Positions 1-64,000 of a stretch of 64,000 nucleotides of DNA are shown here, piece by piece. This DNA is from Paraspadella gotoi (Eukaryota > Animalia > Chaetognatha), in the NCBI GenBank assembly GCA_051294375.1, contig CM119267.1, forward strand, positions 15,912,105 through 15,976,104, in the 5' to 3' direction. Below the pieces are notes generated by a model that worked only from the letters and a program-made list of their open reading frames with translations, did not search any database and was not told the origin of the DNA. The first letter of the stretch is position 1. Every line of letters starts with the position of its first letter. A program made the position numbers and the translations under genes.

Positions 1-633
1 CACATAAAGAAATTGGAGCAGGCCGGCCCTAACTCTTTCCTCCCACCCGTTAGCCTCGGCCCCGTCCCGGTTAACGAACTAATGAAAGCGGAAAGAGTCA
101 AAACCGGGGACAAACGTAAATTTAGCGACATCGATCCCACCAACAAGGGGCACTTCACTTGCGAAGTTTGCACTTTGGAGTTTAATTCCCGCGTCGTCTT
201 CGAGACTCACATTCAAGGAAAGAAACACGCCCGTATGTTGAAAGTCATAGAAGAGATAAAGTCGGAAAATGTGGAAGTGAGCTGTACCGTTTGCAACTTC
301 ATCGCTACCAGCGACGTGCATCTCAAGGCTCATCTCGAAGGAAAGAATCACAAGAGGAAAATGGAGGCGAGCGGGAAGACGTTGACTGACGACGGGGCCA
401 CTTCGTCGTCGTTCGGACTTCCGAAGGCAAAAAAAGCCAGGGACTCAGTTTGGGATGGATATTACGAAGAAACGGGAGAAACGAACGAAGATGAAGGGGG
501 ATACGAGAATTACGAAGGTTACGAAGGCTACGAAGAAGGCTTTGGAGGTGGTTACGAAGGTGGTTATGAGGGAGGCTATGAGGAAACATACGAGGGTAAC
601 GGCGAAGGCGATAGAGGTTATTATGGCTACTAG
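1..633 (+). CDS. 3' part of a multi-finger C2H2 (matrin/dsRNA-binding type) zinc-finger protein with acidic Gly/Tyr-rich tail; ZNF346/ZNF385/ZMAT-like; 5' end outside window
   Basis: Two fingers, CEVC..HIQGKKH and CTVC..HLEGKNH. The frame is open to base 1 (HIKKL, likely the end of a preceding finger). C-terminal GYEG repeats; stop TAG at 631-633. Confidence 0.8.
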   Translation, partial: HIKKLEQAGPNSFLPPVSLGPVPVNELMKAERVKTGDKRKFSDIDPTNKGHFTCEVCTLEFNSRVVFETHIQGKKHARMLKVIEEIKSENVEVSCTVCNFIATSDVHLKAHLEGKNHKRKMEASGKTLTDDGATSSSFGLPKAKKARDSVWDGYYEETGETNEDEGGYENYEGYEGYEEGFGGGYEGGYEGGYEETYEGNGEGDRGYYGY

Positions 634-1054
634 GCAGGTGATGAATGGAATATATTTTGCAAGGAGCACAATGAAATTCTTGTAAAGTACATACCATCCT
701 TTCCTTGCCTTATTACTGATCACGCCAAGCTACACTTCAACCAGAGAAGCTGCCGATTTTTATTAAACGAGGTACCGCCAGCCGAAATTAAACTCGGTGT
801 AGATGGTTGACGTTCCTCTTTTTTTTTCCCCCTATTTTTTTAAAAATTAATTCAAACTAAGTTATGGGTTACTTTTAGTTTTACTAGTTATTTTAATTGA
901 AAAAACTTTTCAAAATCAAAAATACAAAAATAAAATTTAAAACAAAATTATTTGGTATTATTTATAACTTATGTTTGAATTGATTTTTCAGAAATTTTGC
1001 TTCTTAGTATGAATTTAAAGACTATATTAATTCCGATGCGAGATTGATAAACAG

Positions 1055-1366
1055 TTAAGTCGCAACACTATAAGTATAACTTTTATCTTATTACAAAAAT
1101 TAGTTTATAAGCTAGTAAGATTTTGTAAAATATTTTTTTCTTAATATACGTCATTACTTAATTTCCAGTTTCAAAAGAAAAGTGTTAGTATGATCGAAAG
1201 GGATATTTTATATTTATTAACTACGATTAAATAAATTGATTTCATTTGCTTTTTCACCTGAACATTTCATATTACCTTAGGATTCCGATCAATGGACGGG
1301 GGATGGTAAACTGATAAAACGGAGGATTCTAATCGTGTCTCGTTGATGTCATCTGTTGCGACTTAA
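1055..1366. repeat. possible degenerate TTAA-flanked MITE
   Basis: TTAAGTCGCAACA (1055-1067) and its exact inverse TGTTGCGACTTAA (1354-1366) flank ~290 nt of AT-rich DNA. Confidence 0.3.
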
Positions 1367-1505
1367 AAGCAAATTCCCATGTAATTATCCATTGTTTTTT
1401 CACCTACGTAGCAATCAATATATTCATTATGCATTTTTGATTTCATTAGGGCCCAATTCATAATTGTCACTGTTTCAAATTAAAGCATCTTTCGTTCAGT
1501 TGATA

Positions 1506-3489
1506 ATGACATCTCTTAAAATATTTCGAGGATATCTTTCGCCGAATTACGTTTGCAAAAGGCACTTTTTCCTCAGTTCTGTCAATAGCCAAAACAAGAC
1601 GGAATCGAGCTCGGAATTCGATTCCCGATTCGTCAAAAGCTTGTGGCAACGAAATATACAGCCGCGGCAGAAGGGCTCGGGAAACCTAGAGGCTGAGCCT
1701 GTTTCTAGTGATTCCTTTGGTTCTCTCGCCCAAAAAGACTTCGTCGAGAGAATAGCGAATCTTCAAAGAACTTGGGGTCTCGATGGTATGGCCGACGACG
1801 ATAACGTCACGTCTTCACTCGTCCCGCAAGCGACACCGAAGTCGGATAGGGAAAGCGACAAACCGTCTTTGCTATTCCCTGCCGAGACGCTAAAAACCAA
1901 ATCCAAGGCCAGGTCCCACTTCCGTTTTACTTCCAGGAGGGCGGGAAGAAGAACCGTAGAGTGGTATGAGGAAAAGATCCAATCCTTTGTTGAAAAAGGT
2001 TTAGTAAGGGAGGCACTTCAATTGCAGAAAATCGGAATGGCCAAGGACAAAATAGAACCAACTTACCAAATTTACAGGTGAATTCTAGGAACCGTCGTCG
2101 TTATAAGGGTCAATGTCTCACGGGTTTTTTCAATTTTAGACAATTGATTCGTGGTTGTGGCAACGTTGGCGACATGGAGACCGCTTTTCTTCTGTATGAC
2201 CGCATGAAACGCTGCGGCTTCTCGATTTACGGCCAGATATACGTCTCTCTGTTGAACTCTTGTGCTAATTTTCCTGATGGTTCGGTTGCTGTCGAAAAGG
2301 CCTGTGAATTATGGGCGGAGCTTCAAGCCAACGACTTTGATATTGGAAAAGATCCGGTCGAGGGATCTGGCCTGCAGCGGGTTTTCCATGCCTTTATGAA
2401 GGTCCATATTAGACAAGGATGTCCTGACCAGGCGTTTAAAGTGAGTACTAGCTATAATTATTCATCAGATCAAATTCATTTATAATATCTTGTTTCACTA
2501 TTTCTTAGATTTACTACGAAATGGTCAAGGAACGGGGATTAGAGGCCAATGATTACACATTTTCGCTTCTTCTTTCTGCGGCAACTTCGGATCAAAAGAA
2601 TGGATTTTCCAAGGCTCTTTTGATCTGGCGCTCTTTCGTGGAGGAGCGGAAAATCATTCCCTCGACAATTCATTACCGTCGCCTCCTCTCAGCCGTCGTC
2701 CATTGTAGCACTGAAAACGGTAAAGAAGTTTTACGACTGGCCTCTAATTCTGCTCTCTCTCTTCTCGCGGAAGACGAGACTTCAAAGTCGAGTGCTTTGT
2801 CCGTTGCTAAGAACGACGACGACTCTCAGCAATTCGACTACGCCCTAACCAAAATTGACGAATCAACGTCGTTTTCGACTCCGCTGGAGCGTCTCCGAAT
2901 TTTTGGCGGCGTCGAGGGAATCGTCTCTCTCATGAAGTGTTCCGACGAGAGTCTTCCCGATGAAAATGTTTTTAATCTTCTCCTGAAATGTACTCCGGAT
3001 GATTTTTCCAGCGTGCGGGAATTGACCATGCACATGAACCAGTTAAACGTTCGCCCCGACACCGAATGGTACGACGTCGCCGTCCGCAAGCTCGTTCAGG
3101 TCGGAGATTTGAAAGGAGTCTGGAGGTGCGTTCAGGCTATGAAAGAGCGCAAAGTGCCGCTGTCCTCGTCGACTTTTCGTGAGATCTCGAAAGGTGTCAA
3201 ACGTGTGAACGAATTCGAGGTGTTTCTACGCGAACTGCGAGAGGCTTTCGTCGAACCCGACTTGTCAATTTTCGAGACTCTCATGCTTAACGCCAAAAAG
3301 GATTTCCAGCTGAAGGAGCGCGTGTTTCGATCCATGGTCGAAGAATTTATGTTGGAACCCAACGACAAAATTTTAGCCGATCTTGATCGCAGATGGACGC
3401 GAATCAAGGAAATGAATGAATTTCAGGAACAATTCCGAATAACTTACGAAAATTGGTGGGAGAAAAAAAAGGGGCGAGAAGTCTTTTGA
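1506..3489 (+). CDS. PTCD1: Mitochondrial pentatricopeptide-repeat protein PTCD1; exons 1506-2077, 2140-2440, 2509-3489
   Basis: N-terminus resembles a mitochondrial targeting peptide. WYEEKIQSFVEKGLVREAL..YRQLIRGCGNVG..AFLLYDRMK matches the PTCD1 PPR region. Two GT-AG introns join the ORFs in frame. Confidence 0.85.
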
Positions 3490-3555
3490 CATTAGTAGTT
3501 GATTGTTAATTAATTTATTTGAATCCTTGTTTTAAGGTGAGTATACACCGATACC

Positions 3556-4998
3556 ATGCTGTGGAAAAAACAATTGAGACTCGTGTTAGATAAAATCTCT
3601 GACTTTTCTCCGCCGCTCGATGTGACGTCACGCGCGGACTTTGAAAAATCGTCGGATGCGTTCCATGCCAAAAATACATTTCCAGTATACTCAGTGAGGA
3701 GTGTTAACATAAAAATGACGGAGGAAGAGTTTCTTGCGAACGCTAACAGTTGCTATCCGTTGGTGGCAGAAAAATCACTGTCTTTATTCTGCGCTTTTCT
3801 TTGCCTAAAAAGAAAATTTGGGACCGAGAAAGAACGTAGTTTATATTCTAATATGAATTTGCTACAATTCGTGGATCGCTTGTTGACGAATAGACCATTG
3901 GTTTTTGTCGGCGGCGCCGATGCTTACTTGACGCGAGATACGGCAGTGCGTGGCCGAGGTGGCTTCGAATCGATTGGTTCGGTTGAAGAACGCCCCCCAC
4001 TTATAATTGATGATTATCTAAGCTACGACGAGATCGCGCTAAGCGCTCTTTTGAACGTTTCCGGACCAACGGCGACAATTAATACCGGGGGTCGCCACAA
4101 TAGCGGAGTTCCCGGTGGCAAAGCCTTCGAGCCTCACGCGATTTACGTCGGTCTCGTAGGCGCCAGGTTTGAAAAGAAGGGTGTCATGGAGAGTCGGGCC
4201 ATGATGATCAACCGGAACCAAAATGTCTCATCCTCTGGATATGGAATAAAGGATAGATCATTAGACAATGAAGATCCCCAATCTGTTTTGGATTTGATGG
4301 CCATGGCTTATGATCAGCCTTTCGGGTTTCCTACATACGAGGAAATCTCGTCTCCGACTGCATTCGTTATGGAAAGGGTGACGATGGAAGCCGTAAAACC
4401 TGTTGAATCCTTTCACGGTACCGATTATTTTCACGCGGAGGTCTACAAGAAAAGGATGCGGCTCTCTGTGGAACCTTTTCTCCTAGAGGCGGAGCGCCGC
4501 GGAAAGCTGGCGTCAAAGAAAGTCTATGCCCACGTCGTGGGATTAGGCCTCGGAGTTTGGCGAGTCTACGAGGGTCAGAACGCGCTTTTCGTCGACGTTT
4601 TCGCTGACGTCCTGCGCGACTCGCGCTTTGAATGGATTTCCGATCTTGACTTCAGTTGGATGCGTCACGACTGTTGCGGCGATGCTAAAGATGGCCAAGT
4701 CTTTCCAGGAACACAAATCAAGATCCACTTTTCGAGTCGTGATCCTTTTGCTAAATTGAAGGACTCAGGAAAGCTTATTGTGGCTTCGTGGGCGTGGGAC
4801 GCCAATTCGTACATTGGAAACGAGTTCTGGGAGTCGGCGTTGACGGCCTCTGGGGATCCGGCGGCAGCTTGCTGTTCCCAGATAGCCGAGCTGCTGAATC
4901 CCCGAATAAACCCAAAGATTTCGGGGGCCAATTTGCATGTAGCATCGTCGGCTTTGGGAGTGGTTGATCTTAAAACTTACATGCAACAAATTTTGTGA
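3556..4998 (+). CDS. Intronless MavL/CG2909-like macrodomain protein (putative ADP-ribosyl hydrolase)
   Basis: 480-aa ORF with motifs YLSYDE, GARFE, VGLGLGVW, AWDANSYIGNEFW and SGDPAAAC, recalled from the Drosophila CG2909/CG3568 and Legionella MavL-related family. AATAAA at ~5009. Confidence 0.65.
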   Translation: MLWKKQLRLVLDKISDFSPPLDVTSRADFEKSSDAFHAKNTFPVYSVRSVNIKMTEEEFLANANSCYPLVAEKSLSLFCAFLCLKRKFGTEKERSLYSNMNLLQFVDRLLTNRPLVFVGGADAYLTRDTAVRGRGGFESIGSVEERPPLIIDDYLSYDEIALSALLNVSGPTATINTGGRHNSGVPGGKAFEPHAIYVGLVGARFEKKGVMESRAMMINRNQNVSSSGYGIKDRSLDNEDPQSVLDLMAMAYDQPFGFPTYEEISSPTAFVMERVTMEAVKPVESFHGTDYFHAEVYKKRMRLSVEPFLLEAERRGKLASKKVYAHVVGLGLGVWRVYEGQNALFVDVFADVLRDSRFEWISDLDFSWMRHDCCGDAKDGQVFPGTQIKIHFSSRDPFAKLKDSGKLIVASWAWDANSYIGNEFWESALTASGDPAAACCSQIAELLNPRINPKISGANLHVASSALGVVDLKTYMQQIL

Positions 4999-5094
4999 GA
5001 TGTTTCGCAATAAAGAAATAGTGAGACTGCACCACTAGTCCTAATTAAAACAAGATTTTTACTTGTTTCGAAGTCTTGCGATATGAATATTTGA

Positions 5095-5187
5095 TTTGGG
5101 GAAAAAATGTTTTTAAATGGTTAACAACGAATTTTATTGACATTTTTATTTCGTTTTTAACCATTTAAAAACTGTTTTTTCCCAAAT
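5095..5187. repeat. short AT-rich foldback (inverted repeat)
   Basis: TTTGGGGAAAAAATGTTTTTAAATGGTTAA pairs with TTAACCATTTAAAAACTGTTTTTTCCCAAA. The direct repeat ATGAATATTTGATTT lies at ~5083 and ~5224. Confidence 0.6.
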
Positions 5188-6231
5188 TTCACAAACGCAA
5201 CAAAAAGAAAGAAATATAACACAATGAATATTTGATTTAAAATACGTGAAATAGAATGATGCTTTTTTTACAAGCAATCTTTACGAAATTTAATCTGCCA
5301 AAAGTTATTTATTTTAGATTTGAATTTGGTACCACCGATATATGCAATATGCATGTTTTAAAGAATGAAATTGTGTTTATTCATGTTTAGTACGTATTCT
5401 CGTTTCCTGACTAGTCAATATCCTATATATTGTTGCTTTTCTTATTCTCATTTTTTTAATCAAAATATTTGTCATTCGTCAACTGATATCGGAAGGAAAG
5501 TCACCTGAAAGCTTTTGCTCTGAATGATTTTCTGCAATCTGCAGCCCAAAAAAATCTCTTTTTCTCCTCTCTCTTTTTATTTTTAGTTGCGCGAGAGTAA
5601 TCGGTCGGTCAGTCGGGCCCATTTATATTTAAAGTACATGTAATTTAAGTAATACTGCAACAATTAAATTTATGTTTTAAAAACGTAAGGCATTTTAAAT
5701 GTGCATCTGTATCATTCTTATGCAGTCACGTGATTACTTGAAAAATTAATATAGTTTACTTTTAAAAATACTCAAGTATTTTAATTAAGATATAGCATAT
5801 TGATAAAGTATTAATAAACACTCTTGTGTATGTTTTATATTTTTATTATTATATATTTATATAAGATTTAGGGTAGTTTAAAAAGTAAATGCAGCATATT
5901 TTATGTAATATTTTGTTGTTTTGCTTAATACTTATCAGAGAAGTAGTCAATCATAAGATGTTTGTTTCTTGTGTTTTATACTTGTGTAGTCACTTAAGTA
6001 ATCGGTAATTGGTCGTTGAACTTGCGGATTGTTTTTATTATTTTCATTTTGGACTCTGGAATCTGGACTCTGAAAATCATTGACGAAAAAACAAAAATGA
6101 ACTGTGCCTTATACTAAACTAATTTTTGAATAGAATCTTTTGTCCAGTTTTATTTACTTATTGATAAATTCATTCCACATCTTTTTTTTTTCTAGTTAAC
6201 CTAAATGACCCCCGTCACTTAAGATTCCGTC

Positions 6232-9200
6232 ATGGCAGAGGCGGTTATGGTTCGAAAGAAAAAACCCAAAGCGAGAGAAAGAGATAAACGTAAGCCCGCA
6301 CCGTCCGTGTCGGAGGCTCTCTCGCCGTCTCAAGAAGAGGATGAAAAGATTGCATCAATCGTGGATGACCCCCGAATCAACGAGGGCGCTATCCCACAAG
6401 TTCCGACGCTCCTGGGAGAGTTGGATGATGTGGAAAAAGAAAACTTTGCGGAACTAAAAACTGGTGAAAGTGACGAGTTCATTTCGGCATCGGAAATGCC
6501 TCCCGATTTGTCAGATAACAGGATTGTATATCCCCTGGCTGAGAGCGGAGAATCCCCCCTCGTTCCTTCTGTTCGGCCTCTTTACCCAAAACTGACTGAG
6601 GAATCGAGCGAGTCTCCTGCGATGGAGGAGATGGATTATCGCAACTACGTTCTGAGCCGGAGTCGCCCAAGCGACAGCGATGACTCCGTATCTCGGGAGA
6701 AGGAGAACGCCGCCCGCGTGGCGAAACCCCCACCGGTTGGAGTCGAGGAGAACGTCTTTGAGAAGGCCTTTTCCGACGCCGTTGAAGCGCAGATGCGGGC
6801 CACCGTGACTATGTCGCTGGGAGATGCGAATCGAAGTTCGTCGAGAGAGATTGGGGAAATCGATCTTACGCGTTTAACGGCGCTCAAGGATTCGTTGCCT
6901 GATCCCACTCTTGAAGTTGCCTTTCTCTCCCCTTCGGCGCCGCCCATCGTCGCGGATCCGACGGCGCCCGTGATGGCGTCTCAGGTGACGCCTGGAACTC
7001 TGGTGTTGCCCGAAGGGTCTGTGGAAAAAATTCCTCGTCAACAATTTAACGAGATGATATCGGTGGATTCTTTGGAATCGTCAACGGAGGAGGTAGACTC
7101 CGAAAGCGAGGAAGTCATTCCCGAATCGAGAGGGGAAACCGAGGATCCATTGCCTTTGAATCAGTTAAAAGCATTGTGGCAAAATCCGCTAGCTCAAAAA
7201 CACCAACGAATTTTGGAAGGTTTTTTCGCCGAAGTTCCACCCTGTCTGATCTCTCAACATCCCCTTTATGAGCTCCTCGTCGAGTATCAGAGGTCTCGAG
7301 CGAAACTCATGGCGCTTGAGGAACATCTGCAACAACTGAAAAGAGACGTTGATTCACTGTTGCCGGGGCTGTGGACCTCCAGCGCACAAACTACCGTCGT
7401 CGAAGGCGTTTGTCGCGACAATAACAAAGTAACGCAACAATTGACTTACGAGCAAGCAGCCCTCAACGAAGACCAAGTGCCGAAAATTTGCCAATCGCTG
7501 TCCACCATGAGGCTTTTTGCGCAAGAGCAGCTCAGTCATGTCGCATTCGTCTGCGCTCAAAATCGTTTAAAAATCGCAGTTTATTTATACAAACTATATA
7601 CTGAAATTTGTCCTGCCTTGCAAAACATTCCGATGGGAGCAACGGTGACAATGGGAGATGGCTCAGAAAGAGACGCTTCGACGCAGCAGCAAGTCAAGAT
7701 GTTAAAGCAGTGTATTAATGTGCTGTTCTCCTTTCAGAGAAAGCTTTTGTCGGACACCATTTTCCAGGTAATTTTAGTGATCTTATGAAAGTTGCAAAAT
7801 TATTTGTTCTATCTTTTTTTTTTTATTTTATATTTTTAGATATAAAATTTTATAGTCATTTAAATTTTTTTTTTTTTAATAAAAAACCGAAGTAAAAATG
7901 TAGAATAAGGAACGAAACACCCTAATAAGTAATATTATAGAAACGTTGAATGGGATGATATTTCATAGTAAAAATGTAAGAAAAATATTTAAATTGTTTT
8001 CCCTATTAACTATGGATTTTTCGTACAGAACGACACTCGAGAGTGGCTAACACGTCTTGTGGCAACTATGTTGCGTCTAGCAACCTACAGCGATCACGCC
8101 TACCTCCTCCACCACCTTCTGCGCTGTCCCCCTGGCGTCGGAAAATGGGCATCTTCCTTCCTGCAAATCCCGCGACAAAAGATTTCTCCTAAAGACTCCA
8201 GTGGTTTCCAGGAAAAGAAATACCGCGTCATGGCCATTTTACGCATTCTTCTACAAACCATCGATAATAGAGAAGATTTTCTGACAGAGATGCAGGAGGT
8301 GCTTCAATGCGAAGAAGGGAGGGCAGCTTCGTCTTCCCCGAAAGACACGACGCCTTGGGTCTTTCTTGATCCTGTTGGCGACGAGGACGTCGATGACCCT
8401 GCCAGCTCGTGGCATTTTCTTAAAGAGACGGACTTAATTGCGTTACTAGATCAAATCCCCCTTGATGTTTTGTATGACGATTCCGACCTCTTTTCACCAG
8501 CGGTCAATGCATCTGATGAATTTCCACCGAGGACAGGACGTCTGCAGCAATCTTTATCTGCGCCGGCGGCGGTCGTTTCTTCAGCCGCAGCCTCTCGAAA
8601 ATCGATTGACTTAATTTTTGACGAGACGTTGACGAGTTTCTCATTCGCTACACATCTGGTGGATTTGCTCTGCACGGGTTTAGAAAATTATAGATCTGCT
8701 CGTTATCGTCTTTTTGCTCAACGTTTGGCCGTTCTTGTGTGTAAAACTATTGATTGGGCCGGCCACCGAGCTTCGGCTTGGGCTTGCCCGCGTTTGAACA
8801 AAATTGTGGAAATTTCTGGGAAGGACCCAAAACTCAGAAAAGAAGCCGAAAGAGCTCTACATAAAGTTAGAGTAGAATTTGATGCCTTCTTTCATCGTAG
8901 TGTAACTTTATTGGTCAATGCGCAAAAACTTGGAGCTTGGATGTTTATCGCAGATTTGGCGTTCAGCAGTGTTTCTCCTGCCATGGCCCGAAAATTAATG
9001 CGGATGCTGTCGGTTGTGGATGACCATATTTTAGACGAGAAAAACTGTAGCGAGGATTCGGATACGAAAAAACTGGAATGTAAGTTGGTTGATTTACCAA
9101 TGGCCGATGTAACTCATTTGTTAACGACGATGGCCAAGTTAGCTTGTGCTCGTCCTATTGAGGAACTACAAATAATAAAAGATATAGTTGCTGAAATATT

Positions 9201-12200
9201 TCGCGCGTCTTTCGTTTCTCCCTCGACTCGTGAGTTTTGTTCTAAATTGGGTCAACAACTGCTCTCGTTAATCTGCAACACTCATCCTCACATACTTTCT
9301 TTTATTTTACAACATAAAATTGGCGCTTTAGTCATCGAAAGCGAAGGCAGCAATCATCTCGATGAGGTAGCCTTACCTTTGTTTAAGTCACTCCCAGTTT
9401 CCATATGGAAGCCTACCGAGAAAGATTTGCAAGTTTTGCGGCAGTGGTTGCTCGATTCAAAAAATATTTCATCGATTGAAAATCAAGTTGCTAGAAACAT
9501 TTTATGTAGAATTGACTGGTCAAGGAAAGATTTTGATGGATCAGTGACAGCGCATTACCTACTAGTTAAAACAGTTGCTACCCTTTTAGTCGAAGGATAT
9601 GAAAAACATTGCGGCTCTTTATCGTCCGATGGTCGTTATTGGATATCATCCGCTACCGCAAACGTATTATCTATGGGTTACAAACAGGTTACAAACTTCA
9701 CGAATGCAGTTTTAAATGTACCTCCTGAATTGAATCCAGAAAAAGAGATGACGTTGTGGGCTTGGGACTTACTGATGCGACTCGATCTTCACACTAATAC
9801 TGTTCTTGCTATTTACCCTCCTTTACCAGTTCCTAAGGACTATTGTCAAAATAATCTTTCGTTAGATAATTCAAACTGGATTACCAAGCATGTAATATCT
9901 CCATCTAAACTAGACGAGGATCTGGACTTATACCCTGTTCAACAAGCTATCAAAAATAATCATTCCGCATTGGCTTCTTTCGTAGCTATTTTGTTAACCC
10001 AAATAGGACAAAATCCTGAACATTTTGTATCTGAAGGAGGAGTTCAAATGTTTTTGTCTATTGTTAATTACGGGCAATATGAGGCAGCAGTTAACATTCT
10101 AAACCATATTTTACCCTTGTTTTTTGTTCAGTCTTCCACTTGTCTCGAATACCTAGCTGAAAATTCAGAATTTTCCTTGGGTATATGTCAAATAATTAAC
10201 TCCGAATTGGTTAAAAACGCCAATTGCATTCAATCAAAAGTTGTGGCTTTAATCATTAGCCAACTTAAGGAGGCTAGTAAAATTTCAAGCACCGCTCAAC
10301 TGACTCCCGTTGATACCTCGGATGCTTATTTTTCTCTTCCTTCCTCGTTTGGAAAACCTCGTCCAACTTTAGTCTATGAGTTTTGGATTAGGTCATTAAC
10401 TGCCTCTCCAGATTGGTATACTTTACCTGGCTCCTTATTTGTGATAGAAAAGCTTATTCTTTATGCTTATCAGGCTTCATCTGAATGCGCGGAATATTTT
10501 CAGCTCGTCAACAAAGTTTTTCAGGAACGTTTTACTTCAACTCTTGGTAATGACCGTGTTGAACAAAAAGGGTTGCTGTATTCCGTGGTCGCTTGGATGT
10601 CTTCTTCCTCCGAAATGCTTCCGACATTATTAGACACGGCAGTCCATCAATTCCCAGCTGTTGCCTTACATATTTTAACGGTGGAGACAAACTATGAAGA
10701 AGAAATTGGACTTTGGGCTGGATTACAAAGAGAATTGCTTCTTAACCCAAAAATGGCTCCAGCAGCAGCATTTAAAACGACTTTGCAATCGCTCAGCCTT
10801 CCAGATCTGCCATTGAACCGACTAAGTATTTTTCGGTGGTCATTGCAAATTCTTGAGACACTAGTAAGCCATCCTCTTATGCCCCTGCTTTGGCAAAGAT
10901 TCTTTGCAGTTTTTCTCCGGAAACCTCTGACCCAGGATGGATTTCCGTACCGCGGTAGCATTGGCGATATTTTGCTTAATAACGGACCGGAGAATGATAA
11001 GTTGACAAAATCGCTAAAAAAACAAGCAAAAAAGTGTTGCGACTATTATTATGAATTATTAAGACAATTTAGAGCTGTGAATAGCCCATCGAAAACTCGT
11101 GTGACTGACTTGAAAATTTGTCATCATACTGAATTAATTAACAGACTTATTAATTTTTTTAAAAGTTGTGAAGTTTGGCTGGACGAACCTCGGCTTCATG
11201 ACAGTCAAGTATACTTGCCAACATTGCCGGATGTCTATGATTCTCCAAGACTTCTTAAGCTTTTTAATGCGAACGATAAGGAAATCTGGCTGGAACTTGT
11301 TGACTGTAATTGTATATCCTTTAGTTTAGATGAGACACGGCGTATTTGGTACAATGAATTTTTGGCTTTTAAGATCTCTTCTATCTATAGTCAAGGCAGT
11401 GATAGTTCTGAAATGGCAGCGTCAGAGGTCTCTGTATCGGGATTATCTGTTTGGCAGCCTAATACAAATATGAGTAAAAATTGGACACGAACATCGCGAC
11501 CACCTCCTGAACTGATAATTGTAGAGCCACCATTCCCACCTCTCGCTCCTAAAGCAACTGTTGACAAACAAATTATTCTGGCAACACTACGGTCTGATTT
11601 TTCCTCACTTGTTGGCCATTGCCGAGCTTTTTCAGGTCAAATAAGTCGGGCCCATGATTTGGATGAAGAATATGCAGAACTTCTGTCTAGACAATTCATT
11701 AATGAGCCCACTCCCGTCAAGGTTCATCTTTCTTGCAAAAGTCTTTTTAATCCAACTCATCGATGTAAAGGAATTAATACCAAAACTGTTATTATAGAAG
11801 AAAAAAAACAGAATGTTAATATATCTCGCCAGATATCTGACAATCGTTTAGAAATTTCTGAGTTAATACCAATTTTTCCAAACGCACCATTATCTAAGAG
11901 TGCTTTCACAGCGCCCCCCAATTATTTAATAATCTCTACTGCAAGAGTAGAATATGCTATAGAGGCAGTTATTCAGGAGCACAGAATGAAAAATAATGAC
12001 AAATCACAGGCCGTCGGTGCAGCACTTTTTTATTACATGATGAAACTTGTTTCACCGGACAGCACTGAAAAATATATTCCAATGCGTCAATTTTTTTCTA
12101 CGAGCTTAGAACAACTTGGTCAAATTTTTATTTTACCTATAACTAAGGAATGTCAGTCTTTAGTAACCTCAATTTTAAATTTACCTCATATGGCAGGTAT

Positions 12201-15102
12201 ACTTTCTCCTCTTCTTCCTCATCCAGCCTCTTCGGCGCCCGATACATTCCTGCAAATGTATACACATGTTGTCAGTGAAATGAAAAATCATCCTTCAGAT
12301 TTGATATTCATGCTTATGACTAAATTTGATGTTGGATTATGGCTGCAGAACAGTCGACCAAAATTGTCTGAGAGGGCCGCTCTACTGGGAACTGTTGGTA
12401 TAGCCCTATCTCAATTTGGCTTGGATCCAGCACCTGAAAGTCAGTTAACGTTTGATATTTTAAAATCACATTTACGCCGTCTTGTTCGCTATCAGTTTCC
12501 TGACTTGTATGGAGACTTTTTGCGACTTCTTTTGCGTGAAAGTGAGCGATCATTATTTAGCCCATGTCTTTGGCCCATTTTGCTAGAACCTTTACAAGTT
12601 GATATTGAAAAAGGTGACGAAGATTTCAAAATTTCAGAACTTCAAACGAAATGTTTAGCTGAGGCTAAGCCTCTTCCCTCTACTTTAGAGTTAAGTGAAA
12701 CTGATGGTGTTGCAGAAGTAAAAATCGTCACTTTTAAAGGTATTCCTAGATCATTTCGTAAGGAATATATGGACCCAATCACTCCTATATTAGTAAGAGA
12801 AAGTCTAGAATGTTTAACTGCAAATTTTATTCGGCTGAGAACAACAGATCCGGATTTAACAACATTTGGTCTTTACCCGAGATGGCGTCCATATGTGAGC
12901 TCATTGTCGATTCTTTATCGGTTTTTAGGACTCAACCTTATGGAAAGTCAACTACGAAAAGAAATGAGCCGTAACTTATATTTTGAATCTTTAGTGGAGT
13001 TTTGGTCGTTGTTAAATGAAACTTTTCGACCTTGGTTACATCCACTAGAGGGTAGAGAAAGAATTATGACTCCTTGGATTGAAGGAGATACTAACTTTGC
13101 TTTAGAAATGCTTCAAGCTTTCAAAGATGTTGTCGCTGAATTACACGTTTTGCATAAATCCAAATTGATTGAGAATAAAAGCTGGTCTGAATGTCTTCAA
13201 TCTGGTTATTCTACTTCGCCCGTAAAAGACATTTCTCCTCTTAATTTTGTATGGAATCAATATTGCACAGTTTTGTCATTGCCTGGAACTCCGCAACATA
13301 TTCTAGAGACCTTTCACACTAATTTAAAAAAAGATTTTGAATGGAACGATTATATTCTAGATATGCATAGTATAGAGCTAATGCTGCAGCTTCGTGAAAC
13401 ACGACATCCTTGTTGCTTTAATTTTTTAACTGAAATTTTTGCTGAATTTCCGTGGGTTATTTATTTGACAAAGGTTATTAATGAGGAAAGGCAAGATCAG
13501 GTTGTGCGAATTCATACATGTTTTTTGGATTTGCTTATGACTTTAAGCACTACCAAACCGTTTCTCGATTCTGAAACTCCCAAATTAGAATCGTTGTTTC
13601 TCAATGCTCTCGAGTTCAACTGGCAGTTTGTTGACCGCCGAAATTTTGATGCTATTCTACAACGCTACGTAGAACAGTGCGATCCCTCTACCATCTGCGC
13701 CAAAGGAAGGCTTAACCCCGCTGTACTTCCACTTCGGTTGCTTAAAGTAGTATCTGCTTTAGAGGTTCATACTATTCTTCTTTACCCGACTCTTCATCCA
13801 GAAACACAGGAAAAACGAGTATCAATGGTTCGTGGAATAATTAATCTTTCGCTTCAGGTTCTCTCTTCTTCTAAATGTCAGCTCAAACTTAATAAACTAA
13901 AGGAAGATGATAGTCCTTTAAATACTCCATCCGAAAATATAATTGCCGTAATCAGTAACTTAATGACTGACATTGAAAGCATGACTCCTTTCTCTTCTAA
14001 TCTTGAATACCATCACCAAGAGTTAGTTCGGCTACTCTCAGAGGTTTTCTCTTTGATTAATCAATGCCCAGCTGAATATTTGCCCCCGATAGCTGAAGCC
14101 ATACGCCAGTTTCTTGCAGCATCCTCAGGTTCAGTTTTGATCGTTCCCGGAATTGCTGCTGCCTCTCAGTCGTTGGTGTCGCTCAAGCACATGAGCCAAA
14201 TCATTGAGTCCTGCATAGAAACGTACTTTCTTAATCAAGAATTTAAAGAAAGTGATTTAGAGGGGTGGAAACCAATAGTAAATCATATCAAGATTCCTGA
14301 AATGAATGAACCACTATTTGTTAAAGAGTCTCTCAATTGCGAAGGATTTCTGACACTATACGCGTATCTACTTCAGAAAGTTTCACTTTGTGGCGATCTT
14401 TGCAACGAAAGAGCGTTGTTAAACGAAACTGTTCAATGGATGATCGGCATAAAGACTTTGAATCAAGAAAACGAGTCAAAAATTTTGCTCTGGTTCGGGA
14501 AGATTTTTGAACTTTTGTTTCGCCAAATCGGTTACAATTTTCCTAAAGATGAATTTTGCACTTTCATCATAAAATTGTCTTCGCTGTTCGCTTTTTTCGC
14601 GGAAGACAAGGCTTCCTCCGGTTTTCTCGGAATGATTGGTTTAGGGAAGAGGTCGTCTTTATCTACTCGTTTCCGCCTTGTGTGTCGCATTCTCGAAGTG
14701 TTCATCCTCGCTCAGATACGAGAAGATGGTTCTCCCAGGACAAATCCGGATGAACCTTTGCCTTCTTATCTCGTGCCCAAAGAATTAGCCCAACCCTCTG
14801 AAGCGACGTCGTCTGTCATTAGTAATGATGAAAATGTTTTGGAAAAGCCAAATCCATCTCCAGCTGTCATAACCACGATAGGATCGAAGCACTTCATCGC
14901 TTTGAATTCGTTGAAAAATAATAGGCACTACGTTGATCTAAAACCCGAGTTAGAAGCGTCTTTGTCTTTTATTACTGATCGCAAAAACGTATTTTTTCAT
15001 GTCTATAAACTATTTTTGAGACTTATCTCGTCATTGTTTGCAGATAAACAATTTCTTGATGTTCTACAATTATCAAGTGACACTTCTAGGTGTCTGCCTT
15101 AA
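6232..15102 (+). CDS. EPG5: Ectopic P granules protein 5 (autophagosome-lysosome tether); exons 6232-7767, 8029-15102 (~2870 aa)
   Basis: HPLYELL..Y, CINVLFSFQR, DHAYLLHHLLRCPPGVGKWA, C-terminal GFLGMIGLGKRS. One phase-0 GT-AG intron (7768-8028). Confidence 0.92.
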
Positions 15103-15423
15103 TCATTTATTAGGTGTTTAGTGCTTTTAGACTCGACATTAATTATTTAATATTTATAAACAATGGTTATGTACATGCTTGAAATTTATTTAGTTGCTAT
15201 TATCGAGGTTTCATCGTTTAGTTTAATTGTGGGATTTTGCTCCTTTCTTAATTAACATTTCTCTTTGTTCAAAAGTTCGCTGGTTCGAGCCTAATAAAAT
15301 AATTGTTTTTGAAATTGAAAATTAATGATGTCGAAAGTGTCTATTTATGGTTATTTTGCTGCTTTCCTTCTTAAAATTGCTATAAAACTCATGTATGTAT
15401 GTTTTGTACCATTTTGGTTCCAG

Positions 15424-15930
15424 ATGATATACTTGATCTTCTCCCAACTTTCAGACGATATATTACCTGAAGCCACGTCGACGGTGACCGCGTTTCACGG
15501 GTTTCTACATCAATTACTTCAACGTCTCTCTCTCCTACTCTCCTGCGCCGCGCAGAATTTTAATGGATGCAGCGAATTTCAGCACAAAATTTTCTGGTTT
15601 CTGTTTGTCGGTCTGTTCGTCAACCTGGTCCTCATTTTCTTTACATGGAAACTCTACAACCACAAGATTGCGGATCTGCTGAACAATCCACGATTTTTCC
15701 CCGTCCCTGAGTCGAATTCAGTCAAGAGTGCAGGAGGTAATTCAAACACTAAGTATAATTCTCCCGCGCGAGCGACCGCGCGAACTACGACTCGTGCGGC
15801 AACGACAAATCGCACGAGAAGCGCGACGTCTGAAGCGCGGTGCATAAAGAAAAAAAGCAGAAGCGTCTCGTGGGATCCCAAGACGATGACGCGAATCAAA
15901 CCAAAAAATCATTGTCACCAAAAAAATTAA
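15424..15930 (+). CDS. small single-pass membrane protein, TCTA-like (start may be 15325)
   Basis: KIFWFLFVGLFVNLVLIFFTWKLYNHKIADL resembles the TCTA core as recalled ([24 protein letters not shown]). The ATG directly follows a TTCCAG acceptor. Confidence 0.5.
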   Translation: MIYLIFSQLSDDILPEATSTVTAFHGFLHQLLQRLSLLLSCAAQNFNGCSEFQHKIFWFLFVGLFVNLVLIFFTWKLYNHKIADLLNNPRFFPVPESNSVKSAGGNSNTKYNSPARATARTTTRAATTNRTRSATSEARCIKKKSRSVSWDPKTMTRIKPKNHCHQKN

Positions 15931-15947
15931 TTTCTATAAACTTTAAG

Positions 15948-18900
15948 ATGGAAAATTACGTGATTTATGATGATTTACGATCGGACAATGAAGCAATTTC
16001 TTACAAAGGGAGGAGGAAAGGCACCATTAACTTTGTTGCGGTACAATGCATTGAAAAGCGATACCGAGCGTTGGTGACTAATGCTGTTCGCATGCTGCAC
16101 AGCTTCGACAACGAAAACATCGTCAAATTCCTCGAGTGGTATGGTAAGAAACTATCCTTTCTTAGAATTTGTTGCGTAATCAAGTTTTTACGATTACGAC
16201 TACAAAAACATTTTGGATTCAACAAACCAAGAATTTTTAATAATATTTTTTTTTTTATCAGAAACTTCGAATCACTTGTGGGTCGTCTCCGAAATTCTTA
16301 GCGGTGGTAGTTTAGCTGACATCATAGATCAAGATCATTATCTTCCTGAAGACATTGTACGCAACTTCGGCGCCGACATTTGCAAGGGACTTCACTATCT
16401 TCACTCCAATTCAGTTGTCCTCGCGCGACTTTCTCCAGATGTCTTGTCATTGGACGCCCATCAGCGACTCAAGTTAACGGACTTCCGATTCGCACGTGGC
16501 TTCGGTGAAGATGTTGGCGCCCTATACAACCAGGTGTTGTCCAAGGAAGAGTCTCAGTCGCAATCTTCCTTCCTCGCCTTATTCATGGCTAAACCTCAAG
16601 CCTTCAGTCCCGAGGTATTGGTCAGTGCCCACCCACTCGGTTCACTTTCTCCTTCATCCGATATCTGGAGCCTGGGCGTCTGCCTCTACTGGATGCTGGC
16701 CGGTCGGCCGCCCTACGAAGGAAAGATGGCTGAAGCAGTCTTGCGGGAAATCAGCAGAGGGGATTTCGAGATCCCCGATTCCAGAAGAAAATGTGGAAGA
16801 GGAAGCGAGGTTTTCGTCGATTTGCTTCGGGGGCTCTTGAAAGTAGAAAGGAAAGAAAGACTTTTGTGGCCTGAAATAGTAGATCACCCCTTTTGGAATG
16901 GGCAGTTAAAAGACGTCATCGTTTCTCCCGTCGAAATGGCTGATACCCAATCGACGTCACCCACAGATGTGGAAGATTCTTTGGAATTTTCGGATAAATC
17001 TATTGATAACCCAGAGGAAAACGGCGACAAGGAAAGAATTAATTCTTCGATGGAAACCTCATTTAAAAAAAATATAAAAACTCATGGGAACTCGAATTTT
17101 AATAGTGTAGGCGTATTACTGGAGTCTGAATCCAACCATGTCCCTCGTTTGGCTCAACCAATCGCTGGCGACGATGACTTATTTCGCCTCTCCCTTTCCC
17201 GTTGTAGCATAGCGGAGGATAGAAAACCTTCACCCGCGTCTAAAATTGAATTTCCCCTTTCTGTTGACAGTGAGGATGACGGTGACGTTTTGACCTATCA
17301 TCCTCTTGACCTCGAGATGTTTTTTCCTTACCCGGATCGACCCAAGGGGCTCGTGCCCAAGTTCGACGCCAACTCGCTCTCCGTGAAACTCCCTCCCTCA
17401 AAAGCCTCGAACGCTCCTTTGTCGAGCGTCGACCTCGCCGTCGGAAAAATCGAGGAAGCTCTCGCAGCCCCATCTTCTCGCAGCAAACTCCAATCTTCTC
17501 AAAAGCAAATATCCGCTATTTCCTATCTGGTTTCCCTCGGTTCCTCTAATCGTTCAGGTCTCTTCGTCCCACAGCTCGTATTAGAGCGTCGCTTGGAAAT
17601 TTTGCCGCGCTTAGTTAATCTTTTGAAGTCCAACGTCGCCGAGGAATCCGTACGCCAACAGGCAGCCCACGCGTTGTCCGTCCTTCTTCACGTGACCAGC
17701 GAGAATCTTCCTGGCCTCGACTGCGTTCCTGGTTTAGATTTAAATTATTTTCTTCTCGTCGTGAGCGAAGTCGTCAGAGATGGAACGACCTCTCGCCCTC
17801 TACGGTCTCTCTGCCTCGTCGTTCTGCTCAACCTGTTTCGTCTTTGGTCCAGATTCTTCTCCTCCTCTCTATGGTATTCCTTCGCCACTCCCTTTCCGTC
17901 ATTGTCGTTGACGGTGATCGCACGAGGTCTTAGGTTGGAATCGTCGGTGAAGGACGATCCCAAAGCCATTTCAGCGTGTCTACGTATCGTTTCCCTCTTA
18001 TCTATTACATGTTATCGCCTTGATAAACAGAGGTCCGAAACCAAGGAAGAAGTTTTCATAATTCTCCGCTCCAAACTCAAAGCTCCTGAGTTGACTGGAA
18101 CGCTATGGACCCTGCTCTGCCGCGTTCCCGAGACCAGCCTCCGCTGCCTCGCTGCTTCCTGTCTGGTCGCAATTTCGCGTTTAGAACCGTCCGCGCTCTA
18201 TTCGTGCGTGGATCGTGCTGGGCTGCTCTCCGTCGTCGGCGTCATTAACCCGGACGCTGACAAGAGACCCGCGTCTCGTGAGGCCAAACCCGACGCCCAA
18301 ACCACTCTACTTAACCAATTGACCACAACTCTTCTGTGTGTTCTACTCCAAAACCCTCCTCACGCGCTAAAAATATCTTCAAACAAAGAACTCTTGCGTC
18401 GTCTTTTATATTTGAACGACAACCCTTCACCTTACGTTCGCTCCAAGGTGTGGCTGGCATTGACGTCCATATTATCGACGAGTCGAGACGCTTTCACCCT
18501 TGCTTGCAAAAGTCGGCTTATCGCCATGATCGAACGCGAGATTAGGCAGTGTGGCGAATTTTTGAACGTCGGTGCAGAGTCCTGGAAAACAGATGCCAAT
18601 GTTTATCTCGCCGTATCCCTTAAACGCTGCATTGAGAGAATCACTACCGCCAACATCGAAATCGTCAAAGACGCTTCCGATTCGCTTACCGACGTCAGCG
18701 GGCGTCGACATCCGTCGGCGAATCAAACGCTTCGATTAAAAAACTCAGTTCCTCACCTGGCTTCTTTTCATCTTGTTCTCTGCTCGTCGGCTTTACGCGA
18801 GTTTTTGCTTCGGGACGCTTCTCTGCTCAGCAACCTGGTGACCATCCTCACTGAAACTCCGTCGCTCGTAGCGAAGACGACGAATTTGGATCCCGCGCTT

Positions 18901-21125
18901 GGTTCGGGACAGTCGGAGGAAACGGTTAAGACCATCTTGTCTATCTTTGAAACGCTGGCAGTTTCTACCAAGACTTTCGCGGCCAACACTTCGACGTCCT
19001 TTTCTTCCGATACGGATCATCAATCTAACGTTCTCGCGCTTTTACTCGAAGGCGTGCTTCCTCCCTTGGTAGAGATTTTACGACCGGCGTCCGTTTCTGT
19101 TCCTCACGCTCTTCGCCTTACAATGCATCTCCTAGATGGCGCGATCGCCGAACCATCGGCGCCGTTAGAGGCGTTTATTGTCGAGCGCCTTTTTCCTCGT
19201 TTTGCCGAAATTATTTCGGGAACGGAATCTTCCGCTCAAAACTTGTCCCCGTCTGTAGCCATGGGCGTCGTTCATAACGTTCTCGTTCTCAGTCCACATA
19301 CGATCGCCGTCGAGAGTATACCGTCAGAAACGCAAATCTCTGTGGCGGCTGCCTGTCACCAACTCTTGGAGTATAACTTGACCCAGGGGCATGTCTTGAC
19401 GCCGACCTTCAATCAGGTAGATGTTGAGATTTTTATAAACTAAATCCGATATCCGTTTCTTGAGTGCATTCGGTAGAATGGCTTTTTTCCCCCCTATAGT
19501 CACTTGTGGTATTAGCAACGCTTTTGGCTTCTTCAACCAAAGACAAAATCGTCGCCGTCGCCGTCTTTCCGCCTTTGTGGGTTCAAGCGCTCGAGAAACA
19601 CAACCTCGTCTCATTTTTGGTGTCTGTCGTCAAATCGGTGCAGTTTGACATCGAGGATCTGGAGAATGACCTCACGCAACAATTTCTCGAAGCTTCGCTT
19701 TTTCTGCTTCATACAATGCTGCAGTTCGTTTCGGAAAGAATTAGGTGAGAAAAAGCGCTGAGAAAGATATTGAGAGATAGATACTAGATAGAGAGGGAGG
19801 AGAGGTATATATACTACTACTATTACTTTATTGTAGTCCTACAATATTATGATCTTAAAACATAAGTAGCAAAATAGTTTTTTAGAATTTTTCTTTCGAC
19901 GAAAATAGAATTTAAATTAAGATTCTTGTTTAATCCACTGTCTTCTACTCTCCTCTCTCCCCAGATTCGCCCTCTCATCTCGTCGTCATGAAAAAAATAT
20001 TGACGCGGACGCCGCGGAATCCCTTCTGCTCTCCCACCGTCCCCTCATTCGCGCCTTCTCCCCCTTGCTCCATCATCTCATGGTAGCGCCCGATTCGGAT
20101 TTATCCGCTTCTGCCGTCGCCTCCCTCTCCCAATTGGCGCAGCTCTTCGGGGGCGATCATCACCCGCCGCTCACGCCTCAGCATCTGCGCCTTTACGCGC
20201 GGGCGTTGTCGATGAGCGCCGTAACATCCTCGAAAGCCGTTAAATCATCGGCGACGGCGACCCGGCGGCGTACCGTTCTGCGCACGCTCAAGCGTCTCAT
20301 GATGGTCGGCGGCAAGGACAACAGGAAAAAAGAAAAAAAGGAGCAGGTTGGTCGATGGGTATCGGTAGTGGAAAACTACTCTCTAGGAAAATAGTATATC
20401 ACATAATTGCTGAAAAGTTTATTAATTCAAAACATGGGTAAAACATTCTTAATATTTAATATACCCTCTCTCTGCATTAACTACTGCTTACATTCGTTTG
20501 GGCATGCTCTCGTACAGCGAATTGAGGTATGATGGTGAAATGTTTTTTTTACACCTTTAATGCAATTCTTTTCGGCCCCGATATTGATGTCTTTGCTTCT
20601 TTTCTGAGAGCTATAATAACATTTTTTTTTAACCAAAAAAAGGTAAAATGCTTTTAGCATTACCAAATTTAAAAATATAAGTAAGTTCATTCGGAAAAAC
20701 AAAATATCAAAAATGGTAAAAAACTAAATATGATTTTTGTTGCTATTTTTAAATTGAAGTAACAATCTTTTTTGCCTGTAACTTCTAAACGATTTGACCT
20801 ACAAAAAAATGGAAGGAAGCTACTAAAAGAAAATTTAATGTTATTTTAAAGATAGTTTAATTCTTTAAAATCAAACAAGTTTTTAAATAGATATCCTCTA
20901 TTAAAAATGTGATATACTTTTTTCCGAGATGGTTATTAGCTTATTTTTTAAGATTTTTTTTTATTTCGTTGCTAGTACGCGGCGATGTTCAAGGACGATT
21001 TTGAGCGTAACGACGCGACGAGTCTTTTTGCGGTTTTGTCACGAATGTCCGAGTTAGCCGCCTCACACGCCGACGTGGGTCTCGCCTCGACCGCGAGAGA
21101 AATCATCGAAACTTTCCAATTTTAA
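15948..21125 (+). CDS. ULK4: ULK4 pseudokinase; exons 15948-16143, 16262-19416, 19500-19744, 19965-20346, 20976-21125
   Basis: MENYVIYDD..YKGRRKGTINFVA, FLEWYETSNHLW, HEAT/ARM-like C-terminus ending ..ASHADVGLASTAREII. GT-AG junctions keep frame. Confidence 0.9.
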
Positions 21126-21280
21126 AAACACGAGTATCTATTAAGTAATTACGAACAGGTTTCTGCTGTTAGTGTTATCAAGCAATGCGTGCCTTTCATC
21201 CTAAAGTCAAATTACTGCATTCCATTTATAAAAAAAATTATGCCATTTATTCCATATTTTTTATCAGTATAATGTAGACA

Positions 21281-22490
21281 ATGGAAGAATCCGCCCCCCT
21301 TAAACGTAAAAAGAACCAGATTCGCCGCCAAGGCTCAAAAAAAGTTAAACTGAGCCGATGTTCTGAGGCGACGACGAATCTCGCTTCTCCGATCCCGACT
21401 GAAAATACAAGTTTGTCGAAAAAGAGGGAGAGACGAAAACAATTTAAAAAGGAAATCAGAAGAAAACTTCTGAAAGAGGGAAAATTATCACGCCAGAAGA
21501 AAAGGAAAATGTCTTCCAAATCTTGGGTCGACAAATCCGCCGCCCAAAGCAGTGCCGCTGGAACGGAAACACCGAAGAGGTTTGACGGAGAATTGTCGGA
21601 GAATTGGAAAGCTCTTCAGTCCGTTTTGAAACAGGAGAATGTGAAAACGGGGAGACAGAAATCGAACCGCGGGAGAAATAGGAACCGTTCGAATCCCGGT
21701 GACTTACGGCCACAATCGAAAGAAGGCCAATTAAAAAGGGAAACGGGTCAATCCACAAGCGCTGGACATTCCCTTGAAACGAAACCGGAAATTTGGTTCG
21801 AGATTGATGACGACATGCCGTGGGAAAACGTGGCCCCAGCCGAGCCCAGCGTCTTTCCGGTCGAGGAATTGCAGACAACGCAACCGACCGAAGGGGTGAC
21901 GCATATAGTTGGCTTGGATTGCGAAATGGTTGGAGTTGGAGAGAACGGCCATGATTCTATTTTAGCTCGAGTGTCTATCGTAAATCAACACGGGCGTCCA
22001 TTTTACGACAAATACGTGAAACCGACAGAAGAGGTGAGTCGATGAACTTTTTAATCTCGCCGAGGTACTCATTCATCCTTTTTCTCTTCAGGTGACTGAC
22101 TACCGGACGGCCGTCAGCGGCATCAGGCCTCACAACCTCGGCAAAGACGCGGTTCCGTTTCAACAGGCTCAAGCGGAAGTAGCAGCGATTCTTAAGGACA
22201 AGATCCTTGTGGGGCACGCCCTCTCCAACGACCTTTCAGTGCTTTTTCTCAGTCATCCTTTTCGCCGTACCAGGGACACGCAAAAGTACAAGCCTTTCAG
22301 GAAATTGTTCGGTGGGTTACCGTCGCTGAAGCGGCTTGCTAGCCATTTTCTTGATCTGTCGATACAAACTGGTGAACACTCGTCCGTGGAGGACGCACAG
22401 GTGGCCATGAGGCTCTACATGTCGCGTCGCTCCGAATGGGAGGCGGAAATTCGCCAAAAACGCAAGGGAAAAGAAAAAAAGTCGGATTAA
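21281..22490 (+). CDS. REXO4: RNA exonuclease 4 (DEDDh); exons 21281-22033, 22092-22490
   Basis: [44 protein letters not shown]; NWKAL and IWFE motifs; basic N-terminus. Confidence 0.93.
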
Positions 22491-22745
22491 GCTCGCGCAG
22501 TTCAAGTGATCGTTAAGCGTTAATAATGTTATGAAGTTTGTTTCGTTATCGTTGCATTTCTTTTCTAACCAGTTCAATCATTTGGAACATTTGTTGAAAA
22601 AAAAATTAAATTATGACAAGAGATTTATGATATGCTGTTAAATTTGACGATGACAAGGAAGTGTTGACAATTCAAAATACCGATTATTATGACACGGAGC
22701 AGTTGAAATTCGGATCATCTGATCTTATCGACGCCAATCTTCGTC

Positions 22746-25700
22746 ATGAATATCATGCGTCGCCTCGTCGGGATGGGGAGTCAGGGCGGCGGGGGTGGAA
22801 ACTCCGACGCCCCCATGTCGCCCGGGGGAAGACCGCATTCCAATTCAGTGGGCAGCGATGTAGACACCCGCCATTGCCCGATTATTTCCTCCGGTACAGT
22901 TAACTTCAGATAAATCGTTAATTGATTGTACTTTTAAGAACATTCCCGAAACACTTATTTCTTAATTAATTCTTATTCTTTCAGGAAGCAGCGGTGGGCG
23001 CAGCCGGTCGTCATCCTCTTCGAGCGCCTCGAATCCACAACCCGATCAAGCTCTGGGTCTCATGCACTTGCGAAAGCTTTTCGCCGATCTTTCGCGACCA
23101 ACTTCGACAGGTAGTCATGGTTCACATTTTAATTTCTACGTGGACCATAGACAAAACAAAACAATTTTACTAAAACAATTATGTATTTATTAAGGTTCCC
23201 AAAGCGGCACAGGCGTTCATGCCAAAGATGTTGAAGAGAGGCTTTACCAGATGCTGCCGCTATTTTGCAAAGTTTTTGGCAACGCTCCGGCCGATGACAT
23301 GACCGAAAAGTTTGGCGATATTTTGCAGGTATATGCTGCTAAAATACAAGCGTTAATAGTAATATCAATAAAATTTGATATATCAATAAAAGCGTTGTAT
23401 ATCAATAAAAATTACATTGTCATGTCGTCACTTAAAAAAAAAAATGTTGGTAATTTTTCTTTCATTTACAACAGTTTTGCTCTCTTGTTTCTCGTTTGAT
23501 GGTATCGGAGATCCGGCGGCGCGCCTCTAACCAGTCGACGGAGGCGGCCTCACGAGCAATCGCCGAATTCCTAGAAATCGAGAATCGTGAGGAAGATTCA
23601 CACGGGTGGATGCTTCTTTCCACCCTCAACCTTCTTTCCGCCGGGACACCTGCGCTTATTGGTTAGAGTTCTGGGATGGATGAATATATTTTGCGTATTT
23701 CTTGCTTCAGATCGCAATTTTCCTCTTTCTTTGAAATTTTGTTACGATTCTCATTCAGTTTTCCTCTCTTTAGATTGCATGACCGCCGCGTCTCTTCCGT
23801 CGACTCTGGTGAAATGCTTGTACCTTTTTTTCGATCTCCCACCGGATTCCTCTGTTACCCCGGCGACTTCGAATCAGGCGAATAACAACTTAGAACTAGT
23901 CTGACAGTACAGGAAAAATTCTTGTTCACTGAAACCTTAATAATAAATCCTCCAGACGACGGCAGATCCTCCGATTCAAATGACGGACAACAATCGTGTT
24001 CAACAAAATCAAACTAGCGCCGGTCGATTGGATAACCGAAGCAATTCCGTCGTTTCCAAGACGGAGCCTGAATTTTCGCAGTTGGAAAGAAAGATTCTAT
24101 TGCAAAAAGTTTTCGAGCAGGTTTGAACTGGAGTAAAATTTGATTCGGTTTGTCGACATTAGGAAATAAAAGTCACATCGTTTTTTGTTTTGGTTTTTTT
24201 TTGACAGGTTCTAACTCGCCTTTGTGGACACATCGCTCCCGCTGAGGAGCTTTCCCGCAAGGACGACCTGGTGCTTCTCTTTTCCGCGGTGACATCTTGG
24301 TGCCCCATTCACAACGCCGTCTGGAGACGAACTGCGGGCGAGGTCCTGATGACCATATCTAGATCATCTCTCACACCGACCGTGATTCGATATTTGCATG
24401 AAAAAGGTGCGGCGTTTTTCTTTTTTCTTTTTCGTTTTTTTTCGTTTTAAAAAGTTTTTTTTCTCAGGTTGCATCGCCATGTGCGTTGAGAATTTGCAGA
24501 GGTCATCTCCTCTCGGCGGATCCTCTCTTCCGATTTCGGTTCAACATTCCAACGGAGCATTACAGGTTGTGTGTTTCGTTAAATTATGATTATTACCAAC
24601 TGGTTATTACTATTTTTCTTTTCTTTTCTGGTTGACAGCGAAGGAGCTCTTCTGGAGAGGGTGGGACGACGATAGAATTACGTCCTTCAGAAATCGTCGA
24701 GATGCTCGTTACGCTCTTCTGCATCCTCAAAGATTCCGCCGACGTATCTCCCACCCTCATGGAGGACTTTCGAACCTGTCAGGTGGACCTCTGCTGCTCG
24801 AATAATTGAGCTTTTTCTTGTTCGTTCTGTAATTCACTCACAGAACCAATTTCTTTTGTATGTCAGGGCTACAATTTCTTGTCGGAATTGATGCTTCGCA
24901 TGGAGGATCTGGCGACAGCCGACAGTCAAGAGGTCCGCCAACAACTTCGCCATCTCGTCTTGCCAATAACTTCGCTCGCTCTTTGCGGATACAAGGTAAG
25001 AAATACAAAATATTACGAAACGAAAGAATTAAACAAACTCGAACTCAAATTACTCGATTTAAAAAGAGAATTGTAACGGAATAGCCCCAGCAAATTATGA
25101 CCAATCTTTCCTAGGAATTGCGCCCGCCCTCGGCTGTGGGAACTGGCTTATTTCAAATGCCCGGCTTTTCTATCCCTGAGCCTCAAGGTCGTGGGGCGTC
25201 CGTTCGAAACCTCGCCGCTTTTTCGGTGCTTCAGACCGTCTTTCTCAAGGGCCGCTCAGATTTGCTCTGCTCGACGGTGCTGGATGCCGTCGTCAGCGTA
25301 TACCACGCAGATCCAGTCAATTACTTCGTTCTCGAAGACAACCACACCCTTTCCCAGTTCGCCGAACGCGTCCCCACCCTTTCCACCGAAATTCAGGGAA
25401 AGTTTTTTGAAACTCTCGTCTACGTCGTGATTGAGTTAAACTTCGTACCTTGCAAAGAACTTATTTCGTTGAGCTTGTTGTTGCAGCAGCAGCAATCGCT
25501 CGAATGCAGGTGAGATGCGTTTTGTCAAATTTTTAATTTATAATTTATAATTTATTGATCAATCTTCATTGCTTTTTTTAGCATCCTCTGTCTACACGCA
25601 CTTCTCCGCATTCTCCGACATCACTCGGTTTTTCGCGATGTTTTCCGAGAAGTCGGTCTGTTAGAAGTGCTGGTCACTTGTCTTCACCGATACGCGGCAC

Positions 25701-28700
25701 TTCTTAAGGATCCGGAAGCGGCCAACGACGATGACGATAGCAAAGACGATATTGAGAGTGACGACGACTCCCGTTGCATGATTGGGTCTTCGTCAAAGCG
25801 ATCCTCAAAGGTTCCCGAGGCTCAACAGGTTATATATTTGAAAATGGATAAAATACCAAATAAAAAACTTATAATTTTTTTAACTGATTTTATTTTTAAA
25901 TTTCTGACGAAAAGGAATTGGGATTCCTTGTGATGGAAGCGCTGGCGCTTACTTTACAAGGAAATTCTGCCAATGCATCCGTCTTTCGTGAGTGCGGAGG
26001 CGCCAGATGCGCTCACAATATGGTGCCCTACCGGTTCGTGTGGAGTTAATCATGTTATGTTTAAAAACTCTCTTCTGTGCTTAATTAATTTTCTTTTTAT
26101 TCAGGGAATGTCGACAAATGGCTTTGGCTATCGTTCAGCAGTTAGTTCTGTCACCTGGCGGAGATGACGATATGGGAACTTTGCTCGGTTAGTCGCACTT
26201 GACTCTTTTCTCAAATTTTTTTATAAGTTTAATTTGTTTCGTTCTTAGTTTGCGTTGCAACTCCTGGTAAGTTTCCCCGACAAATGTGGAAGTCAGGATT
26301 ACACATATGTAGATAGACATTTTATTTCGGTTCAGGAACTCCTTTTTATTTGTTATTATTCTTATCTGGATTACATTAAGCTTTTTTATTACGCCGCCTT
26401 CTCCGTTTTCAACACGTTCTATCTTTTTCTTTAATTTCACTAGAACGTTTTAGTAACAACGGTGGAAGTTTGTATCATCACACACAGAGTAGGTGGATTT
26501 ATTCGTTTTTCGATACTTTCAACCGGTGACTGCAAAAAAATAATGATCCCCAAAAATTTGAATTAGTCCCAATCGAGTTTTAATTCAGTAAAAGGATAAA
26601 CGGATTAACACTAAATAAACCATTGAGCACTGAGCAGTGGAAACCACTAGGAAAGCGTCGACTCACCCGCTTTTGTCCTTCTTTATTAGGCTTGATGCAC
26701 ACTGCCCCGGCCGTCGCGTTGGATCTTAAGGCGCACATCCTGAAGGCATTGTTAGCGGTTCTTCGGGAATCGCATCGAACGAGGACTGTCTTTCGGAAAG
26801 TCGGAGGTTTCGTCTACGTCATGACAGTTCTCGTCTCTATGGAGGGTTGTTTAGCCATTCCGCCCAAGTACGACGCGTTTGAATGAGTTTCATCGAATTT
26901 CACTCGCTTCAAATTTGGCATTTGGATTTTCAGCTCTCCGTGGGAAGAGGTGGATCGTAAGGATGTCCTATCACTGCTGAAGACGATATTCAACACGTTG
27001 ACTGTGGCAATGCGATACGAACCCGCCAACGCCAAGTTTTTTTCTGCTGAAGTTAGATTTGAGAGTCTCACGGAGGCCATCAGGTTGGTGCCACAACGAT
27101 TGAATGCGCTTTGGTTTTATTTGCTATTGTCATCTTAAATTTATCGATAATATGGTATGTAGTATTGTATGTTTCTAATTATATTTTTCACGATAAAACA
27201 AAAAAATTTTTCTTAGACTTTTGGGTTGCTTCACCACCGAAACCAAGTTGAGCTCCCACCCTCCCGGTTGTTCCCACGCCGTCGCCGCCACTTTCGAAGA
27301 TTTTTTTTGGTCCGGATGCAAAGATTCTCGTCTGTCCAAGGATGTTCCCCGAGAGCTGGCTCTCGGTGCCAACTGCATTCGCTACCTTTACGACATGGCG
27401 CTGGACGCTTTCGACAGGTCTGCAGCATCCAACGTTTGTTTCTCTACAATTTTTTTTTCAATTATTCGACCTCTTAGGCCCGCTCTACACTGTTCATCTG
27501 GACCCGGAGGAGGGATTTCCAATCCACAAAATACTTTGCTTCAGTCTTTGACCGTCAATCATCGCTATTCTCACCATCATTTATCTAGTCAACTCTCAAC
27601 GCCGCTTCCGCAAACTGGTGCGGGGACTATTTGAACTCTTTAGAAAAAGCACAATACATTTTTTTCATTCTGTCATGCGTTTTAATTGAATTTCAGGAAA
27701 TGTTTTACCATCATCAAACTCGTCAACAAGGGAATCGACTCCAATTAGTTCACCAAATCATGGAAATACATCTTCTGTTAACAAAAGAGCATCAACTGGG
27801 TCTATTGGTCAACTGATAGCTAATAATTCTTCGCATAGCAATACTGGTAAGACGTTATTTTCTTATTAAGTAAAGTAAAAATTAGATAAAACAAGGAACG
27901 GTTATTCCAAGGTGTTGCGCCGCATTACTTTTCTTTTTATTTATCATATCATTTATTCTTTATAGTTTATAAGATTTCTTTGGTAGTTTGATAGTAAAAA
28001 AAGTTTTAATGATTTTTTACAACGAATAATATAAAACAATTTTGTTATAAAAAATCATTAAAACTTTGTTTTTTCTACTAAGATTTTTTTAAAAACAAAA
28101 GGCGGTGTAAGTAATCATTTAGATTTGATTTTTAACCAATGATTAACAAATTATAGACAAGTTATAAGCGTTTTTAATGTAAATAGGACAGACAGACCGA
28201 CCAACCGAAAAGTGACTTATAGAGTTGCTCCGCGAGTACTCGCGGCGCAACTAAAAACTAAATATTAAATAAAGAATTAGTTATATATACAATTATTCAT
28301 AGTTTTAATCAAAAACTATAAACTAAAAATTACTAACGGTCAACCTACTTATATAATATACCGATTTCTTAAACGGCATTCTAATTCACTGAAACGATTG
28401 CTCGAATCCTTTGTTTATTTTTTGAAGACAAAAAAACTATGATCGTATATCCTAAAGCTGTTATCATTGCGCCACAAATAATGCTAAAAAGTCCCGTTAG
28501 ATTGGTAACTTCAATTTGTTTGGGTTTAGAAGTTACTTTTTTTCTCTCGCAGCTTTTAAAAAATGACTGTTCCCACTTAGTTATTTGTCCATTTCTACCA
28601 TACTCGGTTATTTTTTTTGATAAATCCTCCAAAAGTGGGTGATCCTTGGTCATTGCAAACGCCAGTTCCGCAAAATTAAGTGTCCCACTCAATGTCCGAA

Positions 28701-31700
28701 TATCTGCCTCGCAATTTCTCGAAATGGCAGACTTTAAGATCTGCGAATCGCTGACAAGTGCCTTTCCATCCTCGAAAGGGACTTGGTCCACGTTTTTCCA
28801 CAAAGTTCCCCACTCCTTCATTTTATCGTACACACCCTTGTATTCTGAGTTTGTCTGAATCCGAAAAAAATCTGCACTGGCAGTGCCAACTAAAGTGCCA
28901 TACTGCTTGTTGTCTTGTTTAAAGATATCGGTTACGTCGTTCAAAGGGGTTACTTGAACGGTGTTGGACATAAAAGCCGCCAAATTGGCCGTGTATAATG
29001 ATATAATGACGATCGAAAAGATACGCCACATCACAGATAAAATCGTTTCTCCGAAAATCTGTGGCCGGTAATCTGGGGCTTGCTGAATGAAAGCGGTTCC
29101 AAAAAAGGACAGCGACTCCATTAATGAGACAACCGATGGTTTAGTTTTCATTAAGAAAGCATTACAGAGTGATGTTAGATAAAAAATTATTGCATATACG
29201 CTCCAGGAAGCAATTATCAACATCCAAAGTTGAATGGAGAACGGGGATAAAAAGTTAAAAAAATCTGTAAAATATATTTGCAATGAACGAATACTTGGGG
29301 TGATATAGATTTTTATAGAATACGTAATCTTTGAAATACTATTAATCTGATTATTTAAAATTCTGTTTACTAATTAGCGAAGTATTCATTTATTGCGTTT
29401 TGTCTGTTGAGGAGTGGTTTTCATTGCTGCGCCAATTCCAGATGTTAGGAAAGGGTAAGTGAAGTCGACGACTTGACATCTTTCGTCAGTGATCGAAATT
29501 ATTTGAACTGCAATGTCGGCCTCTCTTCTCACCAACGCACCAATCAGCCCAGACCAACTCCCGTTTTTGTCAGGAGTTCCAAAAAGTTTATCCTCCACCT
29601 CGACGAGTGTGAACTCAAAGTTTAAGTCCCAGGAAAGCTGACGTAAGATGCTGAAGCAAAGCCCAGTAAAGTTTCCCCGCGCATCTCTTGACATAAAAGG
29701 AGGCAGTATTGTTGTAATCGCTCTCAAAGTCATTGCTCTTTTAGTTTTAGTTTTTTTACCTGAATGACAAATGATTAAAACATAAATACTAAAAACTATT
29801 TACAGCAATTCAGAATTTGTTTTGCCTTATCGTATTGAATTATCAATGGGGAAGTCAAAGCTACTAAACCAAATCCAAATACTAACATAAATAAACCCAA
29901 AATACTAGTCACATCAATAGCGTGGTCAGCGAGAGAGGGTCTGTCAATCTCGCACTTTCCATCGTGTTCGCGACTCCATTGGTTAAAATATCCTGAGCGC
30001 CCATATATTCTTATCTGCCGCCTTATTTGTTTTGTAAGGGATAGGTTTTTTCGCAAAGCGAAGGCTTGCTCTTCATAATTAATTCCTTTAACCGAATATA
30101 TATTTTTTTCACAATTGGAATCTTTTATTGATTTTTCGATAATTTGATCCGTTATTAATGCTCGTTTTCCCCTTAAGATACCTATATCAGTTTTGTTATA
30201 AATGGTTCCCCATTTAAGTATTTTACTAAAGGCTTCTTGGTAATTTATATCTTTGGAAAACTTTAAAAAATCCAAATTAGACGTTCCATTCATAACGCCA
30301 TACTTATACTTGCTTTTGTTGGAGATCAATTCATCAAAACTATTAATTCCATCATTTTTAAACGAATAACATAAAAAAGCCGTACAATTTGCTGTGTAGG
30401 TCGCAATAATAATTAACGAGTATATTCGCCATGCTACCATTAATGTTTTCTCGCCCAACGTTTTAGGGTCGTATCTAGTTTCCTGTTGAAGAAAAGCGTA
30501 GCCAATAGCCGAAAAACTTTTGCTTAGTGTGAGCGTTTCCGTTTTATTTTTGGTTGTCACTTGAAATTTCGACATTATGTAAAGACTTATTGTGTAAAAC
30601 ATAATGGAAGCCAGTAACGCCAACCATAAATATAAGTGGAACGGTTTCATGAAGTAAAACCATCCTCGCTCATGATCTTTCATCATGATCGCAGTTATGC
30701 TTGATGTCATGAAAGCTGGAGTGAAATCAACCACCATTTGTCGTTCAGGCGTGACGGAGATTAGTTGAGCTTTGAAAACAAAAAGAAAATTAAGTATTTC
30801 TTTTGCACGTAAAATTTGATCTCTTGACTTTTATAAGTCTAACCTGCAATATCTGCTTCTCCATGGACCAACTCGCCAATCATGCCATTCCAAATTCCCT
30901 CTTTGTAACTACCCCACATTCCATCTTTCGTTTCGTATATATGATAAGTAAAATTTAAATCTTTTTTTAACATTTCTAGTAATTCAATACAAATTCCAGT
31001 CCAAGTTCCATTGGTTAGTTTAAACATGTACGGCCAAAGTTCATTGGTGACTATTTCTAGTGAAGTCATTTTTAGAAACGAAAGTTTATATATTAACCAA
31101 AGGACGAAGAGATTCTTTGAAATGAACTGCTTTACTCAAGTCCAAGCTGAACTTTCTCGAAGCAGGAAATTTATACCGGCTTTATATCATGAACTGAATT
31201 TCCAACATTTGTTTTTGAAGAGATTTGTAAGAGGATTAATGTATTTAGCATAAAGACTCTGTTTTAGTCATTTCAATAATCGTTTACTTAAACGATAAGC
31301 GATTCTTTGGATTTGCATTTTTTCGTTTGGTTAAACAATAGAGCTTGCACAAATAAGAGTTAAAATGTTGTTACAGAGCCTGCCATTGTGCATCCCGGCG
31401 CCGTCGTTTCTATTTTGCGCCTCCTTCCCGCGGTTTTCAACGGCGTTATCGCCACAAAGGACGGAAAATCATTACCTCCAGACGCAAATAATGATGCCGC
31501 CGTCAAAGCCCGAAACTATCTTATCGATCTCCAGCTTCACATCGCCGAATTATTAAGATCCCTCCTACGCTCGGAGAGAAACCAGCAATGCATGTGTGAC
31601 GCAGGTTAAAAGACTATCGCAGTAGCGGTTACTTTACACGGCGCTCCCTGATTTTTTTTATTCATCTTAACTACTATTATCGGCGGTCGTAGGTTTTGCT

Positions 31701-34700
31701 TCGGAACTATTGTCCTGTTGCTCAAAAGCGTTAGAAGACGAGTCACACCCGCTCCACCCTCCCGTCCAGTCCATGTTCGAGCGGCTGGCGGCACAGGCCC
31801 TTGAACCCCGGGACCTTCGCGCCTTTCTTCGTCTTGGAAATCCTCTGTGCTGCTCCGCACTCGATCAGCACTTTGACGCTCCCAAAGAAGAAAATGATAA
31901 AAAGATGACTAATGACCTTAGTCCAGTGGCCTCCGGTTTGTTAGAATAAATTTATATTATAATTTTTATTTAAAAGTAAAATTTATCTAAAAACAAACCT
32001 TTTCAGGGGGATCTCCAGTGACACTTTCCCGGGTCAAATGCTTGGTTTCCATGACCACTCCGCGCGACCCTCGCTTGCATGGAGTCGCTATAATGCCGGC
32101 TTTCGTAGAGTTCGACATGTCTGCGGAAGGATTTGGCGCTTTATTTTTGCCAAGCATCACGCCACAGGTAATTTTTCTTTGCTGTATTTTTTTAATTAGG
32201 TTGTATCTGTATTATTTCTTTTTCATTTCCTCCCTTTAAGGCGCCGGGATCAGGAAGTGGCCCTTCCTCGGTTGGCGGTTTGGGCGTCGGAGGTATGGTT
32301 GGCGGAATGGTGGGTGCCGCCTCCGACGGAAGCGTAGTGGGCGGCATAGGATCGGGTAAGTTTTTTTTTCTTAGCTTTTATAATCTGTAATCGGCTTTTT
32401 CATTCTATTTTCCTTTCCTTTTCACTTTCACTTTGTTTTCAGGACATTTGTATTTATCATTATCGATTTGTACCACTAAGTCGTTTTACAAACTCCCTTT
32501 TTCTAAATGCCCAGGATGGCGAACAACTCGCTTCTAACGAATCTGTTTGCCTCGCTTTTCTTTGTTTAATGCTTTCTTTCGAATTCGTTGGATTGGAACA
32601 AACAAGGCGAGAGGGTCTTTCCTCCTCAATCCGGTTTCACGTTCTCCTCCTGGATTTGCGTCGATAAGTTCTCCACTCCGGCCGTCTCCTCCTCGTACTC
32701 GGGTCAAGGGGCGGGGGGCGACTCTCACCCAGTGAGATTGCTGACCATCGCGCGGTCAACCCTCAATCCTGATGGGACGGAGGTCTTGATTCAACCCCCT
32801 GCCCCTCCATCCGCGGGACCAGGGGATAAAGGTTACCGTTGAAAAAAGAGCGGGGACAAAAAATGAATGGCAATTTGAGAGCATTAGTAACCGTTTAGGA
32901 TTATAAGTATCTTTGATAATGTTACAGTCAAACTCGTATAATTTTAAAATGATTTTGACCGGAGCACAACTTCGACCGCGTTACCTCCAGGCAACACGAA
33001 TCTCTCTCAAAAAATGGAATCGTCGGCTAAGAATTTCAACTTGACCAACGACGTCCCTTCTCAACACGTAGTCACGGGCACCAATTCCAACTCATCTCAA
33101 AGTTGTCAAAACGCGGGCCTTTCAGCCATATGTTTCTCACTCTCTCTCGCCCCCAGGGACAGATCTCTCGTTATTTCCACACAAGAAACTCTTCTACCAT
33201 CTACAGGTAACGCACTTCTGACCCTTCGGCCTTGTTACCTTCGCCGGTTCCTCTTTTGGTGTTTGTCGCTAGGGACGGGTATTTCTGTTGTCTTAATGTT
33301 TTTTTGGGCTGCGTGTTTGTTTGGTATTCTTGACTTTCTCGGTTTTAGACTTTTCCTTTTCTTGTCGCCTTTTCTGTCCTTTCCTGATCCGCTTCTTTCA
33401 TAGAATGACAACTGGATTACAGATTATACTGCAAGATTTAAAATTTTAAATGAATTTAAAATCCAACTCTAATTTGATCGTTTTGCCACTCTCCATGTCA
33501 TCCAAAAAGGCGAGAGAGTTTTCCCCCCTCCCAATTCCCTCTCCTTCTCTACATGGATGTGCGTCGATCGTTTTTCGAATCCCCTCGAGGACGGACATCC
33601 CATTCGTCTTCTTGCTCTAGTCCGCGTAGTGACGCCAACCGCCCCCGGAACACCTGAGTGTTCGTCGCCTGGCGCCTCAGGAGATACCCCTCTCGGAGCA
33701 AGTCCGACCGAGTCCCCCGAATCGCACTTGATCTGCTTGACAGTAGAGTTGGGATATAGAGACAGATCGTTGTTGGTTTCCACTGTTGAGAGAACCTTTG
33801 AGTATCTCGTCGCTGCGGATCAGCCTCCTGGTTGGTATTGTTTGAATATGAAGCATGTTAAGTAATAAATTTGAACGTCTGTCTGTCTGCTTCCTATGTA
33901 AAACATGCTTAATTTGATTGATTTTCTGAAATTGGCGTGTAGTTTTGCTGAATTAAGAAAAAAGAACCCAGTTTCGCTTTTCTGATAATGCGGCAATCTC
34001 CCCATTACTGAATTACACAGTAACTGAATTATACACATTTTTATTATAATTATTTTAATTTTCTTAATAAATTCTTCTTCGCCTCTTTATTAAACCAAAG
34101 GGCCAAGTTCTTCAACAGTATCAGCCGTCGACGTAGCAGCTGAATTGGAACCACCTCTAGGAGAGAGTACCGCCCGCTTTTGGTGTCCGGAGTTAACTCA
34201 GGAAGGCCAATGGCATCATCTCGCTCTCGTTCTTAATCGCGCTACATTCAAGAATTCGACGGTATTTTTATTACCCTATGTAACTGTGGGTATAACGGAA
34301 TTGAACCATTAGTAACAGAAATGAACATTGTAGGTAAGCGTGTTCGTCGACGGTCAACACATGCACACCCAGAAGTTACACTACATCGCCGCTTACCCTG
34401 GAGGCGCCACCGCTTCCCCCGGTTCTCCCGTCTCCGTCTATGGTTACATCGGAACTCCTCCTCAGTTAAGGTTTGTTTCCTAGATAAATTTGTCTTCATA
34501 TTTTATTGTTCGGAAATAGGCGTAACTTTTTTAAAATTTTTCGTAAAGGAGAAACTCAAAACTAGTCTGGCGTCAAGGTCCGGCTCATCTCTTCGAAGAG
34601 GTTTTGAGTCCGGCCACCATCGCCATGATTTTCCGCCTCGGGCCCAATTACGTTGGTAGTTTCCAAGCCCCTCCTCCAGGTGAGATTACATTCTAATTTT

Positions 34701-37700
34701 CTCAGATTTTTATTACGTACTCAACCATTTTTCTTTACTCAGGAGATTCTTCTTTAACCGAAGCCAATGTCCCTCAAGTGAACGAAGAGCGTGTTGTCTT
34801 TGGAATCCACGCACACGCTCTCTCCAATCTGACCTTAGCGCGTATCCGCAAGTTTTACAACAAGCTGGACGCTAAAGCCATAGCCCGCCAGTTAGGAATG
34901 TCCAGCCATGAGAGCTCAACTCCTATCAGAGTTCTTCATAAGTAAGTAAATTCTCATGCACTCCCTTGTCTTTTTTGCGAGATGTGACGAACGCTTATAC
35001 CAATTCATACATTTCTAATTTTTAGCACGGCCGGTCATCTCATGGGCCCAGCGCGCGCCCTCGGCGCCGTCATCATGGGCTATCAGGGCGTACGAACGTT
35101 TTGCCCGCAACCAGTTGCTAAGTGTTTGGAGCACGTTGGTGGGCCGTCGACCCTTCTGGGTCTCGTCGCTATGGCGACCGACGTCGAAGGACTCTACGCC
35201 GCCGTCAAGGCGCTCGTCTGCGCCTGTCGCTCCAATAAGGCATTGGCTCAAGAAATGGACAGAGTACGAGGATATCAGACTCTCGCAATGCTGCTAAAGA
35301 AAAAGCGCCATCTATTGAACGCTCACATTTTACATTTGACGTTTGCTCTCGTTGGAACAGTTGGCGATCAACTTCCTCGTGGGGCCGGTATGACTATATA
35401 GACTCGAAATCAGAATTTTAAATGCTCTTTAAAATTAAATTTACACTTCACTATTGGCTTTTGAATAATTTTTGTTTGTTTAAATATTAAGGTTATGGCG
35501 GAGTTGGTGCTTGTGGTGGTGGAAGTGGAGGCGGGTACGCCGACTACTACGCTCTGATTCCCAACCGTTCGGCCTTTGCTGATCTGTTGTGCGATTTGGA
35601 AGTTTGGGCAGAGGCGCCCGGCGATTTGCTTCGCTCGCTCTTCGAGCATTTTTGCGAATTATTGGCTGGTGATTTTTTTTTGTCTTTTTGTTTTGAATTC
35701 TTGGATTTATATTTATTAATGGAGCTGTAAAACAACTTTTGGTCTAGAAACGGTGACGACACCATCGCCATCTTCACCTACCGAGTCTCTGCGTTCTGCC
35801 CACACTCTTCTGCGCGATTTGCAGTTGGCCGAGAAGATTTTGCACGCGTTGAAGGCGCCTGGAACGACTGGCGCCGGCCTCTCCGTCTCTACCACTCAAG
35901 CCGCCGTCGCTGTTTTGTCCGCTTTGCTTCAAGGAGCACCGGACGCCGTCGCTCTCAACAAGTAAGAAGCTAATCCGTATGTCTAGTTAATGATTAAAAC
36001 GTCCTTTGTTCGCGGCGAATATTTTTGTGGCAAAGCAACACCGAGCTCTCAACGTCTTTTCTTTTCGTCAATCCCAAAACAAAATTCGCTCAGAGAGTTG
36101 AATATTGCAGCTGCACAATCTCCTCCTTTTGTGTACGGTTCCCTTGAGTATTATTTAATGAGGTAATCTTTAAAGTGAGCCTCCAGGTACTGTCATAAGT
36201 TTGCCGTGGAAGTTGTAAAAAAAAATTTGCATGCGCCTCAATGGAATTTTCGCTTGCGCTGAATACGAATGAATCCTCTCGTGACTTTAGTTGGCTGGAT
36301 TAATCTCATTATTCATGGATCTTAAGATTAAATGTTACTTTAATGACCATCTGGTGCCCGTAGTGAAAAGTTATAATTTCTTATGTACATAGAATCGGCC
36401 AATTCGTGACTTGGACTTTACCTCCGCCGAACGTCAGCGAGCAAACTTCGGATTCCTTCGTCGCCGGCCTCGACGCTTTGAACGCCCCGAAGAGAACCAG
36501 GTTTAATTTGCCTCAACTTCCGGTTATGGAATCGTCATTAACGGAGTCAGATGGCGGAAATAATTCCAACAGGGTAAACTCCAAATTTACATTTTCTTAA
36601 TCTCGTGTTATTTATTTATTTCGATTTATTTTTCAATTTGCAGAACATCAAAACTCGAAATTTGATTTTGGAAAATCTTCTTCAATTATTGAGATCACCC
36701 TCGAAGACAGTTCACCGGGGAATTTCTGTGTCCACCTCTCAAGTAAATTTTTGTCCCTGTATTTGGTTTCTCTTTTTTTATTTTTTTTTATTTTATGTTA
36801 TAAATTTTTTAAACAAGGTCCCGTCCACTGACGCCCTGGGCTGTCCGCTTGCTGAGGAGATTCAAAGGGTGCTTGGCTTCGATTGGCTTCTGTCACTCAT
36901 GCAGGTTGAAATATTGACTCATGAGATGTAAGCATTTTGTAAAAAAAACTTGATTATTCTCTCACATCGTTATTATTTTTGATAGTCTCACTTAGACGAA
37001 GAGACGGTATTATTGGCGAACAGTATCCTACTCCATCTCATCGCCTCCTCCACGGCCTACATGCGCTTCCGAGATGGCACTCACGTTGCAGGATGGTTAG
37101 AGGGTACGGATTTAGTCGCGCAGAACCGCCAGCAACTCGGCGTTCTCATCGGTTTGTATCAGCTGGAGTATGGCATCGGGGAGACCTGTGTGATGCCCGG
37201 GGTTGTGAGGCATCTCTTGACAGCTGAGGCTAAGGGCTTTGGACCTGCAGTGACCACCCCATATCACTGGCGTGTTTATGCCGACAGCATCACACATAAC
37301 CAGCGTGACCGTAAGGGGATTGAACCCGGAACTCACAGTTAGTGAACAAGTACTTAGCTGTCTAAGCCAATGGGACCAACTGAGTTTTACCAAGCTATAC
37401 GGGAGGCGAATTTAGGATTCGACAAATGAGTTCAGTTTTAGATTTTTTCCCTTTATCAATTTCGTTTTTCGATTTTTTTCATTTTTTAAATTCTTGGCAG
37501 GATCTAACACTCACAATTCGTCCAACATCGAATCCTCTAATCCAACTTACTCCACGCAAATTTCGTCTTCTGGGAACCAGCAGAGAGAGGTGAGTCTATT
37601 TACGTAATGTTTGTAACGTCGTCGACGACTCTGTTAATAAATTTAAGTTTATAACACTAAGTTTCAATTTCGACAGGTCTCTGTTGACTCGGTTAAAGTC

Positions 37701-40700
37701 CCCGGTTTTACCGTTCTTTCGTGGATGTTGCCCCGACACGCGCACGTCGCCGAGCTTTACTATCTATATATGGCGGCGTTGCTGGGTCAGCCCATTAAAA
37801 CGCCACCCCGCGACGCCCGTCTCGACATCGACGCTATCTGGAGTTATATTTTCGGCGTCCCCGCCGGCCAGTCCGTCGTTCCGGCCGTGCAAAAGGGAGA
37901 TCTCTCCGTGGAGGCCGCTGTGGTCGTTCTCACAATGGTGCGAGCTCTGTTGAACACCAACGTCACAGGTGAGAGAGACATGGTTTTGGTGTTGTGGGTC
38001 CATCATCTTACCATTCTCACTTTATCTCGGTGACTTAGACGAGGACGCCGGTTGTTGGCAAAAAGACTACCCCGTCACCGTGCTGCAGTTTTTGCTCTTC
38101 CTGTACCACAATCAGCCTGATTTGGCTCCGCTCTGCGCGACGCCAGAATTTCTTAGCGCCCTCGCTGCCACGATTTTTACCTACAAGACTTCATCGGATC
38201 CAAACTCGGACGTAGGAACTCCGGTCGAGGAAATTAAGGTGAAGATATAATATTATCTATCGTAGGCAAATTCTTTTCTGAATTAGTTCGCATTGATTCG
38301 CCTTCTTTTTGTAATTGTTTAATTCATTGTGCCTTTAGCCTTTAGTAATAGTATGTATTTAATCGTACCATACCTCTGATTGCATCCAGACCTTCGGCAC
38401 TCCCGACGACGCAATTGTCATATTAAACAAACCCTCTGGTACTAAGAATTTGCCCGGCGCCGCGAGCTCAGGCTCAGAATCAAGTTCCCTGACGTCGCAT
38501 CCGGCGCGCCGTCTCGTCATGGACTTTCTTAAGCTTATCATCGTCGATAATTTGTCATTGCCAGCGCACGGAGCCGTCAATAAAGGGGGTGAGGCTTTGA
38601 CAGCAACGTAACTTAAATAAATACTAAAGCTCGGTTGAAAGGTTTTTTGGTTTTATCTGTTGCAATATCATTGATGACTTGCTTCGCCGATTTTAAGGTT
38701 GCCCGGTTCTGGACGCCCTACTTGATGCGGCCCCAGACTACGCGTCCCAAGCTCAACAACGCGAGTTTCAGACGGATCTTCTTCGCAGCTTAATGAATCA
38801 TCTTCTGGCCGCAGACGCTCTTCTCGGAGACCAAGGGGCTCTTCCCGTCGTCGAGGGAGGATCACAACAAAGTCTCACCCTCAACGTATTTTATGTCGCG
38901 CAGCGTGTCGTCGACAAACTATGGCAAGGTTAGTCTTTGTTCGAATTGTTCCGTGCTCGCGAGATCGTACTATCATCATGATTTCTTCGTGACGAATAAA
39001 AGCGAGCCCCTTTACTTTAATGCGCGTTAAAGACGATTTTACAAAGCCATGGAAAAACCCTTTGTTTAATGAGGATGACAAGGAGGAGGGTATGTAAACG
39101 ACGAGTTCATATCACTTTGGGGATGTGATTTTCTCATTTTTATGTTTAGCTTTTTTCTTCTACGCCCAATTTCATTTTCACTCCAAGTCTCAAGGACTCG
39201 TTTTTTCTGATCGGATAAATGTTTTTGTAAAAAGTCTCAGAGAGTCTATGAAAAATAACTCTTTGTAAAAATTAAGTTGGATATAATATTAGTATCTAGA
39301 ATATTTTTGTGTTTGTTAGTCCTTCATTCACTATTTAAATTTTAAGTTTAAAAGTATACTAAGGTATATATTTCCGAAAATATACATCTGTTAGTTTCAA
39401 AACTCGGGTTGCGCTTTTTTCTCTGCCTCTGCTCGTCATTTCTTTTTCGCTGAGGTTTTTTTAACACCACGATAAATGACAGCGTTTACAGGCATGTTTA
39501 TATTTCTTTGCCTTTTTAGATGATTGAATGCATGTTGTTTTTTTATTTTTTTTTATTTTTTAAACGAGGGACATTACAATTAAATAAACGGCTGATGATT
39601 TAAAACATTGGCATTAAAAGATAACTGTACAGACTCGTTCGGAAAAGATAATTATTTTTATATGAAGTCAGCAGAAATAGCAAAATGAAGTTTTAAGTAA
39701 TTTAATAAACGCTTTGCTTTGCTTTGTTTTTAATTCGCTTTTTGTTGAATATTACAATCTCAACAATTATTTTTCCTTTTTAGGCGTTTTTCTTGGGGAA
39801 TCAAAGGAAGTATTTGATTTTATCAGCCGACTCATCGCACAAGCAAAGCGAAGAGGTACGTGTTTATTTATGTTTTATATTATAATATTCTGTTATAGCT
39901 ATTATGATTATTATTTTTGTTAGATATTAGTTGTTACAAACTTGTTTAATGTTTATTTGACGTCTGCTTTCGTTTAGTTGTGAATACTGTGGTTTATAAA
40001 AATGGTAAGATTCTTCACTAGAGATTAATTTAATGAACGAATACTGAACAGCATTGTTTTAATTTTTTAGATAATTGAGTTTTGTGATCAGCTTCTGTTT
40101 TCGTTTTTTTTTTTTTTTTTTCTAACTATGATTTAGCAATGTTACAAGAGCACTTAGAAATCGCAGACATCACAGATCGTAAATCGCATGTTGTTTGGAA
40201 AGAGCAGATGTACAGATTGATTTTTCAGGGTATGCACTTAAATTTCATTCCGTTCAGTTATTGAAAAAACATTAACAACCATTGACAATTTTTAATTTAA
40301 AAAAATGATTTTCCAGCAACGGGACTTTCGCTCGACCCTATCTATCGCAGTTTAAATCGGACAATCCTTTTTCAGGTAAGTTTAAGGAAAAAATTTTCTA
40401 GGTCATATTAATTCAATTATATCATAATTTATCTAGCTCTCTCGTCCTGCTTACACCGTTCCGGATCAAATGAACGTGCTCGATTCGCTGCACCAGTTGA
40501 CGCACAACCGAAGCCTCGTTTTCGGTCCCGGAAACTACGAGTCGGATTTCGTGGGTTGTCTTTGCCATTGTCTTCTGCAACTGACAGAAGACATCGAGAG
40601 TTCGCAGAGCAAGAAGAGAACAACTTGGCACGTGGAGACGCCAGTTATTTCCGTGGCGATGAGCGAGATCGACGTGGAAAAATCCCCCGTACAGGTTAGA

Positions 40701-43700
40701 CGCGGAAAGCGAATGTTTTCAAAGGCCGTTCCTTCGAAATGACGCTCATTTTTTCCAGGGTCGCCCAACTTCGACCACCGACGTCCCTCCGAATTTGCTG
40801 GAAGTCAAAACGGAAAGCGGGGAAAAGGCTGGTCCCGAAGGCCTGCAGCTTCTCGCCAACGCCGCCAAGCGAGTCTGGGAAGAGCTCGTTAACTGCAAGC
40901 GCCAGACGATTGAGGAAGTGTTCAAGGTGACGCTAACCCCGGCCACCCTTGAAGGCTGTTCCGTGGTGTCGGGTCATTCCAGCGACCTCAAAACCGTGCG
41001 ACCGCTAATCCAAGAGGCGGCCAACAGAGTCTGGCAAAGCTATGTCAGCTCCGAGCGTCGGACGTGTCAGCGCGACGCAGAGAAAGCCAATCAGGTGGCA
41101 AGATTAAAAAAGATTATTATAGTAGATTACAAAAACTCTCATTGACAAATATTCTGCAGATGTTGACTTCCCGTCTTATGCGGGTCGGGTCCGGTCTCAG
41201 CAAATTAACAACTCGAAAAAAATCTCATGCTCCTTCAGCAGCGGGGGCCAAAAATATCCTTCCGACTTTCCAGGAATACGTTTTGTGGACGTATTCTCAC
41301 GCTTCGATCGTGCGGGAACTTGTGAGCATGCAGGTTTGTTTTGGGAAGGCCTCCATCCAGTCATTGATTTTTTTTTTCATTCGTGCTAAACTGTTGTGAT
41401 AACAGTAAGCGAATCCATAAATAATTAAATATGGCCTTCACAATCCCCCTACAGTACAAGCAATTTCGCCAAGCTCAGCTGCACCTTCAAAATATCGTTT
41501 ATGATGAATGGATGGAGACGGAGATTGAGTTGACTCGGGAACGTGGCCTGTGGGGTCCGTCGGCTGGGTCCAGGTTGGATAAGTGGAAACTCGACATGAC
41601 TGAGGGACCCTGCCGGATGAGGAAGAAAATGACCAGGAACGACATGTTTTACATCAACTACCCCTGGAGGCCCGAGCTGGAATTGGGCAACCCTAACGAT
41701 GCCGTACAGGACGCGAGAAATCAGAATATGAAGGCAAAATATAGGTACAGCCTCGTTCCAAATTATCCCTCATTGTTTCGCCGTAAGCAGTTTTATTGTT
41801 CATTTGTATATCGTTTATAGGGTTGCTATCAGCATGGACAGCAAAGATCACTACCAAAGATATCGTGCGCGGTCGCTGGTCGATTCCAGCGACAGCGGAT
41901 TCGTCTCCAGTCTGGGGAGCACCGGTCATTCCATTGTGCCCGAAATGCCGGATCATGTCGAGGTAGAAAATATCCAGCCTCAAGATATTCGCGACGCCGT
42001 TTTGAAAGGTTAGGAAAGTTTTTTATTTACAGGACGGGGACTTCTTAGAACTTCATTCTTATGTACCTCCCGTCATGTTTTCTAAATCAGGCGTGACCCT
42101 GCTTCCACGACCCCGCAGTCAACGAAGCCTTATCGACCCCGACGAAGATGACACCCACCAACCTGTCTTACCCGAAACTAGTTCCGTTGCCTCGGAGAGC
42201 GTCCATGGCGACGAGGTTCCAAGCTTGACCTCGGCGACGCCGTCGACCCCGGCCCCATCCGGAGTTTCCACGGGCGCCAAGTCGGACGTTAATCAAATAA
42301 TTTGGCGCCTCTTGGAAGAGGGCGAAAAGATCCGCCACATGTTCCGTTGCGCCAGAATTCAAGGACTAGACACTCACGAAGGTCTCCTGCTATTCGGAAA
42401 GGAGCATTACTATGTTATCGACGGTTTCACCCTCCTCAAGACCAAGGAGATATGCGACATCGATGCCTTGCCACCTGGCGTTCACGATCCCATCATACCC
42501 AATCCCAACGCCACGCCGCAGGCCACGCGAAAAGTCTGCAGCAAATTTTCTTACGAAAACATCCGCGAGGTTCTCAAGCGACGCTACCTCCTGCAGCCTA
42601 ACGCCTTGGAAGTCTTTTCCGCCGATGGTCGCAACTACCTGCTCGCTTTCCCGCGCAAAATCCGCAACCGCGTCCACCAAAAGTTTCTTTCGGTGGCGAC
42701 GTCGATCACCGACTCGGCCGCGGATTCCGTCGCCGGGCAGAAGCGAAACGCCGACGTCGAGGCCGGAACTGGAATTCTCGGCTCTCTCATGGGAGAACGG
42801 TCCGTCACCCAGCGTTGGGAAAAGGGAGAAATTACTAATTTCCAGTACCTCATGCACTTGAATACGTTGGCCGGTGAGATAGTGAGGGAGTGAAAATTAT
42901 ATTGTGAGCGGTGGATGATAGAAGCATTATTAAAAAATAAGAGTGCTCGATCAGTGCTGATTCTTTATCAGAAACCCCCACATTACGTATTATGTACTTT
43001 TCCTGTTTCACAGCTTCATTAATCTTCTACCTAATCTTTTTTTACATGTGGACAGGACGATCATACAACGACTTGATGCAGTATCCCGTTTTTCCTTGGA
43101 TTATTGCCGACTATGATGGCCAAGACTTGGACCTGTACAGTGCCTCTACTTTCCGCGACCTTTCCAAGCCAATGGGAGCCTTGCATCCCGACCGCCTCGA
43201 ACAGTACAAGAAACGTCATAGAGAGTGGGACGATCCCACCGGTGAGACGCCGCCATATCATTATGGGACCCACTACTCTTCGGCGATGATCGTAGCTTCT
43301 TATCTTGTACGAATGGAACCGTTTACCCAGGTTGTCCAATTGTTTGGTTCTTCAGATTTTTTGGCTGATGATTTAAGATGTTCCTTTCTCCTTGCACAGC
43401 TATTCCTAAAGCTGCAGGGAGGACACTTTGATCTAGCGGACCGTATGTTTCATTCAATACGGGAAACATGGTTGTCAGCAGCGAAAAACAACATGGCCGA
43501 CGTCAAAGAACTCATCCCCGAATTTTACTACCTACCAGAGTTTTTGAAAAATTCCAACAAGTAAACATTTAGTAAAATTTTATCCATAACTAAAACTAAA
43601 TACCGAAAAACTCGACAGGGTCCCTGTCCCTGTCAGGGATAACTTATACATATTACTAATCACTAAATTATCTACTGAAGGTTTGATCTCGGTGTGAAAC

Positions 43701-46700
43701 AATCCGGAGTTGCCCTTGACGACGTGGTGCTTCCGCCTTGGGCCAAAGGAGATCCTCGAGAGTTTGTGAGAGCTCACCGCGAGGCACTCGAATGTGACTT
43801 CGTTTCGGCGCATCTCAACGAATGGATTGACCTCATATTTGGCTTCAAACAGCAGGGTCAGCCAGCTTACGAGGCCGTCAACGTATTTCACCATCTCTTC
43901 TACGAGGGCAATGTCGATATCGATAGCATCACGGATCCTTTGAAGAAAAATGCCACCATCGGCTTTATCAACAATTTCGGGCAAATTCCCAAACAGCTCT
44001 TCAAGAAACCCCATCCCGCCAAACGACTTAGCCGTAGTAACTTCGATTATCTAGGGCCTCTCGGAGTGACACCGGCGATAGGTTCGGTCGCGGCTTCAGC
44101 AGCCGCCGCTTCCCAGACCGCTCCGACTTCGACCTCGACCAACGCGCCACCTGTTACGTCGTTTCCTGTTAGCGCTCCGCCGCCGGCCCCCGTCGCTCCT
44201 AATAACTCTCAACCAGCACAAACGGACAAACTTTTCTTTCACCATTGCAGCGTCTTGCAACCGACGGTGCAGCCGGTCAAGGAGTTGAAAGGAGCTGCCG
44301 CCGTCGGGTCTATGGTGTCCACTGAGCGCGGGACTTTGCTCGCCGTCGAACAAAACAAGTGCCTCATCCCGCCGCTTTTTCACCGTTACGTGGCCTGGGG
44401 CTTCGCTGATTTGAGCCTTCGCGTGGGTGACTATCATTCGGATCGCACCGTTCCCGGGATGGTCTACGAGATGCTGTCCAGCGGCGAAGTTCTTTGCGCC
44501 GCCTGTCCCACTGAAAACATCCTCGTCACCGGGGGCACCTCGTCGGTGGTTCACGTCTGGGAATTTGGTGCGAATCTTGTGATATTTGTACTGTATGCAT
44601 ATTGAATCTCTAAATGAAATCTTTTCCTCGTGTCCTCAGGCGGCCGATCGTCCTCTCGCGACTCTTCAGTTTCCGGATCGTCGGATGTTCGTAAATCCCT
44701 CGCGCCTAAACGGCCACTTTATGGACACACGGAAGCGGTGACGTGCATGGCTGCCTCCGCTCTTTGGCACATCATCGTCTCGGGCTCGCGAGACCGCACA
44801 TGCATCCTCTGGGACATGAATGGCCTCTGCTTCCTACGGCAACTCGGCCCCCACTCGGCGCCCGTCGCTGCCGTCGCCATTAACGAACTCACAGGCGACG
44901 TCTGTTCCTGCGCGGGCACGTATCTGCACGTCTGGGCCGGACTTAGCGGGGAGCTCATCGCTTCAATTAACACCGCTAACAGCCGGTAATTAAGAGGCTA
45001 CGACCGAATTGTTACATTCACCAAATTTATCAAAATTGTCACAATAATTCTAATATAATAACTTTCTTTGTGGTATAATTAATTTCAAACTCTTCTAATA
45101 ACTTTCTTTTAGGTCAAGCCAAATCTTATGCGTTGCAATGTCGGAAATGAGTGAATGGGATCTGCGTGGCGGCAACACCATCCTCACTGGTTCGAGTGAT
45201 GGCGTGGTGCGGATGTGGAGCCTGCAGTTCGTACAGGTCCCGGACGAGGCGGCAAAGGAGAAGCCGTCGGCTCCGGTCGTCGACGCCGAAAAGGATGACA
45301 AAGACGTCGACAACTTCAATTCTCATTCTACGAACTTCAACGGTGAGTTAATTACCTCTTAAGGTCGCCGTCAATGACGACATAATGACAAACTTATCTT
45401 TTATCCCCAGAAAATTCCTCGGCCGCCCATTCCGACGGTGCCAATGGGGTCAGCGCGCGGCGTCCTTCCATCGACTCCGACTCCTCCGCCGAATCAATGG
45501 AGGCAAAAATGACGGAACTGATAATGGCTGACGAAGCGGAGGAGGCCCGCGAGACACCGGAACCTTCCGTCAAGGAAATCGCCGCGGAAGACAAAGTTGT
45601 TGTCGCGAGTGACCAGCCAAACCCTTCTCCGTCGGCCAATCTGCCCAAGGAAGGTGGCCGTGACAAGTCACCACCCGATCCCATTTCGACATGGAGCGAA
45701 GACGGATGTCATGTCTTTGTTCCTAACTGGGGCGAGACTAGCTGCACCCCGTCGACTCTACGGAGTAAGCTCCGACTTCTCCATTCAAATCTCTGTAACT
45801 CGACATATAATATCGTAATCCATTGATTAATCATGTCAGGCCAATTGGAGGCGGAAGGCCCGGGTGTGGCAGTCGATTCTCCAGCAGACTCTTATCCGTC
45901 CACGGAAAGCTTCGAGATTCTCTCTGTGGCGGAAGTCAACGCTGCCAAGAAACAAGAACGGTGATTTTTTTTTTTTATCTCGAAAGAAAGAACCGATTTG
46001 ATTTAGTTTCTTGAAATTTGTCAGAGCGGCGACGCTCTCTGCAAAGAACATTCGCTCGGACGGATCCTTTCGTCGTCCTTCCGTCAAATTGCGGGACGGT
46101 TACAAATGGCGGAGGCAGTTAACACTTAGGAGCAAACTGACCATGCATACCGCTTTTGATAGAAAAGACAACAAAAATCCGGTAAGGATGAGTCTAGTAT
46201 TCGGTATTCACGGCTCGTGTCAATGCTTACGGATTTTTGCATAGGCGGCAGTGACGGCGATCTCGATATCAAAGGATCATAAGACGGTGTACGTGGGCGA
46301 CGAACGCGGTCGAATCTTTAGCTGGAGTGTGCCTAACAATCCGGGAAGAACCATTGCTGATCACTGGGTCAGGGACGAGGGAGCGGTAAGATCTATTAAC
46401 GATGACAGTATTGTGTTTGGTATTTCTCCATTGTCTTTTTCTTAACCCAGGACTCTTGCGTTTCTTGTGGAGTTCGCTTCAGCTTCAGTGAACGGCGTCA
46501 TCACTGCCGTAACTGTGGATTGGTATTTTGCCGCAACTGCTCTCGTTTCGAGTCGGAGATCTCACGATTGAGAATTCGAAAGCCCGTCCGCGTGTGCCAG
46601 ACCTGTTATACGACGCTGCAGTCGGAGGGTGACACGCCCTCGATGAAGACCGGTTCATCCTCGCCGGCACCCTCTGGCGGGAAACACACTAGTCAAGCCG

Positions 46701-46720
46701 CCAATTCGGAAACCAATTGA
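22746..46720 (+). CDS. WDFY3: WDFY3/ALFY/blue cheese (ARM, ConA-like, PH-BEACH, WD40, FYVE); many short introns
   Basis: MNIMRRLVG start; [10 protein letters not shown]; MLPLFCKVF; BEACH motifs ([44 protein letters not shown]); WD40 repeats; terminal [20 protein letters not shown]. Confidence 0.95.
27992..28079. repeat. intronic AT-rich inverted repeat
   Basis: AAAGTTTTAATGATTTTTTACAAC pairs with GTTATAAAAAATCATTAAAACTTT. Confidence 0.5.
28186..28257 (-). mobile_element. Helentron/HINE (DINE-1-like) terminal remnant
   Basis: GACA/GACC microsatellite, then TTATAGAGTTGC-TC-CGCGAGTACTCGCG-GC-GCAACTAAAAA stem-loop. A related remnant TTTAGTTGCG..TCGGTCGGTCAGTCGG lies at ~5580-5618. Confidence 0.5.
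28381..29733 (-). CDS. ATD-less ionotropic glutamate receptor/IR-like gene B (S1-M1-P-M3-S2-M4), nested antisense in a WDFY3 intron; needs a non-canonical GC donor (intron 29396-29265) or is a pseudogene
   Basis: [25 protein letters not shown]; pore FIQQ; [10 protein letters not shown]; M4 segment. No GT donor before the TGA at 29386. Confidence 0.75.
29796..31069 (-). CDS. ATD-less ionotropic glutamate receptor/IR-like gene A; exons 31069-30844, 30769-29796 (399 aa)
   Basis: [16 protein letters not shown]|[17 protein letters not shown]; pore FLQQ; [10 protein letters not shown]; YGVMNGTS; M4. One phase-1 GT-AG intron of 74 nt. Confidence 0.85.
32607..33830 (+). other. duplicated WDFY3 exon block: version A (32607-32831 + 32991-33206) and version B (33510-33830)
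   Basis: Both start GERVFPP and share FS.W.CVD.FS, HP.RLL and RDRSL..ST. Both are phase 1-1. Confidence 0.85.
37157..37377 (-). mobile_element. tRNA-derived SINE in a WDFY3 intron
   Basis: The minus strand reads GGTCCCATTGGCTTAGACAG (A-box-like)...GGTTCAATCCC (B-box)..., followed by a ~150-nt GC-rich body. 3' end is approximate; no TSD seen. Confidence 0.7.
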
Positions 46721-47228
46721 GCCGATGAGCGACATGTCCCAAACCATTTCAAGTGTGTGGAAAGCGTAACGGATATATTGTGATACAAATGACAAAAAAA
46801 GTACGCGCCAATGTAGCAGGATGGAGGCTGTGCTGATCAGATGGCTATTCTTCTGAGTTATTAGCTAATAGCTATACTTCTATTCAATTTGATTTCCTGG
46901 TCATCTTGATAAAAACCGCTTTTCATTTGAATTGTCCCTCGTCTGCAAAATGCCTTTTACCGTTACTGATTCAGTATAGAGCTTTATTTTGTGTTTTGCA
47001 AACTTTTCTAACCAAATATATCTCATTAGACTAAACGTTGCTAATAAATTTCTTACAAACTTCATTTGTGAAAAAAATTTTCTCACTTTTATCTAGTCTT
47101 TTTATTGTTTACAATTTGATTGTGGTGTAATCATCACCTAGTATTATTTATTCTTCAATAGTGATTGTTGATTATAAAACTGTGTATCCGTGTCTTTTTT
47201 TTTTTCAAGAACTAATTAAGTAATAAAA

Positions 47229-49889
47229 ATGGTATTTGGAAGATTTTACGTTCGAATGCTTGAAACATTTCCATATTTTACGGCGTCATTATCCACGGGT
47301 ACCTTAATGGCCTCTGGTGATATTATTGCTCAAAAAATCATTGAAGAAAAACCGCGATGGGACAAAGTTCGATCTCTTTCTTTCTTCATTATTGGCTCCA
47401 CCTTTTTTGGACCCGCGTTAACCCGCTGGTATCGATATCTCGATCGAGTCATACCACAAGTTAAAATGATTCCTCCAAAAAGTCACGGTCTCGCCAAATT
47501 GGTGAGTCTAAATTGTCACATATTACATTCAATACAGAAGGCTTCATATTATAAAATGTGGTACCCCTTTTTTGTGACCAGAACACATTCCGAGGAAACT
47601 ACTGGACCAAATTTATTGAAATTTAGTATGAACGATCCCTATGTGAATATAAATAGAACTATCGAGGCGAATTTCAATATTTGACCCCTGAGCCGAGATA
47701 TGTGGCCCCGGAGGAGTCACCCTTAGGAGCAATAAATGGTCAAAATTTTTTAAAAAATTTTTCATTATTTTTGTTTTGAACAGTTGCTAGACGTTTACTT
47801 TTCCACAAAAACGTATTAATTACCACAGAAATATTAGTTTACCTTAATTTTCAGCTTCATGAACATCAGCAGTTCAAGTCAGTTTTGGAATAATTTAGGA
47901 AAATTGGAAGTAAAATGATGAACCATGCATCTTCAAACTATTCTTAATTATTGAAAATTTTTCAATTTTAGTTTTAAAATGTTTTTTCATATGTTTAAAA
48001 CGTAAATGCACCTGATGCCACTAAAAAATATTCAAAAAATGTAAAACAATTTTTAGGTTTTTTTGGCCCCCAGGGGTCCACCCCCAGGGCCCTGTATCTC
48101 TTGTCAGGGGTTGAATATTAAAATTCGCCTCGATAGTTCCATTTATATCGTCATTAAGACTCTAAATGTAAAATTTCATGAAATTCGATCAGGTGTTTGG
48201 TAGGAACAGATTCTGGTCACAAAAAAAGGTGGTACTGTGGCGGTTATATTCACTAAGGCGTAGTAAAATTTCTAAAATTTAACTTTAATTAAAATTCTAA
48301 AAGTGAAGAACGAACAAATTATATTAATGAACATTTATGTAATAAAAAAATTATAATAAATTTTACAATTTACGCAGTAGGCCATATTTATACTAGTACT
48401 AAATCAATAAATGTTAAAATTTCACAACAGTTTTTCTAAGATTTTTTTGCAGATTTGGATCGTCATAAAAGTTGATAAAAAGAAATATACTCTTTTGAAA
48501 AATTCCTTCATTAAGTGGGTCAAAAATTAGAAAAAGCTATATTTTAAGCTGAAAATTAACTTTTTATATATTAAATATAGTTTTTTTAATTTTTAACCCA
48601 CTTAATGAAAGTATTTTTAAAAATGATTTATATTTTCTTTTATCAACTTTTGACGAGGAATTCAAATCTGCAATCAAATTAAGATAAGCTTATTTTGAAA
48701 TTTTTCGATTTTATAAGGATATACTATATATAAATATAGCCTACTGCGAAAATTAAAAAGCATAAAATTAATTTTTTTTACAAATTAATGTTCACTGATG
48801 GTATGTTGTTCATAATTGACTTTTAGAATTTTCGTATGTAACTTCACTACGCCTAATGGCATCACAGGCAACCCGGCTGTTGCCATAAGTGGTGAGCCCT
48901 ACTATCGAACACGCAACCTTCTCAGGGTACGCTACGACAAACGCCTATGCCCTGCCGACTTTGGGTACGCTACGACAAACGCCTATGCCCCTGGGTACGC
49001 TACGACAAACGCCTATGCCCCCACAACTCGCGCTCTCTCTCTCTCTCCCACTATGGTAGCAGTCTTGTCAGACACCTCTCAGGCTTGAGAAACCTGAGTG
49101 ATGTCTTGACCCGGGGATCCTGTGGCGGTATATTCACACTGCCTCACGTCCACCATACGTCAGCCAAATCCATTGGCTCAGAGGGGGAACACACCATCCC
49201 AGGCGTAGTGTTCCATCCACAGTCCTAATGACTTCCCTCTGCGTTGGCAAAGCGAGACCGTCCTAGGGTAACCGCGCCAGTGACTGGAGGCGTCACTGAG
49301 GGTCGGAAGCCCCCAAAGCCAACAGTGAGATGCCCCATCCCAATGGGCATCACAGGCAGCCCGGCTGTTGGCCATAGTACCACATTTTATAATATGAAGC
49401 CTTCTGTATATCATGAATATGAATTACTTAGTCCTTTCAAAGAATAATTGTGGTCATATTTATTTTTTTTTGCTTCTCAAATGACTATTCTATCTGAGCG
49501 GTGATTTTGACGGGGGTGGACTCGGAATATTATTATTTACTTTTTATTTATTATAGGCGTGCGACCAAGTTTTTTTCGCCCCGTTCGCGACTGGGATTTT
49601 TCTCGGTTACTTTGCACTTCTTCGTGGTGAACGAGATGGCGCAAAACTTCAACTGATTCAAAATGACTATTTAGACATTCTCACTAACAACTACAAATAC
49701 TGGCCTTTCGTGCAACTTTTTAACTTTTACATGATTCCGTTGAAGCATCGGATTATGGTAGTGAACATCGCGGCGCTGTTTTGGAACACATACCTTTCCT
49801 GGCGCACAAATCTTAACGATAAGATTATTTCGGTCAATGAAATATCACCTGATATCGATGTGGGAAATTACGAGTCGAACCATTCTTAA
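47229..49889 (+). CDS. MPV17: MPV17 mitochondrial inner-membrane protein; exons 47229-47501, 49557-49889 (201 aa)
   Basis: GDIIAQ, RWYRYLDR, DQVFFAP, NYKYWPFVQLFNFYMIP, WNTYLSW. One phase-0 intron of ~2 kb. Confidence 0.88.
48257..48853. mobile_element. PIF/Harbinger-like foldback MITE inserted in the 5' LTR
   Basis: TAA on both sides. Termini GGCGTAGTAAAATT / AACTTCACTACGCC. Whole ~600 nt is a degenerate palindrome (e.g. CGCAGTAGGC/GCCTACTGCG, TTCATTAAGTGGG/CCCACTTAATGAA). Confidence 0.75.
48925..49020 (+). repeat. three exact copies of a 28-bp unit inside the LTR element
   Basis: GGGTACGCTACGACAAACGCCTATGCCC at 48925, 48963 and 48993. Confidence 0.95.
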
Positions 49890-51711
49890 TTGTAAAGTGT
49901 GGAAATTTTTTTCAGTTTCTGCCATTTCGTAATTCATTTTTTATTAGTTGTTAAAATGGTCCGGGTCCGAAATCAAACAATCAGACTATCTTGGACGCTC
50001 CTTTACCAATCGATTTATAAAACGAAACTAGAGGCTTCATCGAATTTTCTTCAAGAATAAATGTGGGAATATAAGCCAATTACTGTGATAGTATTATTTT
50101 ACTGTGATTCGATTTAGGATTCGATTTTTAGTGTAATCCTGTCGTATTTTTTATGTTTAATGTCGACACGAACTTACCTAATTGTAGAATTAGGAAACAA
50201 AAGTTCTTGGTAACTATGTCTTTCGATATTTTGTTTTTATTTTGATATGTAAATTTATCTACGACCAGATTATTTGAATTTTATAGTCGTTATTTTGGGT
50301 TTGTTATGATATGGCAATCTAATTTCCTGTTAACATTTTTAGAAAATAAAAAATGAGGATGACAATTAAATCTTAAGAAGATCGAGATGAAAAAAAAATT
50401 GTACCACCCACAAAGGAGCCTAATGTGTTTCGATTTCAAATCTTAACAGTGAACGTCCACCAAAGTTGAGCAATGCGTAAAAATCTACTAAATCTAAACG
50501 CGTAGTCAATTTTTTTTACCAAACGAACTTTGCTCCCTTCCGAGTTTCGCCACTTCACTTTGCCTATATTTTTTTCCTCCCATCCATCTCCCCTTCATCA
50601 TTCCCTCTTTCTCGTGCCTTCAACAACGAAGAGAATTATGATTCGAGTTAAACGCTCTGACGTCAATTGCTTAAGTGAAACAACATCGTTATCTGCTTCT
50701 TTTTTTTTTCAACCCGTTTCAACTTTTTCGCTTAACTTCTTTCATGTCACGTCTTAATGAAGACTCAAGTTTTATTATTCTTACATCTCTTTAGTCATCT
50801 CATATCTCGAGTCCCTCTCGTCCACCCATACCCCAGGTGGTCTGGTGAAAAGATCTGTTTAAAAGAGCGAGGTCCCCTTCTTCGATGTGGCGATTATCGG
50901 AAATCGACCAGACCTCGCGTGCCTTGTCTTCAACGAGCCCGTCGTCTCCGGTTCATTGGAATGCTTCCCTCATGCTCCAATCCGTTCCTCTCACTCTTTT
51001 TACTAATGTGTGCCTTCGTTAAAAACTTGCCAACTTCTCGCGGTTGTTAAGCTTCTTTTCTCTACCTATCTACACAAACATTTTTAATGCGAAAGCAGCT
51101 CCAATCTATATTGCCTTCGGTGAGCAAAAACTAAATCCTTTTAGTCCCCGTTTAATCTTTTTATTGAAATCTGATTTTTAAATAACAACTGCAGGGCATA
51201 CAAGTGGATGAATTCAAGAATTTTATTATCGGACTTTTATTCTGATTTTAAAATTAAAATTTGACAAAAATCCTAGAAAAAGTTTTATTAACTCCAACTG
51301 ATTTATTTCATATCAATGGCAACATAAACAATAGAAAAAAAATACATACTTAAATTAATGTTCCTCGGGTTATTCTTTGATTCTAATGTCATTATATAAC
51401 TTTTAAGAATTTAGTATTGAACTTTCAGAAAGCAAAAAAACACGACCTGCAAATTGATTTAATTTGCGAAGTTCACGGTTTCTAATCAATTGTCTAACAT
51501 TTTTTTTATTTCTTTTTCAGATTCGTCTTTCTTTCTTGGGCCTCTCGTGACAGCAAGACGGTCGTTGTTATGACTCCAGCACGCGATCAGGCGCGCGATC
51601 TACGAAGAAAGCGCAACGCTCAATATCAACGATAACAGAACTAATGATAACATAAACTCAAGATCTCAGTTCTGAAGTAAAAAAAAATATGTAAAGTACA
51701 AAACGAAAAAA

Positions 51712-54700
51712 ATGAGCTTGGCTAGCGATAGCCAGTTTTCTGCTAATAATCCGCTAATGTTGGAAAGATTTAGAAAACCATTAGAGGTAAGGACTAAGGT
51801 GTATGAAAACTGAACTTGTTAAATTATAACTTTTACCCGTCCTTATCTTTTCTTACAGATTTCTTCGAAACTAATTCAAGGAGATAAATTCATAAAATGG
51901 GACGAGGACAGTCCAACGGGCGACGCGCATTGCATGGTGACAATGAACGTGGACGCCCTGGGCTCGATACTCTATTGGACGGACCCTCACAAGGAGGTGG
52001 AGGTACTGCACATGGCCTACGTTCGCGATGTGCGCACGGGCAAATTTGCCAAAACTCCCAAAGACAAGTGCCTCGCCGAACAGCTGTCCAACATGCCCGG
52101 CGGTGGTGCGCAGGGCGAGGGTCGTCTGGAGGATAGGACCATCACTGTTGTCTATGGCACTGACCTAACAAATGTCTCTTTCTACAATTTCATGAGCATC
52201 GCCAAGTCAGCCGAGGCAGTCGCTAAGGAATGGACCCAGGAACTTTTTGTGTATGCGTATAATATCTTCGCTCTTAATGGATCCACGCAGCGTTACCTGG
52301 AGCAATGCTACAATCGGCTCTCTGTAACCACGGATCGCAGCGGTAGAATCCCTGTCAAAAACTTGGTTCAAACATTTTCCAAGCAATCCAAGGATGATCG
52401 AAAACGCGTGGAACGGGCGCTCGAAGTCGCCGGCATCCCCAGCGGGCGAAACGATTCGATAGATCCTTCCAAATTTACAATCAAAGAATTTTTAAACTTT
52501 TACAAACATCTGACCGGACGTTCCGAAGTTGACCATATCTTTCAGCAGATTTTCCAGCAACAGGGGCTGAAAAAACGGCCGTACCTCACCGTCGATCAAT
52601 TCGTGACTTTTCTCAACAACGAGCAACGCGATCCTCGGCTTAACGAAATCCTCTATCCCTACTTCGATCGCGCCCGCGCCCTCGCCCTCATCCACTCCTT
52701 CGAACCTAACCCGACGTTGGTCTCGCGGGAGCAGCTTTCCGTCGACGGTTTCCTCACCTTTCTCATGAGCGAGGAAAATGCCGCCGTTCCTTCGGAACAC
52801 CTCGATAGGACCGAGGACATGACCAAGCCTCTCAGCCACTACTTTATTAATTCCTCTCACAATACCTATCTGACTGGGCATCAATTGAACGGCAAGTCGT
52901 CCGTGGAGATTTATCGGCAATCCCTTTTGGTCGGATGCCGTTGCGTCGAGCTCGACTGTTGGAACGGGCAGACGGCGGACGACGAACCTATAATAACTCA
53001 CGGCTATACCTTTTGCACCGAGGTACCATTCAAAGATGTTATAGAAGCAATCGCCGAAAGTGCCTTTAAGACGTCAGAATATCCGCTCATTCTCTCTTTT
53101 GAGAATCATATTACGGTTCCCAAGCAGCAGCACAAGGTGGTGCAATACTGCAAGGAGTATTTTGGAGACTCGCTACTAACTGAGCCTTTTGACAGTCACC
53201 CGCTGGAAAAGAACGTTCCGTTGCCTTCGCCTGAAATGCTAAAATACAAAATTCTTATCAAAAACAAAAAGAAAACTCACTACAAACACGACAACGCCTC
53301 GGGGTCGTCGTCGTCACCTGGGAGACCCTCCACTGGCTCAGGAAATGTCGAGAGCGGGAGATCAGGAACGCCGTCTACCTCCCCGGATGAAATCCAGGCT
53401 GAACTTATCGAGCCAGCTCTCGCTGAGCATGAACTGCCCGGGCCAGCCCTCGCTGAGCCTGTTGTTGATCGCCATTCCTCGGACGGAGACACAATCCATA
53501 CTCACCTCACCGAAAAAACATCCATCCTTAATTCAGACGATGAGGAAGAAGATGATATCGAAGACGATGAGGACGATGAGGACGAGGCGATCGATGACGA
53601 AAAGGTTCAAGAACGAGGCACGGCTGTACGCGAGGCAGAACCAAGTCAAGAAATTTCTGCGATGGTTAACTATGTTCAGCCCGTTCGGTTCCTTTCCTTT
53701 GAAAAAGCAGAAAAACGTGCCCATTTTTTCGAATGCTCCTCCTTTGCTGAGACAGAAGCGACGCGACTTTTAAAGGAGCATCCTGTCGACTTCGTGAACT
53801 ACAACAAAAAGCAACTCTCCCGCGTCTATCCTAAGGGAACACGTGTTGACTCTTCCAACTATACGCCACAGATGTATTGGAATGCTGGCTGCCAACTCGT
53901 TGCGTTAAACTTTCAGACGCAAGATTTGGGCATGATGTTGAACCACGGTATTTTTGAATACAACGGCCGATGTGGCTATGTGCTCAAACCTGATTTCATG
54001 CGTCGCGAGGACAGGAGGTTGGATCCATTTATAGAGTCAACAGTCGATGGCATAGTAGCCAATACAGTTAAGGTGAAGGTGATATCAGGGCAATTTTTGT
54101 CAGACAAACGATCCAACCCATACGTAGAGGTTGACATGTATGGTCTTCCCACCGATACGACAAGAAAAAAATACAAGACATCTCCTGTTAACAATAACAG
54201 CATCAATCCAGTGTGGAATGAGGAACCTTTTGTCTTTAAAAAGGTCGTTTTGCCAAATCTTGCACATCTTCGATTCTGTGTTTACGATGAAAATGGCAAA
54301 ATGATGGGCCACCGTGTCATTCCTGTTCGCGGCCTCCGACCCGGATATCGACATTTAAATCTACGTAATGAAATTAATCAACCTCTACCATTGGCCACTT
54401 TATTCGTCAAACTGGAAGTCAGAGACTATGTGCCAGACGATTTTTCAGAATTTGCCGCCGCACTCATGAATCCCATTCAATATCAAAAGGAACAGGCCAT
54501 CCTACGACGAGACCAGCAACTAAGATCTACCTTTTTGTTAGATGAGGAAGATGAGCCAGACACTAAGACGTTCCTGAATGAATTGGATCACTTAAGCGTG
54601 AATCCGGGATTGTTGAATGAACGTCGCTGCAGTGATAACCGGGACGCCGTTTTTATGAACTCGGATTTTAGGCATAAATCTCTTGAAAAGACCTCATCTT

Positions 54701-56175
54701 CTCCTATTGGTCTTAGTTTCGTAGAGCCGGGTTCTTCGAGCGCGTACAATGGTGACTCTTCCCTGTCTATGGATCGTCAAGATTCCACCTCCGCCTCTGA
54801 GGGACTCGAGGACAGTGACATAGTTGGCCCCTTGCAGACTCCCCGGGATTTAAGTCGGAAAGGGTCTCGAATGAGCGCCAGTGGACTGAAAAAAGCTAAC
54901 TCGACAGGAGGGTCCAGTGACGGCGAGAATTCAAATGGAGATTCTTCCATTTCTATGTCGCGTCAACCGTCAACGTCCTCTTCCACGGGAGTTGGCCATT
55001 TACCTAATAGAACCCTACCCCACCAAATGTCCGTTGGTTCCATTGACTCCTTTGATTCTGGTCCCGGAGGCAGAATAGGGGCAAGGCTGACCGGAAGACC
55101 ATCGACAACTTCAATGATACTAAATACCAGCGTTTCTTCACCTGACCCAAAGATGGACGCTTTTGCTCTGTTTTTGAAAGAATCGTCACTTAATACTCGG
55201 CAGGTGTCACCGTGCACGACTGAAACCATAAAAACTGATAAACTGTATGAGAAGTTGGTTGCTAAAAGAGACAAAGAGTTGACGAGTCTGGCGAAGAAGA
55301 ACAAAAAAGCGATGTCAAAATTAGAGGAGATACTTGGAGTCAGTGCGAGTCAGATGGATCACCGTTTATCTAAAGAAAAGCAGCAACTAGAAAAGAAAGT
55401 TAAAAAGTTGCTGCAACACAACAAAAAAGACAGTAGCTCAGAAGCTGAAGAGAACATTAAACGACAGGCTGAAAATGAGTTAGCTGCTTTCTCGTTGAGG
55501 GCAGAAAAAATGCGATCTGCTATGCAGATTGAATCCGCTAATGCCCTTCATGAAAAATCTCTTCGGCAACTCGAAGAGGAAGAATCGCGAAAACTTTGCT
55601 ACTTTAAGGAGGAATTTGAGCTCCTGGCTTCTCTGGTGGCCCGTGATCAAAAGGCTCAGATAGATGAACTCGAGTCGATGTACAAGGACGACGAAGCCAA
55701 GTTGCGGAAGGACATGGACACCGTGCACAAAGAACAAGTCAAAGAATTGTCGAAAACTCACAAAGACAAGCAAGAGTTGTCGCGTCGGAAGCGAGAGGTG
55801 CAACAGCGTTATGTGAATGATATTGTTTCAAAAGTACAAAGACTTCGAGATCTTAGAGACAAATGTATGAAAGAATTAAAAGAAAATCAAGAGGAAGCAT
55901 TAAAAGAATTGGAAGTGCTGCGACTCAGTGAATTTACTAATCTTCAAAAACTAATTGAAGCAAGTAAACAAGATTTGGCAGAAAAATATGGAGTAACATC
56001 ATCGAACGGTGGCCATGGATACATTGCTTCTTGTTTTCCGGACGGGGAATGTGGAAGCGAATCATTTTTGAACAGTCAAAGTGGTAGATTAAGCAACGAC
56101 GGCTCTAGTTCAAACGGAGCCATTTCCCCCAATCCTAGTCATTTTTCTGAATATGATGAATCTACCAAACTATGA
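51712..56175 (+). CDS. PLCB: phospholipase C beta; exons 51712-51786, 51859-56175
   Basis: GDKFIKWDED PH start; X box (HYFINSSHNTYL, GCRCVELDCW); Y box (LSRVYPKGTRVDSSNY); C2 domain; coiled-coil CTD; PDZ-ligand-like ESTKL end. Confidence 0.95.
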
Positions 56176-58070
56176 ATATTTAGAAATTAACGATCTTAAG
56201 AGGGGATTATTTTGCTAATGAATGAATTGTACCAAAAACCGACGGATTTAATTTACAGGATGCCATAAACTGGAGCATGTGCCACCACTTTTTTGGACAC
56301 AGTTTATAAAGTCTAAATGGATTATCAAAATAGTTTTATTTTACCGGGTAATTTTAAGTAGTGTAGGTTTGGGCTTAACGCTTTTATTTATCTCTGCTTG
56401 GAAAAAAATATGGAATATTTTCTTCTGGTGATCTGTGAGGCATTTCGTGACTGGTTTCGGCTCAGCTGCAACACTTACTTCATTTTTAGACCTGTAACTA
56501 TTGTAAAATAGTTTATTCTTATATGTATGTAGATTGTTAAGGATTTGTTTGATTCGTAATATAATTGAAAGTATGGTTACAACTTATTTTTAATTAGTTT
56601 TTTTCTCCATTAATCAATAGAAGTTCAAGGATAAATCGTAATATGCAATGGATTATTTAATATTTTTAGATAGAAAGCTTTGAGTCCGATTTGACGATTA
56701 ATTTAAAAAAAAATTAAAACAATATTGGCTCCTGAAACGGGACTAAATTTTATATTTGATTTGTTTATACTCATTTAAAACGACTCATCTCATAGAATAC
56801 TTTAATTTTGTCATTAAAATACATTTGTTTTTGAACGATTTCTTTTTAGAATTCTTGTATTTTTGATTGTTAATTTTGGCTATTTTTCCAAGCTGGCAGA
56901 AAACGCTTTAAAGCCAACAATTTCTATGATAATTAATTTTTGTTACCCAGAAAATATGTAATAGCTAAATACCATGTAAACTAGGACATTTTTTTTAAAA
57001 ATAATATTTTTCAGGTGGTAATATAATTTATATCAAAAAATCCTTCCATATGATTCTTCGATAGCTTTCTTCGCCAGTTTTCATTTAAATTGCTTTCATA
57101 TCTATTCTTTGGGTTCCCTGTTCTGTCATTCTCCTGGCTTATCGGTTTCTTATTGAAATTTTGTCGTGCCTTATATGAAAAGAGAAGCGAGTTTTTTTCA
57201 TATTAATTAAGGTACGGTTGTTTCCTTTATTATTAAATAAAGGATTATTTAATATATATTTACGTTTTTCTGGATCTTTTGAACTCTGTTAGTAACAGAA
57301 TCGCAATGTAGTTGCTGCAGATATTGATGAAACAATATTAAAAAAAACTGACTGTGTTTAAAAACAAAAAGCCTAGGTCAATGAACCAGTTTTCTCATAA
57401 TTTTTCTGTGATAGTTTATTTCTTAGTTGCCATGGTGTATTTTTTTAATTCAGCTTTCTATAATCTATATCCTACCTCCTATCGCGTTTGAAACTTAGCT
57501 TGTTAGTTTGTCAACAGGAAGTTTTCTGTACGACAATAAACAGTGTTATACCCTTACTAGTCTAATATTAATTTCAACCCCAAAGCCTAGTCCCCCGATT
57601 TTTTATTTTTTCTTTTCGCTCTAAATTTTTAGTTTTTTCTTTGCCATATTTTCCTTGAATGATATCATGTGTAGAAGTAATTTTTAGATCTTACAGATTT
57701 GTCAAACGGAAGGGCATTTCGTGAAAGTTTTGTGGGTGTAATCGCTAACAAGTAGTTATTTTTTATATCTCGAAGTAACCGTAATAGAAATTGCAGTTTT
57801 ATGCAGGCTATTACCTTTTGTCGAAATTTTAAGTCAAATTGGAAAAGATTTCCAATCTCGATTACGTTGTTATTATTAATATCTGTTATAAAATATTTTA
57901 TTTCATTTCAGTCTGAGAATTCCGTATGTTAACCGAGATTTTCCTCCAGCCGAATAAAAGACTACTCGAAATAATTTTGTCGTTTTTCTTCTACTTTTAG
58001 ATTTTATAAATATTTTATCTAATAAAATATACATATAACAAAGCTTGCCACGAGCTGGAAACATTAGAAA

Positions 58071-59486
58071 ATGCGTAGCTACGTATCCGACGAAGACGAT
58101 TGTGTGGTACCAAGTGAGGCTGAAGAATACGCAAAATGTCCCCACGGTCCTATGTTGTTGTTTCAACGCCGAAAGGACGGTCGTGCTTATTACGCATGCG
58201 CCGCCTCTCGAGACCGAAAGTCCTGCGCTTTTTTCTCTTTTCGGGACAAAATTCCGAGCGTCGAGACGTTGAAAGTGTGGAGGGTAGAAATAGTGGAGGC
58301 ATCCCTTCCGCCGAGCGCCGAAGACGCCGCGCGGTACAAAAGGACTAAAGCTCTGCCCGCTCGGGAACGAGCATATTGCGCCGCGCCTTCGTGTTCTCGT
58401 TTTGTTTTTCAAGACGAACTGTCGGCTCACGAAAATCACGCCATCGTCCGAGGATTATCGGACAAAAGGTTGAAACGTCCGACGGAGATTCTTCCCCCGT
58501 TAGAGGATCCAAAGTTCCACGCCCAGTTCTTTTTTGACGAAAAGTCCCTCGACTTCATTGTCGAGGTTGCGACCAATTTGGAGACTAATGTCGTCTGCCT
58601 TGGAGCTCCCAAAATTCACGAAGCTCTTCGGGGAAAACGTCGCTCTTTTCTACTTGATCTCGACCATCGGTTTCAAAGCTTTTACACCAACGAATCCTTC
58701 GCCCGCTTCAACATGTTCAATCGTCACTTTTTCTCCCCGGAAGCCGAAGCGGCGTTTAAAGCCTTTCTTTCTGTCTCGGAGTCTCCGCCTCTCATCGTGG
58801 TCGACCCTCCATTCGGTGGGAGAGTGCAACCGCTTTCGTCGACCCTCCTCGCCATATCCGCGTGGTGGCTCGCGGCTGTGAAGAAGAGCGGGAATACGGA
58901 CGACCCCAAAACAGAATCTGGCTACCTTTTGCCGGTTCTTTGGGCGTTTCCTTACTTTCTCGAAAAATCCCTCCTCAAAGAGCGTCCTGAATTTCAGATG
59001 CTCGATTTTAAAGTTGGCTACGTTAACCATTCCCTGTTTCGGTCGAACAAAGACGAAAAAACCCCAAGAGGTTCGCCCATCCGCTTTTTTACAAATTTAA
59101 AACCCTCCTCTATAAAACATCCGGAGACAGAATACAGATGGTGCACTTCCGGTTGTGAGAGATGGGTGGCCAAAGAAAACAACCATTGCGATCAATGTGG
59201 TTTCTGCCCGTCCAAAGATGGTACGGCCTATGTTCACTGCGATGTTTGCGCCAAATGCGTTAAACCCTCCCGCGTTCATTGCGCCTCATGCGGTCGTTGC
59301 GAACTGTCGGGACACGTTTGCAGCGACATTGGCGACGAGGCCGCTCAAAATCGATGCTTTGGTTGCGGCCTGACCGGTCACAAGAGGAGACAGTGTCCAG
59401 AAAACTGGCGAGGACAGAAAAGCAAGGGAAAAAGAAAGCGGGAAACAAAACCGAACAATAAAATCAAACGAGTGAAAGTTTTTTAG
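58071..59486 (+). CDS. ZCCHC4: rRNA N6-adenosine methyltransferase ZCCHC4, intronless
   Basis: GRF finger CPHGP..YACAASRDRKSC, AQFFF, LLDLD.RF, DPPFGG catalytic motif, Cys-rich region, terminal CCHC knuckle. Confidence 0.93.
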   Translation: MRSYVSDEDDCVVPSEAEEYAKCPHGPMLLFQRRKDGRAYYACAASRDRKSCAFFSFRDKIPSVETLKVWRVEIVEASLPPSAEDAARYKRTKALPARERAYCAAPSCSRFVFQDELSAHENHAIVRGLSDKRLKRPTEILPPLEDPKFHAQFFFDEKSLDFIVEVATNLETNVVCLGAPKIHEALRGKRRSFLLDLDHRFQSFYTNESFARFNMFNRHFFSPEAEAAFKAFLSVSESPPLIVVDPPFGGRVQPLSSTLLAISAWWLAAVKKSGNTDDPKTESGYLLPVLWAFPYFLEKSLLKERPEFQMLDFKVGYVNHSLFRSNKDEKTPRGSPIRFFTNLKPSSIKHPETEYRWCTSGCERWVAKENNHCDQCGFCPSKDGTAYVHCDVCAKCVKPSRVHCASCGRCELSGHVCSDIGDEAAQNRCFGCGLTGHKRRQCPENWRGQKSKGKRKRETKPNNKIKRVKVF

Positions 59487-59578
59487 TCGCCAGTGTATTT
59501 TCATTTTTTGCGTTCGTTTGTTGCGTTTTGAACTTAATTTTAGTTTTTCCCAGTATGACTTGATAAATTATTTCAACC

Positions 59579-62500
59579 ATGACGTGTATGGTCGGTTGCC
59601 CGCGATGGTTGCGGCTGCTGCGCCTGCTGTTGTGGAAGAATTTGCTCCTTCAAAAGCGTCGGCCTTGGTGGACATTCTTTGGCATTTTTCTTCCACTCCT
59701 CCTCATCGTTATCATCATGATTTTTCGACAAAAGGTTGAACCGGAAGAAATGGCAGACCCTCTCCGATTCGAGTCCTTTTCCGTCCACGGGATCCCTTCT
59801 CGAGACGCCAGTTTTGGGGGAGGCTTTGGCGATGGCAAGCCTAAATACAGGCAGGCCAAATTCACCATCGTTTACAGCCCAAAGAACAAGATCACCTCCG
59901 CGATCATGCGCAGAGCCGCCCACAAGCTATATTTGAAGAGGCTTAAAGGTTTTGCCGACGAATCAACGATGGTCGAATACATTCTCAAGAAACGCGCCTT
60001 CGCCCTGGCTCATTCCGGCTCCAAGGAAATCCTTCCTGGTATCACGATCGGCGGCCGTTCCGACGCCGCCGCCATCCTATGCGGAATCAGTTTCGACGCC
60101 ACGGATTGGTCGAAACCTTTACACGGCGCAAATGTCACTTACTCCCTTCGATTTCCCCACAGCCCACCGACGAACATGCCCAAATTTTCTAAATTCAGAA
60201 GAGGGGATCATTGGTTCACGGAGAGAATGTACCCGCGAAGATCGACTATTGGTCCGCGTGGGGCAAATGGTATATGTATTGACTGTATTGTGTATTCTGA
60301 TTGAGAATTTTTAAGACAATTTTTTGGTAAAATTATTTTGCGATTACATTTTAGGTTATGGCAGCGACACTCCGGGATATTACATACAAGGCTTCCTAGC
60401 TGTGCAGTGGGCCTTGAATAACGTGATCATGAAGCACGTGACGTCGAACAAGAGCCTCTTCGAAGATGTCAAGGTTGGGCTGAAGCAATTTGCTTACCCG
60501 CCTTATTTCGACGATCCTTACACCAGCGGTCTCCAGGCTCAATTTCCCTACTTGCTGATGGTCTGCTTGAGCATTTGTTGCTTGGACATAATTAAAAATG
60601 TGGCCGTGGAGAAGCAGGAAAAGCTCAAAGAAACTATGAAGATCATGGGTTTACCCAACTGGCTCCACTGGCTGGCTTGGTTCATCAAAAGCTTCGTGTA
60701 CATGGCCATCATCCTTTTGCTGATGACGACCATGCTGAAAGTCTGGATTCCGCCCTATGGTCGGGTCATAAGCTATTCCCAATGGTCTGTGCTGCTGGTT
60801 TTTTTCCTTTGCTATTCCGTGGCCTTGATAAGTTTTAGGTAGGCGAAAGATGAAATATTGTTATTTTGAAAAAGTAACATTAATTTTTCTGTTCTTCCTC
60901 CCTCCCTTTTTTTCCCTTAGCTTCATGATTACAACCTTCTTCAGCAAAAGCAATACCGCGGCCGCTGCTGGAGGAGTAGTGTACTTCCTCACCTTCATTC
61001 CTTTCTTTTTCGCTTATTTCAATTACAACGACCTCACCCTCGGCCATAAGATTACCTTCTGCCTCTCTCTCAATACCTGTCTCGGTTTGGGCTGCAAACT
61101 CATTGGGATGTTCGAGGGCAAAGGGACGGGGGTGACGTGGGCCACCGTGGCAACGCCCATTTATGCCGACGACGATTTTTCCATGCTTACCGTTTGGGCG
61201 TTACTCCTGGTCGACGCTCTCATCTGCGCCACTATCGCCTGGTACGTGGAACGGGTCCGGCCCGGCGACTTCGGCGTCGCTCTCCCCTGGTATTTTCCCT
61301 TCACCTCCTCCTACTGGAGCGGCGGCGTCGACAACGCCCGCGCGGACAGCCTTCTCGAGAAGAACGAATCGAAAAACGGAGAAGATAACGTCGCCCTTTT
61401 AGAAAAAAGAAACGTTTCGACGGAGAACGGAATCAAAATTCGTCGTTTGCGAAAAGTTTTTGGGGATCAGTGCGGAAGAGATTCGAATACATACAAAGTC
61501 GCTGTTCGGGGAGTCTCAATGGAAATGGTGGAAAACGAAATATTCGTTCTTTTGGGTCATAACGGTGCTGGAAAATCAACGACCATATCCATGCTGACAG
61601 GTAAAAAATTGTTTATGGTAAAATAAAGTTATAGTAACAAAGACATGATGTGACAATCCTTTCTTTTTTCGTTGTTAATGAGTTAAGAGAAAATCAAAGT
61701 TTTAATGAATTGTGCAACGAATTTTATTTGTTCAGATACGGACATGTTTCGGCTTGTAATGTAATGAAAACTTTTACTCTCTCTCTCTCTCACTCTCTCT
61801 CTCTCACTCTTCTTCTGCACAAAAAATTTTCAATTATTTCAAACTGTAATGGACGCTGATGAAGGCTTGAACATTACAAACCGAAAAATGTCCGTATCTG
61901 AACAAATAAAATTCGTTGCACAATTCATTAAAACTTTGATTTTCTCTTAAGTAATAAAGACATAATGTTGACGATTATATTCATATTGACACGACATACA
62001 GGAATGTTTTCTCCGACTGGAGGAGACGCTTTCGTCCGCAACAAAAGTATTCTCACCGATATGGCGGACATTCGTCGCGAAATGGGAATCTGCCCGCAAC
62101 ACGACGTCCTGTTTGACGACCTGACCGTCCGCGAACACCTCATATTTTTTGGCCGACTTAAGAATTGTTCTCCCGACGTTTTGGACTCTGAGATTGACTC
62201 GCTGTTAGGAGATCTACTCCTTGAGCCTAAAAAATTCGAATTGGCTAAAACATTGTCGGGCGGGCAAAAGAGAAAACTCTCGGTGGCAATCGCTTTAATC
62301 GGGCAGTCAAAGGTTGGACGCTAAAACTGCATTCCTATTTGGTTTCTGTTACAAGTATGTATTTTTATTTATAATTATTTGTATCAAGGTGGTTCTACTC
62401 GACGAACCGACGAGCGGTATGGACCCTTCCGCGCGTCGATTGACTTGGAATGTTTTGAAGAAGTACAACGCGGGTCGAACGATGCTATTGACTACTCATT

Positions 62501-64000
62501 TTATGGACGAAGCCGACGTTTTGGGTCACGTGATAGCCATCATGGCTTCCGGAAAAGTCGTTTGCACTGGAAGTCCACTCTTTCTCAAAACAAAATTAGG
62601 TATTTTTCAGATGAACGTCTATATTTTTGTTATTAAAAAAAATATAATCCTGAATTACATTCTTATATTCTAGTGAAATTTTATAATTTCTGACTTTCTC
62701 GAAGTCGGTTTGATACAATCCTATTACAATGTACATACTTAATCCAATAAACTAATAAAAATAAATTTTAAACAGGCGCTGGCTATCATTTGGTGATTGT
62801 GAAAGCTTCCAAATATGATCACCGATCCACTGACACCCTGGTCAAAACTCACGTTCCTGAAGCTGTCGTGGAGCGAAACATTCTGGCTGAAGTTGCCTTC
62901 GTTCTTCCCAAGGAGCGCGTCCACTGCTTTTCAGATCTTTTTAGGTCTCTTGAGTTCAGCAAGGCCGATCTGGGTATCTCAAGCTTTGGGTGCGCCGTTA
63001 CTTCTATCGAAGAGGTTTTCCTTCGAGTTGGCGATGATGAAACTGCCATGTCGAAACTGATGTCTGCCGCTGAGTCTGCCGACCAATCTACCGTAGAACA
63101 AGAATTCGCTGCCGACCCGACACAAGCTTCAAATGTGAACGAAAAGAGCCCCGTAGAAGAAAATGGCGAGGTCGATCGCAACAAAGGGTTTACGCTTGCC
63201 TGTCAACAGTTTTACGCGATGCTCGTAAAACGAATGCTGCATACTTGGCGGAATCGACTGGTCACCGTGTCGCAGCTCCTTGTGCCCAACCTTTTTACTC
63301 TGCTCATCCTCTTCATCATCCAAATCTCCCCAGACATGAAAGATTCGCCGCCGTTAAACTTGAATCTTCGAGGTTTTGGGCCAACTCTTTCTCCGGTCTT
63401 GTCTAAACCTGGGAGTTTGATGACGAATCACTTGACGCAAACTTATCAAAGTTATTTTGATGATAATAAAGACGAAGTGGTTGATGTTAGAGGAATAAAC
63501 GTACCAGCCTTCCAAAATCTAAGCGATATCGACCAGTTCGCACTAAAATTCTCAACGAAAAGTTTACGAAAATATACGGATGAGATCTTAATAGGGGCTC
63601 ATTTCGGCAGTATCGACGAGTCTTGCTTCCGAGGTGTCGGTCGCTCAGTTTCTGATTATTTGCAAACGATGGCTGCCGAATCTACGGAGAAGGAAAGGAA
63701 GCAGCTCAACGATGCCATCGTACAAAGATTTAAAGGGTCGCGGTTCTCATCCGCCTATGGCGGATTGGTGTGTCAGACTTACGCTAAAGAAATCGAATTG
63801 GAAGCCAACAGAACGAATATTTCCCTCGAAGAATTGCACGATACTAAGGGGGGTCAGCATTTTGTGGAAGGATATTTTAACGACAATCCCTTTCATACGC
63901 CGGCCATTTCTTTACACGCCTTATCTCACGCCATGATGCGAACTGTTTCCAACGTCTCCCTGTATTCCTACAACCATCCTCTGCCACGCACAGTCAACGA
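59579..64000 (+). CDS. ABCA-subfamily transporter (ABCA3-like), multi-exon, 3' end outside window
   Basis: [12 protein letters not shown] start, [28 protein letters not shown], Walker [23 protein letters not shown]; second half starts [10 protein letters not shown]. Confidence 0.92.
61687..61946. mobile_element. TTAA-flanked MITE (Kolobok-like termini) in an ABCA intron
   Basis: ~75-bp near-perfect TIRs (GAGAAAATCAAAGTTTTAATGAATTGTGCAACG...), TTAA on both sides, internal (CT)n tract. Confidence 0.85.

What the first reader, a model, noticed from the sequence alone, without database searches (positions are those of the whole stretch)
1499..59581. Co-directional gene run with tiny gaps and acceptors before start codons: candidate operons with spliced-leader trans-splicing
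Seen: all 12 non-nested genes are on + (about 1/2000 if orientation were random). Stop-to-ATG gaps are 66 nt (PTCD1-macrodomain), 321 (EPG5-TCTA-like), 17 (TCTA-like-ULK4), 155 (ULK4-REXO4), 255 (REXO4-WDFY3) and 92 (ZCCHC4-ABCA). Pyrimidine-rich AG acceptors sit 0-36 nt before many ATGs: 1499, 3536, 6195, 15423, 15947, 21267/21277, 47209, 59553. Known: this layout characterises nematode, Oikopleura, flatworm and chaetognath operons, which favour mitochondrial and RNA-processing genes (here PTCD1, MPV17, REXO4, ZCCHC4). Inference: polycistronic transcription resolved by SL trans-splicing.
Basis: partly seen in the sequence, partly recalled or inferred. Interest (0 to 1): 0.8.

Follow-up and report, generated by a model that had tools for sequence, protein, structure and literature searches.

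The report
Arrow-worm operon chain with spliced leaders
Twelve genes lie head to tail across 64 kb of what is likely an arrow-worm (chaetognath) genome, and two of them carry the known arrow-worm spliced-leader tail at an AG splice site in assembled RNA, so the region likely works as one or several operons cut apart by trans-splicing, a mechanism already published for this phylum, with only the chain's possible length being unusual.

Summary
The layout is confirmed: 12 of 12 non-nested genes lie on +, and all six stop-to-ATG gaps are exact. In one spliced contig set (run X1), the MPV17 contig begins with non-genomic TTGTTTAAA at AG 47209. These tails match the 3' end of published chaetognath spliced leaders (PMC2481426 Table 3). 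Of 11 gene junctions, contigs bridge 5, stop 3-104 nt short of the next shown or predicted acceptor at 4, and 2 were not examined. Limits: a leader was seen at only 1 of the 8 named acceptor sites; only 3 of 8 stand out by sequence; contigs are not molecules. SL-resolved operons are known in chaetognaths (PMC2481426; PMC12460157: 18% of genes, longest operon nine genes). The scan already noted a nine-gene run elsewhere in this genome (e1-10588163). Verdict: a real, new member of a known kind. Still open is whether 11-12 genes over 62 kb or more form a single unit.

The parts
1..633 (+). 3' end of a C2H2 (zf-met) zinc-finger gene, open at the window edge; first gene of the run
   Evidence: Pfam zf-met E=2.4e-13; junction to the next gene not covered by laid RNA
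1506..3489 (+). PPR protein (PTCD1-like), introns 2078-2139 and 2441-2508; 617 aa
   Evidence: Pfam PPR; both introns spliced in X1; frame intact
3490..3555 (+). 66-nt gap with no AATAAA; candidate acceptor AG at 3535-3536; bridged by an X1 contig
3556..4998 (+). Intronless MavL-like macrodomain (ADP-ribosylhydrolase family) gene
   Evidence: Pfam PF16062 E=4.4e-119; on the same contig as the PPR gene, which ends at 6091
6194..6195 (+). Predicted trans-splice acceptor of the EPG5-like gene (strong T tract); 104 nt after the upstream contig end; no contig laid on 6092-6264
   Evidence: score p=0.005 and depth arithmetic
6232..15102 (+). Likely EPG5, 2869 aa, one intron 7768-8028
   Evidence: intron spliced; frame intact; name is a lead only
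15424..15930 (+). TCTA-like 168-aa ORF, ATG directly after AG 15422-15423
   Evidence: Pfam PF15128 E=0.011; Atlas 0.82; both flanking gaps bridged
15931..15947 (+). 17-nt gap ending in AG directly before the ULK4 ATG; no room for a promoter or intercistronic region
   Evidence: bridged by contig
15948..21125 (+). ULK4, 1375 aa, five exons
   Evidence: PDB ULK4 E=3e-36; Pfam HEAT_ULK4; four introns spliced, contig ends at 21251
21281..22490 (+). REXO4, 383 aa, one predicted intron; candidate acceptor 21267, 16 nt after the ULK4 contig end
   Evidence: homologue names; Pfam RNase_T; frame
22746..46720 (+). WDFY3-like BEACH protein gene with many introns; its 3' contig ends at 47206
   Evidence: Pfam PH_BEACH and Beach
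47208..47209 (+). Trans-splice acceptor of MPV17: non-genomic TTGTTTAAA joined at 47210, three bases after the end of the WDFY3 contig
   Evidence: loose end; tail absent upstream in cis; matches leader 3' ends
47229..49889 (+). MPV17, 201 aa, intron 47502-49556; contig ends at 50255
   Evidence: Pfam Mpv17_PMP22
50341..50342 (+).
   Evidence: loose end
50343..56175 (+). PLC-beta: non-coding exon 50343-51119, introns 51120-51520 and 51787-51858, ATG 51712, 1463 aa
   Evidence: Pfam PI-PLC X/Y, C2, PH; splices
56176..58070 (+). 1895-nt PLC-beta to ZCCHC4 interval, covered end to end by one contig; candidate acceptors 57911 and 58000
58071..59486 (+). Intronless ZCCHC4
59487..59578 (+). 92-nt T-rich gap with no AATAAA; candidate acceptor 59553; bridged by contig
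59579..64000 (+). ABCA transporter gene, runs off the window
   Evidence: PDB ABCA3; Pfam ABC_tran

Best explanation
This is likely a chaetognath operon region: MPV17 and PLC-beta RNA contigs carry the chaetognath spliced-leader tail at an AG acceptor, and the tightly packed co-directional genes are likely transcribed as one or several polycistronic pre-mRNAs that leader trans-splicing cuts into single mRNAs. Shown: co-directional packing; leader tails at 47209 and 50342; spliced contigs crossing five gaps; upstream contigs running to within 3, 16, 87 and 104 nt of the next shown or predicted acceptor. Inferred: RNA polymerase II reads through from gene to gene; the spliceosome joins a capped leader exon (from SL RNA genes elsewhere, in 5S clusters in Spadella) to each downstream AG; the other genes are also trans-spliced. 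At the shortest junctions (3, 17, 66, 92 nt) the upstream 3' end would be made at or just before the acceptor without a canonical AAUAAA, as in Ciona and Spadella operons. The bridged contigs would come from partly processed polycistronic RNA.
For:: two unrelated genes carry the same non-genomic 9-10 nt 5' tail, each joined exactly after AG. The tail occurs in the window only inside WDFY3 (28915, 35475-35476, 36816 on -), never followed by a GT donor. Chance of an exact match is about 4e-5 and 1e-5 per site at non-coding base composition; 25 of 26 published chaetognath leader forms end in TTGTTTAAA and 22 of 26 in TTTGTTTAAA. Of 4 papers holding that 10-mer and 'leader', only the chaetognath paper concerns spliced leaders (listing). 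X1 is RNA: 10 GT..AG introns are spliced out (7 of 10 joints, 3 of 6). Depth arithmetic leaves 6092-6264 and 50256-50342 empty and intron 51120-51520 almost empty, so DNA contamination is unlikely to make the bridges. Bridged gaps: PTCD1-MavL, EPG5-TCTA, TCTA-ULK4, PLCB-ZCCHC4, ZCCHC4-ABCA. No AATAAA in the 66, 17, 155, 255 and 92 nt gaps. Published parallels: three bases between poly(A) site and acceptor in Spadella RPS14-PCNA; abutting cistrons, 3' ends 2-6 nt upstream and mostly no AATAAA in Ciona.
Against: A leader was seen at only 1 of the 8 named acceptor sites. At 1499, 3536, 15423, 15947 and 59553 the contig runs straight through and bin depth equals that of the single contig, so no leader-bearing contig was laid there. 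6195 was uncovered, and REXO4's contig was not among the rows shown (24 of 33 and 20 of 26 loose-end rows were hidden). The two junctions with a leader are not bridged and the five bridged junctions show no leader, so no single junction has both lines of evidence. Contigs are graph paths, not molecules, and cannot show RNA ends or strand; the WDFY3 contig also ends right after a 12-T run. One run, one study. Five of eight named acceptors are unremarkable by sequence. Gene order in relatives could not be tested.
Confidence: 0.82

Rival explanations
1. The genes are trans-spliced but monocistronic. Each has its own promoter hidden in the 3' part of the upstream gene, and its outron overlaps the neighbour's 3' UTR, so the assembler joins overlapping but separate transcripts.
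For: Leaders also go to monocistronic genes in chaetognaths (about half of genes trans-spliced, 18% operonic; PMC12460157). Internal promoters are common in nematode operons (PMC7725455). The long intervals (872, 1233, 1895 nt stop to ATG) have room for promoters and hold AATAAA. A contig across two genes shows no single transcript.
Against: At gaps of 17, 66 and 92 nt the promoter would have to lie in coding sequence. At WDFY3-MPV17 the acceptor's pyrimidine tract lies inside the upstream contig. This rival is plausible for some long junctions, much less for the whole run.
Confidence: 0.1
2. The bridged blocks (PTCD1-MavL; EPG5-TCTA-ULK4; PLCB-ZCCHC4-ABCA) persist as stable, unresolved polycistronic mRNAs. 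Only the first gene of each block gets a leader, and downstream ORFs are translated by reinitiation or leaky scanning.
For: No leader-bearing contig was laid at any of the five bridged junctions, and the PLC-beta block begins with a leader. Acceptors 3536 and 15947 score poorly.
Against: An AG sits 0-25 nt before four of the five downstream ATGs, with a strong one at 59553. Logan contigs undergo SPAdes-like graph simplification (bioRxiv 2024.07.30.605881), which would likely clip a short leader branch wherever a read-through path exists (inference). Translation behind 1,400-2,900-codon ORFs would be very inefficient (general knowledge).
Confidence: 0.06
3. A compact genome with a chance co-directional run; the bridges come from genomic DNA in the library and the tails are assembly noise.
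For: The run type is only guessed as RNA; single run.
Against: Ten GT..AG introns are removed, unbridged gaps are empty, and two independent tails equal the published leader end exactly at AG.
Confidence: 0.02

Closest known systems
Chaetognath SL-resolved operons: Spadella cephaloptera RPS14-PCNA (PMC2481426; passages and section 12 read) and Paraspadella gotoi genome-wide operons (PMC12460157; results and methods passages read, Supplementary Table 1 not readable)
   Same: Same leader 3' end (TTTGTTTAAA); acceptor three bases from the upstream RNA end at one junction; co-directional, closely packed housekeeping genes without one shared function.
   Different: Different genes. The chain here is 11-12 genes and 62 kb or more if continuous, against nine genes for the longest P. 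gotoi operon. It includes very large genes (EPG5-like, WDFY3-like, ABCA) and a signalling gene (PLC-beta), a class reported as depleted from P. gotoi operons. Whether this window is P. gotoi and already annotated there could not be checked.
Ciona intestinalis operons without intercistronic DNA and C. elegans SL1-type operons (PMC1488885, PMC2760879, PMC7986045; passages read)
   Same: Upstream RNA appears to end at or a few bases before the downstream acceptor; short gaps lack AATAAA; the same leader class would serve all genes.
   Different: Unrelated leader sequence. Ciona operons have 2-6 (up to 7) genes. Several junctions here leave 16-104 nt between contig end and acceptor, so spacing looks mixed; true poly(A) sites are not mapped here.
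C. elegans SL2 operons (PMC7725455, PMC7986045; passages read)
   Same: Polycistronic transcription resolved by trans-splicing; internal promoters possible.
   Different: Up to 8 genes, about 100-nt intercistronic regions and an operon-specific SL2. No operon-specific leader was found in chaetognaths, and the leader type cannot be told from a 9-10 nt tail.
Oikopleura dioica operons (PMC11067885, PMC1488885; passages read)
   Same: Head-to-tail housekeeping genes with 23-30 nt intercistronic regions and loosely related functions.
   Different: Different leader and lineage; introns and genes here are larger. The maximum operon length in Oikopleura was not found in the passages read.

Membership tests
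Chaetognath SL trans-splicing | Common 5' motif on transcripts of unrelated genes, absent from the genomic upstream region | tested here: met
   MPV17 and PLC-beta contigs; absent in cis
Chaetognath SL trans-splicing | Leader joined at a 3' splice site AG | tested here: met
   Joined after AG 47208-47209 and AG 50341-50342
Chaetognath SL trans-splicing | Leader sequence of the chaetognath type (about 36 nt, ending TTGTTTAAA) | tested here: inconclusive
   The last 9 and 10 nt match 25 of 26 and 22 of 26 published forms; the rest of the leader is not in the contigs
Chaetognath SL trans-splicing | SL RNA gene with donor site elsewhere in the genome (5S clusters in Spadella) | not testable with these tools
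   No genome held; none in the window
SL-resolved operon (P. gotoi definition: two or more genes less than 250 bp apart, at least one with a leader) | Co-directional neighbours less than 250 bp apart | tested here: met
   66, 17, 155 and 92 nt stop to ATG; 3 and 87 nt contig end to shown acceptor; 104 nt to a predicted acceptor; 321 and 1895 nt gaps bridged; REXO4-WDFY3 (255 nt) and ZnF-PTCD1 (872 nt) not examined in RNA
SL-resolved operon (P. gotoi definition) | At least one member gene with a leader | tested here: met
   Two downstream genes
SL-resolved operon (mechanistic) | Polycistronic precursor molecules spanning the junctions | tested here: inconclusive
   5 of 9 examined junctions bridged by spliced contigs, which are not single molecules
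SL-resolved operon (mechanistic) | One promoter for the unit, none at downstream genes | not testable with these tools
   Needs CAGE, ATAC or nascent RNA
SL-resolved operon (mechanistic) | Every downstream gene trans-spliced | tested here: inconclusive
   Leader seen at 2 of 10 gene starts inside the laid stretches; assembly can hide leaders at bridged junctions (inference)
Intercistron-less (Ciona / SL1-type) operon | Upstream poly(A) site abuts the acceptor | tested here: inconclusive
   WDFY3 contig ends 3 nt before the MPV17 junction, but a contig end is not a mapped poly(A) site
Nematode SL2-type operon | Operon-specific leader on downstream genes | not testable with these tools
   Tails too short to type; none found in P. 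gotoi

The most novel reading that the evidence does not exclude
All 11-12 genes, over at least 62 kb and running off both window edges, are one polycistronic transcription unit. It would be longer than the nine-gene maximum reported for P. gotoi and the 6-8 genes reported for Ciona and C. elegans. It would carry giant intron-rich genes, an antisense receptor pair and junctions so tight (3 and 17 nt) that trans-splicing itself cuts the upstream mRNA, with a branch point at the upstream stop codon.
Probability: 0.3. Interest if true: 0.55.

Novelty: new member of a known kind. Interest (0 to 1): 0.3.

Why it matters
It confirms from raw sequence plus one RNA assembly that this genome uses chaetognath-type leader trans-splicing, and that short-gap gene runs here should be annotated as operons; assemblers fuse these genes into 4.7-15 kb contigs. 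The mechanism is published, so the gain is a test locus. The 3-nt and 17-nt junctions would let one ask how an upstream mRNA gets its 3' end when there is no spacer, a question left open for Ciona in PMC1488885. The chain also offers a test of how long an animal operon can be.

Tried and rejected
Whole genome: none held, so no SL RNA gene search or genome-wide strand statistics. Rfam at E<=1: 0 matches. Full leader pattern in the window: 0. Run search: no holder on record as RNA; 1 of 3 listed runs holds the stretch. X2 laid 0 records and X3 laid 2 short ones, uninformative. Uncovered stretches (6092-6264, 47207-47209, 50256-50342) prove nothing about absence of read-through. Gene order in relatives: the metagenome scan with the ZCCHC4 alignment (window protein plus the top 8 of 187 hits) gave 2 loci from 119 pattern matches, at 28-32% identity; I did not read them further. 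TCTA-like: no homologue among 32 candidates. EPG5: no Pfam or PDB match; the Atlas was ambiguous. The first acceptor null (overlapping windows) overstated significance and was redone with non-overlapping windows. Branch-point motif YTRAY was found before 7 of 13 candidate trans acceptors but only 5 of 12 cis acceptors, so it is not diagnostic. The sigma-70 promoter scan does not apply to an animal and was disregarded. P. gotoi supplements: three PDFs searched for six gene names and leader terms, no gene hits; the spreadsheet with the operon table was too large to read and may bear on novelty. Searches for 'longest operon' and 'largest operon' with trans-splicing gave 0 papers, so no claim is made about an animal-wide record. 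Cis-splicing from an upstream non-coding exon was rejected for the two tails (no copy followed by GT in the window). Other loose ends were explained as cis exons outside the laid stretch (46450, 60271) or left as likely repeats. The closest ZCCHC4 and REXO4 homologues are unnamed, so proteins gave no independent check of the phylum here.
Full report
Observation. Reading the window and its ORFs gives twelve genes on the + strand: a zinc-finger gene ending at 633, a PPR protein (1506-3489), a MavL-like macrodomain gene (3556-4998), likely EPG5 (6232-15102), a TCTA-like ORF (15424-15930), ULK4 (15948-21125), REXO4 (21281-22490), a WDFY3-like BEACH gene (22746-46720), MPV17 (47229-49889), PLC-beta (ATG 51712 to 56175), ZCCHC4 (58071-59486) and ABCA (59579 onward). 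EPG5 and TCTA-like are leads only, and the names PTCD1 and WDFY3 go beyond the domain hits by recall. The only minus-strand genes found are two ionotropic-receptor-like genes inside a WDFY3 intron. The other five are 872, 1233, 508 and 1895 nt stop to ATG and, for MPV17 to the PLC-beta acceptor, 453 nt.

Acceptors by sequence. All named AGs exist. Against 195 non-overlapping windows of AT-rich non-coding DNA, only 3 of 8 named sites stand out (6195, 47209, 59553); the set as a whole is better than chance (Fisher p 3e-4). The matrix rests on 12 introns and is weak, so this neither proves nor excludes the others.

RNA. One of three listed runs, X1, holds the region (79% of sampled words). It is only guessed to be RNA, but its contigs skip ten GT..AG introns. 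Depth arithmetic shows that two unbridged gaps are empty and a 401-nt intron nearly so, which argues against genomic DNA. A 4,684-nt contig joins the spliced PPR gene to the macrodomain gene and ends at 6091. A 13,676-nt contig runs from 6265 through EPG5, TCTA-like and ULK4 to 21251. A 5,517-nt WDFY3 contig ends at 47206, a 1,000-nt MPV17 contig spans 47210-50255, and a 15,181-nt contig runs from 50343 through PLC-beta and ZCCHC4 into ABCA. So of 11 junctions, 5 are bridged; at 4 the upstream contig stops 104, 16, 3 and 87 nt before the next predicted or shown acceptor; and 2 (ZnF-PTCD1, REXO4-WDFY3) lay outside the 33.9 kb of 64 kb that was laid.

Leader. The MPV17 contig starts with TTGTTTAAA and the PLC-beta contig with TTTGTTTAAA, each non-genomic and joined right after an AG (47209, 50342). 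No copy of either followed by a GT donor exists in the window. In Table 3 of PMC2481426 (section 12 read), 25 of 26 chaetognath leader forms end in the 9-mer and 22 of 26 in the 10-mer. The library search for the 10-mer with 'leader' listed four papers, of which only that one concerns spliced leaders. Nine and ten bases are also the suffix lengths at which the published variants converge, which is where a de Bruijn contig would begin if several leader forms were used on one gene. This is inference, but it fits the statement in PMC12460157 that one gene receives several leaders. The match marks the organism as likely a chaetognath; protein searches gave only unnamed close relatives.

What speaks against. 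No junction shows both a bridge and a leader. At five named acceptors the contig runs straight through and no extra contig was laid; 6195 is uncovered; for REXO4 the relevant rows may be hidden (24 of 33 and 20 of 26 loose-end rows were not shown). Logan contigs are simplified with SPAdes-like heuristics (bioRxiv 2024.07.30.605881, passages), which would likely remove a short leader branch where a read-through path exists, so absence there is weak evidence either way. Contigs are not molecules and their ends are not mapped RNA ends. The evidence is one run of one study. Conservation of gene order could not be tested.

Mechanism. Most likely polymerase II transcribes through blocks of these genes and the spliceosome adds a capped leader at each downstream AG. 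Leader addition is shown for two genes and transcription across five gaps is shown at contig level; co-transcription from a shared promoter and leader addition at the other genes are inferred. The shortest gaps lack AATAAA. The WDFY3 contig ends three bases before the MPV17 junction. This resembles the three-base spacing at Spadella RPS14-PCNA and the spacer-less Ciona operons, where upstream 3' ends lie at or 2-6 nt before the acceptor and AATAAA is mostly absent (PMC1488885 passages). At TCTA-ULK4 the only branch-point-like motif overlaps the upstream stop codon, a prediction only. Rivals are separate promoters with overlapping outrons (plausible for the long intervals; internal promoters are common in C. 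elegans), unresolved polycistronic mRNAs, and artefact.

Comparison and novelty. SL trans-splicing and operons are established in chaetognaths: about half of P. gotoi genes are trans-spliced, 18% are operonic, operons are defined as genes less than 250 bp apart with a leader, and the longest has nine genes (PMC12460157 passages). By that definition parts of this run are operons, and the chain from the PPR gene to ABCA (11 genes, over 62 kb) would qualify if REXO4-WDFY3 and the predicted acceptors hold. That exceeds nine genes, and the 6-8 genes reported for Ciona and C. elegans. I found no figure for Oikopleura, two searches for a record length returned nothing, and the P. gotoi operon table could not be read. 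The locus may therefore already be annotated, and no record is claimed.

Verdict. Observation confirmed, interpretation supported, mechanism known: a new member of a known kind, interest 0.3. The single-unit reading has probability about 0.3 and would deserve about 0.55.

Noticed in passing
window 28381-31135, minus strand: Two tandem two-exon ionotropic-receptor-like genes (Lig_chan, Lig_chan-Glu_bd) nested antisense in one WDFY3 intron, only about 60 nt apart; could be a small antisense operon inside the run.
   Followed up: partly
window 50343-51711: PLC-beta has a 968-nt spliced 5' UTR after the leader with 16 upstream ATGs, one opening a 97-codon frame; suggests strong translational control.
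   Followed up: partly
window 1279-1281: The PPR contig runs through the named AG at 1499 and has 171 more letters beyond 1450; if collinear it starts two letters before an exon opening at AG 1279-1280, which may be the real acceptor. Not testable after the laying cap.
   Followed up: partly
window 3534-3543: The candidate acceptor at 3536 is followed at once by a perfect donor-like GTGAGT; no splice from it was seen in X1.
   Followed up: partly
window 15935, 21227, 47173, 15381: TATAAA lies 12-42 nt upstream of four shown or candidate acceptors; a possible variant poly(A) signal, not tested against chance.
   Followed up: no
window 15928-15932: The TCTA-like stop codon sits inside TTAAT, the only branch-point-like motif before the ULK4 acceptor 17 nt downstream.
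   Followed up: partly
window 8029-15102 and 51859-56175 versus 22746-46720: Very uneven intron density: 7.1-kb and 4.3-kb single coding exons (EPG5-like, PLC-beta) and intronless ZCCHC4 and MavL-like genes beside the intron-rich WDFY3-like gene.
   Followed up: no
window 47540-49500: The MPV17 intron is filled with high-depth repeats (summed depth up to 17,000) with what look by eye like inverted-repeat arms, likely nested non-autonomous transposons.
   Followed up: no
window 21332: A contig with an 89-nt AT-rich loose end joins inside the REXO4 coding sequence at 90% likeness; unexplained, likely a chance or repeat match.
   Followed up: no
window 59333: X1 carries a 15-nt in-frame insertion in ZCCHC4 relative to the window; likely an allele.
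   Followed up: no
window 3556-4998: Intronless animal member of the MavL-like ADP-ribosylhydrolase family; its origin was not examined.
   Followed up: no
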